Shown here piece after piece: positions 1 to 64,000 of a stretch of 64,000 nucleotides of DNA. Source of the DNA: a plasmid; sequence record NZ_CP024444.1, one strand, 5' to 3'. Positions within the stretch are counted from its first letter, which is position 1; each line of letters opens with the position of its first letter. The position numbers and the translations under genes were made by a program. Below the pieces are notes generated by a model, which had not been told where the DNA came from, ran no database searches, and saw only the letters and a program-made list of their open reading frames with translations.

Positions 1-1
1 A

Positions 2-496
2 TTAGCGGTGATGGCGATTACAACTGGGCTTATGATGTTTGATTTATCTCACGCCAGCCGTTGGCTTTACGCCCTATTGGTTGTGGACATGATTGTCCTA
101 TCGACCAATGCTGCCAGTATATTTGGGTCTATGAATATGATTGTGCATGGCAAACCACGTCCGGTATTTGATGATTATGCTGACCCACAAAAAGACAACC
201 TTAAGCACAACATGGCAAGCCTCCGTTTTATGAAATCGATGTATGCCTATGTCTGCGTAGCACCGATGGTATCAGTGGTACTTATGATGATTACTTTGGC
301 ATTGGTGAATTATGTGTTTGTGTTAGCCGCTGAACAACGCTTTTTGATGACGTATGCCTTAATAGGGATAATTGTGATACTCGCCATTTTAAGTGCGATC
401 AACTCCCCTACTTACCTTAAGGTCACCCGGTATTTAAAAAACTTACAGGTCGCGAACCAATATTTATCTAACACATCAATCCCAATTGACCGATGA
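2..496 (+). CDS. hydrophobic integral membrane protein, function unknown. The ORF is open to the window edge and may be a 3' fragment; the first in-window start is GTG at 8.
   Basis: Long ORF in the track (8..496) with an upstream reading frame that stays open to position 2. Predominantly hydrophobic sequence with several predicted TM helices. Confidence 0.45.
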   Translation, partial: LAVMAITTGLMMFDLSHASRWLYALLVVDMIVLSTNAASIFGSMNMIVHGKPRPVFDDYADPQKDNLKHNMASLRFMKSMYAYVCVAPMVSVVLMMITLALVNYVFVLAAEQRFLMTYALIGIIVILAILSAINSPTYLKVTRYLKNLQVANQYLSNTSIPIDR

Positions 497-747
497 AAAT
501 ATTCCAGCCTTGTTAGCTGGTGCTACCGTTCGTGAGCAAGTTTATAAAGACAAGACATCGTTAAGTTTAATCAAACAGACAGTAAAGATGATTGCTTAAA
601 CACTGTAATGACCGCCATTAGACTTACTGCTTGTAAAAATCAAATACGAAGTCAACTACAGAGGGGATGTATGAAAAAATCTGCTGTCATATCAGATTGC
701 GAAAAGTATCGTTATCAATTAATTAGACAATGGGATGACAACAAAAC

Positions 748-1155
748 TTGGCATTATTCATTGGACTAAATCCATCCATAGCCGATGATGAAATTGATGA
801 CCCCACAATAAGACGATGTATCGGTTTTGCCAAACGTGAACGTTTTGGCGGCTTTATTATGGCAAATCTTTTTGCTTACCGAGCAACTTCGCCTTGCGAT
901 ATGAAAAGTGCAGGACAACCAGTAGGCGAATTAAATGAATATTGGTTAGAACAAAGCATTAGTTCTTGTAAGGTTGTTATTGTCTGTTGGGGTGGCAATG
1001 GCTCGCACTTAAACCGACATATAGAAGTTAATGAATTGCTCAAAAAACATGCTAACAATACGCCTATTTTATGCTTTGGGAAAACCAAAGCTGGGCAACC
1101 AAAACATCCGCTATACTTAGCATCCAATACAGAACTGATAAATTATTTTAATTAA
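748..1155 (+). CDS. DUF1643 family protein. The N-terminal about 25 aa are encoded in another frame from 671, so the gene appears frameshifted.
   Basis: GLNPSIADDEIDDPTIRRCIGFAKRERFGG and NLFAYRATSP match the DUF1643 core (LNPSTAD..DPTIRRC..NLFA.RAT). The upstream mini-ORF 671..769 (MKKSAVISDCEKYRYQLIRQWDDNKTW) matches the DUF1643 N-terminus (C.KYRY.L.R.WD) but lies in the +1 frame. The track ORF starts with TTG at 748. Confidence 0.7.
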   Translation: MALFIGLNPSIADDEIDDPTIRRCIGFAKRERFGGFIMANLFAYRATSPCDMKSAGQPVGELNEYWLEQSISSCKVVIVCWGGNGSHLNRHIEVNELLKKHANNTPILCFGKTKAGQPKHPLYLASNTELINYFN

Positions 1156-1160
1156 AAATA

Positions 1161-1186
1161 AAAAGGCATGTTTATGCCTTTTCTTA
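1161..1186. terminator. bidirectional rho-independent terminator between the convergent DUF1643 gene and the methyltransferase gene
   Basis: AAAAGGCAT-gttt-ATGCCTTTT: a 9-bp stem, 4-nt loop and U-tract on both strands, lying between two convergent stop codons. Confidence 0.6.
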
Positions 1187-1246
1187 CTTTGGTAATGAAC
1201 CATTAACCTTATGAAGTTGTTGTTAATAGGTGGCTATGATAAACCA

Positions 1247-2692
1247 TCACGCCACCACACTGTATAATTTTTCATGGGCAAAGTTTGCTTCAACCAACGC
1301 TTTAGCAATCGGTGGGCAGACCGAATTTCCCACCATACGCGTTTGAGCCGTTTTTGACAATTTGATAACCTTGCCATGCTCGTCGATACCCTTGTCAATG
1401 ATATAGCTATCATCGAACCCTTGTGCCTGAAACAGTTCACGCGGCTGTAGCATACGAAAACCAATATCATTTAACCGATAGTCAATGCCGTTGATGGTAA
1501 TTAGGCTAAATCTATCCTTGCCTGTAATGGTGCGCATCGGGTCAGATAGCTTTTGACCATTGCGCTCATTACCGTAATAAACTGATAAAAATGCGCTTAC
1601 TAACGCATGATGACGCCCTGTGGTTATTGTCTTTAAAGGCGAATTCACACAGCCACCGGGATTGCCGCTGGTATTGACGACCAATGTAGGTGCGACCAAT
1701 GAGTTATGGTCACATGCGGTTATCGTATGTAGGGGACCACAAATTTCACTGCCCACCACGCCTGTATAGTTTTTGGCAATAAACGGGGCAATAAGCGCAT
1801 GATGTCCGCCTTTAATCTGACTGCAGATAGTCCGCAACGGCTCATTGGCTGGCATGCAGCGCGGTGATGACGTATTGGCAATCTCGGTCATAACAGGTGT
1901 TTTATCATTGACGACAAACGGACTTGGGTTATTGATTACATAACGCATGATGCCTGCGGCAATACGCTTGCAAGTATTATCCGCCAATGGCTTAGTACGC
2001 TCAAAGATACTCGGGCATGGAATTGACCAGTCAATACATTCGGCAGCGGTTCGCCAAGGTAATAACTTGCCTTTTTTTACCGCCAAGCTATCAGGTTCCC
2101 CGTGCGTGGGTTTTGGCCACTGAATTTTTAGACCATCGCGTCTTGCGATTAAAAAAAACCGTTTACGGGTTGTCGGTGCCCCAAAATCACAAGCTCGCAG
2201 CTCGCGATACTCAACCTCATAACCCTGGTTTTCAAGTGCGCGGATAAAAGACCTAAATGTTTTGCCTTTGTTTATTTTGCACGGTTTGCCATCTTCGCCA
2301 ACTGGACCCCACGTTTTGAATTCTTCTACGTTTTCAAGCATGATGACCCGTGGACGGCATTTTGATGCCCAGCGCAATGCGACCCAAGCAAGACCCCGTA
2401 CACGCTTGCTGACGGGTGCACCCCCTTTTGCTTTACTAAAATGCTTACAATCGGGGCTTAACCACACCAAGCCAACAGGCTGATTACCCGTGACTTTAAT
2501 CGGGTCAACTTCCCAAACTGACTCACAGTAATGTTTAGTATTTGGATGATTAATACGATGCATGGCAAGTGCTTCAGGGTCATGATTGATAGCGATATCA
2601 ATCGGTCTACCAAACGCCTGCTCTAAACCCGTACTGGTGCCACCACCGCCTGCAAAATTATCAACGATTAGCTCATGAGGCAACAATTGCAT
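1247..2692 (-). CDS. DNA (cytosine-5)-methyltransferase, an atypical phage/mobile-element type and apparently an orphan
   Basis: Motif I IVDNFAGGGGTSTGLEQA (FxGxG), motif VI IMLENVEEF (ENV), C-terminal motif X GNSVCPPIAKALV. The catalytic motif IV reads SPDCKHFS instead of the canonical GPPCQxFS. No restriction endonuclease gene is adjacent. Confidence 0.85.
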   Translation of the reverse strand: MQLLPHELIVDNFAGGGGTSTGLEQAFGRPIDIAINHDPEALAMHRINHPNTKHYCESVWEVDPIKVTGNQPVGLVWLSPDCKHFSKAKGGAPVSKRVRGLAWVALRWASKCRPRVIMLENVEEFKTWGPVGEDGKPCKINKGKTFRSFIRALENQGYEVEYRELRACDFGAPTTRKRFFLIARRDGLKIQWPKPTHGEPDSLAVKKGKLLPWRTAAECIDWSIPCPSIFERTKPLADNTCKRIAAGIMRYVINNPSPFVVNDKTPVMTEIANTSSPRCMPANEPLRTICSQIKGGHHALIAPFIAKNYTGVVGSEICGPLHTITACDHNSLVAPTLVVNTSGNPGGCVNSPLKTITTGRHHALVSAFLSVYYGNERNGQKLSDPMRTITGKDRFSLITINGIDYRLNDIGFRMLQPRELFQAQGFDDSYIIDKGIDEHGKVIKLSKTAQTRMVGNSVCPPIAKALVEANFAHEKLYSVVA

Positions 2693-2930
2693 TATTGCAC
2701 CCCCTGTGTAGCTAAAATGGCGTTAATTAGTTTGCCGCCAGCCATAAAGACAATCGGTCTTTCATCAGATGTTTGAGCCTTTCTCGTCATCTTCAGTTTC
2801 CTATTCACTTGATAAGTTGTGTTGTTAATCAATGCTTCAATCAAATTGAATTCAATTTATCTGCCTTTTAAAACTAAATTCACTAACTCATGAAGGTTTT
2901 GATTTGATTAATTAAAGCATATTGAAAAAA

Positions 2931-3941
2931 TTAATCGAAGTATTCAAAATAACGCCCATTTAGCAACGAAATTGCTTCATGCGCCCCCTTTTCAATCGCG
3001 TTTTTATCTTTCAATAGTTTTTCATCTTCTTTAATACTAAGTTCAATGTCGTCAACAAGGCTGCGATAACCATCCCAATATTCGTTTGATTTCGCGACGG
3101 CGGACTCACTCCAAATATCCTCCATCCAAGTTGAGAAATCAAATCGCGCCAAAGTTTGTAGTGCGTTTTGTTCGCCACTGATTAAGGTATCGTACATATC
3201 GGGTTTCACTAAATAACTGTATACCTTCATCTTCCACTTGCTGCGGCAAAACGCTTCAAGCACCAATGTTAGTATGGCTCGATAAAGAGTTCCGGTTGCG
3301 CCAACGACTTCGCTTAAATGTACGCCCGTTGTGTACACTTGGCAGCTATGGCTATTAAAAACTTTAACAATTAAAATCTCGCCAGCCTGTGAGTCTTTGC
3401 GAATAAATAAAACTTCGGAAACTTTGTCAAAACCATCGTCGGGTGTGGTACAAAAATCTACGACATCCGCTACGTTACGAAACTGTGAATAATTTTTAAC
3501 TACAAATGGCTTACCAATGCCAAATTGCAGCCAATTATCGTTACACCCAAAATAATTCGCCAGTAGCTTTAGTTGGCTAAAAGACGGCTCGGCTTTACCT
3601 TTAAACCATTTCTCTGTTTCTGTGGCGTATTCATACCCCAATTTTTTAGCAATCAATGACGGTGTCAAATAAGGGGCTAACGGCATTTTTCGCGTTCCCT
3701 CCAGCAAAAAATTCAAACGCGCTGAAATATCAGAAATTCGCTCGGAAGTTTGAAAGCGGTTGGCTAATTCATTTACCGCTTCAACGACATTTTGATAATT
3801 ATCATTAAGCGTCACAAAAGAATTCATTAAACGCTCAACAAGTTCAGCGTTAAGAGAGCGATTGTTATCTTTAGCATGTAGATGAATTTTATCTTTTAAG
3901 GGGCGTGGCAATCTTAGATTGACTTGAACTTCGTCCGACAT
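2931..3941 (-). CDS. protein with an N-terminal Arc/MetJ-type ribbon-helix-helix DNA-binding domain fused to an about 290-aa domain of unknown function
   Basis: N-terminus MSDEVQVNLRLPRPLKDKIHLHAKDNNRSLNAELVERL matches the Arc-repressor RHH pattern (beta strand plus NRS.NAE helix). The rest has no recognisable motif. A 170-bp AT-rich promoter-like region lies upstream (3942-4110). Confidence 0.5.
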   Translation of the reverse strand: MSDEVQVNLRLPRPLKDKIHLHAKDNNRSLNAELVERLMNSFVTLNDNYQNVVEAVNELANRFQTSERISDISARLNFLLEGTRKMPLAPYLTPSLIAKKLGYEYATETEKWFKGKAEPSFSQLKLLANYFGCNDNWLQFGIGKPFVVKNYSQFRNVADVVDFCTTPDDGFDKVSEVLFIRKDSQAGEILIVKVFNSHSCQVYTTGVHLSEVVGATGTLYRAILTLVLEAFCRSKWKMKVYSYLVKPDMYDTLISGEQNALQTLARFDFSTWMEDIWSESAVAKSNEYWDGYRSLVDDIELSIKEDEKLLKDKNAIEKGAHEAISLLNGRYFEYFD

Positions 3942-4110
3942 TATTTTTCCTTTTAAAAAGCATGTATTGAAAGACCATTAAATAATATTAACACATGAAT
4001 AATATAAAACTATATTAATATATTCATATTATAAAAACAATATTATTTTAATATATTTTAACTTAAAAAATAATTTACACGCCTTCCTTAATGATGAAAA
4101 ATAAGCTTAT

Positions 4111-4776
4111 TTATTTAGAAAGAACACTGCGTCTTTCAATCACCCTAAAGTTGATGCACCACACCCACGGGTTATTATCCCATCGCCTACCACTATTAAG
4201 CTCATAGAAACTATCCCAATGTTTGCTAAATTCTTGTTTGTAGCTATGTTTATGAGGGGACCAAAGCCCTTCTTTCTCATAATCTTGGTGGCTAATATCC
4301 TGCAGACGCTCGATGCGAGTATCGGTAATCTCAAGTAGCAATCGACTAAATTGCTTGGGCATCGATACGGGCGAGTTCCAGTAATAACCCTTTTCTTTAA
4401 GTTGTTCCATACTCGGTACATTCTCAAGATAAGGCATTTTTTCTAACAAATCGTTTGGGTAGCTGGCTTTATAGGTTAAATAGTTTTGGTCACTCACCTG
4501 TTGCCAGGTTTCGCGCACCCATAGACTCTCGCCAATCTCACCGTAAGGGCATTTCGGTTTACCAATCATCCAGCCATTTGGTTCATTAAATAGCCACCAA
4601 TCGCCATCCTTTTTTTCAATGTGCAGCCGAGTGATGTCTTCAGTTAGATGATCCTTAAACTTTACAACTCGCCTAACCATGGTTCTTTCACCCGTTAATA
4701 TGCCTTTTACCGTTTCCATATTAAACACAATGGGTCGCTCTTTTGTTTGTGTCGCCTGTCGTGATAAATAATTCAT
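4111..4776 (-). CDS. hypothetical protein, possibly an ASCH/PUA-like fold, as often seen next to phage methylases
   Basis: PIVFNMETVKGILTGERTMVRR and GESLWVRETWQ resemble the ASCH signature (F..V.AIL.G.KT.T.R ... VRE). This similarity is weak. Confidence 0.35.
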   Translation of the reverse strand: MNYLSRQATQTKERPIVFNMETVKGILTGERTMVRRVVKFKDHLTEDITRLHIEKKDGDWWLFNEPNGWMIGKPKCPYGEIGESLWVRETWQQVSDQNYLTYKASYPNDLLEKMPYLENVPSMEQLKEKGYYWNSPVSMPKQFSRLLLEITDTRIERLQDISHQDYEKEGLWSPHKHSYKQEFSKHWDSFYELNSGRRWDNNPWVWCINFRVIERRSVLSK

Positions 4777-4833
4777 CTTGATACATCCCTATACTTGTTT
4801 GTTAAGCCATGAATTTGCTAATTAGGTTTAAAG

Positions 4834-6348
4834 TCACAGCACATTGCGGTATTCGTATTGGTCTAAAACAGGTAAGTTGTCAGTGTGAATGGGTGTTGAG
4901 GCATCGCGCACAAAATAACTTTCGCTTAGGATATTTTTTGCATTATCGCCACAGGGATAATTGCACAGCATCATGTTTTGCACAATCTGCTGTCCTGGTT
5001 TTTCAGTAATGACGTAGCTATCCCGACCAAATACCGATACCCATGTTGCAAGCAGCGATTGGGTGTAACCGTGCGTGCTTGATGGTTTTGCGATAATATT
5101 GGCCACCACATGACGGCTACTGGCTTTGATGGCTTGTAGGCTTTCTTTGCTATAGACATTGCTTGCCACATACAGTCCATGAAACACATCAATGAGCGCA
5201 AAATCATACGGAGTGTCCCGGTAGGTCGTCACATAACGACGGGCATCTTTGGCAACAAAATGCACGTTGCTGGGTAAAGGCTTTTCTAAATAACGCGCTT
5301 CAACGATGCTAGGTAGGTATTCGTCGATATCGACGACCGTATTCATGCTTTGTGGGTGTTTGCTGGCGTACTCCAAAGGTATCACCATGCCTGCCCCACC
5401 AAGATACAGTAAGTGTTGGGCGTTTAGTTGGTTTGCCATGTTGACGCTTAATTGAGCGTACCATCCACAGCTTGACTGGGTATCAACATCCCAACAGCTA
5501 CTAATGGTTCTACGGGGGTCGTCTGTCAACCCACGCGCCTTATGACCATAGTTGTCTTTACCTGTCATCGTGCCGTCGATAATAAACCATGCGGTAGTCG
5601 GGGTTTGGATGCCTGTGTCGGTATGATTGGTGACACTAAAAATGAATACCATAGATAAAGCCGAGATACAGTACACCACATTACCTTTAATAGTACCCAC
5701 AAAGTTATCGCTTGGTTTATGTTCACGTAGACTCAACGCGGTTGCCATACTTGATGCCATACACAACATTATGACGAACGACATCAAACTGGCTTTTAAG
5801 CCAATATCAGGTAGCATGATAATCGGGGTGAGCGTTGAACCTAGTGCGCTGCCAACGGTGGTCATGGCAACCATCACGCCAGTATACTCACCAGCTAACA
5901 GGGCTGAATTTTTACTTTTGGGTTTGTTTAACGTAAGAAATTGGGTAAGTAGTGGGATGCTTGCTGACGCAAATGCCATACCGATGCCAAACATCGTTCC
6001 TACAAGAACGGCAGAAAAAAGGCTATCAACATTCGATTTCTCAAGAATTTCCATGGCTGGAATTTGAAACAAACAGGCAACTGCATGGGAAAATGCCGCT
6101 AGGGATAACACCAAGCCTGCCTTTTGTAAGGTTGCTTTCTTGTTTTGCATTTTCTCGCACAGTTTGCCACCCTGCCAGTAACCTAGTGCGATCGCAACGA
6201 GTAGCATTGCTAAGATAACGCCTGTAATTGCCGTTGAACTACCGATATAAATAGCTGCAACACGAATTGCGTAAATCTCAACACCTAACCCGGCAAAACC
6301 TTCAAACAGCCCTATTAACAAACATGGTAATAAGGGGGTCTTCAACAT
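4834..6348 (-). CDS. fused MFS-type membrane domain and spermidine-synthase-like (polyamine aminopropyltransferase fold) protein
   Basis: N-terminal about 230 aa contain multiple TM helices. The C-terminal part carries LYLGGAGMVIPLEYASKHP...VDIDEYL...DFALIDVFHG, typical of the spermidine synthase / class I SAM-MTase-like fold. Confidence 0.65.
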   Translation of the reverse strand: MLKTPLLPCLLIGLFEGFAGLGVEIYAIRVAAIYIGSSTAITGVILAMLLVAIALGYWQGGKLCEKMQNKKATLQKAGLVLSLAAFSHAVACLFQIPAMEILEKSNVDSLFSAVLVGTMFGIGMAFASASIPLLTQFLTLNKPKSKNSALLAGEYTGVMVAMTTVGSALGSTLTPIIMLPDIGLKASLMSFVIMLCMASSMATALSLREHKPSDNFVGTIKGNVVYCISALSMVFIFSVTNHTDTGIQTPTTAWFIIDGTMTGKDNYGHKARGLTDDPRRTISSCWDVDTQSSCGWYAQLSVNMANQLNAQHLLYLGGAGMVIPLEYASKHPQSMNTVVDIDEYLPSIVEARYLEKPLPSNVHFVAKDARRYVTTYRDTPYDFALIDVFHGLYVASNVYSKESLQAIKASSRHVVANIIAKPSSTHGYTQSLLATWVSVFGRDSYVITEKPGQQIVQNMMLCNYPCGDNAKNILSESYFVRDASTPIHTDNLPVLDQYEYRNVL

Positions 6349-6411
6349 ATTGTTCTCTATTCGCTAAAACTTAAAAGGGCAAATTCACTAAAATTTGCTA
6401 GGTATCACTAT

Positions 6412-7047
6412 TTATTTGGCTTTGGCTGCGCCTGCGGTATCATTTTTTACCAGCTTGTTAGTATCTTCATTGACACCACTTAGTATCGCGGTATTGCCGT
6501 AATTATTGTTAGTGTGACCTTTGGCAGTATCGATACGCTGTTGAATATTTTGTGCCAACACAGGGTCAGTTGCCGCTTGAGGTTGGTGGTACTGTTCTAA
6601 TTGGTCAAGTGTTGCAACGCCACCTCTAGCAAGGGTTTGCTCTTTGTCTTTCTTGACGTTATTTAGTACCTCTTGCTGCGCTTTAACAGCATCATCAAAA
6701 ACATGCTCATTTTTGCTGCCGGGCTGTGGCGTGGTGATTTCTTCAGGATATTTGCCATCTAGCTGCTGTTCTAATGGCTGAAAGCTTTGGCTTACTTGCC
6801 CAGCTAGTAAATCCACTTTGGCGATTTCATCAGCATTTTTATAAACTTCTTCATACTTCTTAATATGCGGTCTACGAAAATCGGCGAAATAGATATAAGC
6901 CACAATCGCAAGGGCAATTGAACCTAAAATCAACATGATTTGACCTTTGGTAAAATCAAGGCCACGAAGTTTGGCAATAGCCTCTTGCACATGCCGTTTT
7001 ACATCATGTTTTGACACGGGCGAGCTTACTTTTAACGGGGTTTTCAT
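6412..7047 (-). CDS. hypothetical single-pass membrane-anchored protein
   Basis: One TM segment (IMLILGSIALAIVAYIYFADF) followed by a polar, Q/K-rich extracytoplasmic region. No recognisable domain. Confidence 0.5.
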   Translation of the reverse strand: MKTPLKVSSPVSKHDVKRHVQEAIAKLRGLDFTKGQIMLILGSIALAIVAYIYFADFRRPHIKKYEEVYKNADEIAKVDLLAGQVSQSFQPLEQQLDGKYPEEITTPQPGSKNEHVFDDAVKAQQEVLNNVKKDKEQTLARGGVATLDQLEQYHQPQAATDPVLAQNIQQRIDTAKGHTNNNYGNTAILSGVNEDTNKLVKNDTAGAAKAK

Positions 7048-7277
7048 TAACGGTTACCTTTGTTGTCAATAGTAAGTATAAATTATAATATTTCTTAGTT
7101 ACTTACAAGCAAAGCCAGGTTCAAAAGCGACTTATTAACAAAATTTGGGTTACTAAACGTATAGTTAGATTGCTTAAATCTTACGCTGTATTAACCAATC
7201 TTTTATTTTTGTTCTAATTAAAGCTTGTGTTAAAAATATATTCATACCTTAGCAATTTTTGTTATACAATCCTTGAT

Positions 7278-7330
7278 ATAAATAGGTGTGTGAATTTTTT
7301 ATTTATAAATAGATGTGTCAATTTTTTATT
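7278..7330. promoter_or_regulatory. tandem 26-bp direct repeat (two copies with 2 mismatches) in an AT-rich intergenic region
   Basis: ATAAATAGGTGTGTGAATTTTTTATT (7278-7303) and ATAAATAGATGTGTCAATTTTTTATT (7305-7330), about 125 bp upstream of the 7455 ORF. Confidence 0.4.
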
Positions 7331-7454
7331 CAAATAACATAGTGGTAAACCATTATTCTTCATCAACCCAATGCCACTTGCTTATAGCAAACGCAATTGG
7401 GATTTTTTATACAAAAAACACATTAAAAAAAGCGACTGATTTTAGGGTTTTAAG

Positions 7455-7865
7455 ATGCTTGTAGTAAATCAAAACAGATTGTCGGCTCGGTTATCGCTGA
7501 CAACTTCGTTGTTTTTTGGCTCAATAAGTGCTGGCGGTACCTGTGAAAATGATTATATCGTTCATAGGCAATCACAAGACGGTCATCAGGATTTGACTTT
7601 GTCGCCAGTTAACTCGAAGGACGGTAGCTATGTATTTACCCAAAATATCGCAGGCACCAATCACACTGGTCGCCCTTTTGACCCCACTGGTCGCGCTTTT
7701 GACCCCATTTTACTAAAACAAGTGAATAATACACGGGTTTTAAACTTACTAGAGGGCAAAGGGGCTTGCACCAAGCAGGACGCTATACCATCAAACTATG
7801 CCGAGAAATTTCGGGAATTGGAAAAATTAGGTTCTTGCAATATTAAGTCATTTGGCACTCATTAA
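7455..7865 (+). CDS. small secreted/lipoprotein-like hypothetical protein carrying an internal GRPFDPTGRAFDP duplication
   Basis: N-terminal hydrophobic signal-like segment (LSLTTSLFFGSISAGGTC). No recognisable domain. Sits in the 1-kb AT-rich leader of the large cluster. Confidence 0.4.
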   Translation: MLVVNQNRLSARLSLTTSLFFGSISAGGTCENDYIVHRQSQDGHQDLTLSPVNSKDGSYVFTQNIAGTNHTGRPFDPTGRAFDPILLKQVNNTRVLNLLEGKGACTKQDAIPSNYAEKFRELEKLGSCNIKSFGTH

Positions 7866-8029
7866 CCGTATCGCAATCAACAATCACTAATTTTATTTAA
7901 TTAAACTTAATGATTGTGCTATTAGATAAACAAAATATAAACTGTTAAAATGGTCGTTTTTTTGTTAAAGCTTATCGCTTTAAATGGCTGAAAGCTTTAT
8001 AGAATGGGCAAAACAGTGTTATATTGTGG

Positions 8030-8048
8030 TATCCAACTTAATTGGATA
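8030..8048. promoter_or_regulatory. perfect palindrome TATCCAA-cttaa-TTGGATA about 60 bp upstream of the first gene of the large cluster; candidate operator
   Basis: 7-bp inverted arms with a 5-bp spacer, read directly from the sequence. Followed by GATAATACG, a -10-like element. Confidence 0.3.
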
Positions 8049-8108
8049 ATACGCCTAGATTTTTTAGGGTATTTTAATTCTTAGCACATCAAGGTAAAAG
8101 GTAGCGTC

Positions 8109-10376
8109 ATGAGTACAGCAAACCAGTTATACAACCGCACCGTTGCCAAAAATACAACATTAGCGAAACGCCACTCCCATCAAAAGGGATATAACCACGA
8201 ACGATTGGCAATTCAAGCCCAAGAGTACGGTTATGATGTTAATGAAAATGGTCAACTTAAATACTATGTGGTCGGCACAGTTTTAAATTCAAGTGCCGAA
8301 AAAGAAGGACAGCTCACCAAAGACACAGCAAAAGTTTATTTGCGCAATGTCGATGAAGAGGTTGAATTTCGTCAAAAAACCAATAAACGCGACCCTAATC
8401 AGTTACGTGATACCACGGCGCGTTTTTTTAGAAACCGTGACATCAATGGTTCCTTGCAACGCCTTGCCGAGCAAAACGCTGAAATCTTGGTTTTTGATTA
8501 TCCCCGTGTTGAACAAGAGCAATTGTTTGTTGATGCCGATGGCAATAACAACAAGTTATTAACCGTGTCTGCAAAAACCGTTAAAAGCCGTCTTTATCAG
8601 CCCACCCAAGAAAAACGTCAACAACAGCAGCTAGACCGCATTCAAATTGCGGTTGAAGGGATGGCGAATATTGCCCTTAGCATGAATGCTAACAACGTGC
8701 CAAGAGCGCGTGTTGAGTTAATTGAAGGGGTTGATAGTATCGATATTCAGCCAAAGCAATACGATGAAAGAGGCAAAGTCGATACCAATTTTGCGGTCAC
8801 ACGCGAAAAGGTGGTTGGCTTATTTCGTCACGCCCTATCAGACAAAGAAACCCAAAATTACTTAATTCCTAACCAGTTTACACCTGTTGATAAAAACGGG
8901 GTTCAGTCGGTTCACAATGATGCTGAACGTACTGGCATGATGGTCATGGTATTAAAAGAAAACAACATCCAAGCCGATGGCACCGTCACACGCGACCCAT
9001 TGGACTTTACGGTTAAGATTTTCCCCGAACGTAAACCTAAATTTAAAGGTCGTGATAAAACAGGTCAAAGCGCATTTGTCAGCACGCCTGACGATCCGCT
9101 TGAAACCTTGACTAAAATCATGTCTTGCCAAGACAAACCCACCTTAGACTACGTTGCCTACCCCACTGACTCAAATTTTGAGCGTGCGTTTGCTCAAGAC
9201 GTCGCTCGCGTGGTATTAGGTCATGTGGCTGGTTATGCTACCGATGAAATCTACAACTCAAAAGGTCCTAATGTTGATTACGTGACTAGCCGAAACCCAG
9301 CGGCTAAAGCGACTTTGTCTGACTTGGCTAAAAAGCTTCAAGAAGGCAATGTATCAGTGGATTTAATTTCAGGTCGTAAATTCGATTTGTATTTACACGC
9401 CCAAGATTACATCACTGACCATTTAAAGCCTGCCTATTTTGAAGCTTACCCTGATTTAAAAACCAACCATGATTTATCAACCAAAAAACCTGATACGTCA
9501 TTGGCAGGCTATACCGTGTTTAGTAAAAACCAAAGTGGTGAATACGAATACACTGAAGCCCGTCACAAATTTGCACCAACCTTATTATTGCTCTCACCCA
9601 TTACCCAAGAACGTGATGCCAATAATGAAAAATTAACTGCCTCACCAGGTACGTTGTTGGTACAAGACGCTTTTTCAATAAATTTACGCGGTCCTCGCCC
9701 TGACGAGTCATGCTACTACGAAGAGATTGCTGAATTTATTCAGCAAAATCCACACAATCTAGCTACTCGTGGTCGTGTGTCTTATATGGACCCAAGCCAC
9801 CCCGGACCAAACCCCATGTTGGTCAATAAAGCGATTATGCAATATTTAAACGAAAATCCCTTGCATAAGTCTGCCGATGCTGCAGAACAGGCTTTTGAAC
9901 AGCGTAAACAACAAGAACAGGTTCATGAAGTGGCACCTGTAAGCCCAACTACCAATGCACCAATGACTACCGCCCCAATCACGCCTGCGCCTGACCGTGA
10001 AACTACCTTTAATCACTTAAACAACTTGTTTGAGCAGATTGATAAAAAACAGACCACTGCCAATGATGTGGCGCAAGAGGCAACCTCTACTAGCACGGCA
10101 GTTGGCGAGGCGGTGGTTTCGCACCCAAAGCCCAAACCCGATATCAAAACATCCCTACAAGGCTTGCTTAAAGATATCAAGGCGCAAAAAGACCGAGCCA
10201 CGGTATTGTCTGAAAACGTCGGTGAGCTGATCCAAAAAGAACAGCAACACAACGAGCATTACAATACCAATTCAATCCGTGATGTAACAGCGACTAAGCC
10301 AAACACGCCAGCTGTTACCCATGAGCAAAACGTCGACGTCCCGTATACTATGCCAACGAGCGACCTTGAGCCTTAA
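8109..10376 (+). CDS. large hypothetical protein (755 aa), first gene of the unidirectional ORFan cluster
   Basis: Long ORF with a good RBS (AAAGGTAG). Codon usage is coherent with its neighbours. No signal peptide, TM helix, Walker or other catalytic motif was recognised. Confidence 0.6.
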   Translation: MSTANQLYNRTVAKNTTLAKRHSHQKGYNHERLAIQAQEYGYDVNENGQLKYYVVGTVLNSSAEKEGQLTKDTAKVYLRNVDEEVEFRQKTNKRDPNQLRDTTARFFRNRDINGSLQRLAEQNAEILVFDYPRVEQEQLFVDADGNNNKLLTVSAKTVKSRLYQPTQEKRQQQQLDRIQIAVEGMANIALSMNANNVPRARVELIEGVDSIDIQPKQYDERGKVDTNFAVTREKVVGLFRHALSDKETQNYLIPNQFTPVDKNGVQSVHNDAERTGMMVMVLKENNIQADGTVTRDPLDFTVKIFPERKPKFKGRDKTGQSAFVSTPDDPLETLTKIMSCQDKPTLDYVAYPTDSNFERAFAQDVARVVLGHVAGYATDEIYNSKGPNVDYVTSRNPAAKATLSDLAKKLQEGNVSVDLISGRKFDLYLHAQDYITDHLKPAYFEAYPDLKTNHDLSTKKPDTSLAGYTVFSKNQSGEYEYTEARHKFAPTLLLLSPITQERDANNEKLTASPGTLLVQDAFSINLRGPRPDESCYYEEIAEFIQQNPHNLATRGRVSYMDPSHPGPNPMLVNKAIMQYLNENPLHKSADAAEQAFEQRKQQEQVHEVAPVSPTTNAPMTTAPITPAPDRETTFNHLNNLFEQIDKKQTTANDVAQEATSTSTAVGEAVVSHPKPKPDIKTSLQGLLKDIKAQKDRATVLSENVGELIQKEQQHNEHYNTNSIRDVTATKPNTPAVTHEQNVDVPYTMPTSDLEP

Positions 10377-10455
10377 TATATTGTGACACCAATGGCTATT
10401 AGTTCCCTCTAATAGCCATTTTCCACACACAATAACCACGAATTGAATTTAGGTT

Positions 10456-13182
10456 ATGCTTATGACGCAATCATCAACGACTGCGACGCTAAACCAGCCC
10501 ATCAATTGGCCTGCATTGGATATGTACGGCATCTATATCATGATGCGTTCATTTTCCAATGAATACGGCTTTTATCATGACGAGAATGATCTAAACGATA
10601 AACAAGTCATGACTTTGTTGGTGCTTGATACCAAGCGTGTAATACAACCGCAGTATTTAAAAATCACCCAATTGCATCCCTTGTACATTCCAAGCGATGC
10701 AAGCTTGCCAGCCTTGTATGTGTTTTACCAAACCGAGCAAGGTCTTAATACCGACTATGAATTTAGTCCCAATAAGCTATTAAAATACTTACGCATTGCT
10801 GATAGTGTGCCGTTTAAAACCACCACCAAACGCCAAGAGATACAGCTGTTTAAACAAAAGCTGTTACCGATACGCACCTTTGTCAAAAATCGCTTGGAAA
10901 GTTCAGTGTTACTGGCATTTAACCATCGAGGTGAGGCGGTCTACCAATCAACCTTTGGACGCTTTTATCAAGCCTGTGACAATGACAAGTTGCAACGTCA
11001 TGCTGCAACCGATGCCAATGCTGACTTTTTGTATGCCATTAACGCTAGGCTTAACAAGACCAACAAAATCAATGAGAGCGCACTGCAGCTGTGTGCTTAT
11101 GCTTATTTAAGCTATAACCCAACTTTGCATAGCAAACAAGGCTTTCAGCGGTTTTGTGAGATTATATTTTCAAGCTTCAAGTTGCCAAGTGTTTATAAAA
11201 CCCACGCTGATATCGCTGGCGTGATTGTTGAAAATTTAAACCAACCGCCGTTGCAATTTTCTAACATCCCGTTAGAGTACGTTGAAGCTTTCCATCAAGC
11301 GGTGCTATTTGAGCAGTTTAAACTTGCTTTAGCTGCCATCGATGAACAAGCCCATCCAGCGCGACTGTCGTATCGTTTATTTAGACAGTTATTGTCGAAT
11401 AACGAGCACTTTGCCAATCATTATGATTTTACCCAAATCAACTACCAACGTGCCTCTCTACCCATGCCAATGGCTTATTTGTTGGGTCATTTATTGCATG
11501 CTGACTATGAGCAAGTCAGTAGCAACCCCACCAAGCCTGCCTTGTACTCACCCTCTTGTTTAAATGGCTCGTTATTACTGATATCGATACTCGCCTGTGA
11601 CAACCTGTTTTTAAATGAGCCTGATATCAGTTACGGACAATCACTAAGGGGGCTTAATCAATTAGCGCATAAGCCCAAAGTGCATATCAGCCATGACCCA
11701 TTTGAGCGTTTGCGTGGCTTATTAAGTGATGATAAGCCAGCCTACAGCTCGGCAATTTTGCCATCCGGTCACGCCCTATTTAATGAAGTTATCCCGTTTG
11801 TTGATGCAACGGACAACTATCACCTAAATATTAGTACCACGCGCTTAGACCAGCAATATGCCATTAACTGCCTAACCCAGCGTGATCCAAACGGGCGTAC
11901 TGTGCTAGTCGGTCCGGTAGACGATAATCGCGATGCCGGGCGCATAAATGATAGTTCAGTGGCGTTTTTAAGGTTTCTACAGGCTTATTATCAAGACGTT
12001 ACTGTGGTGGATATTGCCGCCTCTATGCTGGCATCAACGGGCTTTAACACGCCCATACGGTTATATGTTATTGGGCAGGCAAAAACCAAACCTTATTCGC
12101 TACAAGAGCTTAAACAGCGTTGTTATCACATCGATGCCTTATTGCAATTACCCGTTATTCAAAGCTACTATCAATTATTTGATTTAACAGGTGCCTTACT
12201 TGCGATTGAAAAAAATAAACGCAATCCGCTTGAGCTTGCCATGCAAATAAGCCAGCTTACCCATTTAGATGCCACCGTCCCATTAAATCTAGCCTACGAT
12301 AAACAATGGCTTGAGCAAGTATTGGTGAATGACACCACCCAAGTAGCACTGCCAACCACCAGCAACCTTGCCAGCCAAACCGCAACCTCGGGTAGTACCA
12401 ATAAATTAGTGGACTTGCTAAAATCCAATAGTAAATTAACCCCAACGACCGAAGACGCAACGGCTAAAAAAGCAGACGGTGAAACCGACCCACCCATCCC
12501 TGAACTTACGCCACCGCACGAACATGCCACGCATAAACCTGTTGTGGCAGATGACGAGTTGACAAAGCAGCCTGATACACCCGTTAGCACCGATAGCGAC
12601 AAGTCTGAAGGTGACGATAACAATACTGACAATCCAGTACAGACGACTGACGCCACAACCAAAAAAGGCACCAAAAAATCTACCCGTGGCGGCACTTCGC
12701 GCAAAAAAGCGGTGGCAACTACCGATGAAGCGGTTAGCGAAAACACGCCTAGTGACAACACAGTTAGTGATGCAATAACCAATGAGGATAAATCGAGTGA
12801 CGAAACAGCCAATGATGATGATAAAGCGGCATTGGTGGCAGATGCCTCACTGATTTCAGCGACGGACAATGCCGATGAAACCGACGCAGCGGATAAAACA
12901 CGCGATGACAAGGCGCAATCTGACACACCGAACGAACAGCCAGCGCAAGCGCAGGATGGTTTTGAAGACGATAACACCGATGAACTTGTAATAAGTGCTG
13001 AATTAAACGATGAAAGCGATAGAGCTGCGCAAGATAAACTCGCGCATCTTGTCGAAATCGATGAAGATGAATTTACTAAACCCGATCTAAAAGAATTGAC
13101 TGGCGATGATGATTTTTTACAAAGTGTCGACGATGATGAACTTAGCCTAGATGATATCGATTTTTCGGGTTTACTTGACTAG
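10456..13182 (+). CDS. large hypothetical protein (908 aa) with an about 250-aa acidic disordered C-terminal tail
   Basis: Long ORF. The C-terminal third is D/E/T/S-rich and ends with DDDELSLDDIDFSGLLD. No recognisable enzymatic motif. Confidence 0.6.
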   Translation: MLMTQSSTTATLNQPINWPALDMYGIYIMMRSFSNEYGFYHDENDLNDKQVMTLLVLDTKRVIQPQYLKITQLHPLYIPSDASLPALYVFYQTEQGLNTDYEFSPNKLLKYLRIADSVPFKTTTKRQEIQLFKQKLLPIRTFVKNRLESSVLLAFNHRGEAVYQSTFGRFYQACDNDKLQRHAATDANADFLYAINARLNKTNKINESALQLCAYAYLSYNPTLHSKQGFQRFCEIIFSSFKLPSVYKTHADIAGVIVENLNQPPLQFSNIPLEYVEAFHQAVLFEQFKLALAAIDEQAHPARLSYRLFRQLLSNNEHFANHYDFTQINYQRASLPMPMAYLLGHLLHADYEQVSSNPTKPALYSPSCLNGSLLLISILACDNLFLNEPDISYGQSLRGLNQLAHKPKVHISHDPFERLRGLLSDDKPAYSSAILPSGHALFNEVIPFVDATDNYHLNISTTRLDQQYAINCLTQRDPNGRTVLVGPVDDNRDAGRINDSSVAFLRFLQAYYQDVTVVDIAASMLASTGFNTPIRLYVIGQAKTKPYSLQELKQRCYHIDALLQLPVIQSYYQLFDLTGALLAIEKNKRNPLELAMQISQLTHLDATVPLNLAYDKQWLEQVLVNDTTQVALPTTSNLASQTATSGSTNKLVDLLKSNSKLTPTTEDATAKKADGETDPPIPELTPPHEHATHKPVVADDELTKQPDTPVSTDSDKSEGDDNNTDNPVQTTDATTKKGTKKSTRGGTSRKKAVATTDEAVSENTPSDNTVSDAITNEDKSSDETANDDDKAALVADASLISATDNADETDAADKTRDDKAQSDTPNEQPAQAQDGFEDDNTDELVISAELNDESDRAAQDKLAHLVEIDEDEFTKPDLKELTGDDDFLQSVDDDELSLDDIDFSGLLD

Positions 13183-13242
13183 GCATAACCTAGTAATAAC
13201 CACGCCCACGTAGGTAATGATGGGCATTTTAAGAGATAGCGA

Positions 13243-16200
13243 ATGACAACAACGACACCAACCACTGCATTGGTGACCGCTAACGCATTTGATGCTGGCG
13301 TGTTTTTAGACCAAAGCACCACAAGCCCAACGTACCATTGGGTATCACCGCATGCCTCCGCCAAACTTACCCAAGCCATTATTACGGCTCAAAATGAATA
13401 TTATCTTGCCCATAAAGATGACGTGATAGACCCACGCCAGTTAAGCCAGCAGCGTCCCTTGCTTGCCGTGGAAAGTTTGCTGATATGTGCTGTGATATCA
13501 GATAGTCTTGATAACAACGGCAAGTTTGAAATCATCCGTTTGTTTGACTATCAAAACATCATGGATTGTTTAGTGGCTATCACTGAAATTTTCTCGGCGA
13601 CGCCCTATGTGTTGTCATTGTTTAGCTTGCACAACCAAGCTGCCCAGCGCACCACCGAGCAGCTCATTGACCTAATTGAAGCCGCTGAAATCGATCTTGC
13701 CTATCAATTAAAAAAATTTAAGCACCGACAAGACGATGCCTTTGGTGTCACTAAACTATGGCAATTGATTGGCTATATTGTTCAGCAGCTTGCCCATCAT
13801 CAGCGGTTAACTGCCATCCGTTATAGTGAAACCAACCCACTGTTAGCCGAGCAAACCCTTGCCGTGTTTGAATGGTACCAAGCCATTGGTGATGATTTTC
13901 ATGACAATACCATTGCGTTTTTAACCGATTACCGCCAACAAACCCAAGGTATTGCCTTAACCAAGCAACAGGTCAGCCAATTAACCCAATTCCAAAATCA
14001 ACGCCTAACCGAGTTATTAGGACCGCCTAAATTAAGTGAGCAACAGCAGTTACGCGAAGACATGGCAATCCAATACAGCAACCATCAACTGCAACACACA
14101 GAAGGTTATACAGGGGCTTATCTTGAGCAAGATGATAGTTATCCAATGGAACGCTATACCACCCATTCTCGCTTAAATGAGAGCCATTCAGTATTGCCAC
14201 AGCTGTATAAAGAACCACAGGAGGTAATGCTTGAGCGTATCGAGAATGCCTTACAAAGCCGCCTAACCACGCCTGTCAATTCACGCCAATTTGCAAGCAT
14301 ACTTGATGGGTGTGTGGCTATGCGATTAGGTAAAGATAGTAACCAATCGCTACTAGCCCACGGCTATCATGCCTCATTGATGGATGCGCTGGGTGTATTG
14401 AGCTACCTAATTGATGCCCCCGATACCAAACATGGTTTATGGGTGTTAGATGACGTGTCGTTACAAAACCAAGTGATTGCCAATGCCATTTATTTAGGGC
14501 TAAAAAAGCACACTAAGTTGTCACTGCACCTGCCATCACAAGCCGCCTTTGACCCGATTATCACAAGCTATCACGCTTTTTTTGGTAAAGTCGACTTTAC
14601 GCATGCTTGGCATGATGAATTTTACTATGTCAGTATTGAGCGCACCGCCCATATCACGCCTACCAAGCCTAGCATCACGCCAGTCTTTACCCGGCATGAT
14701 AACGATGAATGGGCTGGCTTGATTGTAGAAAATAGTAAAAATGTAACGCGAGCACCGTTACTGCCAAAAACCAAAGTCGATCAAGCCATTGATTGGTTAG
14801 TGGGTAATTTTGCCAGTAAAGACGCACCGCCAGACCTTGACCCGGTGATTGATATGCCACCACTTTGTTTGGTGGTATTGACCAATCCGTCAAGCACACA
14901 AGATGGCTATCAAGCTTTGCTTGCCCAGCTAATGACCGCGCTTAGTTACCCATTGCCACAAACCTTTGTGATTGCCAGTCGCATTGCCCATATCGATCCG
15001 GTATTGGGACTATTACTATCGACCGACGAGCTTGCCCAAACCCAAAAACGCCAAGCGATACTGACCAAACGCCCGTGGCTGCGTAGCCAAGCCTTATTAA
15101 GCCTTTATCAAGATAACCGCCTGTTTGTCCTGCAGCATAAACAAGCACCGATTAACCTTGTCAGCTTTGCAACCAACCATCAACAGACCGCCAGTCATTT
15201 AGCCACCAACCTGTTTAGTAGCATTGCTGAAATGATGGGGCAACTTCAGTTATTGTGTCGCCAAATTGCCATTATCACCAGTTTTCACACCCAACAGCAT
15301 TGTCATTCCGTGTTTGCAAGCCTGCCAATCGCCAAAGTATTATCCATTATTGAGCCTAACTTAAACCTGGCAGCGTTGTTAAAACAAACCTTGGATATGC
15401 TCGCCAATGGCCAGCTACCCTATATTGTAGTGACTGACTCTGCACCACTGCTTGACTTATATGTTCGCGTCAAAACCTTTGAGCATTACAACTTTGATGC
15501 CACCGCCCCAGCGACTCAAATTGACAATTATATCAATCAAGCGGTTCCGGTGAATTTTCCGACCGTGCGTGAATTGTTGTTGCTATTGGTCAATACCCTA
15601 CCTTTGATGTTTTATCACAAAAACGACAAAGTCCACTACATTGATGTCGCGAATAAAGATAATATTGAGCTTATGTCGCTTGAAGACTATTATCACACCT
15701 TAAGCGTATTAACCCAACAGCTCACCCAATTGCTTCAAGAACCATCTTTGCCCGACATTCCGCTGTTACCAGCGCATGCCATTAACTTTCAAATGTCACG
15801 TTATGGCTATCGGTTTTTGCAAGTCGACAAGCTTAATTTTACGTTGACTCCCAACAATCTATCAGCTGATAGCAAATGGTCAGTACAGCGCACCACACCC
15901 ACCACCCTAGCCCTGAATGCCGATGCCATTAACATCGGTGAATTTGATGGCGTGATTGTGGAGGAAAACTGCTTGATTGATAGCTATTTCACCAAACCTT
16001 CGCTAAATCGCTTGTATCAAATATTGCTGCCGCAAAGCTTAAACCAGCTAGAGAGTTATCGGCTATTGGGTCAGTTTCAAAATCCCAACCCACTGGCGGT
16101 TTATCACTACTTTTCGCACACGCCAGTCAAGGCGTTACTGCAAGCTTACTTAACCGCCAAGTCAAAAACCCAATCAACTTTTACGATGCCACACACCGAC

Positions 16201-17739
16201 GGGGATAGGCGTTTTATTATTCAGCATGTGCAGTCGGCTTTAAGCATTGATTATCTAACTACCCAAATCAACCTATATAAAATCTCACCCGTTAAGCCAC
16301 CTGTGTCTGTGTATCAAGCATTTATTTCGCTATCCACCTTATCGATTACCCAACAAACCACGATTTTGGATAACTGGTATCAGTTTTTGCAAGTGGGTAT
16401 TCAGCAAATACCTTATCAGCCACAGCGATTGGTTTACGATTTACATGCCGTGTTTACCCACCGCCAAAGCTTAGAAAAACCTTTTGGCCACATGGACAAT
16501 CATGAGTTGTTTTTTAAGCTTGATTACACGCCAATCAGTGCATCCGATATCATGGCAAAAACCCTGCATTATCTTGATGAAAATATCGAGCAGATCACCC
16601 AAATGGTTAAACAGCATATTCACTATGAAGACTGGCTGGCAAGCTATGGTAATCAAAACACCAACCCTGAAGCGATGTATTTTTTAGAATTGTCAGAATT
16701 TGAGCAACTGCTGTATATTTATAAAAAACGCATTGCCAATTTACCGTATCGCGGCATGGCAGCCGCCTTGTTGACTGCGATTGAACAGTTGCCAAGCCAT
16801 GTACGCAGTCAGTTAAATAGCTTGCCTGATTTTAAACAGGCCATGCATGGTATGTTCGACAACCCAAATGCCGTGCCTTTTTTGGTGAATTTATTGGATG
16901 AACATTTAACAGGTTTTGAGCATACCACCGCACTACGCTGGCAAGTTGATAGCTATGTACTGTTGTCAATGCATCTACAAAACATTGAACAGTATCATGC
17001 CTATAAGCAGCATAACCCTAACAAGCCAGTGGACGCGAATTTAAACCTATGGGTGACCGCTACCCAGCTGACACCAAGCCAGCCATACCAGCAAGCCATT
17101 ATCGAACATCGTCAAAACCCGTATGATGGCTTAACAGCCCATCCATTACTAGCCAAGTTGTCCCATGCCAAAGCCAATTTACTAAAATCGGCACTACGAA
17201 ACCATGTCATCTTTACAGTAGGTTATAAGCTACCATCGATGGACATCACCTGTTTTAGCCCAACAAGCATGACTAGCTATCTTGCTTTTGTGGGTCAAGA
17301 CCAACAAGAACCCGATGTGATTAGTGATATTCGTCATTTATGCCAAAAAAGTGATGAAGAGCAATTTACCTATCAACAAAGCTTATTAACCCTGCAATAT
17401 GCCAACAAGCAAAATACCCAAGATGCGTTGGCGTGTGTGCATGAGGGTATCAATTTTGCACCGACTGACCCATTAACTTTGGTAGCCACCAACCAATATG
17501 AATTAGGTTTCCCAGCATCTTTATTCCACGGTGAGCCCATAAACACCAAGCAGCTAACCCACGCGTTTGCTGGATATAGCCCTTATCATGGCTTGGTTAA
17601 TCTTTGGGTCAGTATAGCCGACTTGCCCACCATGCTATCGCAATACCCATTAGATGATGAAGTGCTCACAGACCCATTGGCGGAATTTAATTTCACCAAC
17701 CTAGAGGGACAACCGTTTTATGCATGGCGAGCATGGTAA
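13243..17739 (+). CDS. giant hypothetical protein (1498 aa)
   Basis: Uninterrupted 4.5-kb ORF with RBS AGAGA. No TM helix, signal peptide or nucleotide-binding motif was found by eye. Confidence 0.6.
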   Translation: MTTTTPTTALVTANAFDAGVFLDQSTTSPTYHWVSPHASAKLTQAIITAQNEYYLAHKDDVIDPRQLSQQRPLLAVESLLICAVISDSLDNNGKFEIIRLFDYQNIMDCLVAITEIFSATPYVLSLFSLHNQAAQRTTEQLIDLIEAAEIDLAYQLKKFKHRQDDAFGVTKLWQLIGYIVQQLAHHQRLTAIRYSETNPLLAEQTLAVFEWYQAIGDDFHDNTIAFLTDYRQQTQGIALTKQQVSQLTQFQNQRLTELLGPPKLSEQQQLREDMAIQYSNHQLQHTEGYTGAYLEQDDSYPMERYTTHSRLNESHSVLPQLYKEPQEVMLERIENALQSRLTTPVNSRQFASILDGCVAMRLGKDSNQSLLAHGYHASLMDALGVLSYLIDAPDTKHGLWVLDDVSLQNQVIANAIYLGLKKHTKLSLHLPSQAAFDPIITSYHAFFGKVDFTHAWHDEFYYVSIERTAHITPTKPSITPVFTRHDNDEWAGLIVENSKNVTRAPLLPKTKVDQAIDWLVGNFASKDAPPDLDPVIDMPPLCLVVLTNPSSTQDGYQALLAQLMTALSYPLPQTFVIASRIAHIDPVLGLLLSTDELAQTQKRQAILTKRPWLRSQALLSLYQDNRLFVLQHKQAPINLVSFATNHQQTASHLATNLFSSIAEMMGQLQLLCRQIAIITSFHTQQHCHSVFASLPIAKVLSIIEPNLNLAALLKQTLDMLANGQLPYIVVTDSAPLLDLYVRVKTFEHYNFDATAPATQIDNYINQAVPVNFPTVRELLLLLVNTLPLMFYHKNDKVHYIDVANKDNIELMSLEDYYHTLSVLTQQLTQLLQEPSLPDIPLLPAHAINFQMSRYGYRFLQVDKLNFTLTPNNLSADSKWSVQRTTPTTLALNADAINIGEFDGVIVEENCLIDSYFTKPSLNRLYQILLPQSLNQLESYRLLGQFQNPNPLAVYHYFSHTPVKALLQAYLTAKSKTQSTFTMPHTDGDRRFIIQHVQSALSIDYLTTQINLYKISPVKPPVSVYQAFISLSTLSITQQTTILDNWYQFLQVGIQQIPYQPQRLVYDLHAVFTHRQSLEKPFGHMDNHELFFKLDYTPISASDIMAKTLHYLDENIEQITQMVKQHIHYEDWLASYGNQNTNPEAMYFLELSEFEQLLYIYKKRIANLPYRGMAAALLTAIEQLPSHVRSQLNSLPDFKQAMHGMFDNPNAVPFLVNLLDEHLTGFEHTTALRWQVDSYVLLSMHLQNIEQYHAYKQHNPNKPVDANLNLWVTATQLTPSQPYQQAIIEHRQNPYDGLTAHPLLAKLSHAKANLLKSALRNHVIFTVGYKLPSMDITCFSPTSMTSYLAFVGQDQQEPDVISDIRHLCQKSDEEQFTYQQSLLTLQYANKQNTQDALACVHEGINFAPTDPLTLVATNQYELGFPASLFHGEPINTKQLTHAFAGYSPYHGLVNLWVSIADLPTMLSQYPLDDEVLTDPLAEFNFTNLEGQPFYAWRAW

Positions 17740-17887
17740 AAAATAAGCAAATATATGTTTGAAATTTAGGATATTTTACTCTATTGTTAACTGCGTATAG
17801 TTTGGGGTTTTAGGCAAAATTCCAACTCAAACTTAATCGCATCACAGCGATTACCTTAATTATTAGCGAATGATAAAGAGAACGGTT

Positions 17888-20506
17888 ATGGCAAATAATA
17901 CTCCCCCGTCGTACCACAGTGAATTAAATGACCCTGCATACCTAGCATCGCTTGAAGATGAAGCATCGATGATGCAAGATTATGAAATTGACGAGCAGGA
18001 CCTTGATTTTCCTGTTAATCAGCAACCACAACAGCCCACCACTGACCCATTTGCGCAGCCCACGCCCCAACCCGTGCCACAGCGCAGTAATGACCCCATG
18101 CAGTCTTTTTTAAATGGGGAACCATCACAACGCCTTGCGCCACCGCCCCCCAAAGATTTAAACAGTCTATTAAATAATCTTTTAGTTAGAGAATCTTCAC
18201 AAAACATGCCTGTGGTGGCACCACCGACTAATCTCGCTAATCAGTCTAATACACAGCCTAATGCCAGTTTAAATGTCAATGGTGAAATGGGTCAGGCACT
18301 TCAAGCCCAGCCTCTCTCAATTGAACGCTCGGACTTTTTAGATAAAGCTAATTTGCTGCAGCTCACCGATAATGAGCCTGCTTATTATGATGCGCTCATT
18401 AAATCCGTCCCTCTAAGCGATTTGCCGCCGAGTAATGAAATTGTCGATGCCATTGAGCGCAGTATGGTGTGCTACACGGAAGATGACCATAAAATAATGG
18501 TCAAGTCGCAGTTAAATAGCAATAATACCCGTATTCAAGCGTTCGGTAAAAAAATTAAAGATGAAAATATTCAAGTAGACACGCCTGAATACTATGAAGC
18601 GATGGCGCAAATGCTTGAATTTGACGACTTGCCTGAACACCCTGTTGCGTTGTATAGGTTTTCAATGGCCTACCAACAACAGCATTCGCCAAACCAAACA
18701 TTGGCTAATTGGCAACCCAATCCAGCGTTAGCCTCACTCAATCCAAAATTTGCTCAAAGCTTGCAAAATTCAGCGATTACTGTGCTGCCAAACCCACCAT
18801 TGCCTAACAACTCAACAACACCCACCCAAATAACCCCGACTAGCAACAAGCCATCGTTGTCGTCGCTGTTAAATAATTTGCACAGCCAACAAAAACAAAC
18901 GCAAACCATGGCTAATGCAGCTGCCACTAATACCACGCAAACTGCACCAGCAGCAACGACACAATCAACCACCACGCCAGCGCAAATTAATGCAAATACT
19001 GCCAACCCAACAACCCCATCGGCTAACCCAGCACCAACACAACCACAAACACCAACTTTTGCGCAACCAACACCTATTGGAAAAACAACAACCACGATAA
19101 ATCCTACGGTACCTTCAAATGCACAAGCCAATGCCACAACGCCTGCGACGCCTACAACGGCTCAAAGTAATTCAGCACAAGCTAAACAAGCACCTAATCA
19201 ACAAAATCAGCAAACCAACCCGAGTAATCAACAACAGATGCCACAAGGCAATCAAACCACCTACGCTTCACCTGTTCCCCCGAATGGTGGCGTAGTCCGT
19301 GGTCCAAGTGGAACCCCATCTAATATCCCAAGTGGCGCAGATGCCTTTGTGACTGGGGCTGGCATGCTAGGCGGTGCCGCTTTTTCAGCATCCGCTACCA
19401 TTTTGCGTGGCGGTGACAAGGTATTACAGATAAGCGGTAGCGTGATAACTCGTGCCGCCTCATTTTTGGCTGGCAAGGCATCTGAAAAATTATCGCAACC
19501 AGCGGCTAATCTGCCCGGCATGGCACCAACCACGCCCAACCAACAAAATCAGCCACAGCAAGCACCCGTTAACCAAAATTTACAGCAAGCACCTGTTAGC
19601 CAACCACTTAATACAAATGGTACACCTTGGTCAACGCCACCGACGACGGTGCCTAACCCAAATGTTCGCCCTACACCTATGCCACTGTCACCTTTTGCCA
19701 AGCCAGCACCGATCGGTAGCACGACGACATTCTCACCCTACAACCAACCAACTGCGCCAACACCAAGGGTTATTCAGTTAAACCCCTTAACACCACCCGT
19801 GTCAGCGCAGATCAGCCCATCGATGTCGTTCTCGCCAGTCAAGCAAAGCTCGCCATTGGCTTTACCGTCCTCAAATCCATTATCACCACCGCCAACGATA
19901 CCGCCAGTGGTTAACCAAACCTTTAGCCCATATCCCGGCAATGGTCTTCTTGCCTTGCCTGCACCGAAGCCATCCCCAGCACCTATACCAATGCAAAATG
20001 GCTTTGGCAGTAATGATGCGCAATACCAACAACAGGCGGCTGGCTTGGGCAGACTTCGCGGTTCTGCGTTTACTGCATCAATGAACCATGCCGATGAATT
20101 TATCCGCATCAGTAAAGAGCTTGATGACCCTAAAAACAGCTTTTCGGGTAAAGATTTAGCAGACCGCAAAAAAGCTATGTCGACGCATTTGGACAATTAT
20201 TTGCAATATTCCAAAGGCTACTTAGATGACCCGAAAGTAAATCCTAAAAATGCGAACGCCTATGAAGAGCCTACCAATGCCCTGCAAAAAAAACACAGTG
20301 AAGTTGAAGATGCGGTTAATAAAATGGCTAAAAAAGGCCATCTTGATCCAAACACGAAAGATGCCGACGGCAAAACCCTAGAAGAGAAAATGAAGGCATT
20401 GGGCGAGCGTGTTAAAGCAATGGTAGAAAAAATTGCCAACGTGGTGAAATCGGTTGCTAATACGCTTTCAAACACATTCTCGAATTCTTCCTCCCCTAAC
20501 CCTTAG
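17888..20506 (+). CDS. hypothetical protein (about 872 aa) with a long Pro/Thr/Gln/Asn-rich low-complexity middle and a helical K/E-rich C-terminal domain
   Basis: ORF 17870..20506. The likelier start is ATG 17888, preceded by AAAGAGAA. Contains PTTP/QPQ-type repeats, one hydrophobic Gly/Ala-rich segment (GADAFVTGAGMLGGAAFSASATIL) and a C-terminal domain of about 180 aa. Confidence 0.55.
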   Translation: MANNTPPSYHSELNDPAYLASLEDEASMMQDYEIDEQDLDFPVNQQPQQPTTDPFAQPTPQPVPQRSNDPMQSFLNGEPSQRLAPPPPKDLNSLLNNLLVRESSQNMPVVAPPTNLANQSNTQPNASLNVNGEMGQALQAQPLSIERSDFLDKANLLQLTDNEPAYYDALIKSVPLSDLPPSNEIVDAIERSMVCYTEDDHKIMVKSQLNSNNTRIQAFGKKIKDENIQVDTPEYYEAMAQMLEFDDLPEHPVALYRFSMAYQQQHSPNQTLANWQPNPALASLNPKFAQSLQNSAITVLPNPPLPNNSTTPTQITPTSNKPSLSSLLNNLHSQQKQTQTMANAAATNTTQTAPAATTQSTTTPAQINANTANPTTPSANPAPTQPQTPTFAQPTPIGKTTTTINPTVPSNAQANATTPATPTTAQSNSAQAKQAPNQQNQQTNPSNQQQMPQGNQTTYASPVPPNGGVVRGPSGTPSNIPSGADAFVTGAGMLGGAAFSASATILRGGDKVLQISGSVITRAASFLAGKASEKLSQPAANLPGMAPTTPNQQNQPQQAPVNQNLQQAPVSQPLNTNGTPWSTPPTTVPNPNVRPTPMPLSPFAKPAPIGSTTTFSPYNQPTAPTPRVIQLNPLTPPVSAQISPSMSFSPVKQSSPLALPSSNPLSPPPTIPPVVNQTFSPYPGNGLLALPAPKPSPAPIPMQNGFGSNDAQYQQQAAGLGRLRGSAFTASMNHADEFIRISKELDDPKNSFSGKDLADRKKAMSTHLDNYLQYSKGYLDDPKVNPKNANAYEEPTNALQKKHSEVEDAVNKMAKKGHLDPNTKDADGKTLEEKMKALGERVKAMVEKIANVVKSVANTLSNTFSNSSSPNP

Positions 20507-20584
20507 TGTGCTGTAAATCTGTTTTACCAACGACTAGCCTATCGTCGATAGGCTCATTAATTATTAGCGAATTAGGACCCAACC

Positions 20585-22081
20585 ATGACTAAATTTAACT
20601 TTGATGACCCAATTGCTGAAGATCGTAAACTCGCTGAAGAGGCGAAAGACTACCCAAAACTATCTACCCTACAATTTGAAAACTTTAGATACGCAAACCC
20701 TGAACAGGTACTAAACCACATTGATATCTTGTTCGCTGATGAGGCGATAGTTAATCGTCAGTACAACGATAATAACATCAGTATTTTTGTTAATCGTCGT
20801 GAAGAGCAAGTAATTAGAGAACCTATCCCCGAAAAGGAAATGGATGCACTGGTAAACGGTGTTGATTACTTGTTAACCCGTGGTTATGAACCCAATGATA
20901 TTTTAAAAGAAGTGCGTTTTTACCACGAGCAGGGTGATAATAAATTATCTATTCATAGCCAATTAGCACAATATGCGTTAGACAATCAGCACGGTAAACT
21001 TGCCCATACTCTTATAATGGCATCACATGGACAGCCTGAAAACCCGGCCAATAAACAGCAAGACAATATTGCAGATTTATCCCTATTAGCTGCTAGAAAT
21101 GCCAATGAACAAGAAATCAAGCAATTACTTGAAGGGGGCAAAATTGGCTTTTTAACTGCTGTCAACCAAGTGGTTAACCGTAACCACGACAATGATGACA
21201 AAACCAAAGCCAAAATCGTAGTTGCCGCCTTGCAAGCTGATCTTGATGACCCGTACAAAAGTTTGCGCAATTTACACAAGGCTTATAGATTTAATACGGG
21301 TGAAACCACTTATGAAGCACCGCAAAACAAGGCCTTATTCGACTTTGCAATAGAAAGCACCACCGAGCAAATTATTAATAATGCTTATAGCCACTTGGTT
21401 TCCAATAAACTGAATTATTTTGACAAACAAGAATCGCTTGAAGATGACGCACAATTCAAGCGTCTAAATACGACAGTTGAAGAAATTCAGCATTTTCGCA
21501 TGAATACCAAGTTGGATTTACATATCGACGATGCTCGCTTAGGTGTTAGATACGATATGTCGTTTGAGAATGTGGCAACACATTTACCACAAATGGTAGA
21601 ACAAAACGAAAAAAGCTTGTCCGAACAATTTTCTGTTTCGGTGTCAATTGGGGCAAGCTTTAGCTCAAAAGTTCAACAGTTTGATATCAATGAGCTAAAT
21701 ACCAAAAAAATCGAAGAAATGGGCATCGACAACCCAACAATTACCTTTCACAATGATTTGAATTTATCATTTCAGGTGAGTAAGTTAAATATCTTTATGG
21801 AAGTCAGTCAAGACAAGCTTGAAGCTTTCACCGAAGTCAAAGAAGTATTATCCGAAACACCTTGGTATCAAGCCCTAAAATCGCTCAATCGGTTTGATCC
21901 TCAATCTGAGTCGCCTCATAAAACTGTACCAACCAATGAACGTTTCATAGATTTTACGATGGCGATGCATTCTATGAGTGAAAATCGTGTTTACGACAAC
22001 AAAAACAAACCCGAAGTGGCTCATAACGAACCGACACCGCCTAGTAATGAAGCAGATAATGATTTTGGTTATGCACCTTAA
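20585..22081 (+). CDS. hypothetical protein (498 aa)
   Basis: ORF with RBS AGGA. No recognisable domain. A weak hairpin follows the stop (22095-22122). Confidence 0.55.
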   Translation: MTKFNFDDPIAEDRKLAEEAKDYPKLSTLQFENFRYANPEQVLNHIDILFADEAIVNRQYNDNNISIFVNRREEQVIREPIPEKEMDALVNGVDYLLTRGYEPNDILKEVRFYHEQGDNKLSIHSQLAQYALDNQHGKLAHTLIMASHGQPENPANKQQDNIADLSLLAARNANEQEIKQLLEGGKIGFLTAVNQVVNRNHDNDDKTKAKIVVAALQADLDDPYKSLRNLHKAYRFNTGETTYEAPQNKALFDFAIESTTEQIINNAYSHLVSNKLNYFDKQESLEDDAQFKRLNTTVEEIQHFRMNTKLDLHIDDARLGVRYDMSFENVATHLPQMVEQNEKSLSEQFSVSVSIGASFSSKVQQFDINELNTKKIEEMGIDNPTITFHNDLNLSFQVSKLNIFMEVSQDKLEAFTEVKEVLSETPWYQALKSLNRFDPQSESPHKTVPTNERFIDFTMAMHSMSENRVYDNKNKPEVAHNEPTPPSNEADNDFGYAP

Positions 22082-22190
22082 TGTCATTCACCACGCCAGC
22101 AGTCTGAACAAGACTGCTTGGCACAACCATTTATCCATTTTTTTAACAAGTATGCATAAAATCTAAATCTAATATCCCTTAAGAGGCTAT

Positions 22191-22853
22191 ATGTTAACAA
22201 CGTCTATTAACCCCACCGAACCATCAAGTAATGCTATGCACTTGTCAACAGCCAATCATGATGGCTTAGATAGCAACGATACCCAGCTAGACCGATTAAG
22301 CCTATACCCCATCAATTTTGAGCCTCACCTACTATCTAAGCTTTTTGCCTCTATTGAAAATCAGCCTGTTCCTGTGATTGGTGATACATTTACGGTAAAG
22401 CGCGTAGAAAGCTTTATTGCTAAATACCCACAATTATGTCAGTACCATATCCAAGCATTAACCAAAAACAGCACCAATCGCCTACTGGTAAATTATAACC
22501 AACCTTTTATTCAGCAGCACGGCATTGATGATGCCAACCAGCTAATTAGCGCATTGTTTGGTAGCTTATATTTTCCAGCAACCGATGAACAAGCCTTTAA
22601 AGCTTATATTCAAGATTTCTACTATAGTTTAGACTTGCTGCCCTTTGATGTGGCGTTATATTTGTTTGTAACTTGGTTTAATTACCATAAAACCAATGAA
22701 TTATATTCACAAAACTTTTTAATGATGCTTTATGAATCAGGCAATATTCATATTGCCCGTATCACAGTAAACATCATAGCTGTATGCCGATTATTTTTAG
22801 TAAACAGTATTAAAAATACGCAACATAATGATATACTAGAAAAAGTGTTTTAA
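22191..22853 (+). CDS. hypothetical protein (220 aa)
   Basis: ORF with a strong RBS AAGAGG. No recognisable domain. Confidence 0.5.
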   Translation: MLTTSINPTEPSSNAMHLSTANHDGLDSNDTQLDRLSLYPINFEPHLLSKLFASIENQPVPVIGDTFTVKRVESFIAKYPQLCQYHIQALTKNSTNRLLVNYNQPFIQQHGIDDANQLISALFGSLYFPATDEQAFKAYIQDFYYSLDLLPFDVALYLFVTWFNYHKTNELYSQNFLMMLYESGNIHIARITVNIIAVCRLFLVNSIKNTQHNDILEKVF

Positions 22854-22968
22854 TATCGTTAATTGTATTGCACAACTGTCACTAGCAATAGTAAATTATA
22901 AGATAATTGGCTCAACATGCGCCTAGCGGTATTTTAAAAACCATTTAGTTATAGCGAACGAGGAACCT

Positions 22969-24399
22969 ATGAGTAACCATGCTCTAAAGCGCAGACCTTT
23001 GACAACTGCCGTTAAGCAAAATCGCCAAGTATGGCGACAACCAAGCACTTATGCCGCTTTAGTAGTAGGTGGTGCTATTAGCGCATCTATCCCAGTTTTC
23101 GCAGCATCCGCAAGCGGCAGTGGCACAACATTATCGCCTAACAACACAGCAACGACGACGTTTCAACAAACCATGACGTCACCAGCAGCTACCAATACAT
23201 CCACGCCAGCCACATCAACGATTACCACATCAGGCAGTACCTCGCCAGCCTCGTCCGTTACCAGTGACGTAAAAGCCGCTGCTTTGGAATGTGGCGATAC
23301 GAAAAACCCACAAGGTTTAGCTGCAGCCCAACAAGCCGTACTCAACCAAGCTGTGCAAGACGCGGTTGTCACACCAAAAACCGATGAAATCTTCAATCCA
23401 CAACAAAGTGGCAATGCGGCAACCCAAGGTTGTTTTACCGCCAGTTCGCAAATTATCAATTTAGCAACCTTAATTCCAACGGTACCAAGTATCAGCTGGG
23501 GTAATATTGCTACCATGGTACAAAATGTGGTTAATCAACAAATCCAAAAAGTTCAAGAGCAAATGATTAACCGTGGCTGTCAAATTGCTGACCAAGCTAT
23601 TTTAAATGCAGTCAAGCCATTAAATGCTTACATCACACAAATTCAAAACGTGAATGGCATGTTAAATAATTCTGAAGCGTTAATTGGTAGTTATTTATCT
23701 CAACAAGCGTCCGACCAAATTGGTAAAATCGATTTAAGCTTTAATGGTGTGCTTGATAACTTACAAAGCAGTGTTGACAGTAATGTCAGTAACGCGACAT
23801 CAACCTATGGCAATATCACGGGTGTTGAGAAAATCACCCAAGCAGTATCACAATACAGCACCAACGGCTTGATGACCAATGCCCAAGATGCCAATGTATC
23901 AGCGCAAAATCTTCAATTGCAACAAGCCCAAGCTTATTTAAACCAAGTTATTGCTAATAAGCCGCCACAAGTAGGAACCACATTCGGTGATTCAGGTTTA
24001 ACCTATTGTAAATACTTAGTGCCTAATCAGTGTACGCCAATCACGCCATCTGAATACAGCGAAATACAACAACAAGCAAATGATTATAGAACTCGCTTAC
24101 AAACGGCTAATCAGTGGGTACAACGCGCTCAAACAGGCGTTACTACCGCAACCACTGTACCATCAACTGGCACATCCACAGGCACGATGACCGCAAACCC
24201 AGCTATTACTTCACAGTCAACAACCAACAATACAACGACAGGTCAAACCGCCCAAGACGTATTAAAACAAATGCAGGCACAAAATAGCACGAATAGTACA
24301 GCTAATCAGCCTGCGCAGAATGCGAATGATAATAGCTCAAACTCACAATCAAATATTGGTTCTACGATTGCTAATTCGATTTCCAGTTTGTTTAAATAA
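22969..24399 (+). CDS. secreted Thr/Ser/Gln/Asn-rich hypothetical protein (476 aa)
   Basis: Basic N-terminus followed by a hydrophobic stretch ending AASASG (type I signal peptide). The mature part is polar, low-complexity and T/S/Q/N-rich. RBS GAGGA. Confidence 0.55.
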   Translation: MSNHALKRRPLTTAVKQNRQVWRQPSTYAALVVGGAISASIPVFAASASGSGTTLSPNNTATTTFQQTMTSPAATNTSTPATSTITTSGSTSPASSVTSDVKAAALECGDTKNPQGLAAAQQAVLNQAVQDAVVTPKTDEIFNPQQSGNAATQGCFTASSQIINLATLIPTVPSISWGNIATMVQNVVNQQIQKVQEQMINRGCQIADQAILNAVKPLNAYITQIQNVNGMLNNSEALIGSYLSQQASDQIGKIDLSFNGVLDNLQSSVDSNVSNATSTYGNITGVEKITQAVSQYSTNGLMTNAQDANVSAQNLQLQQAQAYLNQVIANKPPQVGTTFGDSGLTYCKYLVPNQCTPITPSEYSEIQQQANDYRTRLQTANQWVQRAQTGVTTATTVPSTGTSTGTMTANPAITSQSTTNNTTTGQTAQDVLKQMQAQNSTNSTANQPAQNANDNSSNSQSNIGSTIANSISSLFK

Positions 24400-24410
24400 A
24401 GTGAGGGGCT

Positions 24411-25424
24411 ATGAGCAGGGCGTTGACAATTCAGCCGCCAAAACGCGATTTAACTCAATCACGTAACGGCAAGCGTAAATCAAAGACCGCAACGTATATC
24501 ACGTCTGCGGTTGTGGCTATTTCACTATCTTCTTCAATTGCATTAATGAGTCATAATGCAAAAGCTTTTTCATTTAGTGATATCACCCAGCTTTTAGGTG
24601 CAACAGGCAGTATCATCCAAAGCGATTATTTGGTATCGGCATTTAAAGCTAATACCGCCCAAACCGCCATGCATGCTGAACGTACTGGTAAAAGCATGTT
24701 GGATGCTGCCCAGTTAAAGGCTTTTTATACCTCAAATGCTCAAGCTGCCCTTAAAGTACGTGATGTGGTCGATGACCATACCATTGGTAAAGGCGTAACA
24801 AATTCAGCGAATTGTACCCAGCAAGCTGAACGCGTTCAAGTGCAAAACAAAGCAATTATGGCAACCAATAATAGCAATACGCAAATGACTGGCTTGGTGG
24901 GCGATTATGTAAAATCTGACGCCAGCCGATTAGCCTCTCGTTCTCGTGCGCATTTTATTGGTTTTTGTGATATTACTGAAGCAGCGCAAGGTTCCTGTAT
25001 TCCACTGCCACATGGCTTAGGTGGTGCAGACTCTAACTACTCTTTATATACCTCAAACCCACTATTGAGCGACGACACTGAAGTTGCCGCCCAAAACTTT
25101 GTGACCACAATTATTGACCCGTCGCGTTCGTCGTTTGACACCTGTACAACACTAAGCTGTCAAGCACTGGTCGATACCGAGAGCCGTTATGGTGCAATCG
25201 CCAGTGTTATTCAAAACTCACTGTTAGCACAAATCAATGATCGACGTGTCTTAATGCCGGAAGGTAGTGGTTCAAGCTCAAGTAGCAGTGCTTCAAGTGC
25301 CGCATCATCAACTAGCACAGCCAGCAGCACCACCACTGCGCCAAAAACCACAGCAACCACTAATGCGCCATCAAGTACCGCGGTGCCAGCCAGCACTGGC
25401 AAAACCACCAATGGCAGTCATTAG
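24411..25424 (+). CDS. exported hypothetical protein (337 aa) with an N-terminal TM/signal anchor, several Cys residues and a Ser/Thr-rich C-terminal tail
   Basis: Starts 12 bp after the preceding stop, with RBS GAGGGG. Hydrophobic segment TATYITSAVVAISLSSSIALMS. Six Cys residues in the extracytoplasmic part. Tail SSSSSSASSAASSTSTASSTTTAP. Confidence 0.55.
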   Translation: MSRALTIQPPKRDLTQSRNGKRKSKTATYITSAVVAISLSSSIALMSHNAKAFSFSDITQLLGATGSIIQSDYLVSAFKANTAQTAMHAERTGKSMLDAAQLKAFYTSNAQAALKVRDVVDDHTIGKGVTNSANCTQQAERVQVQNKAIMATNNSNTQMTGLVGDYVKSDASRLASRSRAHFIGFCDITEAAQGSCIPLPHGLGGADSNYSLYTSNPLLSDDTEVAAQNFVTTIIDPSRSSFDTCTTLSCQALVDTESRYGAIASVIQNSLLAQINDRRVLMPEGSGSSSSSSASSAASSTSTASSTTTAPKTTATTNAPSSTAVPASTGKTTNGSH

Positions 25425-25570
25425 TATTTATATTTTTGGTGTTAACCAGTATGTTAAGCGATTGAGTGCAACTTCATCGCTTTCCTAAAATAAGTAATTT
25501 TTAGTTTAGAAAAACCTTTAACATCCATTATCAAGTGAAAACTAGATAATAAAATATCTTAGGATGTATT

Positions 25571-26770
25571 ATGAAACTTAGCGAATTAAATAAACGGCTA
25601 AAGCTTGCTGTAAAGCAAAATAAAGCCTACACCACTCTTCTTGGCGCATCTGTAACCACACCCTTACTACTTGCGTTATATGGTTGGCACCCCGGGGTAA
25701 CGGTTAATGCTGTGACTTCGGGTTTGGTTGGTTTAAACTCCACCATTATTGCTCAAATCACCAAAATGTCATTTGGTTATCAAAAAGCCATTACTGACAA
25801 TACCACCATCTTAAATGAAGCAGTGAAGGTAGCGACCGCCCAAGAGTCGATTGCCACCACACAGATTGCCAAAGCAGATAAAAACGCTCGTCAATTATCA
25901 GTTGACTATAAAGCTGCTGTGCAAGCATCTAATGACATTATGGATGCCAAGTTAAAATTTGGTGGTCAAACAGGTCAAGGTTATAGCCCATGTTTGGTAT
26001 TGGCTAAAAATACCCAGCTCGACAAAGGGATGTCGGCAGCCAATGCCGAGGCGTTAGCTAAAGTTGATGAACTTGATAACGCACCGGGCGCGGTTGCTGA
26101 CAGTGCTTTAACCGCCCTACAAAGACGTGATGAACATCATAAAAACAACTTCTGTACGCCCGAGGAAAAAGAGGCTGGCAAGTGTTCAACAGTGTCATCA
26201 ATGCCTGGTTCAGACTCTAATGCGGCAACCCTATTTGTTTCATCAAAACCCGGCTCACTCATGAGTGAGGCTAAAATTGAAACACGTCAAAATATCTTAG
26301 GTTCACCCGTGTTATCACTACCAGCTGCAGGCGGACAATCGATCGCTGGACAAGCTTATCTTGCGGCAGTCAATCATAAAACCGCCCTATCCGCATTCCC
26401 AGCACTTACTTTAGCTAAATTAGATGCCATGAGCCAAGTGCGTGATGACCTAAAGGATGAAAAAGGCAATCCGCAGTCTGCCAATGACATGCTATTTAAC
26501 GCAGTTGGTCGCTATTATGGCGGTCCTGAAGCTGCAGAATGGAATAAATCAATGATCCAACAACAACCACGCGGTATGTTGGTTGAATTGGCAAAAATTG
26601 AAGGTTTGGGGGCATGGATGGACTATCACGAGTATGAAGACTATCAGTTGATGGCTGGCAATATCGCTGCCCTAACGCTAACCTCTGCCTTACCAATGGA
26701 AGAGTCACTACGTCGTCAGGCTCAACGTATGAACAACCGTAACGTAAATAATAACATCCCATTGAATTAA
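25571..26770 (+). CDS. exported hypothetical protein (399 aa), paralog of the next gene, with conserved Cys pairs
   Basis: N-terminal hydrophobic segment. Motifs GQGYSPCLVLAK ... NFCTPEEKEAGKCS ... ATLFVSSKPGS recur in the next ORF. Confidence 0.55.
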   Translation: MKLSELNKRLKLAVKQNKAYTTLLGASVTTPLLLALYGWHPGVTVNAVTSGLVGLNSTIIAQITKMSFGYQKAITDNTTILNEAVKVATAQESIATTQIAKADKNARQLSVDYKAAVQASNDIMDAKLKFGGQTGQGYSPCLVLAKNTQLDKGMSAANAEALAKVDELDNAPGAVADSALTALQRRDEHHKNNFCTPEEKEAGKCSTVSSMPGSDSNAATLFVSSKPGSLMSEAKIETRQNILGSPVLSLPAAGGQSIAGQAYLAAVNHKTALSAFPALTLAKLDAMSQVRDDLKDEKGNPQSANDMLFNAVGRYYGGPEAAEWNKSMIQQQPRGMLVELAKIEGLGAWMDYHEYEDYQLMAGNIAALTLTSALPMEESLRRQAQRMNNRNVNNNIPLN

Positions 26771-26801
26771 CACGCCAACTAAACGGCAGTTAAGGTGATT
26801 T

Positions 26802-28106
26802 ATGATTAATTTTTTAGCGAATAAGAAACAGATATTTAAACCGTTGGCGATTGTAATCGCCACCAGTTTATCAGCTGAAGCAATGGCGAGCTGTGTTATT
26901 GACTCGGTTCACCCTGCAACCGCATTTACAGGTGATTTTGCCCAATCGCAAGCGACCTTATCAGCTGCTTTAAACGCCATGGATTTGGGTGTTAATAAAG
27001 CCCTAGAGTTACAAACAGCGGTTGTTTCCACCGCCGTCAACACCCTGACTTCACAAAAAGCGGTTGGCACCGTACAGTTAAGTAAAGCCATTAAAGACAA
27101 TACCCAACTTGAGGCCACCGCTGAACAGCAAATTGCTCAAAATGAACGAGTGAAAAAAGCTTTGCGTGATTATGGTCCACGCGGTATGGGTTTTGAAGTC
27201 TGCAAAGTCTTGGCTGAACGCCAAAAAATCGCTCGTACATCCGCTTTGGTTGATAAGGATGTATTTCGATTGGTTAATAGCGAGGTAACAGCCGCACCGG
27301 GTCGATACGCATCATCATCAAATGCGCTAGGTGTTCGACTAGCGTTGCATAATAAATTATATTGTACCGACGGTCAGGCTAGAGGTAATTTATGTAGTGG
27401 CAATGCGCCACGCCCAGGCAACGACTTAAAAGCTGAAGCCCTATTTGTTCCAGCATTGCCGGGTAGTGCCGCTTATGATGATAAAGTCGCCTTTATTAAT
27501 AATATGGCTGGCTTGCCATTTGATCCAGTACCATCAACCCAAGTGGGCACTTTACAAGGGTTGACCTATTCAGATTTGGCGCGTCGTGTTTCAGCGATTA
27601 AATCAACTGCGTTAACCACCTTGAAAACCATTCAGTCAAAATACTCCATCCCTGCTGATGTAGAAAATGACAACAACCAAACCGCTGCGTCCGCACCCAA
27701 TAACTCACAAGGTAAGAACAGTACCACCACTGAAAAAACCATTTTAGCCAGTGGTACTACCGCGCCTGCCGCCCCAGCAAATCCAGCGCAAGATTTACCA
27801 CTTGCCTTACAAGTTAAAAAAGACGTTAATCGTTATCTAGGTAGCGGTCAAGAATATAAAGAGTGGTCGCAAACACTGGTTAGTCTTGAAGAAAAGGGCG
27901 TCCTAGCCGAAATCTTACGTGAAAAAGCATTGCGTCTGCATATTCAAGCAGAAGAGTACAAAACCCTTCAGCAAATGGAAGCGATGTTGGCTGCAGCTGC
28001 TAGTGCTGAAACCTATAACGTTGGTATGGATAACAAACTTGAACGTCAACGCCAACAAGTTGTAAATCGCAACATCCGCCGTGCTATTAACGGCAACTCG
28101 CAATAG
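26802..28106 (+). CDS. secreted hypothetical protein (434 aa), paralog of the 25571 gene
   Basis: Signal peptide (AIVIATSLSAEAMA). Motifs GMGFEVCKVLAE ... LYCTDGQARGNLCSG ... EALFVPALPGS parallel the preceding protein. RBS AAGGTG. Confidence 0.55.
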   Translation: MINFLANKKQIFKPLAIVIATSLSAEAMASCVIDSVHPATAFTGDFAQSQATLSAALNAMDLGVNKALELQTAVVSTAVNTLTSQKAVGTVQLSKAIKDNTQLEATAEQQIAQNERVKKALRDYGPRGMGFEVCKVLAERQKIARTSALVDKDVFRLVNSEVTAAPGRYASSSNALGVRLALHNKLYCTDGQARGNLCSGNAPRPGNDLKAEALFVPALPGSAAYDDKVAFINNMAGLPFDPVPSTQVGTLQGLTYSDLARRVSAIKSTALTTLKTIQSKYSIPADVENDNNQTAASAPNNSQGKNSTTTEKTILASGTTAPAAPANPAQDLPLALQVKKDVNRYLGSGQEYKEWSQTLVSLEEKGVLAEILREKALRLHIQAEEYKTLQQMEAMLAAAASAETYNVGMDNKLERQRQQVVNRNIRRAINGNSQ

Positions 28107-28115
28107 TTAGTTTTT

Positions 28116-28160
28116 AACACCAATAGTCTTCATGTTGGCTATTGGTGTTGTTATATATTT
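28116..28160 (+). terminator. stem-loop (11-bp stem AACACCAATAG/CTATTGGTGTT) followed by a T-rich tract; candidate terminator or attenuator between two sub-operons of the cluster
   Basis: Inverted repeat read directly, 10 bp after the stop of the 26802 gene. A 394-bp AT-rich non-coding gap follows. Confidence 0.4.
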
Positions 28161-28500
28161 TGTGGACTTATATTGATTTTTTAGCATAAGCTTATTCACA
28201 GTTACAAAAACAAGTTACTCAATATTTGTCTAAAATAAGACAATTTTGATTTAACTTATACTAAAAGTATATTTTATTAAGATTTAGCGAATATTAACGG
28301 ATTTTGGTTTGCTGTAAATTGCAACTATTTCATATTCTGTTTTTTATTAACTTGAATTAAAAACGGTATTTTATTAATATAAATGCCGAAAGCCTTTATA
28401 GTGGTGGCTTTGAAACAAGTGAATAAAAAAGGTCTAAGCAGAAATGAACTAACCACGCTTTGATTACACTACGCCAAAACATAAGAAAAGGTATTGTACA

Positions 28501-29637
28501 ATGGCAACTGCCGCACTGAACGAAACCCTTATCAACCCACACCATGTCTTTTTGAACGGTTTACTAGAAGGTTTTCAAGTAATTGATGATGAAAACAGCG
28601 ATAAGTTCTTCTTCTTGCAACGTCAACACTCGGCATTACATCGGTTATTAAACGACAAGCAAACAGGTTATGAAGATTTCAAAAACCGCTACAAACAAGA
28701 TGCGCATAAGCTACTTGAGTCGTTGGGTGAAGACGTCATGTACTCTTCGGGCCAATACCTAAATGGCACAGCATTTCCTCATGAGTTAATCGAGGAGGGC
28801 ATTTCAACAGGCACGGTATCATCACACAGTAGCCCTGAAAGTATCAATGAGATTTACCCCTACAAAAAAGCCATCCAAGCAATGAAAGCATTGTATGACC
28901 GTAATGGCAGTTTAATCAGTGACAAGCTGTTAAAATTCCGACCACATCTACAATCGTTATTTCTAGCATCCAACCCTTATCCAATTTTGGGCTTAAATGC
29001 TGCTATTTTGGCTGCTTTATCTTACTTAAATGAAGCCGATGGCAATCCGCCCAGTAGTAATGTATGGAAAGTCGCTGAAAACGAACAACCCGATGGTTTC
29101 TCGGTTAATTGTGTTTTTCATGCAGATATTTCCCAGCTCACCCATGTTAACTACATTAATAATTACTGTGCCTATTGCCACCCAATTGACGATGACGAAG
29201 ACTATTTAGGCGACTATGACTTTGGTGGCATTTTTATCTATTCGGTATTAGAACCCATCAGTCAAAAGCAGATTTCTAACTTTTTTACTACGATAGCACA
29301 GGTACCGTTTAAATTTATTAAGCTACAAAACGTACCAAATAACCTTATCTCTACGTTGCTTGAGCATTACTATAACGACATTGATTACGCCTGTTTTGTA
29401 GAAACTTGTCAAAATTATCATGACGTTTTTGCTTATATGCTCGCCTGCGCATCAGGACTAAGCCTTAATTACTTTAAGGCATATATTGGTAAAGATTCAG
29501 GGTTTTTTAGACTCACTGAAGATGAACAAATTCAAGTCTTGGTACAAATCAAAAGCTTGGTTGATCCGATAGCGATTGCGATGCAAGACGGTGCGTTTCA
29601 AAATAATTTTGCTCACCAAAACATGGGTGATGCATGA
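28501..29637 (+). CDS. hypothetical protein (378 aa)
   Basis: First ORF after the 394-bp AT-rich gap, with RBS AAAGG. The stop overlaps the next start (ATGA). No recognisable domain. Confidence 0.55.
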   Translation: MATAALNETLINPHHVFLNGLLEGFQVIDDENSDKFFFLQRQHSALHRLLNDKQTGYEDFKNRYKQDAHKLLESLGEDVMYSSGQYLNGTAFPHELIEEGISTGTVSSHSSPESINEIYPYKKAIQAMKALYDRNGSLISDKLLKFRPHLQSLFLASNPYPILGLNAAILAALSYLNEADGNPPSSNVWKVAENEQPDGFSVNCVFHADISQLTHVNYINNYCAYCHPIDDDEDYLGDYDFGGIFIYSVLEPISQKQISNFFTTIAQVPFKFIKLQNVPNNLISTLLEHYYNDIDYACFVETCQNYHDVFAYMLACASGLSLNYFKAYIGKDSGFFRLTEDEQIQVLVQIKSLVDPIAIAMQDGAFQNNFAHQNMGDA

Positions 29638-30968
29638 GCTTATTTGACAAACTCGATGACGAGCTTGACATTGAAGCCCCACCGAACTTATCCAATACAG
29701 CACCACCTAAACCCAATAGTGACAATGTGGTTACTAAAATCACGCATGGCTTTGAAGGTTTCACTGAAAGCAATGTAGCCACACTTGCAAGCCACAGCGC
29801 AACGCCCACGTTTATCAATGATGTGCAAATTGTTGAGTCTAAACATGGGCTAAGTGGCAATCCTGTGGCATTAGACGGCTTGTCAGATGCACAAATTAAG
29901 CAATACCAAGAGTCCTTTGTGCTCGACGACAAATCAGCCCAGCTACCACTTAAAGCCGGGCAAACCCTTCACGCGATTAAACCCGATGAAGTGTATTATT
30001 ATTATTTAAAATACATCACCCAATTAACCCAAAGCATCACATTAAATCAGTTAACAATCGCCAATAACAAACTGCTTTACCCTGATTTTAAGCACCCACC
30101 CGCCAAACTAAACCAACATTTGCCATTATCGGTATTAACGCTAGATGATTATTATGTGCCTAATTTTGATGCGTTATACCGTAACTGTATTAATACTGCC
30201 ATTGTTGACGCGGTTGTTCGTCGCTACACTGGTTTATACCTAGACCCTAGTAATATCACGCCAGCTTACCAAGTTGGTGTTGAAATGGTATCTAACATTT
30301 CATCACTCACCCAGTCTAAGCAATTTATTCAAAATACCGCATGGACGTATTTTGCCCTATCGATGAATAATATTTTTGATTGGCAACGAAAAAACCGCTT
30401 GGCGTATCTATTTAGTTTTTGGCAAAAATGTGTGATGGCAACCATTGATGCCGACCAACAAGAAACCTTGCTTGAGGCACTAAAAAATCAAGCCAATAAT
30501 TTGCGCGAGCTCACCGATAAAATAGTGCTCGATAGAAAGTCGCTCATAAAAGACCGTAAGACCTATAATGCCAAAGAGATTTATTATGAGTCCAATGGCG
30601 TACTAACCTTGTTTGAAGCACAGCCCTACACCAACCCGATTGGCGGCAATGTGTTAATACCCACCAAGCTACTACTCACCACGGTTAATTATCTTGTATA
30701 TGAAGGGCTTTTAGACCGCCATATTTTGTCGCAAGTTGATAATAATGGCAAAGAATACTTGATTGTGAACCGCCTTGCTGAATACGCAACCGAAGACAAG
30801 CGTTACTATGAATTTTTATTGCCAGCGTTTGATGCGTTGATTAAGAGCTTTCTGCCGGACAATAAAGACCCCTATCAGGCGAATTTAATTAAAGGGCTTG
30901 GATATAGTGCTATTCAAGAGCATCGCCAATTTTACAGTGCTACCTCGCTTAATATATTGCCTGATTAA
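29634..30968 (+). CDS. hypothetical protein (444 aa)
   Basis: Start overlaps the upstream stop by 4 bp (translational coupling), with RBS GGGTGA. No recognisable domain. Confidence 0.55.
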   Translation: MSLFDKLDDELDIEAPPNLSNTAPPKPNSDNVVTKITHGFEGFTESNVATLASHSATPTFINDVQIVESKHGLSGNPVALDGLSDAQIKQYQESFVLDDKSAQLPLKAGQTLHAIKPDEVYYYYLKYITQLTQSITLNQLTIANNKLLYPDFKHPPAKLNQHLPLSVLTLDDYYVPNFDALYRNCINTAIVDAVVRRYTGLYLDPSNITPAYQVGVEMVSNISSLTQSKQFIQNTAWTYFALSMNNIFDWQRKNRLAYLFSFWQKCVMATIDADQQETLLEALKNQANNLRELTDKIVLDRKSLIKDRKTYNAKEIYYESNGVLTLFEAQPYTNPIGGNVLIPTKLLLTTVNYLVYEGLLDRHILSQVDNNGKEYLIVNRLAEYATEDKRYYEFLLPAFDALIKSFLPDNKDPYQANLIKGLGYSAIQEHRQFYSATSLNILPD

Positions 30969-30993
30969 AGACTAGGCTAATAGGATAACTATC

Positions 30994-31440
30994 ATGCAAG
31001 CATACGAACAAATACAGTCACATGCCCCAAGCTTTGCCCAAATCACTGATCCAGTCTTCAATGAGCTTTGCGTCGTACAAACTGATATCTTATTTCCGAA
31101 TGTGATACATTACAGTGAACACCCTAAAATATCCCCCGTCCTACTCAATACCGCGACAACTGTGTTAACCCCGATTGACGCGCAAGCCTTGCTCACTAAA
31201 TACGCCAACGAGCTAAAATCACTACATCATACCCTGACCAAAGATTTAGGCTTTATGTCGCTGATTGCATTGGTACACACGTTGTACTTAATGGAGGCAC
31301 ACGCTATGGGTGAACAGCAAGCCATCGATGCTGTGGTTGCACAAACACAGGCGAGATTACACATCAATCAGTCTTTTATCGGTAACCGCTTTATCAACAA
31401 CCCTAATAGCAAAAATAACGAGGTGCCACATGTCCTTTGA
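30994..31440 (+). CDS. hypothetical protein (148 aa)
   Basis: ORF with RBS AGGA. Overlaps the next start by 11 bp. Confidence 0.5.
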   Translation: MQAYEQIQSHAPSFAQITDPVFNELCVVQTDILFPNVIHYSEHPKISPVLLNTATTVLTPIDAQALLTKYANELKSLHHTLTKDLGFMSLIALVHTLYLMEAHAMGEQQAIDAVVAQTQARLHINQSFIGNRFINNPNSKNNEVPHVL

Positions 31441-32113
31441 GCAGACTTCAATTATTGAGAATTCAGCTAAACAAGAGGTGTTGGTGGCGTTATACGACTC
31501 AATACAGACCACGCCTGCCGCCTTGCCACCCAACCAATTGGTGGATTTAATAAATGGCAAAAGTTTTGGTAATCTTGCTGATAACGAACGTGCTGTTTCA
31601 GCCGAGCAGCTTAATGAATTTGCCAACGAACTGTACAAACCCATTTTGGCGCAAAATGAGCTTAAATCTCAATATCATGAGCTTTACGAGCCAGCTATTT
31701 TACAAACCACTAAAAATCAGCTCGCCCACCTAAACCAATCAGCGATTGCGACGTTAACAGGTGAAACCGACTTACTGCCGTTTGAACACTTCTTGCCAGT
31801 GGCGATTAACCCACAAACCATCTTTGTTGATACCCAATACGGTAAAAAGGTCATTGAATTTCTCGAAAAGCAAATGCCGCATACCGATGTGTTTGAAAAC
31901 GTCAAACAGCTATTGTCTTCACGCCTAGAGAAGTATGAAGACACCTATCAAAATGCAATGAATGAAGTCACAACTGATACATTGACAACGCTTACCATTA
32001 AACCAACTCAAGAAACAGTCGAGCCTAAACCTGTTGTTACTGAACCTGAAGATAAACCTACTATCAACTCGCCTGTCGTTATCGATAACGATGATACAGG
32101 ACCTTCTATTTAA
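31430..32113 (+). CDS. hypothetical protein (about 227 aa)
   Basis: The track ORF 31310..32113 overlaps the previous gene. The ATG at 31430 (MSFEQTSIIE), preceded by AACGAGG, is the plausible start. The C-terminus is Pro/Thr-rich. Confidence 0.5.
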   Translation: MSFEQTSIIENSAKQEVLVALYDSIQTTPAALPPNQLVDLINGKSFGNLADNERAVSAEQLNEFANELYKPILAQNELKSQYHELYEPAILQTTKNQLAHLNQSAIATLTGETDLLPFEHFLPVAINPQTIFVDTQYGKKVIEFLEKQMPHTDVFENVKQLLSSRLEKYEDTYQNAMNEVTTDTLTTLTIKPTQETVEPKPVVTEPEDKPTINSPVVIDNDDTGPSI

Positions 32114-32134
32114 CCAAAAGCAAGGATGTAAAGT

Positions 32135-32605
32135 ATGGATATTGCAAGCCTGACTGCCGCAGCGACAACTACCACCATCGCCACCACTGCTGCCACTGCT
32201 GCTGTTGCCACACCTGTTTATTCAGTGGCACACGTACAAAATGCTATGTCACTGGTCGACCCCGGCTTTCAACATGATGCTGGCGAGATTTTTAATCTAC
32301 AACCAGCGATTAAGCTAACCAATCAATCAACCATCGAGTCACTAGATAGCGCAGCTGGCTTGGCTAAAGATTTAAAACACGCCTTATCATCACTGCCTAA
32401 CGAGATCGATATCGAAGAGTTGGCATTTGGCAACGACAATCGTGTGCAAATTGAGCAATTGGCACAAAATGTTTACAACGAAAACCTACGTCAATTGTCT
32501 GACCGCACCATCACGCCTGAATTCAACCCTGAATTTAACAGCACGATTGAGCAAGAAGTCGGTAATGACTCTATTTGGCCAAGTGATGACCCAGCACCAT
32601 ACTAA
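32135..32605 (+). CDS. hypothetical protein (156 aa) with an Ala/Thr-rich N-terminus
   Basis: ORF with RBS AAGGA. N-terminus AAATTTTIATTAATAAVATPV. Confidence 0.5.
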   Translation: MDIASLTAAATTTTIATTAATAAVATPVYSVAHVQNAMSLVDPGFQHDAGEIFNLQPAIKLTNQSTIESLDSAAGLAKDLKHALSSLPNEIDIEELAFGNDNRVQIEQLAQNVYNENLRQLSDRTITPEFNPEFNSTIEQEVGNDSIWPSDDPAPY

Positions 32606-32628
32606 GCGTTTTAACGGGACTATTAATC

Positions 32629-33075
32629 ATGCAAGTATATAAGTCAATCATCACCCACTGGGCATCCAAGATGGAACAAAGCAAGGATGCCATTGTGTTT
32701 AGTTATGAAGATGAAGAGTTGCCACCCGATATCTTGTCATTGTATTTCGGGGATAGTTTTATCAAAGGTGCTTTACAGTACATTTTTATTGTATTTGGTA
32801 CCAATCCCCCTTTGATTGAACAAAAGATTGGGCAACAACTCTCACCAATGATTGATAACGCCCGTTTCATAGAGTTTAATCAATTGCTTGAAAACTTATC
32901 GCATAGTGTCATGAACCCTGATACCGTTCATGTACCACTATCCCAACAAGAAATACACTGGATTGAGCAACTACCAAAACACTTCTTTGCCGAGTGGTTG
33001 TTGTTCTACCTAGATAACAACGTCAAGCCTTTCGCCAATCGCTTAGAACACGCTTTTGCTATCTTTGAGGGATAA
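32629..33075 (+). CDS. hypothetical protein (148 aa)
   Basis: ORF tightly packed between its neighbours, ending 3 bp before the next start. Confidence 0.45.
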   Translation: MQVYKSIITHWASKMEQSKDAIVFSYEDEELPPDILSLYFGDSFIKGALQYIFIVFGTNPPLIEQKIGQQLSPMIDNARFIEFNQLLENLSHSVMNPDTVHVPLSQQEIHWIEQLPKHFFAEWLLFYLDNNVKPFANRLEHAFAIFEG

Positions 33076-33077
33076 TC

Positions 33078-34637
33078 ATGACCGTCTTACCAGCCAAGCC
33101 CCAAACCGATAAAACAGCCGATGTTCATCATTCGGATGTGATACCAGCTGGCGAGAATGACCCAATCAAAACAAATAGCCCGTCGAATGAAGCTAATGCC
33201 CAAACAGGCATAAAGCTTGATTTGAATGCTTTTGCAAAATACTTTTCTGATAATGAGTTACTTATCAGTCTTTTCTTAGAGCTCTGTTTTTTATTACAGC
33301 GCAATAATACCGCTGCCTTGTCTGTAAACGATCTGCAAGTACACCATACCATTTTAATGAAACTGCATAAAGAATACGGACTTACCGGGAATGTTTATCG
33401 AGAGCTTATGCGTTCAATTAGCAATGATGAAGATATGGGTAAGCTGCTTGGTCAATCCAAACACCTAGCTTATATTCGTGGTCAGCACCATGAAGATTAT
33501 GCCCGTATCATCGCCAATTATACCCGGCAAAATGGCTATCTTGTCACCATACAATTAACGGGCGATCCAAAACAAGATTACACCAATCTTAGCCAGTTGG
33601 TTTTGGATATTAAAAGCCAACCGATATTAAACTTAAGTAAGCAACGTTCTGATTTTTGCCAAGTGCAAGCCAATAAAAACTGGCAAGCCTTATATGACGA
33701 GTTAACTAACCCTGTTGCTACGCCAAAAAATCAATTGGTATTATCCTTTAGTCACGATGATAACCACCAAGGAACTAATATACGCTTGTATAAAGCGGTG
33801 TTTTTACTCAAAGAGTTGGTAGCAAAGTATCAAGTTGATACGGTGTCGTTTGATGACTTGACCCTGCATGAACAGCGGCCATCACCGAGCGACGCGCTAT
33901 TAAACACCCATGACTTTTTGTCTTTTGATAATAGCTTTATTTCCATTCAGCCGCATACCAATGATACGGTAAGACCCACCCTATCTAGTGATGTGGTTAT
34001 TATTCAAGATGTCGCAAGTGACGATAAAGAAGGGTCAAACACGCCAGTCGACGAAGATGCCACCAATACCAATGAAACCGCTGAACAAGATAGTGCTAGT
34101 GACCAACAAGCCACCCCTCAACCTAAAGTCCAAGCGACACCGGAACCAAAACCCAGCCTATTTAAGCGATTATTTAGCAAAATTAACCCCAGTCGAGCCA
34201 CCCAAGCAGCTGATAGCGACGTCGTTGATACCACAGCCGATATAAAAACACCCCCATCAAGTCAGGGACTACCCTCTGCAGCAGATAGTAATTCGGTAGC
34301 AACCGCTAATAAGTCCTACTCAAACAATAAAATTCAGCATACTTATCGGGATTGTGCAGGCGTGATGGTGACCAAACCTATCGACCATTGGAAACCTGTT
34401 AGTTGGAATAGTGAAAAATTGTTGGAATTTGAGCGTCATCACCTATCGCTTATTTTCAGCAAGTGTGTTAAAAATGACTTGGCGACTTTAGTTAGTCAAA
34501 AGCAAAAAGCCATTAACATCGATGAATTATTAAAAAATGGGTTTGATTTTCAATGTTTTGCGATAAACGCAGGCTTTTACGCTAAACTTCGCTGGCAAGC
34601 TAACTTGCAAGATACCGTTCAAAAATCAGGTTACTGA
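33078..34637 (+). CDS. hypothetical protein (519 aa) with a central disordered acidic/Pro-rich linker
   Basis: ORF with RBS GAGGGA. The middle region (residues about 300-400) is low-complexity D/T/P/Q-rich. Confidence 0.55.
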   Translation: MTVLPAKPQTDKTADVHHSDVIPAGENDPIKTNSPSNEANAQTGIKLDLNAFAKYFSDNELLISLFLELCFLLQRNNTAALSVNDLQVHHTILMKLHKEYGLTGNVYRELMRSISNDEDMGKLLGQSKHLAYIRGQHHEDYARIIANYTRQNGYLVTIQLTGDPKQDYTNLSQLVLDIKSQPILNLSKQRSDFCQVQANKNWQALYDELTNPVATPKNQLVLSFSHDDNHQGTNIRLYKAVFLLKELVAKYQVDTVSFDDLTLHEQRPSPSDALLNTHDFLSFDNSFISIQPHTNDTVRPTLSSDVVIIQDVASDDKEGSNTPVDEDATNTNETAEQDSASDQQATPQPKVQATPEPKPSLFKRLFSKINPSRATQAADSDVVDTTADIKTPPSSQGLPSAADSNSVATANKSYSNNKIQHTYRDCAGVMVTKPIDHWKPVSWNSEKLLEFERHHLSLIFSKCVKNDLATLVSQKQKAINIDELLKNGFDFQCFAINAGFYAKLRWQANLQDTVQKSGY

Positions 34638-34787
34638 TTGATAAAAACCATGATTTTTTTTGAGTAACTTGGTATCTTGAATTGCAATAAATATCTTATA
34701 ATGTTGTCAATATTTTATATTTTATTTTGATTTGGCATCCAACCTAGTCAACTTTAATTCTTAGCGCATCATAAAAAAGGACTCACC

Positions 34788-37700
34788 ATGTCTTTTATTT
34801 GTCCAACCGATTGTAGTAGTGACCGCGCCGTCAGCATATTACAAAGCATCTTTGGAAAAAACTTTATCGAGTCGTTTTATAAGTCAGGCACACCCAGCCC
34901 TGCCTTAGTCCATGCCGACTCTCATAGCATATTCCCTGTTATTACCAGCAATTTATCAACCGCTGCCTTAACCGTTGTGGGTATTATTATTTCCGTTAGC
35001 ATTATTCGTGGCTTGATGACTTCTGCCAACGATGGCGAGGCGATAGGGGTAAAAAATAATAGCCTTGGTGGTGCTTTTGGACGCCCAATATTTTCTGTTG
35101 CCATGATTACACCCGTGGCTTCAGGCTATATGATAATCAATATTATCATCATGGCTGTGGTGCTTTGGTCTAATAGTATCGCTAACCTTGCCTATAAAAC
35201 CTTTGTTGAAAATGACATTACAGGTGGTACGGCATCGGTTCTTGTCGATGACCCAAACTATCAAAGTGCCAATGATATGATTGTGCCTATGGTGTATGGG
35301 GCATTACAAGGTTATTGCTCAAAATATTCTAATTATAAGCTCAACAATTCGGTGACAATGCGCCAAACTAACGCATGGATTGACGCAACGGGGGTGTTAT
35401 CCAAAACCACGATTAGTGGTGCTCAAGGTCAGCGTACCACCATTGATTATCCTGAAGATGGCATATTAGGTGTGTTAGGCGTTACAGGGTCGGTTTGTGG
35501 TAAATTTGAAGTGACACGTAATGTTCAAGAAGAGCCAGCCATTACAGGCGATACCCAAAGTAAACAACTAGAATCAACTGTTCAACACGATCTGATTGTC
35601 CTTAGAAAACAGATTACCAATGTCCGTGTGAATTATATTTTAGCCGCATATTATGACGGCTATTATTATGCAACAGGTGAAGCACCTCCAGCCCCCGACT
35701 TACAATCAGTTTATCAAAATGGTGGTGGCAACCCTACTTTCACACCCGTTCCGTGGTCAATGGAATTGGCAACCAACACCAATGTTCCTGAAGACCAAAA
35801 ACCCAATGTCACGACTTTGATTAATGCCGCTAAAAACCGCAAATTAAAGCTAGATGCAGAAATACAAAGAATTTTAAATGCCAAGGGTGTTTTGGTCGCT
35901 GACAAAAATGGTCCCCTACCTAACCAACCTCCACCTCCCCAAAACGGGTTAACCACTATGACGGGTGCTTTGGTAAATGAAATTACTGCAGAAGGTTGGT
36001 TATCGGCTGGTAACTACCGTGCGCGTTTTCGTAAATTTACCGCAGGCTTAAGCGACTCTATTGCCAACAAACCCTATACCTACGGTTTACCAAACATAAA
36101 AGTTGATAAAGATGCCAATGAACAAGCTTCATTTATTGAAAGCCTAAATACCATTCGCACAGCCATCTTTGAGCAAATTAAATCAAAGGGCTTGTCACCC
36201 TCTTATTCAATGATTAACGTCGACAGCATTACTTATACCGCAAGCAATGATAAAGTCGATTTAACCACGTTATTGGATGGTCCAAGTTCAGGTGTGATTA
36301 ATGCGGTATTTAATGTCGAACAAGCCATGATTAATACCCTAATTGGTACCGGACCTGGTGAGCAAGTAGATGCCTTACAACGCATCCAAATGACGGGTGA
36401 TTATATTTTTGGCATTGAGTTTTTTATTAAAGCCATTCAAATGGCTACATCTTTAGCGATTGCTATGATTGCCGTGCTTGGTGCGACAGGTGGTGGTTTT
36501 ACTGATTTCGTCTATAAGACTGGTCAATCGTATGAAGGTATTAATAATTTCTATCAAGCCAATCTTGCCACCTATCTTGTAAAATTGGCTGACGATTTAG
36601 ACGTTATTGCCCGTTACTTCTCTACCATCATCCCAACGATGCCTTATGTATTCTTGACTTTGGCTGCCGTCGGATGGTGTATTCAGATTATTCAAACCAT
36701 GCTCGGTATGCCGTTATTCTTTATTATGCATGCTGTGCCACAACGTTCATTCTTGGGTGACCAAATGCAAGGTTATGTGACCTTGATGACGTTGTTTTTC
36801 AGACCCTTAATGATTGTTTCAGCGTTTTTCTTGGCGTTTGTACTCTACGACCCACTACTTACCTTTACCACGCAGATGTATCTATCATTGCATGAAAACG
36901 TCGCTGGAAGTACCTTTGATAGTACCATCCTAAGAATGTATACCGTGTTAAATACGTTTCGTTGGTATTGGCTGATTTTTGCTAACCTACTGTTGGTGGT
37001 AACTTACTACACTTTCGGTTTGGTACAAGAATTGGGTGATACCATTTTTGATTGGCTAGGTACCCGTATCTTTGGTGGTGGATTCGGTAATATGGACACC
37101 AATGGCGTGATGCGAAATGCATCAGTACAAATCGGTGGTGCTCAAGCGCGAAACCGCCAATTACAAGCCGAACGCGCCAAAGCACTCGCCAACCGCAAAG
37201 GTGGTAATGCTGGTGACGCAAATGCAACGGGCGAAGGTGGCAACGGTGGTGGCAATGGCGGTAATGGCGGTGCTAGAGGTGTTGGCGGTAACGATGCCGC
37301 ACGTAATGCCAGTATGTCAGGTGCAATGGGAACAGGTACAGGTTCAAGCCCACAAACACAACAAGCAGGACAAGGTGGTTTTGGTCCAACCGCTGGTGCC
37401 AACCACATGGGCGCAACTGCGCTTATTACAGCTGGTAGTGCCGCAATTGGTGCAGTACGTGGCGCAAGACAACAAGGTACTGCGTATGCGACAGGTGCCG
37501 CAAAAGCCGCAAGTGCAATGGCTGGCGGTGGTAAAGCTGGTAATGCCGCTGGCGCAGCGGCAGGAACAGTTGCAGGCTTGGTAGGTGGTGCGCTAGGTGC
37601 GGCTCGTGGTGGTTATGGTGGTGTAACTCGTGGTCTTAAATCATGGGGTGGTCGCCAATCTTATCAACAAAACTTGAACGAGGCGAGAGCTCGTGGTGCG

Positions 37701-37883
37701 ATTGGTACCAAAGGTTATGATGACCCTACACCATATCAACAAGCTAAAGCACCAACACCGCCAGCGCAAGCACAGGCGCAAAAGACTTCGCCTTATGGCA
37801 TGGGTTCAACGCTTACCCCAAATGTTAACTACACGGTTAATGGTGTTCAGTTTACACAACCAACTAACAAACGAGGCTCATAA
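34788..37883 (+). CDS. polytopic inner-membrane protein (1031 aa). It has 2-3 N-terminal TM helices, an about 400-aa periplasmic domain, an about 5-TM bundle and a Gly/Ala/Asn-rich C-terminal tail; VirB6/TrbL- or DotA/TraY-like architecture.
   Basis: Hydrophobicity read from the translation: TM helices around residues 55-75, 100-125 and 540-760. The tail carries GGNGGGNGGNGGARGVGG ... GGGKAGNAAGAAAGTVAGLVGGALGAARGG. RBS AAGGA. A hairpin follows at 37908-37937. Confidence 0.6.
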   Translation: MSFICPTDCSSDRAVSILQSIFGKNFIESFYKSGTPSPALVHADSHSIFPVITSNLSTAALTVVGIIISVSIIRGLMTSANDGEAIGVKNNSLGGAFGRPIFSVAMITPVASGYMIINIIIMAVVLWSNSIANLAYKTFVENDITGGTASVLVDDPNYQSANDMIVPMVYGALQGYCSKYSNYKLNNSVTMRQTNAWIDATGVLSKTTISGAQGQRTTIDYPEDGILGVLGVTGSVCGKFEVTRNVQEEPAITGDTQSKQLESTVQHDLIVLRKQITNVRVNYILAAYYDGYYYATGEAPPAPDLQSVYQNGGGNPTFTPVPWSMELATNTNVPEDQKPNVTTLINAAKNRKLKLDAEIQRILNAKGVLVADKNGPLPNQPPPPQNGLTTMTGALVNEITAEGWLSAGNYRARFRKFTAGLSDSIANKPYTYGLPNIKVDKDANEQASFIESLNTIRTAIFEQIKSKGLSPSYSMINVDSITYTASNDKVDLTTLLDGPSSGVINAVFNVEQAMINTLIGTGPGEQVDALQRIQMTGDYIFGIEFFIKAIQMATSLAIAMIAVLGATGGGFTDFVYKTGQSYEGINNFYQANLATYLVKLADDLDVIARYFSTIIPTMPYVFLTLAAVGWCIQIIQTMLGMPLFFIMHAVPQRSFLGDQMQGYVTLMTLFFRPLMIVSAFFLAFVLYDPLLTFTTQMYLSLHENVAGSTFDSTILRMYTVLNTFRWYWLIFANLLLVVTYYTFGLVQELGDTIFDWLGTRIFGGGFGNMDTNGVMRNASVQIGGAQARNRQLQAERAKALANRKGGNAGDANATGEGGNGGGNGGNGGARGVGGNDAARNASMSGAMGTGTGSSPQTQQAGQGGFGPTAGANHMGATALITAGSAAIGAVRGARQQGTAYATGAAKAASAMAGGGKAGNAAGAAAGTVAGLVGGALGAARGGYGGVTRGLKSWGGRQSYQQNLNEARARGAIGTKGYDDPTPYQQAKAPTPPAQAQAQKTSPYGMGSTLTPNVNYTVNGVQFTQPTNKRGS

Positions 37884-37907
37884 TTAGTTGCATAACTATA
37901 CAAAAAT

Positions 37908-37937
37908 AAAGGATTGTCAAATAATTGACAATCCTTT
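37908..37937 (+). terminator. perfect 13-bp-arm hairpin AAAGGATTGTCAA-ataa-TTGACAATCCTTT after the membrane-protein gene
   Basis: Inverted repeat read directly, 25 bp after the stop at 37883. The U-tract is weak (TTTATAGG). Confidence 0.45.
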
Positions 37938-38077
37938 ATAGGCGTGTTACGATAATTATGCCATAATTTTTGACCAACCACGGTAAAGTACCTATGTAAA
38001 CCACAAAAATTAACGCACACATAACCATATTTAGACCAGCTGAAGTCGAGAGCAGCTATCTTTATCAAGGAATGGTT

Positions 38078-39619
38078 ATGTCAGACAAAAGCAATAAATA
38101 CATGAATACCGACTTTTTAGAGCCAACCGCCCTAGATGCCGCTATTTATCACTCACAAAACAAGCGTTACGCTGATATTGCCGCCCGACAAGAGCAGGCG
38201 GCATACATACGTCAAGTACGCGCGGAACAATGGGGCGAAGAAGTTTCTAACCAAGCTTTGCGTAACTCATTTGTAGCACTCGCCAAAAAAGCCTACCCGA
38301 CTGAACTAAACTATTTATGGCACTACACTGCTGAATTGCGCGAGCTTTTGGTATATCCTGCCTTGCCTAAACTTATTTACTACCCACCAGGTAATGGTAA
38401 AATCCTTGAGATTGACCCGATTGTGACCAGTAATGGCTTATTTAAAGCTAAAACCTACACAGCACAATATAATGAGCATCACGCCTGCGTGTATTATTAT
38501 CAGCAAATCACTCGCCATACCCGTTTTTTAAACCTGATTAGCGATATGTTAGTTAACTATTCTGAAGCTTTGGATTTAGCCTACAACCATTACCCTGAAG
38601 TCACCGATGACAATGGCTTTTGGACACCCAAAGACTTTATTGCGCGTGAGTTAATTGACCGCTTACACCGTGTTACCCAAGCCGATGTGGTATCAGGCAT
38701 TCAATTAAACACCTTGGATGATACCGAGTTGTATGCGCCTGTATCTCGATGTGAAATTGGTCTAACCCTATTGGATAAATGCTACTCACGCATTGAGGCT
38801 ATCGAGCGTGGCGAGCTTTATCATCCATTGGCTGGTGAGAATTATGTCCCACCAATGCCAGCTCCCATGTATAGCGAACACGCGGCCAATAATGTGTATT
38901 CGGTATGGTATGACACTTTGGCCAATGAAGCGTATGGCTATTACCGGAATTTTGCTGACCAAGACGCCTTGGAAAACACTGGATTTATGGTGGCTGGACT
39001 TAGTTATTTAGACAACGAGCTGGCTCGCGTGATGACACCGTTTCCACCTAACCCAAACAAGGCGGAAGAGCAAAGCATGCAGTACCATATCCGCCAATTG
39101 ATGTTTTTACGCGGTTTAATTCGTCGTAAAGGGCATTTTTTAGCAGCCATTACCCATGTGTTGTTGATGATTTTTGAGCGATTACCACAAGCACAACCAT
39201 TGTTGTGCAACTTAATCTTTAACAACACATTCTATGAATTTGAGCAGCATCTAGCTAAAAGAGAATTTGTTTGTGATTTACCCGATAAAGAACAGTTATT
39301 TAATGATGAAGCATTCTTAAACCTTATCTTTATCAACAACGACAATGCTGATACATTGTTGGACGACTCGGTAAACTTGTATCGTCATGCTGAACAAGTT
39401 ATGGCGCAATTAGCCGAATTACGCGCCAATGGCAATCCAACGCCTGTATGGAATTTCAGACGTGATACTTTTATCAGTGGTGATTATAGCTATACACCTG
39501 AAGTCAAGGCTAACCGAATGCAATTTATGGCAGATGAATACCAAAACTTAGTTGCGTATATGGATGGCTTTAAACCTGTGGAAGAAAGACCTCCTATCCG
39601 CCCAGCTGCCACCCAATAA
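38078..39619 (+). CDS. hypothetical protein (about 513 aa), last gene of the cluster
   Basis: ORF 38072..39619. The ATG at 38078 has better spacing to the AAGGAA RBS. Followed by a clear terminator. No recognisable domain. Confidence 0.55.
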   Translation: MSDKSNKYMNTDFLEPTALDAAIYHSQNKRYADIAARQEQAAYIRQVRAEQWGEEVSNQALRNSFVALAKKAYPTELNYLWHYTAELRELLVYPALPKLIYYPPGNGKILEIDPIVTSNGLFKAKTYTAQYNEHHACVYYYQQITRHTRFLNLISDMLVNYSEALDLAYNHYPEVTDDNGFWTPKDFIARELIDRLHRVTQADVVSGIQLNTLDDTELYAPVSRCEIGLTLLDKCYSRIEAIERGELYHPLAGENYVPPMPAPMYSEHAANNVYSVWYDTLANEAYGYYRNFADQDALENTGFMVAGLSYLDNELARVMTPFPPNPNKAEEQSMQYHIRQLMFLRGLIRRKGHFLAAITHVLLMIFERLPQAQPLLCNLIFNNTFYEFEQHLAKREFVCDLPDKEQLFNDEAFLNLIFINNDNADTLLDDSVNLYRHAEQVMAQLAELRANGNPTPVWNFRRDTFISGDYSYTPEVKANRMQFMADEYQNLVAYMDGFKPVEERPPIRPAATQ

Positions 39620-39630
39620 GCCATCGATTT

Positions 39631-39661
39631 AAAAAAACCGCTTACCATTAAGCGGTTTTTT
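39631..39661 (+). terminator. rho-independent terminator closing the large plus-strand cluster
   Basis: AACCGCTTA-ccat-TAAGCGGTT stem followed by TTTTTTAT, 12 bp after the stop codon. Confidence 0.7.
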
Positions 39662-39763
39662 ATCCTCCGTTGCCGTAAAACCACCGACTTTAGGCGGTGG
39701 ATATAAGGCAACTCCGCAACCATGCTTACGCACAGAAGTTATTAAATGTGTTAAACTAAACCC

Positions 39764-40882
39764 ATGAAAACACTCAAGCTACGCATACGAGATAAACACA
39801 CAAACCAACTTAATAAACTAAGCGGTTTGGTGAATTTCGTATGGAACTACGTTAATGACTTGAGTTACAAACACCTACAAAAAACTGGCAAATTCTTTAG
39901 TGCTTATGACCTAAACCAATACACCAAAGGTAGTGGTGAATTACTAGGCTTGCACAGTCAAACTATTCAAGCCATCAATGAAACCCACGCCAAAAACCGC
40001 AAGCAATCCAAAAAGGTTCGGCTTAACTGGCGAACCAATAGCCTCAAAGCCAAGCGTAAAAGCTTAGGTTGGCTACCTTTTAAACAATCCGCTATTAAGT
40101 ATATTGCCACGCACCAAACTGGCAACTGTTTATCAAAAAGCAAGGGCTTAAAATCCACCTTGCAACTATCCTTAGCCAAAGGACAAAAACTCATCATTGA
40201 CCTATGGGATAGCTACAACCTTAGCCTATATCAAATCAATACTTGCGAACTGGTACAAGACAGTCGTAACCGTTGGTATGCCTGTATCACCGTCAAAGAC
40301 TATCCCAAGCAATCATGCGGTACTGGTAGTGTAGGCATAGACTTGGGTTTAAAAAAAAGTGCTACCACTTCAAGCGGTGACAAACTTACCATCAAGCAAA
40401 CGCTCAAATATGCCAAAGCGTTAGCGATTGCCCAGCGAGCCAACAATAAACAACGTGTTAAGGCAATCCATGCTAAAATCAAACATACACGCCAAGACCT
40501 CATCCATAAATTTACCACCCAATTAGTCAAAGACAATGCGCTAATTGTGGTAGGTGACGTGAAAACCAATCAATTCAACAGTAAAAAAGGCAAACTAGCC
40601 AAATCGGTTTACGATGCAGGTTGGTTTGAACTCAAAAGACAGTTGGAATACAAGTGCAAGCATGCAGACTGTCATTTTGAGGTAGTGAGTGAAAGAATGA
40701 CAACCCAAACCTGTTCGTGCTGTGGCACTCGCAACAGTAATCTTAGCGGTAGAACAGGCTTAGGAATAAGAGAATGGACTTGTGGTGCTTGTCATACCAC
40801 GCATGATAGAGATATCAACGCAGCCAAGAACATTCTTGCGGTTGGGCTTAACCGTCTTGTAGAAGGAATCCCCTCACTTTAG
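39764..40882 (+). CDS. tnpB: IS200/IS605-family TnpB (OrfB, IS1341-like RuvC/Zn-finger RNA-guided nuclease family). It is solo, with no TnpA nearby.
   Basis: Typical TnpB length of 372 aa. C-terminal RuvC-III plus zinc-finger region TCSCCGTRNSNLSGRTGLGIREWTCGACHTTHDRDINAAKNI. No Y1 transposase ORF on either side. Confidence 0.85.
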   Translation: MKTLKLRIRDKHTNQLNKLSGLVNFVWNYVNDLSYKHLQKTGKFFSAYDLNQYTKGSGELLGLHSQTIQAINETHAKNRKQSKKVRLNWRTNSLKAKRKSLGWLPFKQSAIKYIATHQTGNCLSKSKGLKSTLQLSLAKGQKLIIDLWDSYNLSLYQINTCELVQDSRNRWYACITVKDYPKQSCGTGSVGIDLGLKKSATTSSGDKLTIKQTLKYAKALAIAQRANNKQRVKAIHAKIKHTRQDLIHKFTTQLVKDNALIVVGDVKTNQFNSKKGKLAKSVYDAGWFELKRQLEYKCKHADCHFEVVSERMTTQTCSCCGTRNSNLSGRTGLGIREWTCGACHTTHDRDINAAKNILAVGLNRLVEGIPSL

Positions 40883-41005
40883 GGAGGGGAGGAAGTCAAA
40901 CTGCTTACAAACCCTATAATTATAAAAGCTTTGGAATAAGTTAAGGGAATAAGTTAAGATTTTTGAGCAAAATATGCTCAAGCCGTAGTAAAACAGAGGT
41001 GATAT

Positions 41006-41296
41006 ATGACCGATAAAAGCACATTGGCAACCGACAAAGCTGTGTTATTTAGTCCTTATCATAAACGCATTATGGAATTGCTAGATACTCACACCATTAT
41101 CGCTACGCTCGCCACATTAAAAGAAGAGTTTGATTTTCCTTACGATGAAGCTGCACTAACAGACTACATTTACCGTTACACCAATATCAAAGAAATTAGA
41201 AAAAAAGCAACGACGTTTGATTTTAATAAGGCTAGACAAGAAGACGGGTTGCAATCAAACATCCAACCTGACGATCCATTTCCAGCAAGCGGCTAA
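41006..41296 (+). CDS. small hypothetical protein (96 aa)
   Basis: Good RBS (AGAGGTGA, 5 nt before the ATG). Followed by a terminator hairpin at 41303-41334. Confidence 0.4.
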   Translation: MTDKSTLATDKAVLFSPYHKRIMELLDTHTIIATLATLKEEFDFPYDEAALTDYIYRYTNIKEIRKKATTFDFNKARQEDGLQSNIQPDDPFPASG

Positions 41297-41302
41297 AACA
41301 AT

Positions 41303-41334
41303 AAAACCCACTCAAAGCAGTGGGTTTTATTTTA
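41303..41334 (+). terminator. rho-independent terminator
   Basis: AAAACCCACT-caaagc-AGTGGGTTTT followed by ATTTTAAATT. Confidence 0.6.
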
Positions 41335-41536
41335 AATTAAATTTCCGGTAAATCGACGGGACGAAATAAAACGCTCTAAATGCGTTTTATAGCTTACTTA
41401 AACCTTTAAACGACCAATGTACCAACACGATATCAGACAGCGGTTAAACGCGAAATTTGACGCCTTATCGCGTGTCTATTTATCTAACTGGCTGGCTTGA
41501 TGAATAATTCCACTTCAACACGCCAGCAATCACCTT

Positions 41537-44206
41537 TTATTTTTTGGTGCTTGATGGTTTTTTAGCTTTACTTTTGCTTTTACTTGTACCTGTTTTTTTC
41601 TTGCCACCGTTAGCTTTAACTTCCTTGTAGTAAGCATAATCAGGCTTACCATCTTTAGTGCTCGATGTTGTAGTGCCGCAATCTCGATCAAAGCACCCAA
41701 ACCAAATCCGTTTTGGCTCTGTTTTGGTCAAGCGTTTTTCCATAGGTCCTTTACATTCAGGGCATGGGTACAATGGTTTACCGTCTTTCATTGCTGCATT
41801 GATTTTTGCTTGTTTTTCCGCCTCTTTATCGGCAAAGAATTTCTCTTTGTCTAAAACAGGCTTACCCTCTCTGTTTTCAAAGGTAATAAAGTCGCATTTT
41901 TGTTTGCTGCTGATACAACGCCAATAGAATTTACCTGGCTCTTTACTGTTTTCTCGTCTAACCACGACATCACCGCAGTCTGGACAAGGAAATTTAGGGG
42001 TTCCGTCTTCATTGATAAAACCCACCCTTTCTTTCTCGGTACGCTCTTTGATAAAGGCATCCAAGTCAAAAATTGGGGTTTTAGTCTTGCCATCGTCATA
42101 CGCAAAGCCTTCACAGCCGTCTTTATCACGACTACAACGCCAATAAAACTTGCCCTTTTTATTGGAATTTTCACGTCTTACCATTGGACTTTGGCAGATA
42201 TTACAAGGGTGTAACGCTTTGCCGTCTGCATCCACAAACCGCTTAATTTCATCCTCTTTCATTTTTTTAATATCTTCACGGGTGGCAGGTTTACCATCTA
42301 AATCAATGGTTTTATAACCACACCGTTCTGAACAAATCCAGTAGTGCTTTTTGTATTCTTTGTTATACCCCTGCATCATGCCAGCACCGCAATCAGGACA
42401 AGGGTATCTAACCGCCTTGCTTAATTGAGCGTTTTCTTTCTCAAGCAATGCAAATACTTCACGAAGGTATTCTTTATAGTCTTTATCACCATTGGCAATT
42501 TCATCGAGTGCTTGTTCCATACTGCGTGTATAGCTAGTTTTCATGATACTAAGCACGTCGGTTAGCGTATCAACCAAATCTTTTGCGTTGGAGGTCGACA
42601 CCAATGCCTTTACCTTAGATTTACCTACTTTTTCAGTCTTAATATACCCATGTGTCGGGTCACAAATTGTGGACACGGTTGTCGCAAACGTAGACGGTCG
42701 ACCAATCCCTTCTTTTTCCATCTTCTTAATCAAACTAGCTTCAGTAAACGGTTTGGGTGGCTGGGTTACGGCATTTGATACATCATAACCGCACACATCC
42801 ACCACATCCCCAATATTAAATTCAGGGAATTTTTCTTCGCTTTCTTCCGCACTGTTTGGGTTTTTCTCGTTATTATCATCGTCAACTTCGTCAACATCTT
42901 TTAAAACCATCCAGCCTTTTGAGATTAAAACTGAATCTATCGCATTAAAAATGTATTTTTTACCGTCACACTCCCCTTCAAAGGTGGTTTTTAATTGGTT
43001 GTAAGTCGCAGGCTTTAATTGACTGGCAATTGTTCTATTAAAAATTAGCTCGTATAATGCTTTAGCATCCCCTTCAAGGTCACTGCCATCATAGTCAACT
43101 GCAGTCGGTCTAAGGCATTCGTGACCTTCTTGGGCTACGGCATCCTTACGGGTTCTGACACGTTTAGCGTCTAAAACAGGGTAGCCTTTTTGTTCAGCAA
43201 ATTCTTTTAGTAAGTCAAAGCCTTCATCTGATATCGCGTCGCTATCGGTTCGCATATAGGTAATATGACCAGCTTCATACAGGGTTTGCAAGATTTCCAT
43301 GGTTTTTTTACTGGTCAACCCTAGCTTATTAATAGCATCCTGCTGAATGGTGCTTGTACGATAAGGATGTGGGGCACTGCGTTCTTTGGTGCTTTCTTCA
43401 ATATCGATTACCGTTAGTTTTTTGATGGTTTTGGCTATTTTGTCGGCAAGCTCTTTATTGGTGAAATAAGACGTTTCAACAACAACCTTTTCGCCTTTGT
43501 CGTTTTCAATCTCTTCGGTACTAATTAAGCCACTTTTAGCCTTATCAAGCTTACAACCCCACTGTGGTAGGTCTTTTTTAGTATCTTCTTCGTTTGGCCA
43601 CGTTTTTGAAAATAGCTTAACGTTAAAATGTTTGACAGGTTTGAAATTGCTAATTTCGCGCTCACGCTCAACCACAAAAAGCACCGCTTGAGATTGAACA
43701 CGCCCAACAGGTGAAACACGCCCTAACTTCTGTGACAATGCCTTAGTTGAGTCCCAACCCACTTTGCGATCCAGTATCCTACGAGCCTCTTGAGCCGTCA
43801 CCAAGCTATAATCAATTTTACGAGGATTGCTTAACGCATTTGCCAGTTGGCTCTTAGTAATACTATTAAATGTACAGCGAAAATAGTCACCTTCACCAAG
43901 ACCTAGGTGTTTTTTTAGACTTTTAGCAATCGCTTCCCCTTCTCGGTCAGGGTCGCTTGCTAGACAGACTGCGTCAAATTTTTTGAGGTTCGCTTTGGTT
44001 TTTCTAACAAACCCCTCGCCTCTGTCTGATAACTCATAGTCAATTTCTAGCGTTTCTTCATCAAAACCCATTTCACCTTTCTTGGTCGTCATTCCCTCGA
44101 TGTGTCCACCACACGCAACAACATCCCAGCCATCACCAAGTATCTTTTTGAGTTTATCGATTTTACCGCCAGACTCCACAATCATGAGTTTTTTCTTGTC
44201 ACTCAT
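41537..44206 (-). CDS. type IA DNA topoisomerase (Topo III/TopB-like, plasmid/ICE type) with at least three C-terminal C4 zinc-ribbon repeats and a Lys-rich tail
   Basis: N-terminal Toprim region (MIVESGGKIDKLKKILG, DPDREGEAIA). C-terminal repeats CPDCGAGM...WICSERCGY, CNICQSPM...WRCSRDKDGCEGF, CPDCGDVV...WRCISSKQKCDF and CPECKGPM...FGCFDRDCG. Confidence 0.85.
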   Translation of the reverse strand: MSDKKKLMIVESGGKIDKLKKILGDGWDVVACGGHIEGMTTKKGEMGFDEETLEIDYELSDRGEGFVRKTKANLKKFDAVCLASDPDREGEAIAKSLKKHLGLGEGDYFRCTFNSITKSQLANALSNPRKIDYSLVTAQEARRILDRKVGWDSTKALSQKLGRVSPVGRVQSQAVLFVVEREREISNFKPVKHFNVKLFSKTWPNEEDTKKDLPQWGCKLDKAKSGLISTEEIENDKGEKVVVETSYFTNKELADKIAKTIKKLTVIDIEESTKERSAPHPYRTSTIQQDAINKLGLTSKKTMEILQTLYEAGHITYMRTDSDAISDEGFDLLKEFAEQKGYPVLDAKRVRTRKDAVAQEGHECLRPTAVDYDGSDLEGDAKALYELIFNRTIASQLKPATYNQLKTTFEGECDGKKYIFNAIDSVLISKGWMVLKDVDEVDDDNNEKNPNSAEESEEKFPEFNIGDVVDVCGYDVSNAVTQPPKPFTEASLIKKMEKEGIGRPSTFATTVSTICDPTHGYIKTEKVGKSKVKALVSTSNAKDLVDTLTDVLSIMKTSYTRSMEQALDEIANGDKDYKEYLREVFALLEKENAQLSKAVRYPCPDCGAGMMQGYNKEYKKHYWICSERCGYKTIDLDGKPATREDIKKMKEDEIKRFVDADGKALHPCNICQSPMVRRENSNKKGKFYWRCSRDKDGCEGFAYDDGKTKTPIFDLDAFIKERTEKERVGFINEDGTPKFPCPDCGDVVVRRENSKEPGKFYWRCISSKQKCDFITFENREGKPVLDKEKFFADKEAEKQAKINAAMKDGKPLYPCPECKGPMEKRLTKTEPKRIWFGCFDRDCGTTTSSTKDGKPDYAYYKEVKANGGKKKTGTSKSKSKAKKPSSTKK

Positions 44207-44321
44207 ACTTTCACCTAATTATTCGCTATAAATTAAATTTTGGACACGTAACAAGCATCACGCTCGCCCAAAAATCCAAACCATTATCCTTTCCGGTAAA
44301 TGGTCAATACCAACATTAAAA

Positions 44322-44360
44322 CATATTAAAAAGCCTACGACAAACTGATTATCGTAGGCT
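44322..44360 (-). terminator. rho-independent terminator downstream of the 542-aa membrane-protein gene (minus strand)
   Basis: AGCCTACG-13 nt-CGTAGGCT stem. On the minus strand it is followed by a TTTTTAATAT tract. Confidence 0.55.
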
Positions 44361-44382
44361 ACTTACCAAGGGTTAAGCTTGC

Positions 44383-46011
44383 TTATGCAAAGGCATCTAC
44401 AACGATTTTACTATCATCATTTTGTAGTGACAGATCATACTCATAACGTTCGTTTTGTTTATCGCTTAGTCGCTCAAGAATAATGTCTTTATCTGTGCCA
44501 GTCACATTTTTCAACTTTTCCCAAGCCTCGACTTCTTCTTCAGTGAATTTAAAATAGCGTACCTGTTCCACTAAACCATCATACGCAATGGTAAAAGACG
44601 GTTCATTCAGTAAGCTATCCAAGGTTTTTTCCATTAAAAAGTGTGAACTGGCACCTAAATTCTCACAATACCAACTCGGACGCCCAACATTTTGAACCAT
44701 TGCCCACAATGTACGGTCATAAAACTTCATCCATTTTAAATGGCAAGGTGGCAACACGCCAATCTGACGGGCTTTTTCAAGACACGCAATAATGATGGTT
44801 CTTGTATAAGCATGTTTAGAGATAATTTTTTTGGCAAGTGGCCTTTCAATCCATGTCGCCAAGTCTGCCTTGTACTCTTCTAACTTATCAAAGTCTAAAA
44901 AGCCTCGGTCTTCATCATTGTCGCCAGTTTTTTTAGTTAAATCACGATATACCCAATTGAACATATAGTCCAAGCGTTCTTGTGATTTATTTTTAATCTC
45001 TTTAAATTCCTCGTCTGTTAACTCGGTATCTTCAGCGCAAGCACGGGGTAAGATGATCGTTAAAAGTATCAACTCAAGCGGCTCTATGTTATCAATGCCT
45101 GACCACGGCTCACCTAATTGTTTAATCATAACGCTATTGAAACGATCCGGGTCAATGATTGGCACCAAGTTGCTTTTGTCAGTTAAGTTCACATCCAATG
45201 TATCAATCGTTGGAGGCACAAAACGCTCATTAAACTTTTTACCATAATCATCAGGCGAAATCGTATTTGGTCGCAACATAAACCCACTAATTAGGTCGTT
45301 CTCAAAACAAAAACGCTTGGTGCCATCCATGATACGCAGTTGACCTTTATTAATAGGTAGTAAATTAGGGTTAACTAAATCCACTAAGCTTAAATGCGGA
45401 TATAAAGGTCTTTGTTCGCGGATAAAGCTTTCCATGTCATGTTTTTTGGTCATGGTATTATCCGGGTGCTTTTTGGCAACACGAGCCACGCCTGCGCCTG
45501 CGCTAAAAATAGCAGGCCAAATGATAATGATATTGGGTAAAAAACTCGCCACAAACGCTTTGATACTGCCGATTTGATCTAAATCGACCAGTGTTTTTTG
45601 ACAACTAAACAGTGCATCCAATCCATTGCTAGTTGGACCACAAAAATCTCTAATATTTTTGGTTAATAGGCTTTGCTCGGCTGGTGCAATCACTTCAGAA
45701 AACGCCAAAAAAAACCATAAACCAGCAAAGGTAAATCCCAAAAGGGCATTTTTCTTCTGCTGTGTATGTCTATAATAAGAGATTGCCGCAATAATAATAC
45801 CAATGCTTACGCAGACTTCAGCCCCACCATACATACCAAAATGGTTTTCACCATAATATACAGGCAAGGTAATCACACCATATACCCATTTAGCTATCAT
45901 TAATACAAATTTTTTGATGGTAAGCCATAAGGTATAAGCAAACATACTCATACCAGCGATCATCACTAGCGTTTCTAGCTCGTCTTGACTTCTACGATTA
46001 TTTTGAGTCAT
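44383..46011 (-). CDS. membrane protein (542 aa) with four N-terminal TM helices and a large cytoplasmic domain; DotM/IcmP-like topology, function unknown
   Basis: TM helices within the first about 175 residues, then a soluble domain with no motif. Forms a co-directional array with the T4BSS-like genes. Confidence 0.5.
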   Translation of the reverse strand: MTQNNRRSQDELETLVMIAGMSMFAYTLWLTIKKFVLMIAKWVYGVITLPVYYGENHFGMYGGAEVCVSIGIIIAAISYYRHTQQKKNALLGFTFAGLWFFLAFSEVIAPAEQSLLTKNIRDFCGPTSNGLDALFSCQKTLVDLDQIGSIKAFVASFLPNIIIIWPAIFSAGAGVARVAKKHPDNTMTKKHDMESFIREQRPLYPHLSLVDLVNPNLLPINKGQLRIMDGTKRFCFENDLISGFMLRPNTISPDDYGKKFNERFVPPTIDTLDVNLTDKSNLVPIIDPDRFNSVMIKQLGEPWSGIDNIEPLELILLTIILPRACAEDTELTDEEFKEIKNKSQERLDYMFNWVYRDLTKKTGDNDEDRGFLDFDKLEEYKADLATWIERPLAKKIISKHAYTRTIIIACLEKARQIGVLPPCHLKWMKFYDRTLWAMVQNVGRPSWYCENLGASSHFLMEKTLDSLLNEPSFTIAYDGLVEQVRYFKFTEEEVEAWEKLKNVTGTDKDIILERLSDKQNERYEYDLSLQNDDSKIVVDAFA

Positions 46012-46027
46012 AGTTATCTCTTACATC

Positions 46028-47380
46028 TTAAAACAGATTAAGTTTTTTAATGTTGCCCGTGAAAGGTTTTTTAAGTTGTGCGCTAGTGCCACTACCCGAC
46101 TCAACCGCTTTTTGTTCCTGTTCCTTCTTCAGCATATTAATGATGTCTGACATGTCTTGCCCGGCATTCTCTTCTTTTTTATCAGCCACCGTGCCAGCCG
46201 TTACAGGTAGCTCGGTTACAGGTAGCTCGGTTTGAGTAACCGCGATTGTTGACGCTGTTTGCAACGGCGGTTCTACGGGTGTTTCATTGCTGCCACTTGC
46301 ATCCGTTGCTTTTAATGAATTTGTTGTCACTGTAACCGATTGATTGTTCTTATCGACAGATGCATTGGTCGCATCTGCGATAGGGGTTGCATCCATGCTA
46401 TTTGCAACATCATTAGAAATATCTGCAGGAACTTCATTAGGAACTTGCTGACTGCCTGTAACTTCATTGATTGTGCTTAAATTACCGTTAATTGCACTTT
46501 GATGGTCATTCGTTGGCATGACTGACTCGGCTACTTTGTCTTCAACCACAGGCATAGCGACATCACTACCCCGTGTTGTTAAAGTCACCAAATCTTTTTG
46601 ATTTGCATCTGCGAGGGTGTTTAATTCATCTGTATTAATTGAATTGATCGAAAGCAACTTAACCATTGATACATTTTTATTTAAAAACCCATATTGGTGC
46701 TTGTTTTCTAGGTACACTAAATCATAAGTAACAGGGTGAACATCGATAAGGTGCATTAGTCGGCTTTGTTCAGGGTGCTGTTTAATCATGAGTTTGGCAT
46801 ATACTGTCAAGCTTTTAATGCCTATGTTCTCAAAGATAGCATCCAGCGTCATTCTTTGCTCAACACTACTTGCACTCTGTTTAATGGCGAATAGATATCG
46901 TAAAGCATCGATAACGAAGTCAAGACCACTTGCCAAATAGCTTAGGAATAGGTTATTAACAAACCGATAGTTCATATCCTTTTTAAAAAGGTTGTTAAAT
47001 TTACTGACATATATCTGCCATAGGGCATTTTTTGACTTAAATGCATCCCCTATTTCACTGATATTTATCAAACTGCCTGATTGCTGACAAATCATGCCAA
47101 GTAAAATAATGTCTACAAACCCTAAAATATATCCATCATAATTCGTCCGAATCATTTTACGGATATCAGCCATGTGTAAGTCTTTTGCGTATTCGTTATT
47201 GATAAACTTTCTTTTGGATAAACAAAGCATTTCAATTAATTCATTGTCGCCAATTAGGGCGACCAATTGCTCTCTATTGATTACAAATCTGTTTTTAAAT
47301 TCTTTACCCAATGCTGTACTTTTATCATTAATAAGTCGAATTTCACTAAAGGTTGTACTGAAGCTATTTGGCATATCCAT
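46028..47380 (-). CDS. hypothetical protein (450 aa) with a low-complexity T/S/V/N-rich C-terminal third
   Basis: ORF in the same co-directional array. No recognisable motif. Confidence 0.5.
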   Translation of the reverse strand: MDMPNSFSTTFSEIRLINDKSTALGKEFKNRFVINREQLVALIGDNELIEMLCLSKRKFINNEYAKDLHMADIRKMIRTNYDGYILGFVDIILLGMICQQSGSLINISEIGDAFKSKNALWQIYVSKFNNLFKKDMNYRFVNNLFLSYLASGLDFVIDALRYLFAIKQSASSVEQRMTLDAIFENIGIKSLTVYAKLMIKQHPEQSRLMHLIDVHPVTYDLVYLENKHQYGFLNKNVSMVKLLSINSINTDELNTLADANQKDLVTLTTRGSDVAMPVVEDKVAESVMPTNDHQSAINGNLSTINEVTGSQQVPNEVPADISNDVANSMDATPIADATNASVDKNNQSVTVTTNSLKATDASGSNETPVEPPLQTASTIAVTQTELPVTELPVTAGTVADKKEENAGQDMSDIINMLKKEQEQKAVESGSGTSAQLKKPFTGNIKKLNLF

Positions 47381-47396
47381 CTACCTTTTAAAATTC

Positions 47397-57240: not shown

Positions 57241-58071
57241 CTAGCACTTAAGAGCTAAAGCATGATGCACAATATGTGCACGAATAAAGCTCGCAATGAA
57301 GTAATAACTATGGTCGTAACCTTCTCTTAGGTTTAAAACTAAAGGGTGATCCATTTCAGTACATACTTTTCGTAGTCTTTCTGGTTGAAGTTGGCTATCA
57401 AGAAATTCATCCCCTAAGCCTTGATCAACTAATAATGGAATTTTATGAATTGAATTCTTAACTAATTCAACAGTATCGTATTGTTTCCATGATTCCTGAT
57501 CAGCTCCTAAATAAGCATTGAAAGCTTTTTGTCCCCAAGGAACTATGGATGGATTAACAATAGGCGAAAAAGCTGATACGCTCAGATATAATTCGGGATT
57601 ACGTAAGGCAATCGTTAATGCCCCATGTCCTCCCATTGAATGACCACTAATACCGCGTTTTTGTGACGCAGGGAAATGAGCCTCAATTAGCGCTGGAAGT
57701 TCATGCACAATATAATCATACATTTGAAAATGTGCAGCCCAAGGATCTTGAGTGGCATTCAGATAAAATCCAGCACCTTGACCGAGATCATATGCAGGAT
57801 CGTCAGCTACATTTTCTCCACGAGGGCTAGTATCTGGTGCAACAATAATAATTCCATGTTCAGCCGCATATTGTTGCGCTGCAGACTTCGTAATAAAATT
57901 TTGTTCTGTGCAGGTAAGACCACTGAGCCAGTACAGTACTGGTAATTTATCTTGATGCACCTGAGGAGGCAGATAAATAGCAAATTTCATCATGCATCCG
58001 AGTACTTCAGATTTATGTTGATAAACGTCTTGCCAACCACCAAACATTGCATGATGTTCAACACGATCCAT
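57241..58071 (-). CDS. frmB: S-formylglutathione hydrolase (esterase D family)
   Basis: MKFAIYLPPQ N-terminal region. Nucleophile elbow GHSMGGHGAL. Length 276 aa. Sits in the frm cluster. Confidence 0.85.
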   Translation of the reverse strand: MDRVEHHAMFGGWQDVYQHKSEVLGCMMKFAIYLPPQVHQDKLPVLYWLSGLTCTEQNFITKSAAQQYAAEHGIIIVAPDTSPRGENVADDPAYDLGQGAGFYLNATQDPWAAHFQMYDYIVHELPALIEAHFPASQKRGISGHSMGGHGALTIALRNPELYLSVSAFSPIVNPSIVPWGQKAFNAYLGADQESWKQYDTVELVKNSIHKIPLLVDQGLGDEFLDSQLQPERLRKVCTEMDHPLVLNLREGYDHSYYFIASFIRAHIVHHALALKC

Positions 58072-58144
58072 ATCGTTTTCCTTATTACAAAAAAGTTGTG
58101 ATCTCCCTTTATTTTTAGAGAGGTCTTGTTTGTCGTTAAAATGA

Positions 58145-59479
58145 TTATTTTTCTGGTATTACATCACTATGCTTTTGTCTAATCTTTCGCATTGTCCACC
58201 AAATAGAAAACATCACTAACGGTACTAATATCGCAATTGTGAATTCAGGCGCTGCTATATCATGAACTGAAGGTATACCTTTCACTAAATATGCAAGTAA
58301 ACTAACAACATAATAAGAAATCGCAGCAACGGATAAACCCTCTACCGTTTGTTGAAGGTGTAATTGTTGTCTAGCACGATTATTCATTGATGTGAGCAAA
58401 TCTCGATTTTGACGCTCTAACTCAACATCGATCCATGAACGCAAAAGAGAAATAGCACGTGTTAATTTTTCAGAAAGAGTAGCTTGGCGTTCTTTAACAG
58501 ATTGACATGTCCTCATCGCTGGAGCGATACGACGCTCAAGAAAGTCGTGCCATGTGCAATATCCAGATATAGACTTTTCTGAAAGTCTATTCAAACGTTC
58601 TTCAACGAGTTCATAATAAGCACGACTGGCGCCAAATCGGTAAAGATTCGCTGCCACATTGGCTTCTAGTTCAGTTGCAAGCGTCGTAAGTTCAAATAGC
58701 AGTACATCATTATCACGTCTTAATTCTGTTCCTTTATTCATTTCATCAGTGATCGCGGCAAGCCGTAGCTCCATCTGACGTAGTTCAAAGGTCATTGTTC
58801 GAATTAATGGCAAAGCAAGTAATGCCAATGTTCGATATGTTTCAATCTCTAATAAACTTTGAGCAAGTGCGCCTGCACGAGCCTCTGTCAAACCACGATC
58901 AAGAATAAGAATCCGGGTCAGACCGTCATTATCTTGTCTGAAATCAGTCAAAATAGCTGCTGTTTCATTTTCTACTAGTGAATAGCACAAACTGACTGTA
59001 TCAAAACGATTTACCAATTTTTCAGATTCAGTAGCCCATGGCAATACTTGCAAGCAGATACCTGAGATAATTTCACCTGGTGGAACAAAGCCATTTTTAA
59101 ATGGATCTTCACCTTTAGGCAATCCCGTTGGTACATCTAGTTCTGCACACCAAAGATATGTGGAAAATTCTGTGTGTTTTTCACAATGCAAATTTCCTTC
59201 ATCCCAAGTCAAACCATGAAGTGGTGATTCTTCTTTTTGAGTTTTTTTCAAGCCAAAGCGATCTGATAGTTCATCCAGCGCAATTTGGTCCTTGCTTGGA
59301 TCTCCCTCTGTCAAGAAAGCTAACTGCAATAAGTTTCGTGGAGCTTGTATTAATAAAGGTGGACGGGCATGTACCTCTCCCACAGCCCTCACTCGATCTG
59401 CATGTGCTGGCATACCATATACAAATGCAGTCGAGGAAGTTTGTGGGGTCGTTTTGATAGCGGGTTCTTCTTTCATCAC
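58145..59479 (-). CDS. conserved hypothetical protein (444 aa) with C-terminal TM helices, embedded in the formaldehyde-detoxification cluster
   Basis: ORF between gfa and frmB. Two C-terminal hydrophobic segments (VAAISYYVVSLLAYLV, FTIAILVPLVMFSIWW). No catalytic motif recognised. Confidence 0.55.
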   Translation of the reverse strand: MMKEEPAIKTTPQTSSTAFVYGMPAHADRVRAVGEVHARPPLLIQAPRNLLQLAFLTEGDPSKDQIALDELSDRFGLKKTQKEESPLHGLTWDEGNLHCEKHTEFSTYLWCAELDVPTGLPKGEDPFKNGFVPPGEIISGICLQVLPWATESEKLVNRFDTVSLCYSLVENETAAILTDFRQDNDGLTRILILDRGLTEARAGALAQSLLEIETYRTLALLALPLIRTMTFELRQMELRLAAITDEMNKGTELRRDNDVLLFELTTLATELEANVAANLYRFGASRAYYELVEERLNRLSEKSISGYCTWHDFLERRIAPAMRTCQSVKERQATLSEKLTRAISLLRSWIDVELERQNRDLLTSMNNRARQQLHLQQTVEGLSVAAISYYVVSLLAYLVKGIPSVHDIAAPEFTIAILVPLVMFSIWWTMRKIRQKHSDVIPEK

Positions 59480-59510
59480 GACCTCAGTTTTTCAAGTTTA
59501 ATAAAGAGAA

Positions 59511-60089
59511 TTAAGCTTCTTTATACGTTCCTTTCTGCTTAGCTGAATGTGTAGCTAAAGCATCCATTAAGCCCGGTGACAAACAATCATAAGGTTCAAG
59601 TTTAAGTTCACGTAAACGATTGCGGATAGCATCCATATTTGATGGAGGAGTTCCACTTTCAATCACAGACGAAACAAAAGCTGCAAAACCAGGAGCAGAC
59701 CATCCTTCTTGTGGAGAAAGCTCCGTATGAACAAAGTCTAAACCGTAGAATGCATGATCTTTATTTTCGATACGACCAAAAAGGTGCGCTCCACATTCAC
59801 GACATGCGTGACGTTGAATTGCAGCATTCTCATCAACAATATGAAGCTTTTGTGGATTTGCTACAACGCTTACTTTGTCACGTGGTACAACTGCAATTAC
59901 AGCGAACGTAGCACCTTCTGGTTTCCAGCATTTAGTACATCCACAAGCATGGTTATGCAATGTTTGAGCACCAACCTCAACTTGAACTTTATCCGTTGAG
60001 CATAGACATTCTAAGATTCCACCGTCGAAGTTTTCTTGGCTTGGACGGATCCCATGATCAAGAGAAGGGTGTATATGAATTTCGCTCAT
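59511..60089 (-). CDS. gfa: glutathione-dependent formaldehyde-activating enzyme (S-(hydroxymethyl)glutathione synthase, Gfa)
   Basis: [16 protein letters not shown] and [32 protein letters not shown] are near-identical in pattern to Paracoccus Gfa. The likely start is MSEIHIHP at 60089 (RBS AAGGAAAG); the track ORF extends to 60134. Confidence 0.85.
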
Positions 60090-60164
60090 TTTACTTTCCT
60101 TAAGATGAATTGATCGACATGGTGTGAAATTCACACCATGGATTTTTAATATGAGATTAGTTAA

Positions 60165-61286
<1,122 letters not shown>

Positions 61287-61332
61287 TTAGACCAAATGTA
61301 GTTTTTGGCACCGAACATCAAGTCGGTGCTGA

Positions 61333-61608
61333 TTAACGAAGATACGATCTAACGATAGAAATAGTTTCGTCAATTGACTTTCTTTGAGAGTTAGTTCTAG
61401 TTTCATTATCTGGAAATTCTTCTCGCAAATAACTTTCTAGTACAACCGCCATTAAACCATTTACAGCCCCACGGACTGCGGCTAGCTGATGAAGAATTAC
61501 ACCACACTCAGTACCTTCATCAAGTGCCTGCTCAAGAGCAGCGACTTGTCCTTTGATACGTCTAACACGAGTAAGCGCTTGTTTCTTCTCACGATCATTG
61601 TATGGCAT
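61333..61608 (-). CDS. frmR: FrmR-type (CsoR/RcnR family) formaldehyde-responsive transcriptional repressor
   Basis: 91 aa. RVRRIKGQVAALEQALDEGTECGVILHQLAAVRGA is the typical DUF156/FrmR pattern. Sits upstream of frmA. Confidence 0.8.
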   Translation of the reverse strand: MPYNDREKKQALTRVRRIKGQVAALEQALDEGTECGVILHQLAAVRGAVNGLMAVVLESYLREEFPDNETRTNSQRKSIDETISIVRSYLR

Positions 61609-61817
61609 ATATTCAACCTTCTCTCATTTAGATTTAGTCATCATACTATACTCTCTTATCGTTAAACTCATAATACTATACCCCCCCATGGTATAAAAGG
61701 GGTAAATTAAAAATAATTAATATTTTTTGAAGAAAATTATCTTTTAGTTATACTATTGCTTTGCATAATTAATTTAATATTATTAAAAATCAGTAATTTA
61801 GTAAAAAAATATTAAAA

Positions 61818-63068
61818 AGAAACCTTTGCACGAATAAACACACAAAAGTTCATTAAATTGGTATAATACAATAAAATCAATCACCTAGCAAAAAACACGA
61901 CTATGGCATGGAAACAAACAGGGCAACTCTCCCTAGCAGACAGTCTCATTAACGCTCACAAAGCCATCGAAGAATTAGATGAACTACACAACCTAATTGA
62001 CTGGCAAACTATCGAGCAAACCTTACGCCACGTTCATAGCAGTGAGCGTGGGGAATCTGCCTTTCACCCTGTCATCATGTTTAAAGTATTACTCTTACAA
62101 AAACTCTATAACCTATCGGATCCAGCCATGGAAAAACAACTGGCACGAGACTTACTATTTCGTCGCTTTGTTGGCCTATCATTAACGGATGATGTACCCG
62201 ACCATAGCACCATTTGGCGATACCACAAACACCTAGGTGAGCTTAGACTGATTGAACCATTGTTCAACCAAATCAATGAGCAACTAGCCCAACAAAACAT
62301 TTTTATCAAAGCGGGCAGTGTCAGCATCATCGATGCCAGTATCGTTGAAGCTAAAAACAAACGACCTAAGAAAGGCAAACACACCGACAATACCCAAGAT
62401 AACGAAGCCGCCTATGTCAGTAAAAAAGACAGTACAGGTAAAGTAAAAACCACCTACGGCTTTAAAATTCATCTCAACTGTGATGAAGACAGCTTTGTCA
62501 AAAAGGTTGAAACTACCCCTGCCAATGTCCATGATTCCCAATGTTTTACCACGCTGTTAACAGATGATGAATCAGCCGTGTATGCTGACAGTGCGTATAA
62601 AAGCCAAGCCCATGATGACTACCTTGCCGAGCATGAACCACCGATAAAAAATCATATTCATGATAGAGCATGGCGCAATACACCCTTAACCGAACAGCAA
62701 AAACGCAATAATACCCAAAAGAGCCAAACTAGAAACACCGTTGAGCGGGTCTTTGGACATTTTAAACTGCATTATGGGATGAGCAAAGCTCGTCATTTAG
62801 GGTTAATGCAATTTCATACCAGCACTTTGCTTGCAAGCATGGTGCATAATTTAAAAACTGCCCTAAGCTTGAAACGAAAATACGGACTCGCCTAGGGTTA
62901 TTGTGTCTGTTGGTTAGTAAGCTCAGCCAATAGACACAAATTTAACAACCATTTGGAGATTTTATCCATGATTTAGCCATTGTTTTGCTTATTTCATTGC
63001 CATTCTTTGTTTTTTTTCGGTTTGGTGGTATGCCTCGAGCAAAGGGGCTGTTTCGTGCAAAGGTCTCA
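61818..63068 (+). mobile_element. IS5-family insertion sequence (about 1.25 kb) with terminal inverted repeats GA(A/G)ACCTTTGCACGAA
   Basis: IRL at 61818-61834 and IRR (reverse complement) at 63052-63068, read directly from the sequence. Carries a single transposase ORF. Confidence 0.6.
61903..62895 (+). CDS. IS5-family DDE transposase (330 aa)
   Basis: N-terminal HNLIDWQTIEQTL...FHPVIMFKVLLLQKLYNLSDPAMEKQL and a C-terminal DDE region are typical of IS5-group transposases. Confidence 0.75.
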   Translation: MAWKQTGQLSLADSLINAHKAIEELDELHNLIDWQTIEQTLRHVHSSERGESAFHPVIMFKVLLLQKLYNLSDPAMEKQLARDLLFRRFVGLSLTDDVPDHSTIWRYHKHLGELRLIEPLFNQINEQLAQQNIFIKAGSVSIIDASIVEAKNKRPKKGKHTDNTQDNEAAYVSKKDSTGKVKTTYGFKIHLNCDEDSFVKKVETTPANVHDSQCFTTLLTDDESAVYADSAYKSQAHDDYLAEHEPPIKNHIHDRAWRNTPLTEQQKRNNTQKSQTRNTVERVFGHFKLHYGMSKARHLGLMQFHTSTLLASMVHNLKTALSLKRKYGLA

Positions 63069-63337
63069 AAAATATATTTTTTAAAAAAAAGAAAATTTAT
63101 ATTAAATATTCTTATATTAACACTTCTGTATATCAAATTATCTTTTAGCAAAAACACGCTTAAAAAATAAATAAATTAAATCAATAATTTATGTTAAAGT
63201 AAAAAAAACCTAGTAATCAAACCGATTGTTAGAAAAGAATATTTCAATTGTTTAAATTAAAATCAATTAAAATAAAACCATGATACAAATTAATCTATCG
63301 AATTTACTTAATCATTTTCTTTTTAACTAGTATGCAT

Positions 63338-64000
63338 TCAACTTGAATAATTCTTCATAAACAAATTAAAATCCATGACTTGCTGCTGCTCTAACACTTC
63401 TTGCTCAAGAAGAGACTTTTGTGCAACTGATTCAAAAAATTGTTTACGCTCATCCGTCAAAACCTGTTTCGAAAAGTTATTCAAATGTTGCTGGCATTGA
63501 TGTAAAGCGAAGTCATTAAAACCTATATTATGTTGAAACATATATGTTAAGACCTTAGAGGATGGCGTTAAGAATGAATTCTCAATTTTAGCCTGTTGAG
63601 CATATATAGCTTCTTTATGTTTATTAATATCATTTGCATGATCGAGTAAATTAGCTAGAGGTCTAATATTAGCCAACAACTCTTGAGCCCAATCATACAT
63701 AGCAATTGAACTATCTCCATTTTGGAGTTCTAAATTTGGCTTTCGCCCCTTTTCAGCCACAAGGTGAAAGTTATTATTCGCCTGATTAAGGCTATCTTGA
63801 CTTAATGATGGGCTTTTATATAAAGCACAAAATAATAAAAATGCATCCAAAAAGTAAGCTTGCTCTAAATCAATTCCTAACGAAGAAAAAGGATTAATGT
63901 CCAAACAACGTATCTCGACATACTGTACCCCACGTGCATTTAATGCATGAAGCACACGCTCACCAGAATATGGAACTCGTTTTGGTCTAATATTTGAATA
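63338..64000 (-). CDS. gshA: glutamate-cysteine ligase, 3' part only; the gene continues beyond the window end
   Basis: GVQYVEIRCLDINPFSSLGIDLEQAYFLDAFLLFCAL matches the E. coli GshA C-terminal region ([31 protein letters not shown]). The ORF is open to position 64000. Confidence 0.8.
   Translation of the reverse strand, partial: YSNIRPKRVPYSGERVLHALNARGVQYVEIRCLDINPFSSLGIDLEQAYFLDAFLLFCALYKSPSLSQDSLNQANNNFHLVAEKGRKPNLELQNGDSSIAMYDWAQELLANIRPLANLLDHANDINKHKEAIYAQQAKIENSFLTPSSKVLTYMFQHNIGFNDFALHQCQQHLNNFSKQVLTDERKQFFESVAQKSLLEQEVLEQQQVMDFNLFMKNYSS

Follow-up and report, generated by a model that had tools for sequence, protein, structure and literature searches.

Does the run of large and mostly unfamiliar genes at positions 8109-39619 of the window, the 64,000-nucleotide stretch of plasmid DNA analysed here, encode an undescribed secretion-associated system, or part of a known one? 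The initial annotation proposed the former, possibly with an arsenal of effectors or cargo. The block probably contributes the DotA-IcmX arm to a split type IVB secretion system (T4BSS) of the MPF_I class, a Dot/Icm-like machine for conjugative transfer located on a megaplasmid. The system is thus not undescribed, since the block itself contains genes for a DotA/TraY protein and three IcmX/TraW-like proteins, and the ATPases DotO and DotL, which had been missed, are found elsewhere on the near-identical plasmid pMOXF1. The association with secretion and with the nearby dotD/C/B genes was borne out.

The replicon is a Moraxella osloensis megaplasmid, most likely of ~272 kb, and a relative of the M. 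osloensis plasmid pMOXF1. Identity to pMOXF1 is 99.5% from position 1 to ~52200, 99.5% over 100% of the length of 8109-33000, and 99.6% from 40000 to ~52200. The block is plasmid-borne and not core genome. Codon usage differs between the block (GC3 0.40) and the uvrA/frm genes (0.26) as proposed, but the frm/uvrA module is 97-99.6% identical to Acinetobacter plasmids and does not belong to a host core genome.

The block comprises 19 ORFs, all on the plus strand, and forms two transcription units. The first (8109-28106) encodes products of 755, 908, 1498, 878, 498, 220, 476, 337, 399 and 434 aa, and the second (28501-39619) products of 378, 444, 148, 227, 156, 148, 519, 1031 and 515 aa (Table 1). 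Intergenic gaps range from -11 to 188 bp with the sole exception of 394 bp at 28107-28500, where a terminator-like hairpin is followed by promoter-like hexamers at 28246-28273 and 28374-28402, the latter being consensus matches only. The hairpin closing the block has a dG of -16.3 kcal/mol (z -4.7), and none of 200 shuffles folds equally well. Co-directionality, product sizes, the division into two sub-operons and the closing terminator all match the initial annotation, as do the overlaps at 29634 (ATGA) and 31430 (11 bp). The gene count of about 21 was too high, with two more plus-strand ORFs (TnpB and a 96-aa ORF) lying past 39619, and the gap at 33075 measures 2 bp rather than 3. Through the ATGA overlap p12 is translationally coupled to p11, and the p14 start at 31430 is the one annotated in pMOXF1. 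The inverted repeat following dotA is a candidate operator or attenuator.

Table 1. Features of the block and of the dot genes downstream, with positions in the window.
Feature	Position	Strand	Remarks
p1, 755 aa, cytoplasmic	8109-10376	+	M. osloensis plasmids only
p2, 908 aa, degenerate N6-adenine-methyltransferase-like domain (~residues 1-600)	10456-13182	+	aligns with methylase/strawberry-notch giants
p3, 1498 aa, probable strawberry-notch helicase-half relic	13243-17739	+	72-residue match to giants
p4, 878 aa, P/Q/T-rich low-complexity, Gly/Ala-rich hydrophobic segment	17870-20506	+	pMOXF1 only in PLSDB
p5, 498 aa, acidic, cytoplasmic	20585-22081	+	pMOXF1 only in PLSDB
p6, 220 aa, C-terminal hydrophobic helix	22191-22853	+	TM segment 186-204
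p7, 476 aa, exported/anchored, Ser/Thr-rich, three invariant Cys	22969-24399	+	conserved T4BSS-linked protein
p8, 337 aa, short IcmX/TraW-like paralog	24411-25424	+	hhalign to p9 and p10 families
p9, 399 aa, IcmX/TraW (VirB5-like) protein	25571-26770	+	one family with p8 and p10
p10, 434 aa, IcmX/TraW-like paralog, classical signal peptide	26802-28106	+	N-terminus ...LAIVIATSLSAEAMA/S
Terminator-like hairpin	28115-28150	+	14-bp stem, T-rich tail; directly after p10, end of first unit
p11, 378 aa, cytoplasmic	28501-29637	+	follows IcmX-like genes in related loci
p12, 444 aa, cytoplasmic	29634-30968	+	homologs in five related loci
p13, 148 aa	30994-31440	+	M. osloensis only
p14, 227 aa, acidic	31430-32113	+	M. 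osloensis only
p15, 156 aa, acidic (14% D/E, 4% K/R)	32135-32605	+	adjoins DotA in related loci
p16, 148 aa, acidic	32629-33075	+	conserved beside DotA in related loci
p17, 519 aa, cytoplasmic, conserved	33078-34637	+	adjoins DotA
DotA/TraY (VirB6-like) inner-membrane channel protein, 1031 aa	34788-37883	+	TIGR04346; Gly/Ala-rich C-terminal tail
Perfect 15-bp inverted repeat	37906-37939	.	between dotA and p19
p19, 515 aa, cytoplasmic	38072-39619	+	M. osloensis only; pMOXF1 sole PLSDB match
Intrinsic terminator	39632-39661	+	closes block; AAAAAAACCGCTT-ACCA-AAGCGGTTTTTT, strong hairpin, then U-run
DotM/TrbA-like inner-membrane protein, coupling-complex subunit	44383-46011	-	PF23127 DotM_C, E 3.8e-32
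90-aa two-TM protein, IcmT/TraK position	48542-48814	-	flanked by dotB and parM; two hydrophobic helices
DotB/TraJ ATPase	48843-50162	-	PF00437 T2SSE, E 3e-26; Walker A GSTGSGKT
DotC/TraI lipoprotein-family outer-membrane core component	50159-51457	-	PF16932 T4SS_TraI, E 1.2e-48
DotD/TraH lipoprotein	51457-51993	-	PF16816 DotD, E 1.2e-6; lipobox-like ...LSATGC

The 1031-aa protein is DotA/TraY. Its residues 14-758 score 189.9 bits (cut-off 100) with TIGR04346 DotA_TraY (NCBIfam), and the protein matches R64 TraY (phmmer E 5.5e-7) and is 36% identical to the DotA of pAB3. As described initially, it is polytopic with a Gly-rich tail, Gly occupying 62 of the final 272 positions. The other 18 of the 19 products lack a curated family match, Pfam and PHROGs searches matched no block product, and Walker A, DExx, HUH and NPPY motifs occur in none. 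The earlier statement that known signatures are missing was therefore right for Walker A and DExx motifs, and wrong for T4SS-like ones given DotA and the three IcmX-like proteins among the signal-peptide products. DotM, DotB, DotC and DotD are encoded 5-12 kb downstream, where the expected type IVB core fragment (DotD, DotC, DotB and an IcmT-like gene at 48542-51993) is indeed present. DotB and DotC match R64 TraJ (phmmer E 7e-41) and TraI (E 1.6e-26), and the best R64 match of the 90-aa protein is TraK, which is not significant (E 0.17). On pMOXF1, the plasmid examined for further components, DotI, DotH, TraU/DotO (E 3e-62) and TrbC/DotL (E 9e-52) are encoded away from the block.

Three consecutive products, p8, p9 and p10, share TraW as their best R64 match. 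Family p9 aligns with p10 (hhalign 100% probability, E 1e-49) and with p8 (99.1%, E 1e-18), and p8 aligns also with the p10 family (97.7%). The paralog pair initially noted among the signal-peptide proteins corresponds to p9 and p10 (24% identity, E 5e-24). For p10, the R64 TraW alignment covers 156 columns (P 1.6e-4). Sequence-profile searches of the PDB with p9 gave no IcmX match, and its predicted model is of moderate confidence (pLDDT 72). Homologs of p8 are also present in pAB3 and Serratia. Signal peptides, assessed by hydrophobicity alone, had been assigned to four products and are clear for p7 and p10 and weaker for p8 and p9. The neighboring p7 has a hydrophobic N-terminal segment (29-47) and invariant C108, C155 and C204. 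Its homologs lie directly upstream of IcmX-like genes in six related loci (L008, L010, L013-L016), pAB3 and Serratia. Despite this position, p7 itself is unrelated to the IcmX-like proteins.

Conservation beside DotA extends to p6, p7, p11, p12 and p15-p17 across loci of Psychrobacter, Moraxella sp. ZJ142 and metagenomes. Every related locus recovered carries DotA, and the large proteins vary strongly between these loci. Homologs of p6 occupy the same position in L008 (Psychrobacter) and L014, p11 homologs occur in L008, L010, L013 and L015, p15 homologs in L008 and L014, and p17 homologs in L008, L010 and L013-L015, each with DotA beside it. A p16 homolog occurs in L008, with positional counterparts in L010 and L013-L015. 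For p12, a set of 1.84e9 proteins contains only 13 representative clusters, all of them devoid of Pfam domains, and its AF2 model is unusable (pLDDT 33). Family searches with p4, p5, p11 and p19 and PDB searches with p7, p12, p15, p16 and p17 returned no match. The label of ORFan strictly applies to the six products known from M. osloensis only (p1, p4, p5, p13, p14 and p19), and not to the rest; p13 lacks homologs in related loci and PLSDB. Judging from the conserved neighborhood, p11, p12 and p15-p17 could serve the channel or coupling complex as lineage-specific accessory proteins.

Residues 2-583 of p2 match the methylase region of giant methylase/strawberry-notch-helicase proteins of Acerihabitans (E 2e-17), Serratia (E 9e-14) and also pAB3. 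The domain is catalytically degenerate, with SPSCLNG instead of EPTGGNG in motif I and ILPS instead of NPPF in motif IV, and is followed by an acidic, disordered tail of ~300 aa ending in ...DDDELSLDDIDFSGLLD. In p3, residues 835-906 align collinearly with the region where the helicase C lobe begins in all three giants (BLAST E 8e-6, 1e-4 and 3e-3; hhalign probability 81.7%, P 1e-5). Walker A and DExH motifs are absent, and a search of 5.8e9 proteins gave no homolog of p3 outside the 90% cluster to which it belongs. This single 72-residue segment of modest significance makes p3 a probable relic of the helicase half of these giants. The first unit would thus hold a split, catalytically dead derivative of a methylase and strawberry-notch-helicase polyvalent protein, and some block proteins appear to be decayed relatives of plasmid anti-restriction enzymes. 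Pfam, NCBIfam and PHROG searches with p1 gave no match and its only tblastn hit in PLSDB is pMOXF1. The p1 cluster has 45 members, all from M. osloensis or metagenomes, and the p5 cluster also has 45. One p1 variant is named "Large polyvalent protein-associated domain-containing" in UniRef, a domain match that was not reproduced.

As recognized from the outset, the block mixes envelope components with large cytoplasmic proteins that are plausible substrates, and p1-p5 may include effectors or cargo. The T4BSS might also, or instead, interact with host cells like the Dot/Icm systems of Legionella and Coxiella, with p1-p5 and possibly p19 as effectors acting on eukaryotic or competitor cells and p15/p16 as adaptor chaperones. 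We consider this unlikely, even though the large homolog-less proteins have disordered tails and the strongly acidic p2 C-terminus is reminiscent of the Glu-rich Dot/Icm signals that DotM binds, a DotM_C protein being present. The small acidic proteins beside dotA recall by position Legionella icmW, which adjoins dotA, but p15 and p16 have no similarity to IcmS or IcmW, both included in the PDB sequence search, and an adaptor role of this kind was not supported. A YadA-type adhesin and MORN-repeat proteins are encoded near the T4BSS genes of pMOXF1, and no relaxase was recognized on this plasmid either by MOB-suite, which types it as non-mobilizable, or by Pfam scans of its large hypothetical proteins. 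The context is nevertheless typical of conjugation, with a long leading-region-like array beyond dotD on pMOXF1 (ssb and an ArdC-like DUF1738 gene), ParM, topoisomerase III and a T4CP with a TraG-D_C domain. The closest characterised system, that of pAB3, is a conjugation machine (PMC10746170). Finally, the methylase-helicase pair from which p2 and p3 derive is a hallmark of the establishment proteins of conjugative elements (PMC5512222), which argues for establishment in recipient cells rather than effectors for host cells.

Decay of the ORFan genes into functionless remnants of polyvalent or accessory genes, hitch-hiking between essential icmX-like and dotA genes, is less likely still. It would account for the loss of methylase catalytic motifs from p2 and of all helicase motifs from p3, for six products without relatives and for the variability of the large proteins between related loci. 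Yet neither the window nor pMOXF1 shows any interruption of these ORFs of 755-1498 codons (p4 differs in length by 27 nt), the genes are closely packed as in an operon, some stop codons overlapping the next start, and the same proteins occur in dozens of samples. Across 18 block genes compared with pMOXF1, pN/pS is 0.18 (synonymous versus non-synonymous differences of 3/1 in p1, 6/1 in p2 and 6/1 in p13), so the block genes are constrained by purifying selection. An independent trans-envelope secretion system merely neighboring the T4BSS genes is disfavoured and very improbable. The many products without a curated family match and the combination of cytoplasmic, exported and polytopic products fit such a system, but the sole polytopic membrane protein is DotA and the exported paralogs are IcmX-like, both integral T4BSS parts. 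Furthermore, DotA is constant among related loci and the block lacks an ATPase, a secretin and an outer-membrane component of its own.

As the DotA-IcmX arm of a conjugative T4BSS, the first unit would supply large cytoplasmic proteins followed by an exported tip/channel set (p7 and the IcmX-like proteins), and the second small and medium cytoplasmic proteins together with DotA. The lineage-specific proteins probably comprise accessory components as well as establishment proteins that are themselves transferred. We suggest that p1-p5 accompany the DNA through the T4BSS and have an early role in the recipient cell, either in establishment or in anti-defence, where the p2 and p3 scaffolds may serve as binding or decoy proteins and not as enzymes. 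Delivery via the conjugation apparatus has been proposed for methylase-helicase polyvalent proteins (PMC5512222). The corresponding Legionella machine has at its center a pentameric protochannel built from DotA and IcmX (bioRxiv 10.1101/2025.06.23.660953; PMC12857230). A conjugative function of the plasmid would follow by analogy with its relatives. The A. baumannii plasmid pAB3 is typed as MPF_I, MOBP and conjugative, and its Dot/Icm genes were shown experimentally to be required for conjugation (PMC10746170). Gene order in pAB3 and the Serratia plasmid runs from a giant methylase-helicase, at the same position as p2, to a p7-like gene, three IcmX-like genes and DotA further on. The block can be regarded as a lineage-specific version of a known T4BSS transfer region for conjugation.

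The 19 plus-strand genes at 8109-39619 (p1-p19, in order) are a lineage-specific variant of a known conjugative type IVB secretion system (T4BSS) transfer region. They encode DotA together with IcmX-like channel components, and the remaining components occur within the same plasmid lineage. The gene block described in the initial annotation is real, as supported by a six-frame ORF list and by hairpins, and the ORF list also bears out its product sizes. Intergenic distances in the block range from -11 to 188 bp, with a 394-bp gap as the sole exception. This gap and two hairpins (see table) provide good support at the sequence level for a division into two units, in agreement with the two sub-operons first proposed. 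The block has a GC3 of 0.40, compared with 0.35 for the minus-strand dot genes and 0.26 for uvrA/frm. No Rfam RNA family was found within the window. A perfect 15-bp inverted repeat (ATAAAGGATTGTCAA/TTGACAATCCTTTAT) between dotA and the 515-aa gene (p19) overlaps a TTGACA hexamer and is a candidate operator or attenuator. Tandem repeats also occur 5' of the block, both in a divergent promoter region and inside a 136-aa ORF, which precedes the block in all samples. Directly upstream and divergent from the block lies a minus-strand operon with genes for 211-aa and 221-aa proteins and for a 504-aa protein that has about eight hydrophobic helices and no Pfam match.

Coordinates of features in the window and in related plasmids and loci
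Sequence	Feature	Position	Strand	Remark
Window	Dcm-type cytosine methylase	1247-2692		adjoins Arc-like gene
Window	Arc-like DNA-binding protein	2931-3941	minus	336 aa
Window	504-aa protein	4834-6348	minus
Window	Two tandem 27-nt repeats	7277-7330		93% identical
Window	136-aa ORF	7455-7865		two tandem 21-nt repeats inside (7664-7705)
Window	Unit 1 (p1-p10)	8109-28106	plus
Window	p2	10456-13182	plus	908 aa
Window	p3	13243-17739	plus	1498 aa
Window	p4	17870-20506	plus	878 aa
Window	394-bp gap	28107-28500
Window	T-tailed hairpin	28115-28150		14-bp stem, directly 3' of 434-aa gene (p10)
Window	Unit 2 (p11-p19)	28501-39619	plus
Window	dotA	34788-37883	plus	1031 aa
Window	Inverted repeat	37906-37939
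Window	Strong hairpin, then U-run	39632-39661		dG -16.3 kcal/mol, z -4.7, 0/200 shuffles fold as well
Window	TnpB gene	39764-40882		directly after block terminator
Window	Topoisomerase III, DotM, 450-aa protein, ParM, 90-aa two-TM protein, DotB, DotC, DotD	41537-51993	minus	in this order; Pfam matches in 44383-51993
Window	ParM/StbA and 450-aa protein genes	46028-48476	minus
Window	IS5-type DDE transposase gene	52297-53178		right of dotD
Window	uvrA-like/NDH-2/frm module	52297-64000 region
pMOXF1	TnpB paralog	36836-37942		83% identical
pMOXF1	Further TnpB gene	246584-247690
pMOXF1	MORN-repeat protein	87101-88513		L004 (part of pMOXF1)
pMOXF1	M23 peptidase	104488-106521		L005:4488-6521 (part of pMOXF1)
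pMOXF1	YadA-type adhesin	111843-114353		L005
pAB3	M23 peptidase	L006:35154-37031
Serratia plasmid	M23 peptidase	L007:22936-24051
Related loci	Long DotA homologs	L010:16579-21164; L013; L014; L015:16538-21182; L016:16870-21075

The block had been regarded as a candidate undescribed system, which does not hold given the DotA and IcmX-like type IVB channel parts it carries. The 1031-aa product is DotA/TraY, scoring 189.9 bits against TIGR04346 (NCBIfam, cut-off 100) and matching R64 TraY at E 5.5e-7. The protein is polytopic with a Gly/Ala-rich C-terminal tail. Pfam matched 0 of the 19 block products, and Pfam, NCBIfam and PHROGs remained empty for 18 of them even at E values up to 10 (ten proteins tested for PHROGs). 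Walker A, DExx, HUH and NPPY motifs are missing from all 19 products. A search for a phage structural or packaging module yielded 0 PHROG families among ten block proteins and no Pfam portal, terminase or tail domains. The absence of Walker A, DEAD and phage portal/terminase signatures in the initial annotation was upheld, but the 1031-aa product does belong to a known family. Longer DotA homologs, of 1400-2300 aa or more versus 1031 aa here and 884 aa in pAB3, occur in related loci from Psychrobacter, Moraxella and metagenomes, and the C-terminal extension of DotA is highly variable within this clade.

Further machine parts are encoded on the minus strand to the right, with Pfam matches to DotM_C (DotM, E 4e-32), T2SSE (DotB), T4SS_TraI (DotC, E 1e-48) and DotD. 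The 90-aa two-TM protein occupies the IcmT/TraK position. This dotM...icmT-dotB-dotC-dotD operon also harbours a ParM/StbA actin-like gene, in an unusual site for a partition ATPase, and the gene for a 450-aa protein that matches no family. DotO, DotL, DotH and DotI were not found within the 64-kb window. On pMOXF1, a near-identical plasmid of M. osloensis, the 77-98 kb region encodes DotI and DotH (Pfam), a TraU/DotO homolog (E 3e-62) and a TrbC/DotL coupling protein (E 9e-52). These remaining parts sit 60-80 kb away, together with a DsbC-like protein and an M23 peptidase. The ATPases lacking in the block are hence found elsewhere on pMOXF1, and the block is probably one of the arms into which a type IVB system has been split. 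In or near its T4BSS regions, pMOXF1 also encodes a YadA-type trimeric autotransporter adhesin and a protein with MORN repeats. No HUH motif or relaxase family was detected in any window product, and the large hypothetical proteins of pMOXF1 likewise yielded no relaxase in Pfam scans. MOB-suite typed pMOXF1 as non-mobilizable. The 755-aa p1 or another large protein was considered as the missing relaxase and rejected, as no HUH-type motif or relaxase family was present.

Positions 8109-33000 of the window are 99.5% identical over their full length to pMOXF1 (CP040258.1, 248 kb), the sole match among 72,556 plasmids, and similarity extends to about 52200. Beyond this point, the IS5-type transposase gene joins the Moraxella plasmid backbone to the module for a uvrA-like ABC ATPase, NDH-2 and formaldehyde detoxification (frm). 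The module is 97-99.6% identical to A. baumannii and A. pittii plasmids and is thus a further mobile module rather than host core genome, contrary to its initial designation as a core. In pMOXF1, dotD is followed instead by a 45-kb array of small co-directional genes including ssb, an ArdC-like DUF1738 gene and genes for pentapeptide-repeat proteins, which has the look of a conjugative leading region. Since this array fills the position of uvrA/frm in pMOXF1, the plasmid of the window is a recombinant variant. The exact p1 protein (ATR79715.1/WP_100271069.1, M. osloensis) recurs in dozens of metagenome and isolate assemblies. Other mobile elements include the TnpB gene (an IS200/IS605 accessory with a Cas12f-like TNB domain), which has two counterparts on pMOXF1, and an IS256 element additionally inserted in pMOXF1 between a 96-aa ORF and the topoisomerase gene. 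The Arc-like gene is adjoined by genes for the Dcm-type methylase and a DUF1643 protein and has three pMOXF1 paralogs at 116-126 kb (31-50% identity). The source of pMOXF1 is recorded as a 'mycoplasma culture contaminant'.

Three consecutive products of unit 1 (p8, p9 and p10, of 337, 399 and 434 aa) have approximately 30%-identical homologs in 175 PLSDB plasmids (tblastn with the concatenated 220- to 434-aa products). Most belong to Acinetobacter, among them the A. baumannii ATCC 17978 plasmid pAB3 (typed MPF_I and MOBP, conjugative), and one comes from Serratia symbiotica. Profile-profile probabilities of 99.1% (p8-p9), 97.7% (p8-p10) and 100% (p9-p10) show that the three form a single family. 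In an AlphaFold2 model of p9 built from a 44-sequence alignment (pLDDT 72, exceeding 80 at about residues 140-310), a central domain is flanked by two long helices, one at each terminus. Foldseek returned a top match at E 8e-3, with the next match at E 1.6. TraW, whose gene adjoins traX-traY in R64, is the best match among R64 Tra/Trb proteins for all three profiles (p9, E 4.6e-4, P 3e-4; p10, P 1.6e-4; p8, P 0.015). The p9-family sequence profile found nothing meaningful in the PDB, and R64 TraW itself misses IcmX by sequence. In Legionella, the VirB6-like DotA and the VirB5-like IcmX form a pentameric central channel (bioRxiv 10.1101/2025.06.23.660953; PMC12857230). We conclude that p8, p9 and p10 are IcmX/TraW-like, and DotA is accompanied in the block by a periplasmic partner of this type. 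The 476-aa p7 is unrelated to the IcmX-like family by profile-profile comparison. It is kept immediately upstream of the IcmX-like genes in every related locus, including pAB3 and Serratia, and has three invariant cysteines. The IcmX-like family profile also retrieved M23 peptidases of pAB3, the Serratia plasmid and pMOXF1 (E 1e-5 to 1e-8), suggesting that these T4BSS plasmids encode a fusion of a peptidoglycan hydrolase with an IcmX/VirB5-like domain.

For p11-p17, the seven products encoded between the IcmX-like set and DotA, PLSDB contains no homolog beyond pMOXF1. Related loci were fetched around 50%-identical p9 homologs, covering Psychrobacter sp. AOP31-A1-22 and four metagenome contigs (33-376 kb). 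Moraxella sp. ZJ142 and Acerihabitans sp. TG2 came from a genome-contig scan whose restrictive peptide patterns returned these two loci alone, which makes it no census of the block's distribution. The common plus-strand order comprises large variable proteins, p6-like, p7-like, three IcmX-like, p11-like and p12-like genes. The p17-like, p16-like and p15-like genes follow on the opposite strand, and then DotA, with a length of 1500-2300 aa there. This architecture shared with DotA indicates that p6, p7, p11, p12 and p15-p17 are conserved T4BSS-linked proteins, and p13, p14 and p19 are specific to M. osloensis. A search of 1.84 billion representative proteins returned just 13 clusters of the p12 family, all lacking Pfam domains, and an AF2 model from a 7-sequence alignment was unusable (pLDDT 33). 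PDB sequence-profile searches with the p7, p12, p15, p16 and p17 families found nothing meaningful. Comparing the p7, p11, p12, p15, p16 and p17 families by hhalign with 11 R64 Tra/Trb proteins and with each other yielded no relationship. A role of p15 and p16 as IcmS/IcmW-type adaptors was not supported, as their profiles matched no IcmS, IcmW or LvgA chain among all PDB sequences at E values up to 10.

The large cytoplasmic proteins p1-p5 occupy a position that is highly variable across related loci too. The p7/IcmX-like set is preceded in pAB3, Serratia and Acerihabitans by the gene for a protein of about 2000 aa that combines an N6-adenine methylase domain with helicase domains of the strawberry-notch type (AAA_34, Helicase_C_4). 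Residues 2-583 of p2 align to the methylase part of such giants (E 2e-17 for Acerihabitans, 9e-14 for Serratia and 4e-8 for pAB3). The catalytic motifs are replaced, with NPPF changed to ILPS and motif I EPTGGNG to SPSCLNG, and p2 ends in an acidic low-complexity tail of roughly 300 residues. The 1498-aa p3 has no homolog past its own cluster in 5.8 billion proteins and matches only itself in PLSDB. Pfam found no match, AAA_34 and Helicase_C_4 included, and only a 72-residue segment (residues 835-906) aligns collinearly to the start of the helicase C lobe in all three giants (BLAST E 8e-6, 1e-4 and 3e-3; hhalign 81.7%, P 1e-5). Neither p2 nor p3 contains Walker A or DExx, and the LFLDESH/DESH of the giants is without p3 counterpart. 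A methylase-helicase dyad has been described in 'polyvalent' proteins delivered with DNA by conjugative elements (Iyer et al. 2017, PMC5512222). On the simplest reading, p2 and p3 would be a split, catalytically dead descendant of such a dyad, with good support for p2 and modest support for p3. No relatives of p1, p4 and p5 were found outside M. osloensis in PLSDB and the related loci. The UniRef name 'Large polyvalent protein-associated domain' of a p1 variant was not reproduced with Pfam. Metagenome contigs differ in the called length of p2 (854-923 aa; L019-L022), and p4 differs by 27 nt from its pMOXF1 copy. This length variation presumably resides in the low-complexity tails. The p3 cluster includes short fragments from 233-442-bp contigs deposited as Mycobacterium tuberculosis and Pasteurella multocida, most likely through M. 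osloensis contamination of these assemblies.

Whether such proteins are functionless relics can be assessed from the divergence between the window and pMOXF1. The 18 equal-length genes differ by 58 synonymous and 37 non-synonymous changes (pN/pS 0.18), and every block ORF is intact in the window as well as in pMOXF1. These findings speak against decaying junk, products without homologs included, and the selection signal disfavours the relic explanation. An independent new secretion system can be excluded for practical purposes, as DotA and IcmX are the only membrane and exported families of the block. A system directing effectors at a host is possible, and the acidic tails, the lack of a recognised relaxase and the nearby adhesin would fit such a role. 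The surroundings, which are those of a conjugative plasmid, and the ancestry of p2 and p3 speak against it, leaving this alternative disfavoured relative to a variant conjugative transfer region.

In a conjugative T4BSS, unit 1 would supply an exported tip or channel set consisting of p7 and the three IcmX paralogs, and its large cytoplasmic proteins might pass through the machine and act in the recipient. Unit 2 would provide DotA and cytoplasmic accessory factors. More speculatively, one clade among the Moraxellaceae type IVB conjugation systems could have swapped the usual enzymatic establishment protein for a non-enzymatic, relative-less battery (p1-p5). Its pseudo-methylase and pseudo-helicase scaffolds would be translocated into recipients as defence decoys or inhibitors, with a conserved, undescribed cytoplasmic set (p11, p12 and p15-p17) and the three-paralog IcmX tip recognising and delivering them. 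We consider this scenario rather unlikely as a whole.

Resistance plasmids spread through type IVB conjugation systems in Acinetobacter and its relatives. A whole clade of such plasmids bears further conserved genes beside dotA, none of them annotated. These encode the Cys-containing exported p7, three tandem and widespread IcmX/VirB5-like paralogs, and several cytoplasmic proteins restricted to the Psychrobacter/Moraxella branch. With three IcmX paralogs present, the make-up of the pentameric DotA-IcmX channel tip becomes a concrete question. The split dead methylase-helicase pair would represent an anti-restriction enzyme turning into a pseudoenzyme while under selection. Current understanding is not overturned, and the gain is a defined gene list. 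The modest but concrete novelty lies in the IcmX/VirB5-like trio, the Cys-rich exported p7, the conserved cytoplasmic set on the dotA side and the pseudo-methylase/pseudo-helicase pair, along with six homolog-less products under purifying selection.

The closest studied system is the Dot/Icm-like system of pAB3, which is required for conjugation and RSF1010 mobilisation, with only 11-12 Dot/Icm orthologs studied so far in such systems (PMC10746170). Both plasmids belong to Moraxellaceae and split a dotDCB cluster from a dotIHGF/dotO/dotL cluster (PMC10746170; the latter in M. osloensis seen on pMOXF1). The local order is also alike, with a giant methylase-helicase, a p7-like gene, three IcmX-like genes (30-40% identical proteins) and DotA further on. 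However, pAB3 has one giant where the window has two proteins without catalytic motifs, and p1, p4 and p5 have no counterpart there. The IcmX-to-DotA interval is unrelated, containing an LPD1 protein and other hypotheticals in pAB3. Furthermore, pAB3 is typed MOBP, whereas no relaxase was recognised on pMOXF1. Homology to IncI1 R64 is detectable by sequence for TraY/DotA, TraJ/DotB and TraI/DotC, and R64 resembles the block in carrying a large transferred polyvalent protein (Sog, LPD7) within its tra region. R64 has one TraW instead of three paralogs and lacks counterparts of p7, p11, p12 and p15-p17, whereas R64 TraX, TraV, ExcA and NikAB have no counterpart found in the window.

The Legionella pneumophila DotA-IcmX protochannel (PDB 9ngy) shares with the block a DotA family member and, according to the predicted p9 model, an IcmX-like fold in which an extended central domain lies between a long N-terminal helix and C-terminal helices. 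In both, DotA and IcmX are encoded close together. Sequence identity to L. pneumophila IcmX is 13-14%, the block has three paralogs versus one, and the Gly/Ala-rich tail at the DotA C-terminus is unlike L. pneumophila. The context is a conjugative plasmid here and chromosomal virulence there, and IcmS, IcmW, IcmQ, IcmR, IcmF and DotU were not recognised here. Compared with the polyvalent methylase-SWI2/SNF2 dyad (PMC5512222), p2 and p3 are two separate ORFs and retain none of the catalytic motifs NPPF, GxG, Walker A and DESH. No LPD or peptidase domains are detectable in them, and p2 has gained a long acidic tail. The pair nevertheless shares with the dyad the methylase homology, a putative helicase C-lobe segment, and the same order and position in the transfer region.

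Follow-up and report, generated by a model that had tools for sequence, protein, structure and literature searches.

Among the closest described systems, DotA of Legionella pneumophila functions in effector translocation with IcmX as its partner. Its published layout consists of two transmembrane helices (TM1 and TM2), an extended domain and hydrophobic helices HH1-HH5 (Yue et al. 2025, bioRxiv 10.1101/2025.06.23.660953). DotA is considered the structural equivalent of VirB6 (Yue et al. 2025, bioRxiv 10.1101/2025.06.23.660953; nomenclature review 2025, PMC12857230), the features common to both being two N-terminal anchoring helices, five hydrophobic helices, an axial pentamer and a VirB5-like cap (Yue et al. 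2025; PMC12857230). In plasmid conjugation, traY is indispensable for the transfer of R64 and pCTX-M3, and TraY is the partner of the entry-exclusion protein ExcA (PMC6112013). The TraY proteins of IncI1 R64 and IncL/M pCTX-M3, which serve MPF_I conjugation, belong to the same family (compared here by description only), with about 725-745 aa and essentially no tail.

Proteins of this family, about 1000 aa in length, are also found on megaplasmids of Acinetobacter, a genus likewise of the Moraxellaceae (group III-4a, e.g. pALWED1.1 and pOXA23_010062; pA297-3; pAB3). Acinetobacter megaplasmids with the gene set discussed below conjugate, and a split organisation of the tra genes is also present in transfer-proficient members (PMC8490738). 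The Dot/Icm-like set of pAB3 includes a DotA homologue, and single deletions of Dot/Icm-like genes abolish transfer, dotC excepted; the authors raised protein substrates as a possibility (PMC10746170). These systems transfer DNA without a recognised relaxase (PMC8490738, PMC10746170).

We examined a 64,000-nucleotide stretch of plasmid DNA (the window; sequence record NZ_CP024444.1). An open reading frame of 1031 codons extends, exactly as the first-pass annotation had claimed, from an ATG at 34788 to the end of the stop codon at 37883 on the plus strand, with a Shine-Dalgarno sequence (AAGGA, 34777-34781) 6 nt 5' of the ATG. The product is identical to WP_100271086.1 / QCR87154.1. This exact sequence is present on 20 contigs, and both RefSeq and UniRef call it 'DotA/TraY family protein'. 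In its 90%-identity cluster, most listed members have the reading frame at full length, the remainder being fragments on short contigs. An exhaustive search retrieved 1,532 relatives. Word-indexed searches returned only its own 90% cluster, irrespective of whether the query was the complete protein, its core or a 14-sequence profile; a genome-collection scan with the single protein gave no match, and one with an 8-sequence alignment gave one short Moraxella MAG contig.

The protein scored 189.9 bits against the NCBIfam model TIGR04346 (DotA_TraY; cutoff 100), with aa 14-758 covering profile positions 2-656 of 656. On the other hand, its score on NF033886, the equivalog model for Legionella-type DotA, reached 73.1 bits, far under the cutoff of 500. 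A search of the PDB with the sequence alone found nothing. When a profile of the protein and 13 relatives was used, the DotA entry 9ngy/9nh0 (9ngy_FP1) was reached with an E value of 4.2e-58, in three collinear stretches: the first takes in TM1/TM2 and a portion of the extended domain, the second covers the hydrophobic helices and the third the final helix. The C-terminal helices aligned to residues 732-848 and 906-954 of L. pneumophila DotA. Because of the low NF033886 score and the blank single-sequence search, we regard the homology to Legionella DotA as remote. Judged from these matches, the protein is a member of the DotA/TraY family and not an orthologue of the DotA of the Legionella effector system.

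The first-pass annotation had proposed an extended VirB6/TrbL channel protein, with DotA/TraY as an alternative. No Pfam family of any kind, PF04610 included, matched the protein at E<=10, and no transporter family was found in Pfam or NCBIfam. For an unrelated polytopic transporter (an RND or ABC permease, for instance), the sole argument is that several hydrophobic helices are present, a generic feature. This reading is refuted by the lack of such matches together with the strong TIGR04346 and 9ngy profile matches, and its probability is negligible. A type IVA system with the protein as a classical extended VirB6/TrbL subunit would agree with the combination of hydrophobic helices and large hydrophilic domains by which extended VirB6 proteins are defined (PMC12857230), and with the structural likeness of DotA and VirB6 (Yue et al. 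2025). The significant models are nevertheless those of DotA/TraY, VirB6/TrwI proteins of type IVA systems display no detectable sequence similarity to the protein and are much smaller, with neither a large inserted domain nor a tail, VirB-type genes were not found, and every recognisable neighbour, in the window or on pMOXF1, is a type IVB part. We therefore consider this reading very improbable. As a sequence family, VirB6/TrbL is dropped, and it is not a real rival, DotA being the structural VirB6 equivalent in the literature. The DotA/TraY alternative is borne out by TIGR04346, the 9ngy profile and the type IVB genes in the window and on the sister plasmid pMOXF1.

The protein was divided into four segments, as follows.

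34947..35177, plus strand: N-terminal membrane anchor (TM1 aa 54-78, loop aa 79-100, TM2 aa 101-130), from hydropathy and alignment.
35178..36407, plus strand: hydrophilic extended domain (aa 131-540), from hydropathy, conservation and partial alignment to its counterpart in L. pneumophila DotA.
36408..37097, plus strand: C-terminal hydrophobic helices (aa 541-770), counterparts of the chamber-forming HH1-HH5 of Legionella DotA, from hydropathy, invariant columns and alignment.
37098..37880, plus strand: Gly/Ala-rich basic tail (aa 771-1031), from composition, tail alignment and allele variation.

Kyte-Doolittle analysis revealed two hydrophobic stretches near the N-terminus (about aa 54-78 and 101-130), about 410 aa (131-540) devoid of any hydrophobic segment, and C-terminal peaks at aa 545-570, 614-650, 663-690 and 727-747. 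The N-terminal helices and the soluble insert of about 400 aa in the first-pass annotation are thus both present; its bundle of about five helices is seen as four peaks, one of them 37 aa wide, and is counted as four to five helices. This order of two helices, an insert and four to five helices matches the published DotA layout. An N-terminal signal peptide is drawn for Legionella DotA but not evident here, and any topology assigned to residues 1-53 is for this reason tentative. AlphaFold2 with a 4-sequence alignment gave no usable fold (mean pLDDT 30).

The loop between TM1 and TM2 contains the most conserved motif of the family, SANDGEAxG...R, and G83, G87, R99 and P109 are invariant in the alignment of relatives. 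In the hydrophilic domain, the Cys pair C177/C237 is nearly invariant among the aligned relatives and the GW..AG motif at aa 403-408 is invariant. The conserved Cys pair fits an oxidising compartment, and from this pair and the homology we infer that the domain is periplasmic. The helix region (aa 541-770) harbours IPxMPY, W630, H648-x2-P651, QGY, RP and a terminal L..D....W.G. The motifs shared with L. pneumophila DotA are ICG, GW..AG in the extended domain, IPxxPY, H..P, RP and, in the last helix, LPD.VL.W.G. The two proteins have the same order of segments and similar lengths (1048 aa in Legionella, 1031 aa here), and differ in the extended domain (about 530 aa vs about 410 aa), in the disulfides (five, compared with one conserved Cys pair) and in the tail following the core (about 95 aa vs about 260 aa).

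We used pOXA23_010062 as the Acinetobacter reference for comparison. The Acinetobacter DotA/TraY proteins are only 26-32% identical to the 1031-aa protein. Alignment is confined to aa 1-133 and 395-864, and BLAST cannot align the central part of the hydrophilic domain. Their tails of 220-250 aa are rich in Gly, Ser and Ala, whereas the Moraxella tail is more basic and richer in Ala.

The first-pass annotation had described a tail of about 270 aa made of GGNGG / GAAAG repeats. The length and Gly/Ala richness were borne out: the 261 residues comprise 22% G, 20% A and 7% N, with 24 K+R against 7 D+E. The repeats were not, as Tandem Repeats Finder identified a 9-bp unit in two copies as the sole repeat, and we rejected a tandem-repeat origin. 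The tail is a stretch of low-complexity composition with a few conserved motifs. It begins with a conserved FGNMDT.GVM junction, followed by a GGNGG spacer with indel variation. Two conserved hydrophobic segments of small residues (about aa 874-893 and 915-940) were found in an alignment with three relatives (P0002-P0004), and the distal part contains a conserved GR.SYQ.N...KG stretch and then a variable end. Among 11 alleles, the tail carries 29 of the 38 variable sites and all of the indels; no position varies in the C-terminal helix region. Tails of this kind occur family-wide among DotA/TraY relatives. The tail evolves rapidly and is probably disordered; its two small-residue segments might reside within the membrane or at its surface.

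Two elements flank the gene.

34638..34787, plus strand: AT-rich intergenic region of 150 bp (73% A+T, compared with 59% in the whole window).
37906..37939, no strand assigned: perfect inverted repeat with 15-bp arms and a 4-nt loop, 23 nt 3' of the stop codon.

The gene had been described as separately transcribed. The AT-rich gap and the downstream hairpin are both present, but they do not establish separate transcription. A perfect TATAAT lies at 34697-34702 in the upstream gap, without a good -35 sequence, and a promoter scan of the plus strand over 34638-34787 gave no site at threshold. The counts of promoter-like and terminator-like sites equal those expected from shuffled sequence, and five other junctions of the same gene block also have gaps, of 109-394 bp. 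The hairpin (-26.9 kcal/mol, z = -7.8) is unique in the window. It lacks a U-tract on the plus strand, and we therefore rejected it as a canonical intrinsic terminator of the DotA/TraY gene. A promoter-like TTGACA-17-TACGAT (37925-37953), whose TTGACA sits in the right arm of the hairpin, faces the next gene.

Concerning the origin of the plasmid, the window is 99.5% identical to the Moraxella osloensis plasmid pMOXF1 over the compared blocks (1-25000 and 40000-52206), and the copy of the 1031-aa protein encoded by pMOXF1 matches at 100% identity. An accessory module in the window is 99.6% identical to Acinetobacter baumannii plasmids, an identity that indicates recent exchange between Moraxella and Acinetobacter. 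The following neighbours of the DotA/TraY gene were considered.

22969..28106, plus strand: four exported proteins of 476 aa (22969-24399), 337 aa (24411-25424), 399 aa (25571-26770) and 434 aa (26802-28106) with signal or anchor-like N-termini, the last three being paralogues.
33078..34637, plus strand: 519-aa acidic protein directly upstream, adjoining DotA in relatives (25-26% identity), where its orientation is reversed.
38078..39619, plus strand: 513-aa acidic protein directly downstream, adjoining DotA in one relative (L010; 25% identity).
44383..46011, minus strand: DotM/IcmP (TrbA) homologue, a coupling-complex subunit (NF033890 96 bits; PF23127 DotM_C 112 bits vs cutoff 27; 30% identical to Acinetobacter DotM).
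47397..48476, minus strand: ParM/StbA actin-like protein, placed as in the tra region of the Acinetobacter megaplasmid.
48843..50162, minus strand: DotB/TraJ secretion ATPase homologue (TIGR02524 198 bits and TIGR02525 177 bits, both under the equivalog cutoffs; 42% identical to Acinetobacter DotB).
50159..51457, minus strand: DotC/TraI lipoprotein homologue (PF16932 T4SS_TraI 165.6 bits vs cutoff 26; 41% identical to the Acinetobacter protein).
51457..51993, minus strand: DotD/TraH lipoprotein homologue (weak NF033882 match; 37% identical to Acinetobacter DotD/TraH, E=2e-24).

Homologues of DotM, ParM, DotB, DotC/TraI and DotD are thus encoded 6.5-14 kb downstream of the DotA/TraY gene. Elsewhere, pMOXF1 carries DotO/TraU, DotL, DotG, DotH and DotI. 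The gene set DotD-DotC-DotB-ParM, DotM and DotI-DotH-DotG...TraU-DotL is common to the Moraxella plasmid and the Acinetobacter megaplasmids. The flanks of DotA differ: they encode giant LPD1 proteins and a peptidase of the M23 type in Acinetobacter, and the exported paralogues and acidic ORFans on the Moraxella plasmid. In relatives with a DotA of no more than 32-35% identity, many of the surrounding ORFans keep their synteny with DotA, which lends support to the earlier suggestion that the ORFan block is part of the apparatus. With the type IVB genes of the window and the sister plasmid, and the homology to DotA, the proposed membrane-channel candidate of a secretion apparatus is also supported.

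The four exported proteins are syntenic with DotA in distant relatives (31-53% identity), and the products of 22969-24399 and 24411-28106 co-vary with DotA across these. They had no match in Pfam, NCBIfam or the PDB, and their profiles gave nothing credible against the PDB, IcmX included; AlphaFold2 on the three paralogues provided no usable fold (pLDDT 36). No IcmX/TraW-like partner was recognised among the neighbours with NCBIfam, Pfam or profiles against the PDB, IcmX was not found near the Moraxella gene, and an ExcA-like gene was not recognised beside it. Ten unannotated reading frames of the first tra region of pMOXF1 gave no NCBIfam hits. We regard the exported proteins as candidate periplasmic parts of the type IVB machine.

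The plasmid could in principle encode a type IVB system that translocates effectors to eukaryotic or bacterial targets, instead of or besides conjugation. Large acidic proteins without signal peptides or any database hit occupy about 14 kb upstream (8109-22081) and would be the substrates. For the DotB homologue, the Dot/Icm model gives a slightly better score than the TraJ model of plasmids, both under cutoff, no relaxase is recognised, and the pAB3 authors considered protein substrates possible (PMC10746170). On the contrary, the homologous Acinetobacter systems also lack a recognised relaxase and move DNA, and nothing connects the acidic ORFans with secretion. The plasmid moreover has partition and replication genes, together with genes typical of conjugative backbones (TopA, SSB, UvrD-like helicase, ArdC-like). 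Effector translocation is therefore unlikely. We also considered that the intact-looking gene might be a relic in a dead transfer system, broken by insertion sequences and devoid of a relaxase. IS982 and TnpB, and in pMOXF1 also IS256, surround the tra genes, which are split over three plasmid regions, and the typing of pMOXF1 as non-mobilizable by MOB-suite would agree. The core type IVB genes on pMOXF1 are all intact, and an equally split organisation is found in the transfer-proficient Acinetobacter plasmids. The maintenance of the full-length reading frame in most listed cluster members, its exact sequence on 20 contigs, and a helix region free of substitutions among 11 alleles beside a variable tail also stand against decay, which we judge to be quite improbable.

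Taken together, we conclude that the 1031-aa protein very probably serves an I-type (type IVB, MPF_I) conjugative apparatus on an M. osloensis megaplasmid as its DotA/TraY subunit, a central, channel-forming membrane protein and the counterpart of VirB6. By analogy, its most likely role is that of a pentameric central chamber in a conjugative type IVB system, because the related Acinetobacter plasmid systems are experimentally conjugative. Against this reading stand the non-mobilizable typing of pMOXF1, for which no relaxase is recognised, and the lack of a recognisable IcmX/TraW-type partner. If the Legionella structure (Yue et al. 2025) is taken as a guide, DotA/TraY would be present in five copies, held in the inner membrane by their two N-terminal helices, and the long C-terminal hydrophobic helices would form a closed chamber on the axis of the machine. 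The hydrophilic domain of about 410 aa would tile the periplasmic face of the chamber and dock a VirB5/IcmX-like cap. Upon contact with a recipient cell, the chamber would open and join the conduit. As on the Acinetobacter plasmids, the substrate would be plasmid DNA with pilot proteins, and the gene would be indispensable for conjugation. As the homology is remote, pentamer formation, the gating residues and the docking surface may differ from those of Legionella DotA. We tentatively raise the possibility, which at present seems rather doubtful, that the type IVB machine of this lineage has largely unrecognised periplasmic and axial parts. The product of 22969-24399 and the paralogues of 24411-28106 would then be an IcmX/VirB5-equivalent cap or new subunits, and the two tail segments additional membrane-active helices for gating or recipient contact.

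Since RefSeq and UniRef already name the protein as a DotA/TraY family member, the identification is not new; it is known from public databases, and little is added to the established biology of the family. The gene, called 'hypothetical' in older GenBank records, gets its correct name. The M. osloensis megaplasmid is marked as the carrier of a transfer machine that is complete and of the Legionella type, a relative of the machine by which resistance megaplasmids spread in Acinetobacter.

The ORF on the + strand starts with an ATG at 34788, 6 nt downstream of AAGGA, and its stop codon ends at 37883, giving a protein of 1031 residues, as stated in the first-pass annotation. In a Kyte-Doolittle scan, the N-terminal part displayed two hydrophobic segments (about residues 54-78 and 101-130), residues 131-540 (about 410 residues) contained none, and four hydrophobic peaks, the widest of 37 residues, were present at residues 545-747. 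In the tail (residues 771-1031), Gly makes up 22%, Ala 20% and Asn 7%, and the basic residues Lys and Arg (24) outnumber Asp and Glu (7). Because this layout matches, the architecture first described for the protein, with N-terminal helices, a large insert, C-terminal hydrophobic peaks and a Gly/Ala-rich tail, is real. No signal peptide was evident at the N-terminus, whereas Legionella DotA is drawn with one. AlphaFold prediction on shallow alignments (window sequences and three database proteins) gave pLDDT values of 30 for this protein and 36 for three exported paralogues encoded upstream, and no usable fold.

Two families, VirB6/TrbL and DotA/TraY, had been proposed. Zero Pfam matches were obtained at E≤10, which argues against VirB6/TrbL as a sequence family. 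The NCBIfam model TIGR04346 ('DotA/TraY family protein', cutoff 100 bits) matched residues 14-758 over its entire length with 189.9 bits; for the Legionella-type equivalog NF033886, the score of 73 bits fell far short of the cutoff, 500. An exhaustive HMMER search with the core (residues 1-770) found 1,532 relatives, the nearest beyond the protein's own cluster being 30-39% identical. As a single sequence the protein did not find DotA in the PDB. However, a profile of the core and 13 diverse relatives matched the solved L. pneumophila DotA (PDB 9ngy/9nh0, E=4.2e-58) in three collinear stretches: DotA 30-479 (TM1/TM2 and part of the extended domain, with the ICG and GW..AG motifs), 732-848 (hydrophobic helices with IPxxPY, H..P and RP) and 906-954 (the last helix with LPD.VL.W.G). 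As the profile alone finds DotA, the kinship is judged remote but secure at the profile level. An exact-sequence lookup identified the protein as WP_100271086.1/A0A2D2LXJ0, named 'DotA/TraY family protein [Moraxella osloensis]' in RefSeq and UniRef, the label 'hypothetical' being confined to older GenBank records. Its 90%-identity cluster includes a 114-aa fragment labelled Mycobacterium tuberculosis (MBP0644282.1, from a 343-bp contig), most likely M. osloensis DNA contaminating that assembly.

In the in-situ structure of Legionella DotA, two N-terminal TM helices are followed by a large hydrophilic extended domain and then by five long hydrophobic helices. The protein assembles as a pentamer into a closed chamber along the axis of the machine, with an IcmX pentamer as cap and DotG as cage; the chamber is proposed to open upon target contact into a trans-envelope conduit (Yue et al. 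2025). DotA is treated as the counterpart of VirB6, and IcmX as that of VirB5 (Yue et al. 2025; 2025 nomenclature review PMC12857230), and the two families proposed are therefore structurally related rather than exclusive. The original observation is confirmed, and its interpretation is supported in the DotA/TraY form.

Minus-strand tra genes were found 6.5-14 kb downstream of dotA.

Genes on the - strand, in the order listed
DotM/IcmP (PF23127, 112 bits)
450-aa ORF, function unassigned
ParM/StbA
DotB/TraJ
DotC/TraI (PF16932, 166 bits)
DotD/TraH

Over the blocks compared (1-25000 and 40000-52206), the window and the 248-kb M. osloensis plasmid pMOXF1 (CP040258.1) share 99.5% identity, and the DotA/TraY protein is 100% identical in the two. 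When pMOXF1 was searched by BLASTP with annotated tra proteins from the Acinetobacter megaplasmid pOXA23_010062, DotI, DotH, DotG, TraU/DotO (32% identity over ~1070 aa) and DotL (47%) were found in a separate region at 72-99 kb. As pMOXF1 also carries these genes, the type IVB apparatus is complete, although spread across three regions; the Acinetobacter apparatus is likewise divided. No relaxase was recognised or annotated on pMOXF1, which MOB-suite typed as non-mobilizable, and the relaxase is likewise unrecognised in the Acinetobacter plasmid family. At 203-247 kb (loci L001/L007), pMOXF1 has a long same-strand run of small genes, with several pentapeptide-repeat proteins, two ssb genes and an ArdC-like DUF1738 gene, resembling the leading region of a conjugative plasmid. 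In the window, a 90-aa ORF between ParM and DotB (48542-48814, - strand; annotated in pMOXF1) has two hydrophobic segments and no Pfam match, and is a possible small membrane component of the apparatus. Adjoining DotM is a plasmid type I DNA topoisomerase of 889 aa (41537-44206, - strand), scoring under the topA equivalog cutoff; its position is kept on a 293-kb metagenome contig (42% identity).

The ORFan block around dotA had been suspected to belong to the apparatus. The + strand ORFs at 8109-34637 and the ORF at 38078-39619 gave no match in Pfam or NCBIfam, nor in BLASTP against the Acinetobacter tra region. On metagenome contigs, the 293-kb one among them, whose DotA relatives are only 32-35% identical, the same neighbours are present in retained order. 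These include four exported proteins (31-53% identity), the ORFs at 28501-30968, both genes flanking dotA, TopA, DotM, the 450-aa ORF and ParM.

Exported proteins, + strand
22969-24399, fourth exported protein
24411-25424, exported paralogue
25571-26770, exported paralogue
26802-28106, exported paralogue

Because distant relatives keep these neighbours in order, the suspicion is reasonable from about 22969 onward. The 399-aa exported protein is 43-53% identical in relatives, above the conservation of DotA itself. Three of the exported proteins are paralogous (hhalign probability 99.8%, E=5e-29), and in Acinetobacter plasmids the 'M23 peptidase' gene that adjoins DotA/TraY is a weak match (E=1.4e-5) to the profile of one of them. 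None of the four matched Pfam, NCBIfam or the PDB; with their profiles matching no solved structure, a DotA partner such as IcmX was not found. They are possibly unrecognised type IVB subunits, for example an IcmX/VirB5-like cap. Further upstream, five large acidic ORFs stand in tandem at 8109-22081 (755, 908, 1498, 878 and 498 aa), without signal peptides or matches in any library; among 72,556 plasmids, pMOXF1 was the sole nucleotide match to this stretch.

The sequence does not demonstrate the separate transcription of dotA that had also been proposed. The 150-bp upstream gap (A+T 73%, against 59% window-wide) contains a perfect TATAAT at 34697-34702 without an acceptable -35 in the gap; five other junctions of the gene block also have gaps, of 109-394 bp.

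Elements 3' of dotA
37906-37939, hairpin, perfect 15-bp palindrome ATAAAGGATTGTCAA-ATAA-TTGACAATCCTTTAT
37925-37953, promoter-like site TTGACA-17-TACGAT with upstream TG, facing gene 38078-39619

The gap and hairpin are thus present, but promoter-like and terminator-like counts equal those of shuffled sequence, and the hairpin (-26.9 kcal/mol, z = -7.8, the only such one in the window) is not followed by a U-tract on the + strand. The TTGACA of the promoter-like site lies in its right arm, and the palindrome is possibly an operator, not a terminator.

To the right of DotD, the window diverges from pMOXF1. At 52297-64000 lie an IS982 transposase, a uvrA paralogue lacking about 140 N-terminal profile-equivalent residues, DUF3422, an NAD(P)/FAD oxidoreductase and a formaldehyde detoxification set (fghA and class III alcohol dehydrogenase). 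From the uvrA paralogue onward (about 53188-64000), the sequence is 99.6% identical to A. baumannii plasmids and is missing at the matching site in pMOXF1, which points to a recent exchange of DNA between Moraxella and Acinetobacter plasmids. The DotA block is separated from topA by a TnpB gene of the IS200/IS605 type at 39764-40882 (RNA-guided endonuclease family, 236 bits); directly past it, pMOXF1 has an additional IS256 copy that the window lacks.

The tail had been described as made of repeats, but Tandem Repeats Finder gave a single 9-bp unit in two copies; the GC rise over it is due to Gly and Ala codons. Post-core tails are common in the family (median 146 aa; at least 100 aa in 84 of 145 relatives; some >1000 aa), with G/A/S/T/N typically at 50-68%. 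Those of the immediate clade (256-314 aa) are Gly/Ala-rich and strongly basic, and consist of a conserved FGN(M/L)(D/E)T.GVM junction, a variable Gly spacer, the conserved small-residue hydrophobic segments ALITAGSAAIGAVRGA and AAGAAAGTVAGLVGGAL, a conserved GR.(S/A)YQ.N...KG stretch and a variable end. Of 83 long tails, 26 contain similar Gly/Ala/Val segments, whereas shuffling the tails predicts about 9. Among 11 near-identical alleles, no site varied in helix region 541-770; the tail accounted for every indel and for 29 of the 38 variable sites. The chamber-forming helices are the constrained part, and the tail evolves fast, with conserved islands. Its net charge of +17 would fit a putative cytoplasmic location. 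In the second-closest clade (relatives P0005-P0016), the extensions, 470-1100 aa and rich in Ser, Thr, Asn, Gly and Ala, far exceed any characterised DotA or TraY in length, some with clear peptide repeats such as 'GTPNQSASMNSGTNAN' in P0007.

In conjugative systems, neither R64 nor pCTX-M3 can transfer without traY, whose product is the partner of ExcA in entry exclusion (PMC6112013). Acinetobacter megaplasmids with a homologous gene set conjugate (PMC8490738); the Dot/Icm-like set of pAB3 contains a DotA homologue, and deletion of each of its genes, dotC excepted, abolished transfer (PMC10746170). Family membership and gene context are established here, and by analogy with the Legionella DotA structure and these conjugative relatives, the protein is most likely the subunit that builds the central chamber in a type IVB machine for conjugation. 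It would form a gated pentamer with the insert in the periplasm, and would act in DNA transfer. The Cys pair C177/C237 of the insert, nearly invariant in the family alignment, would be compatible with an oxidising compartment. The identification is already public and the role of the DotA/TraY family established; some novelty lies in the hydrophobic islands conserved within the tail and in the unannotated, conserved exported paralogues that travel with DotA.
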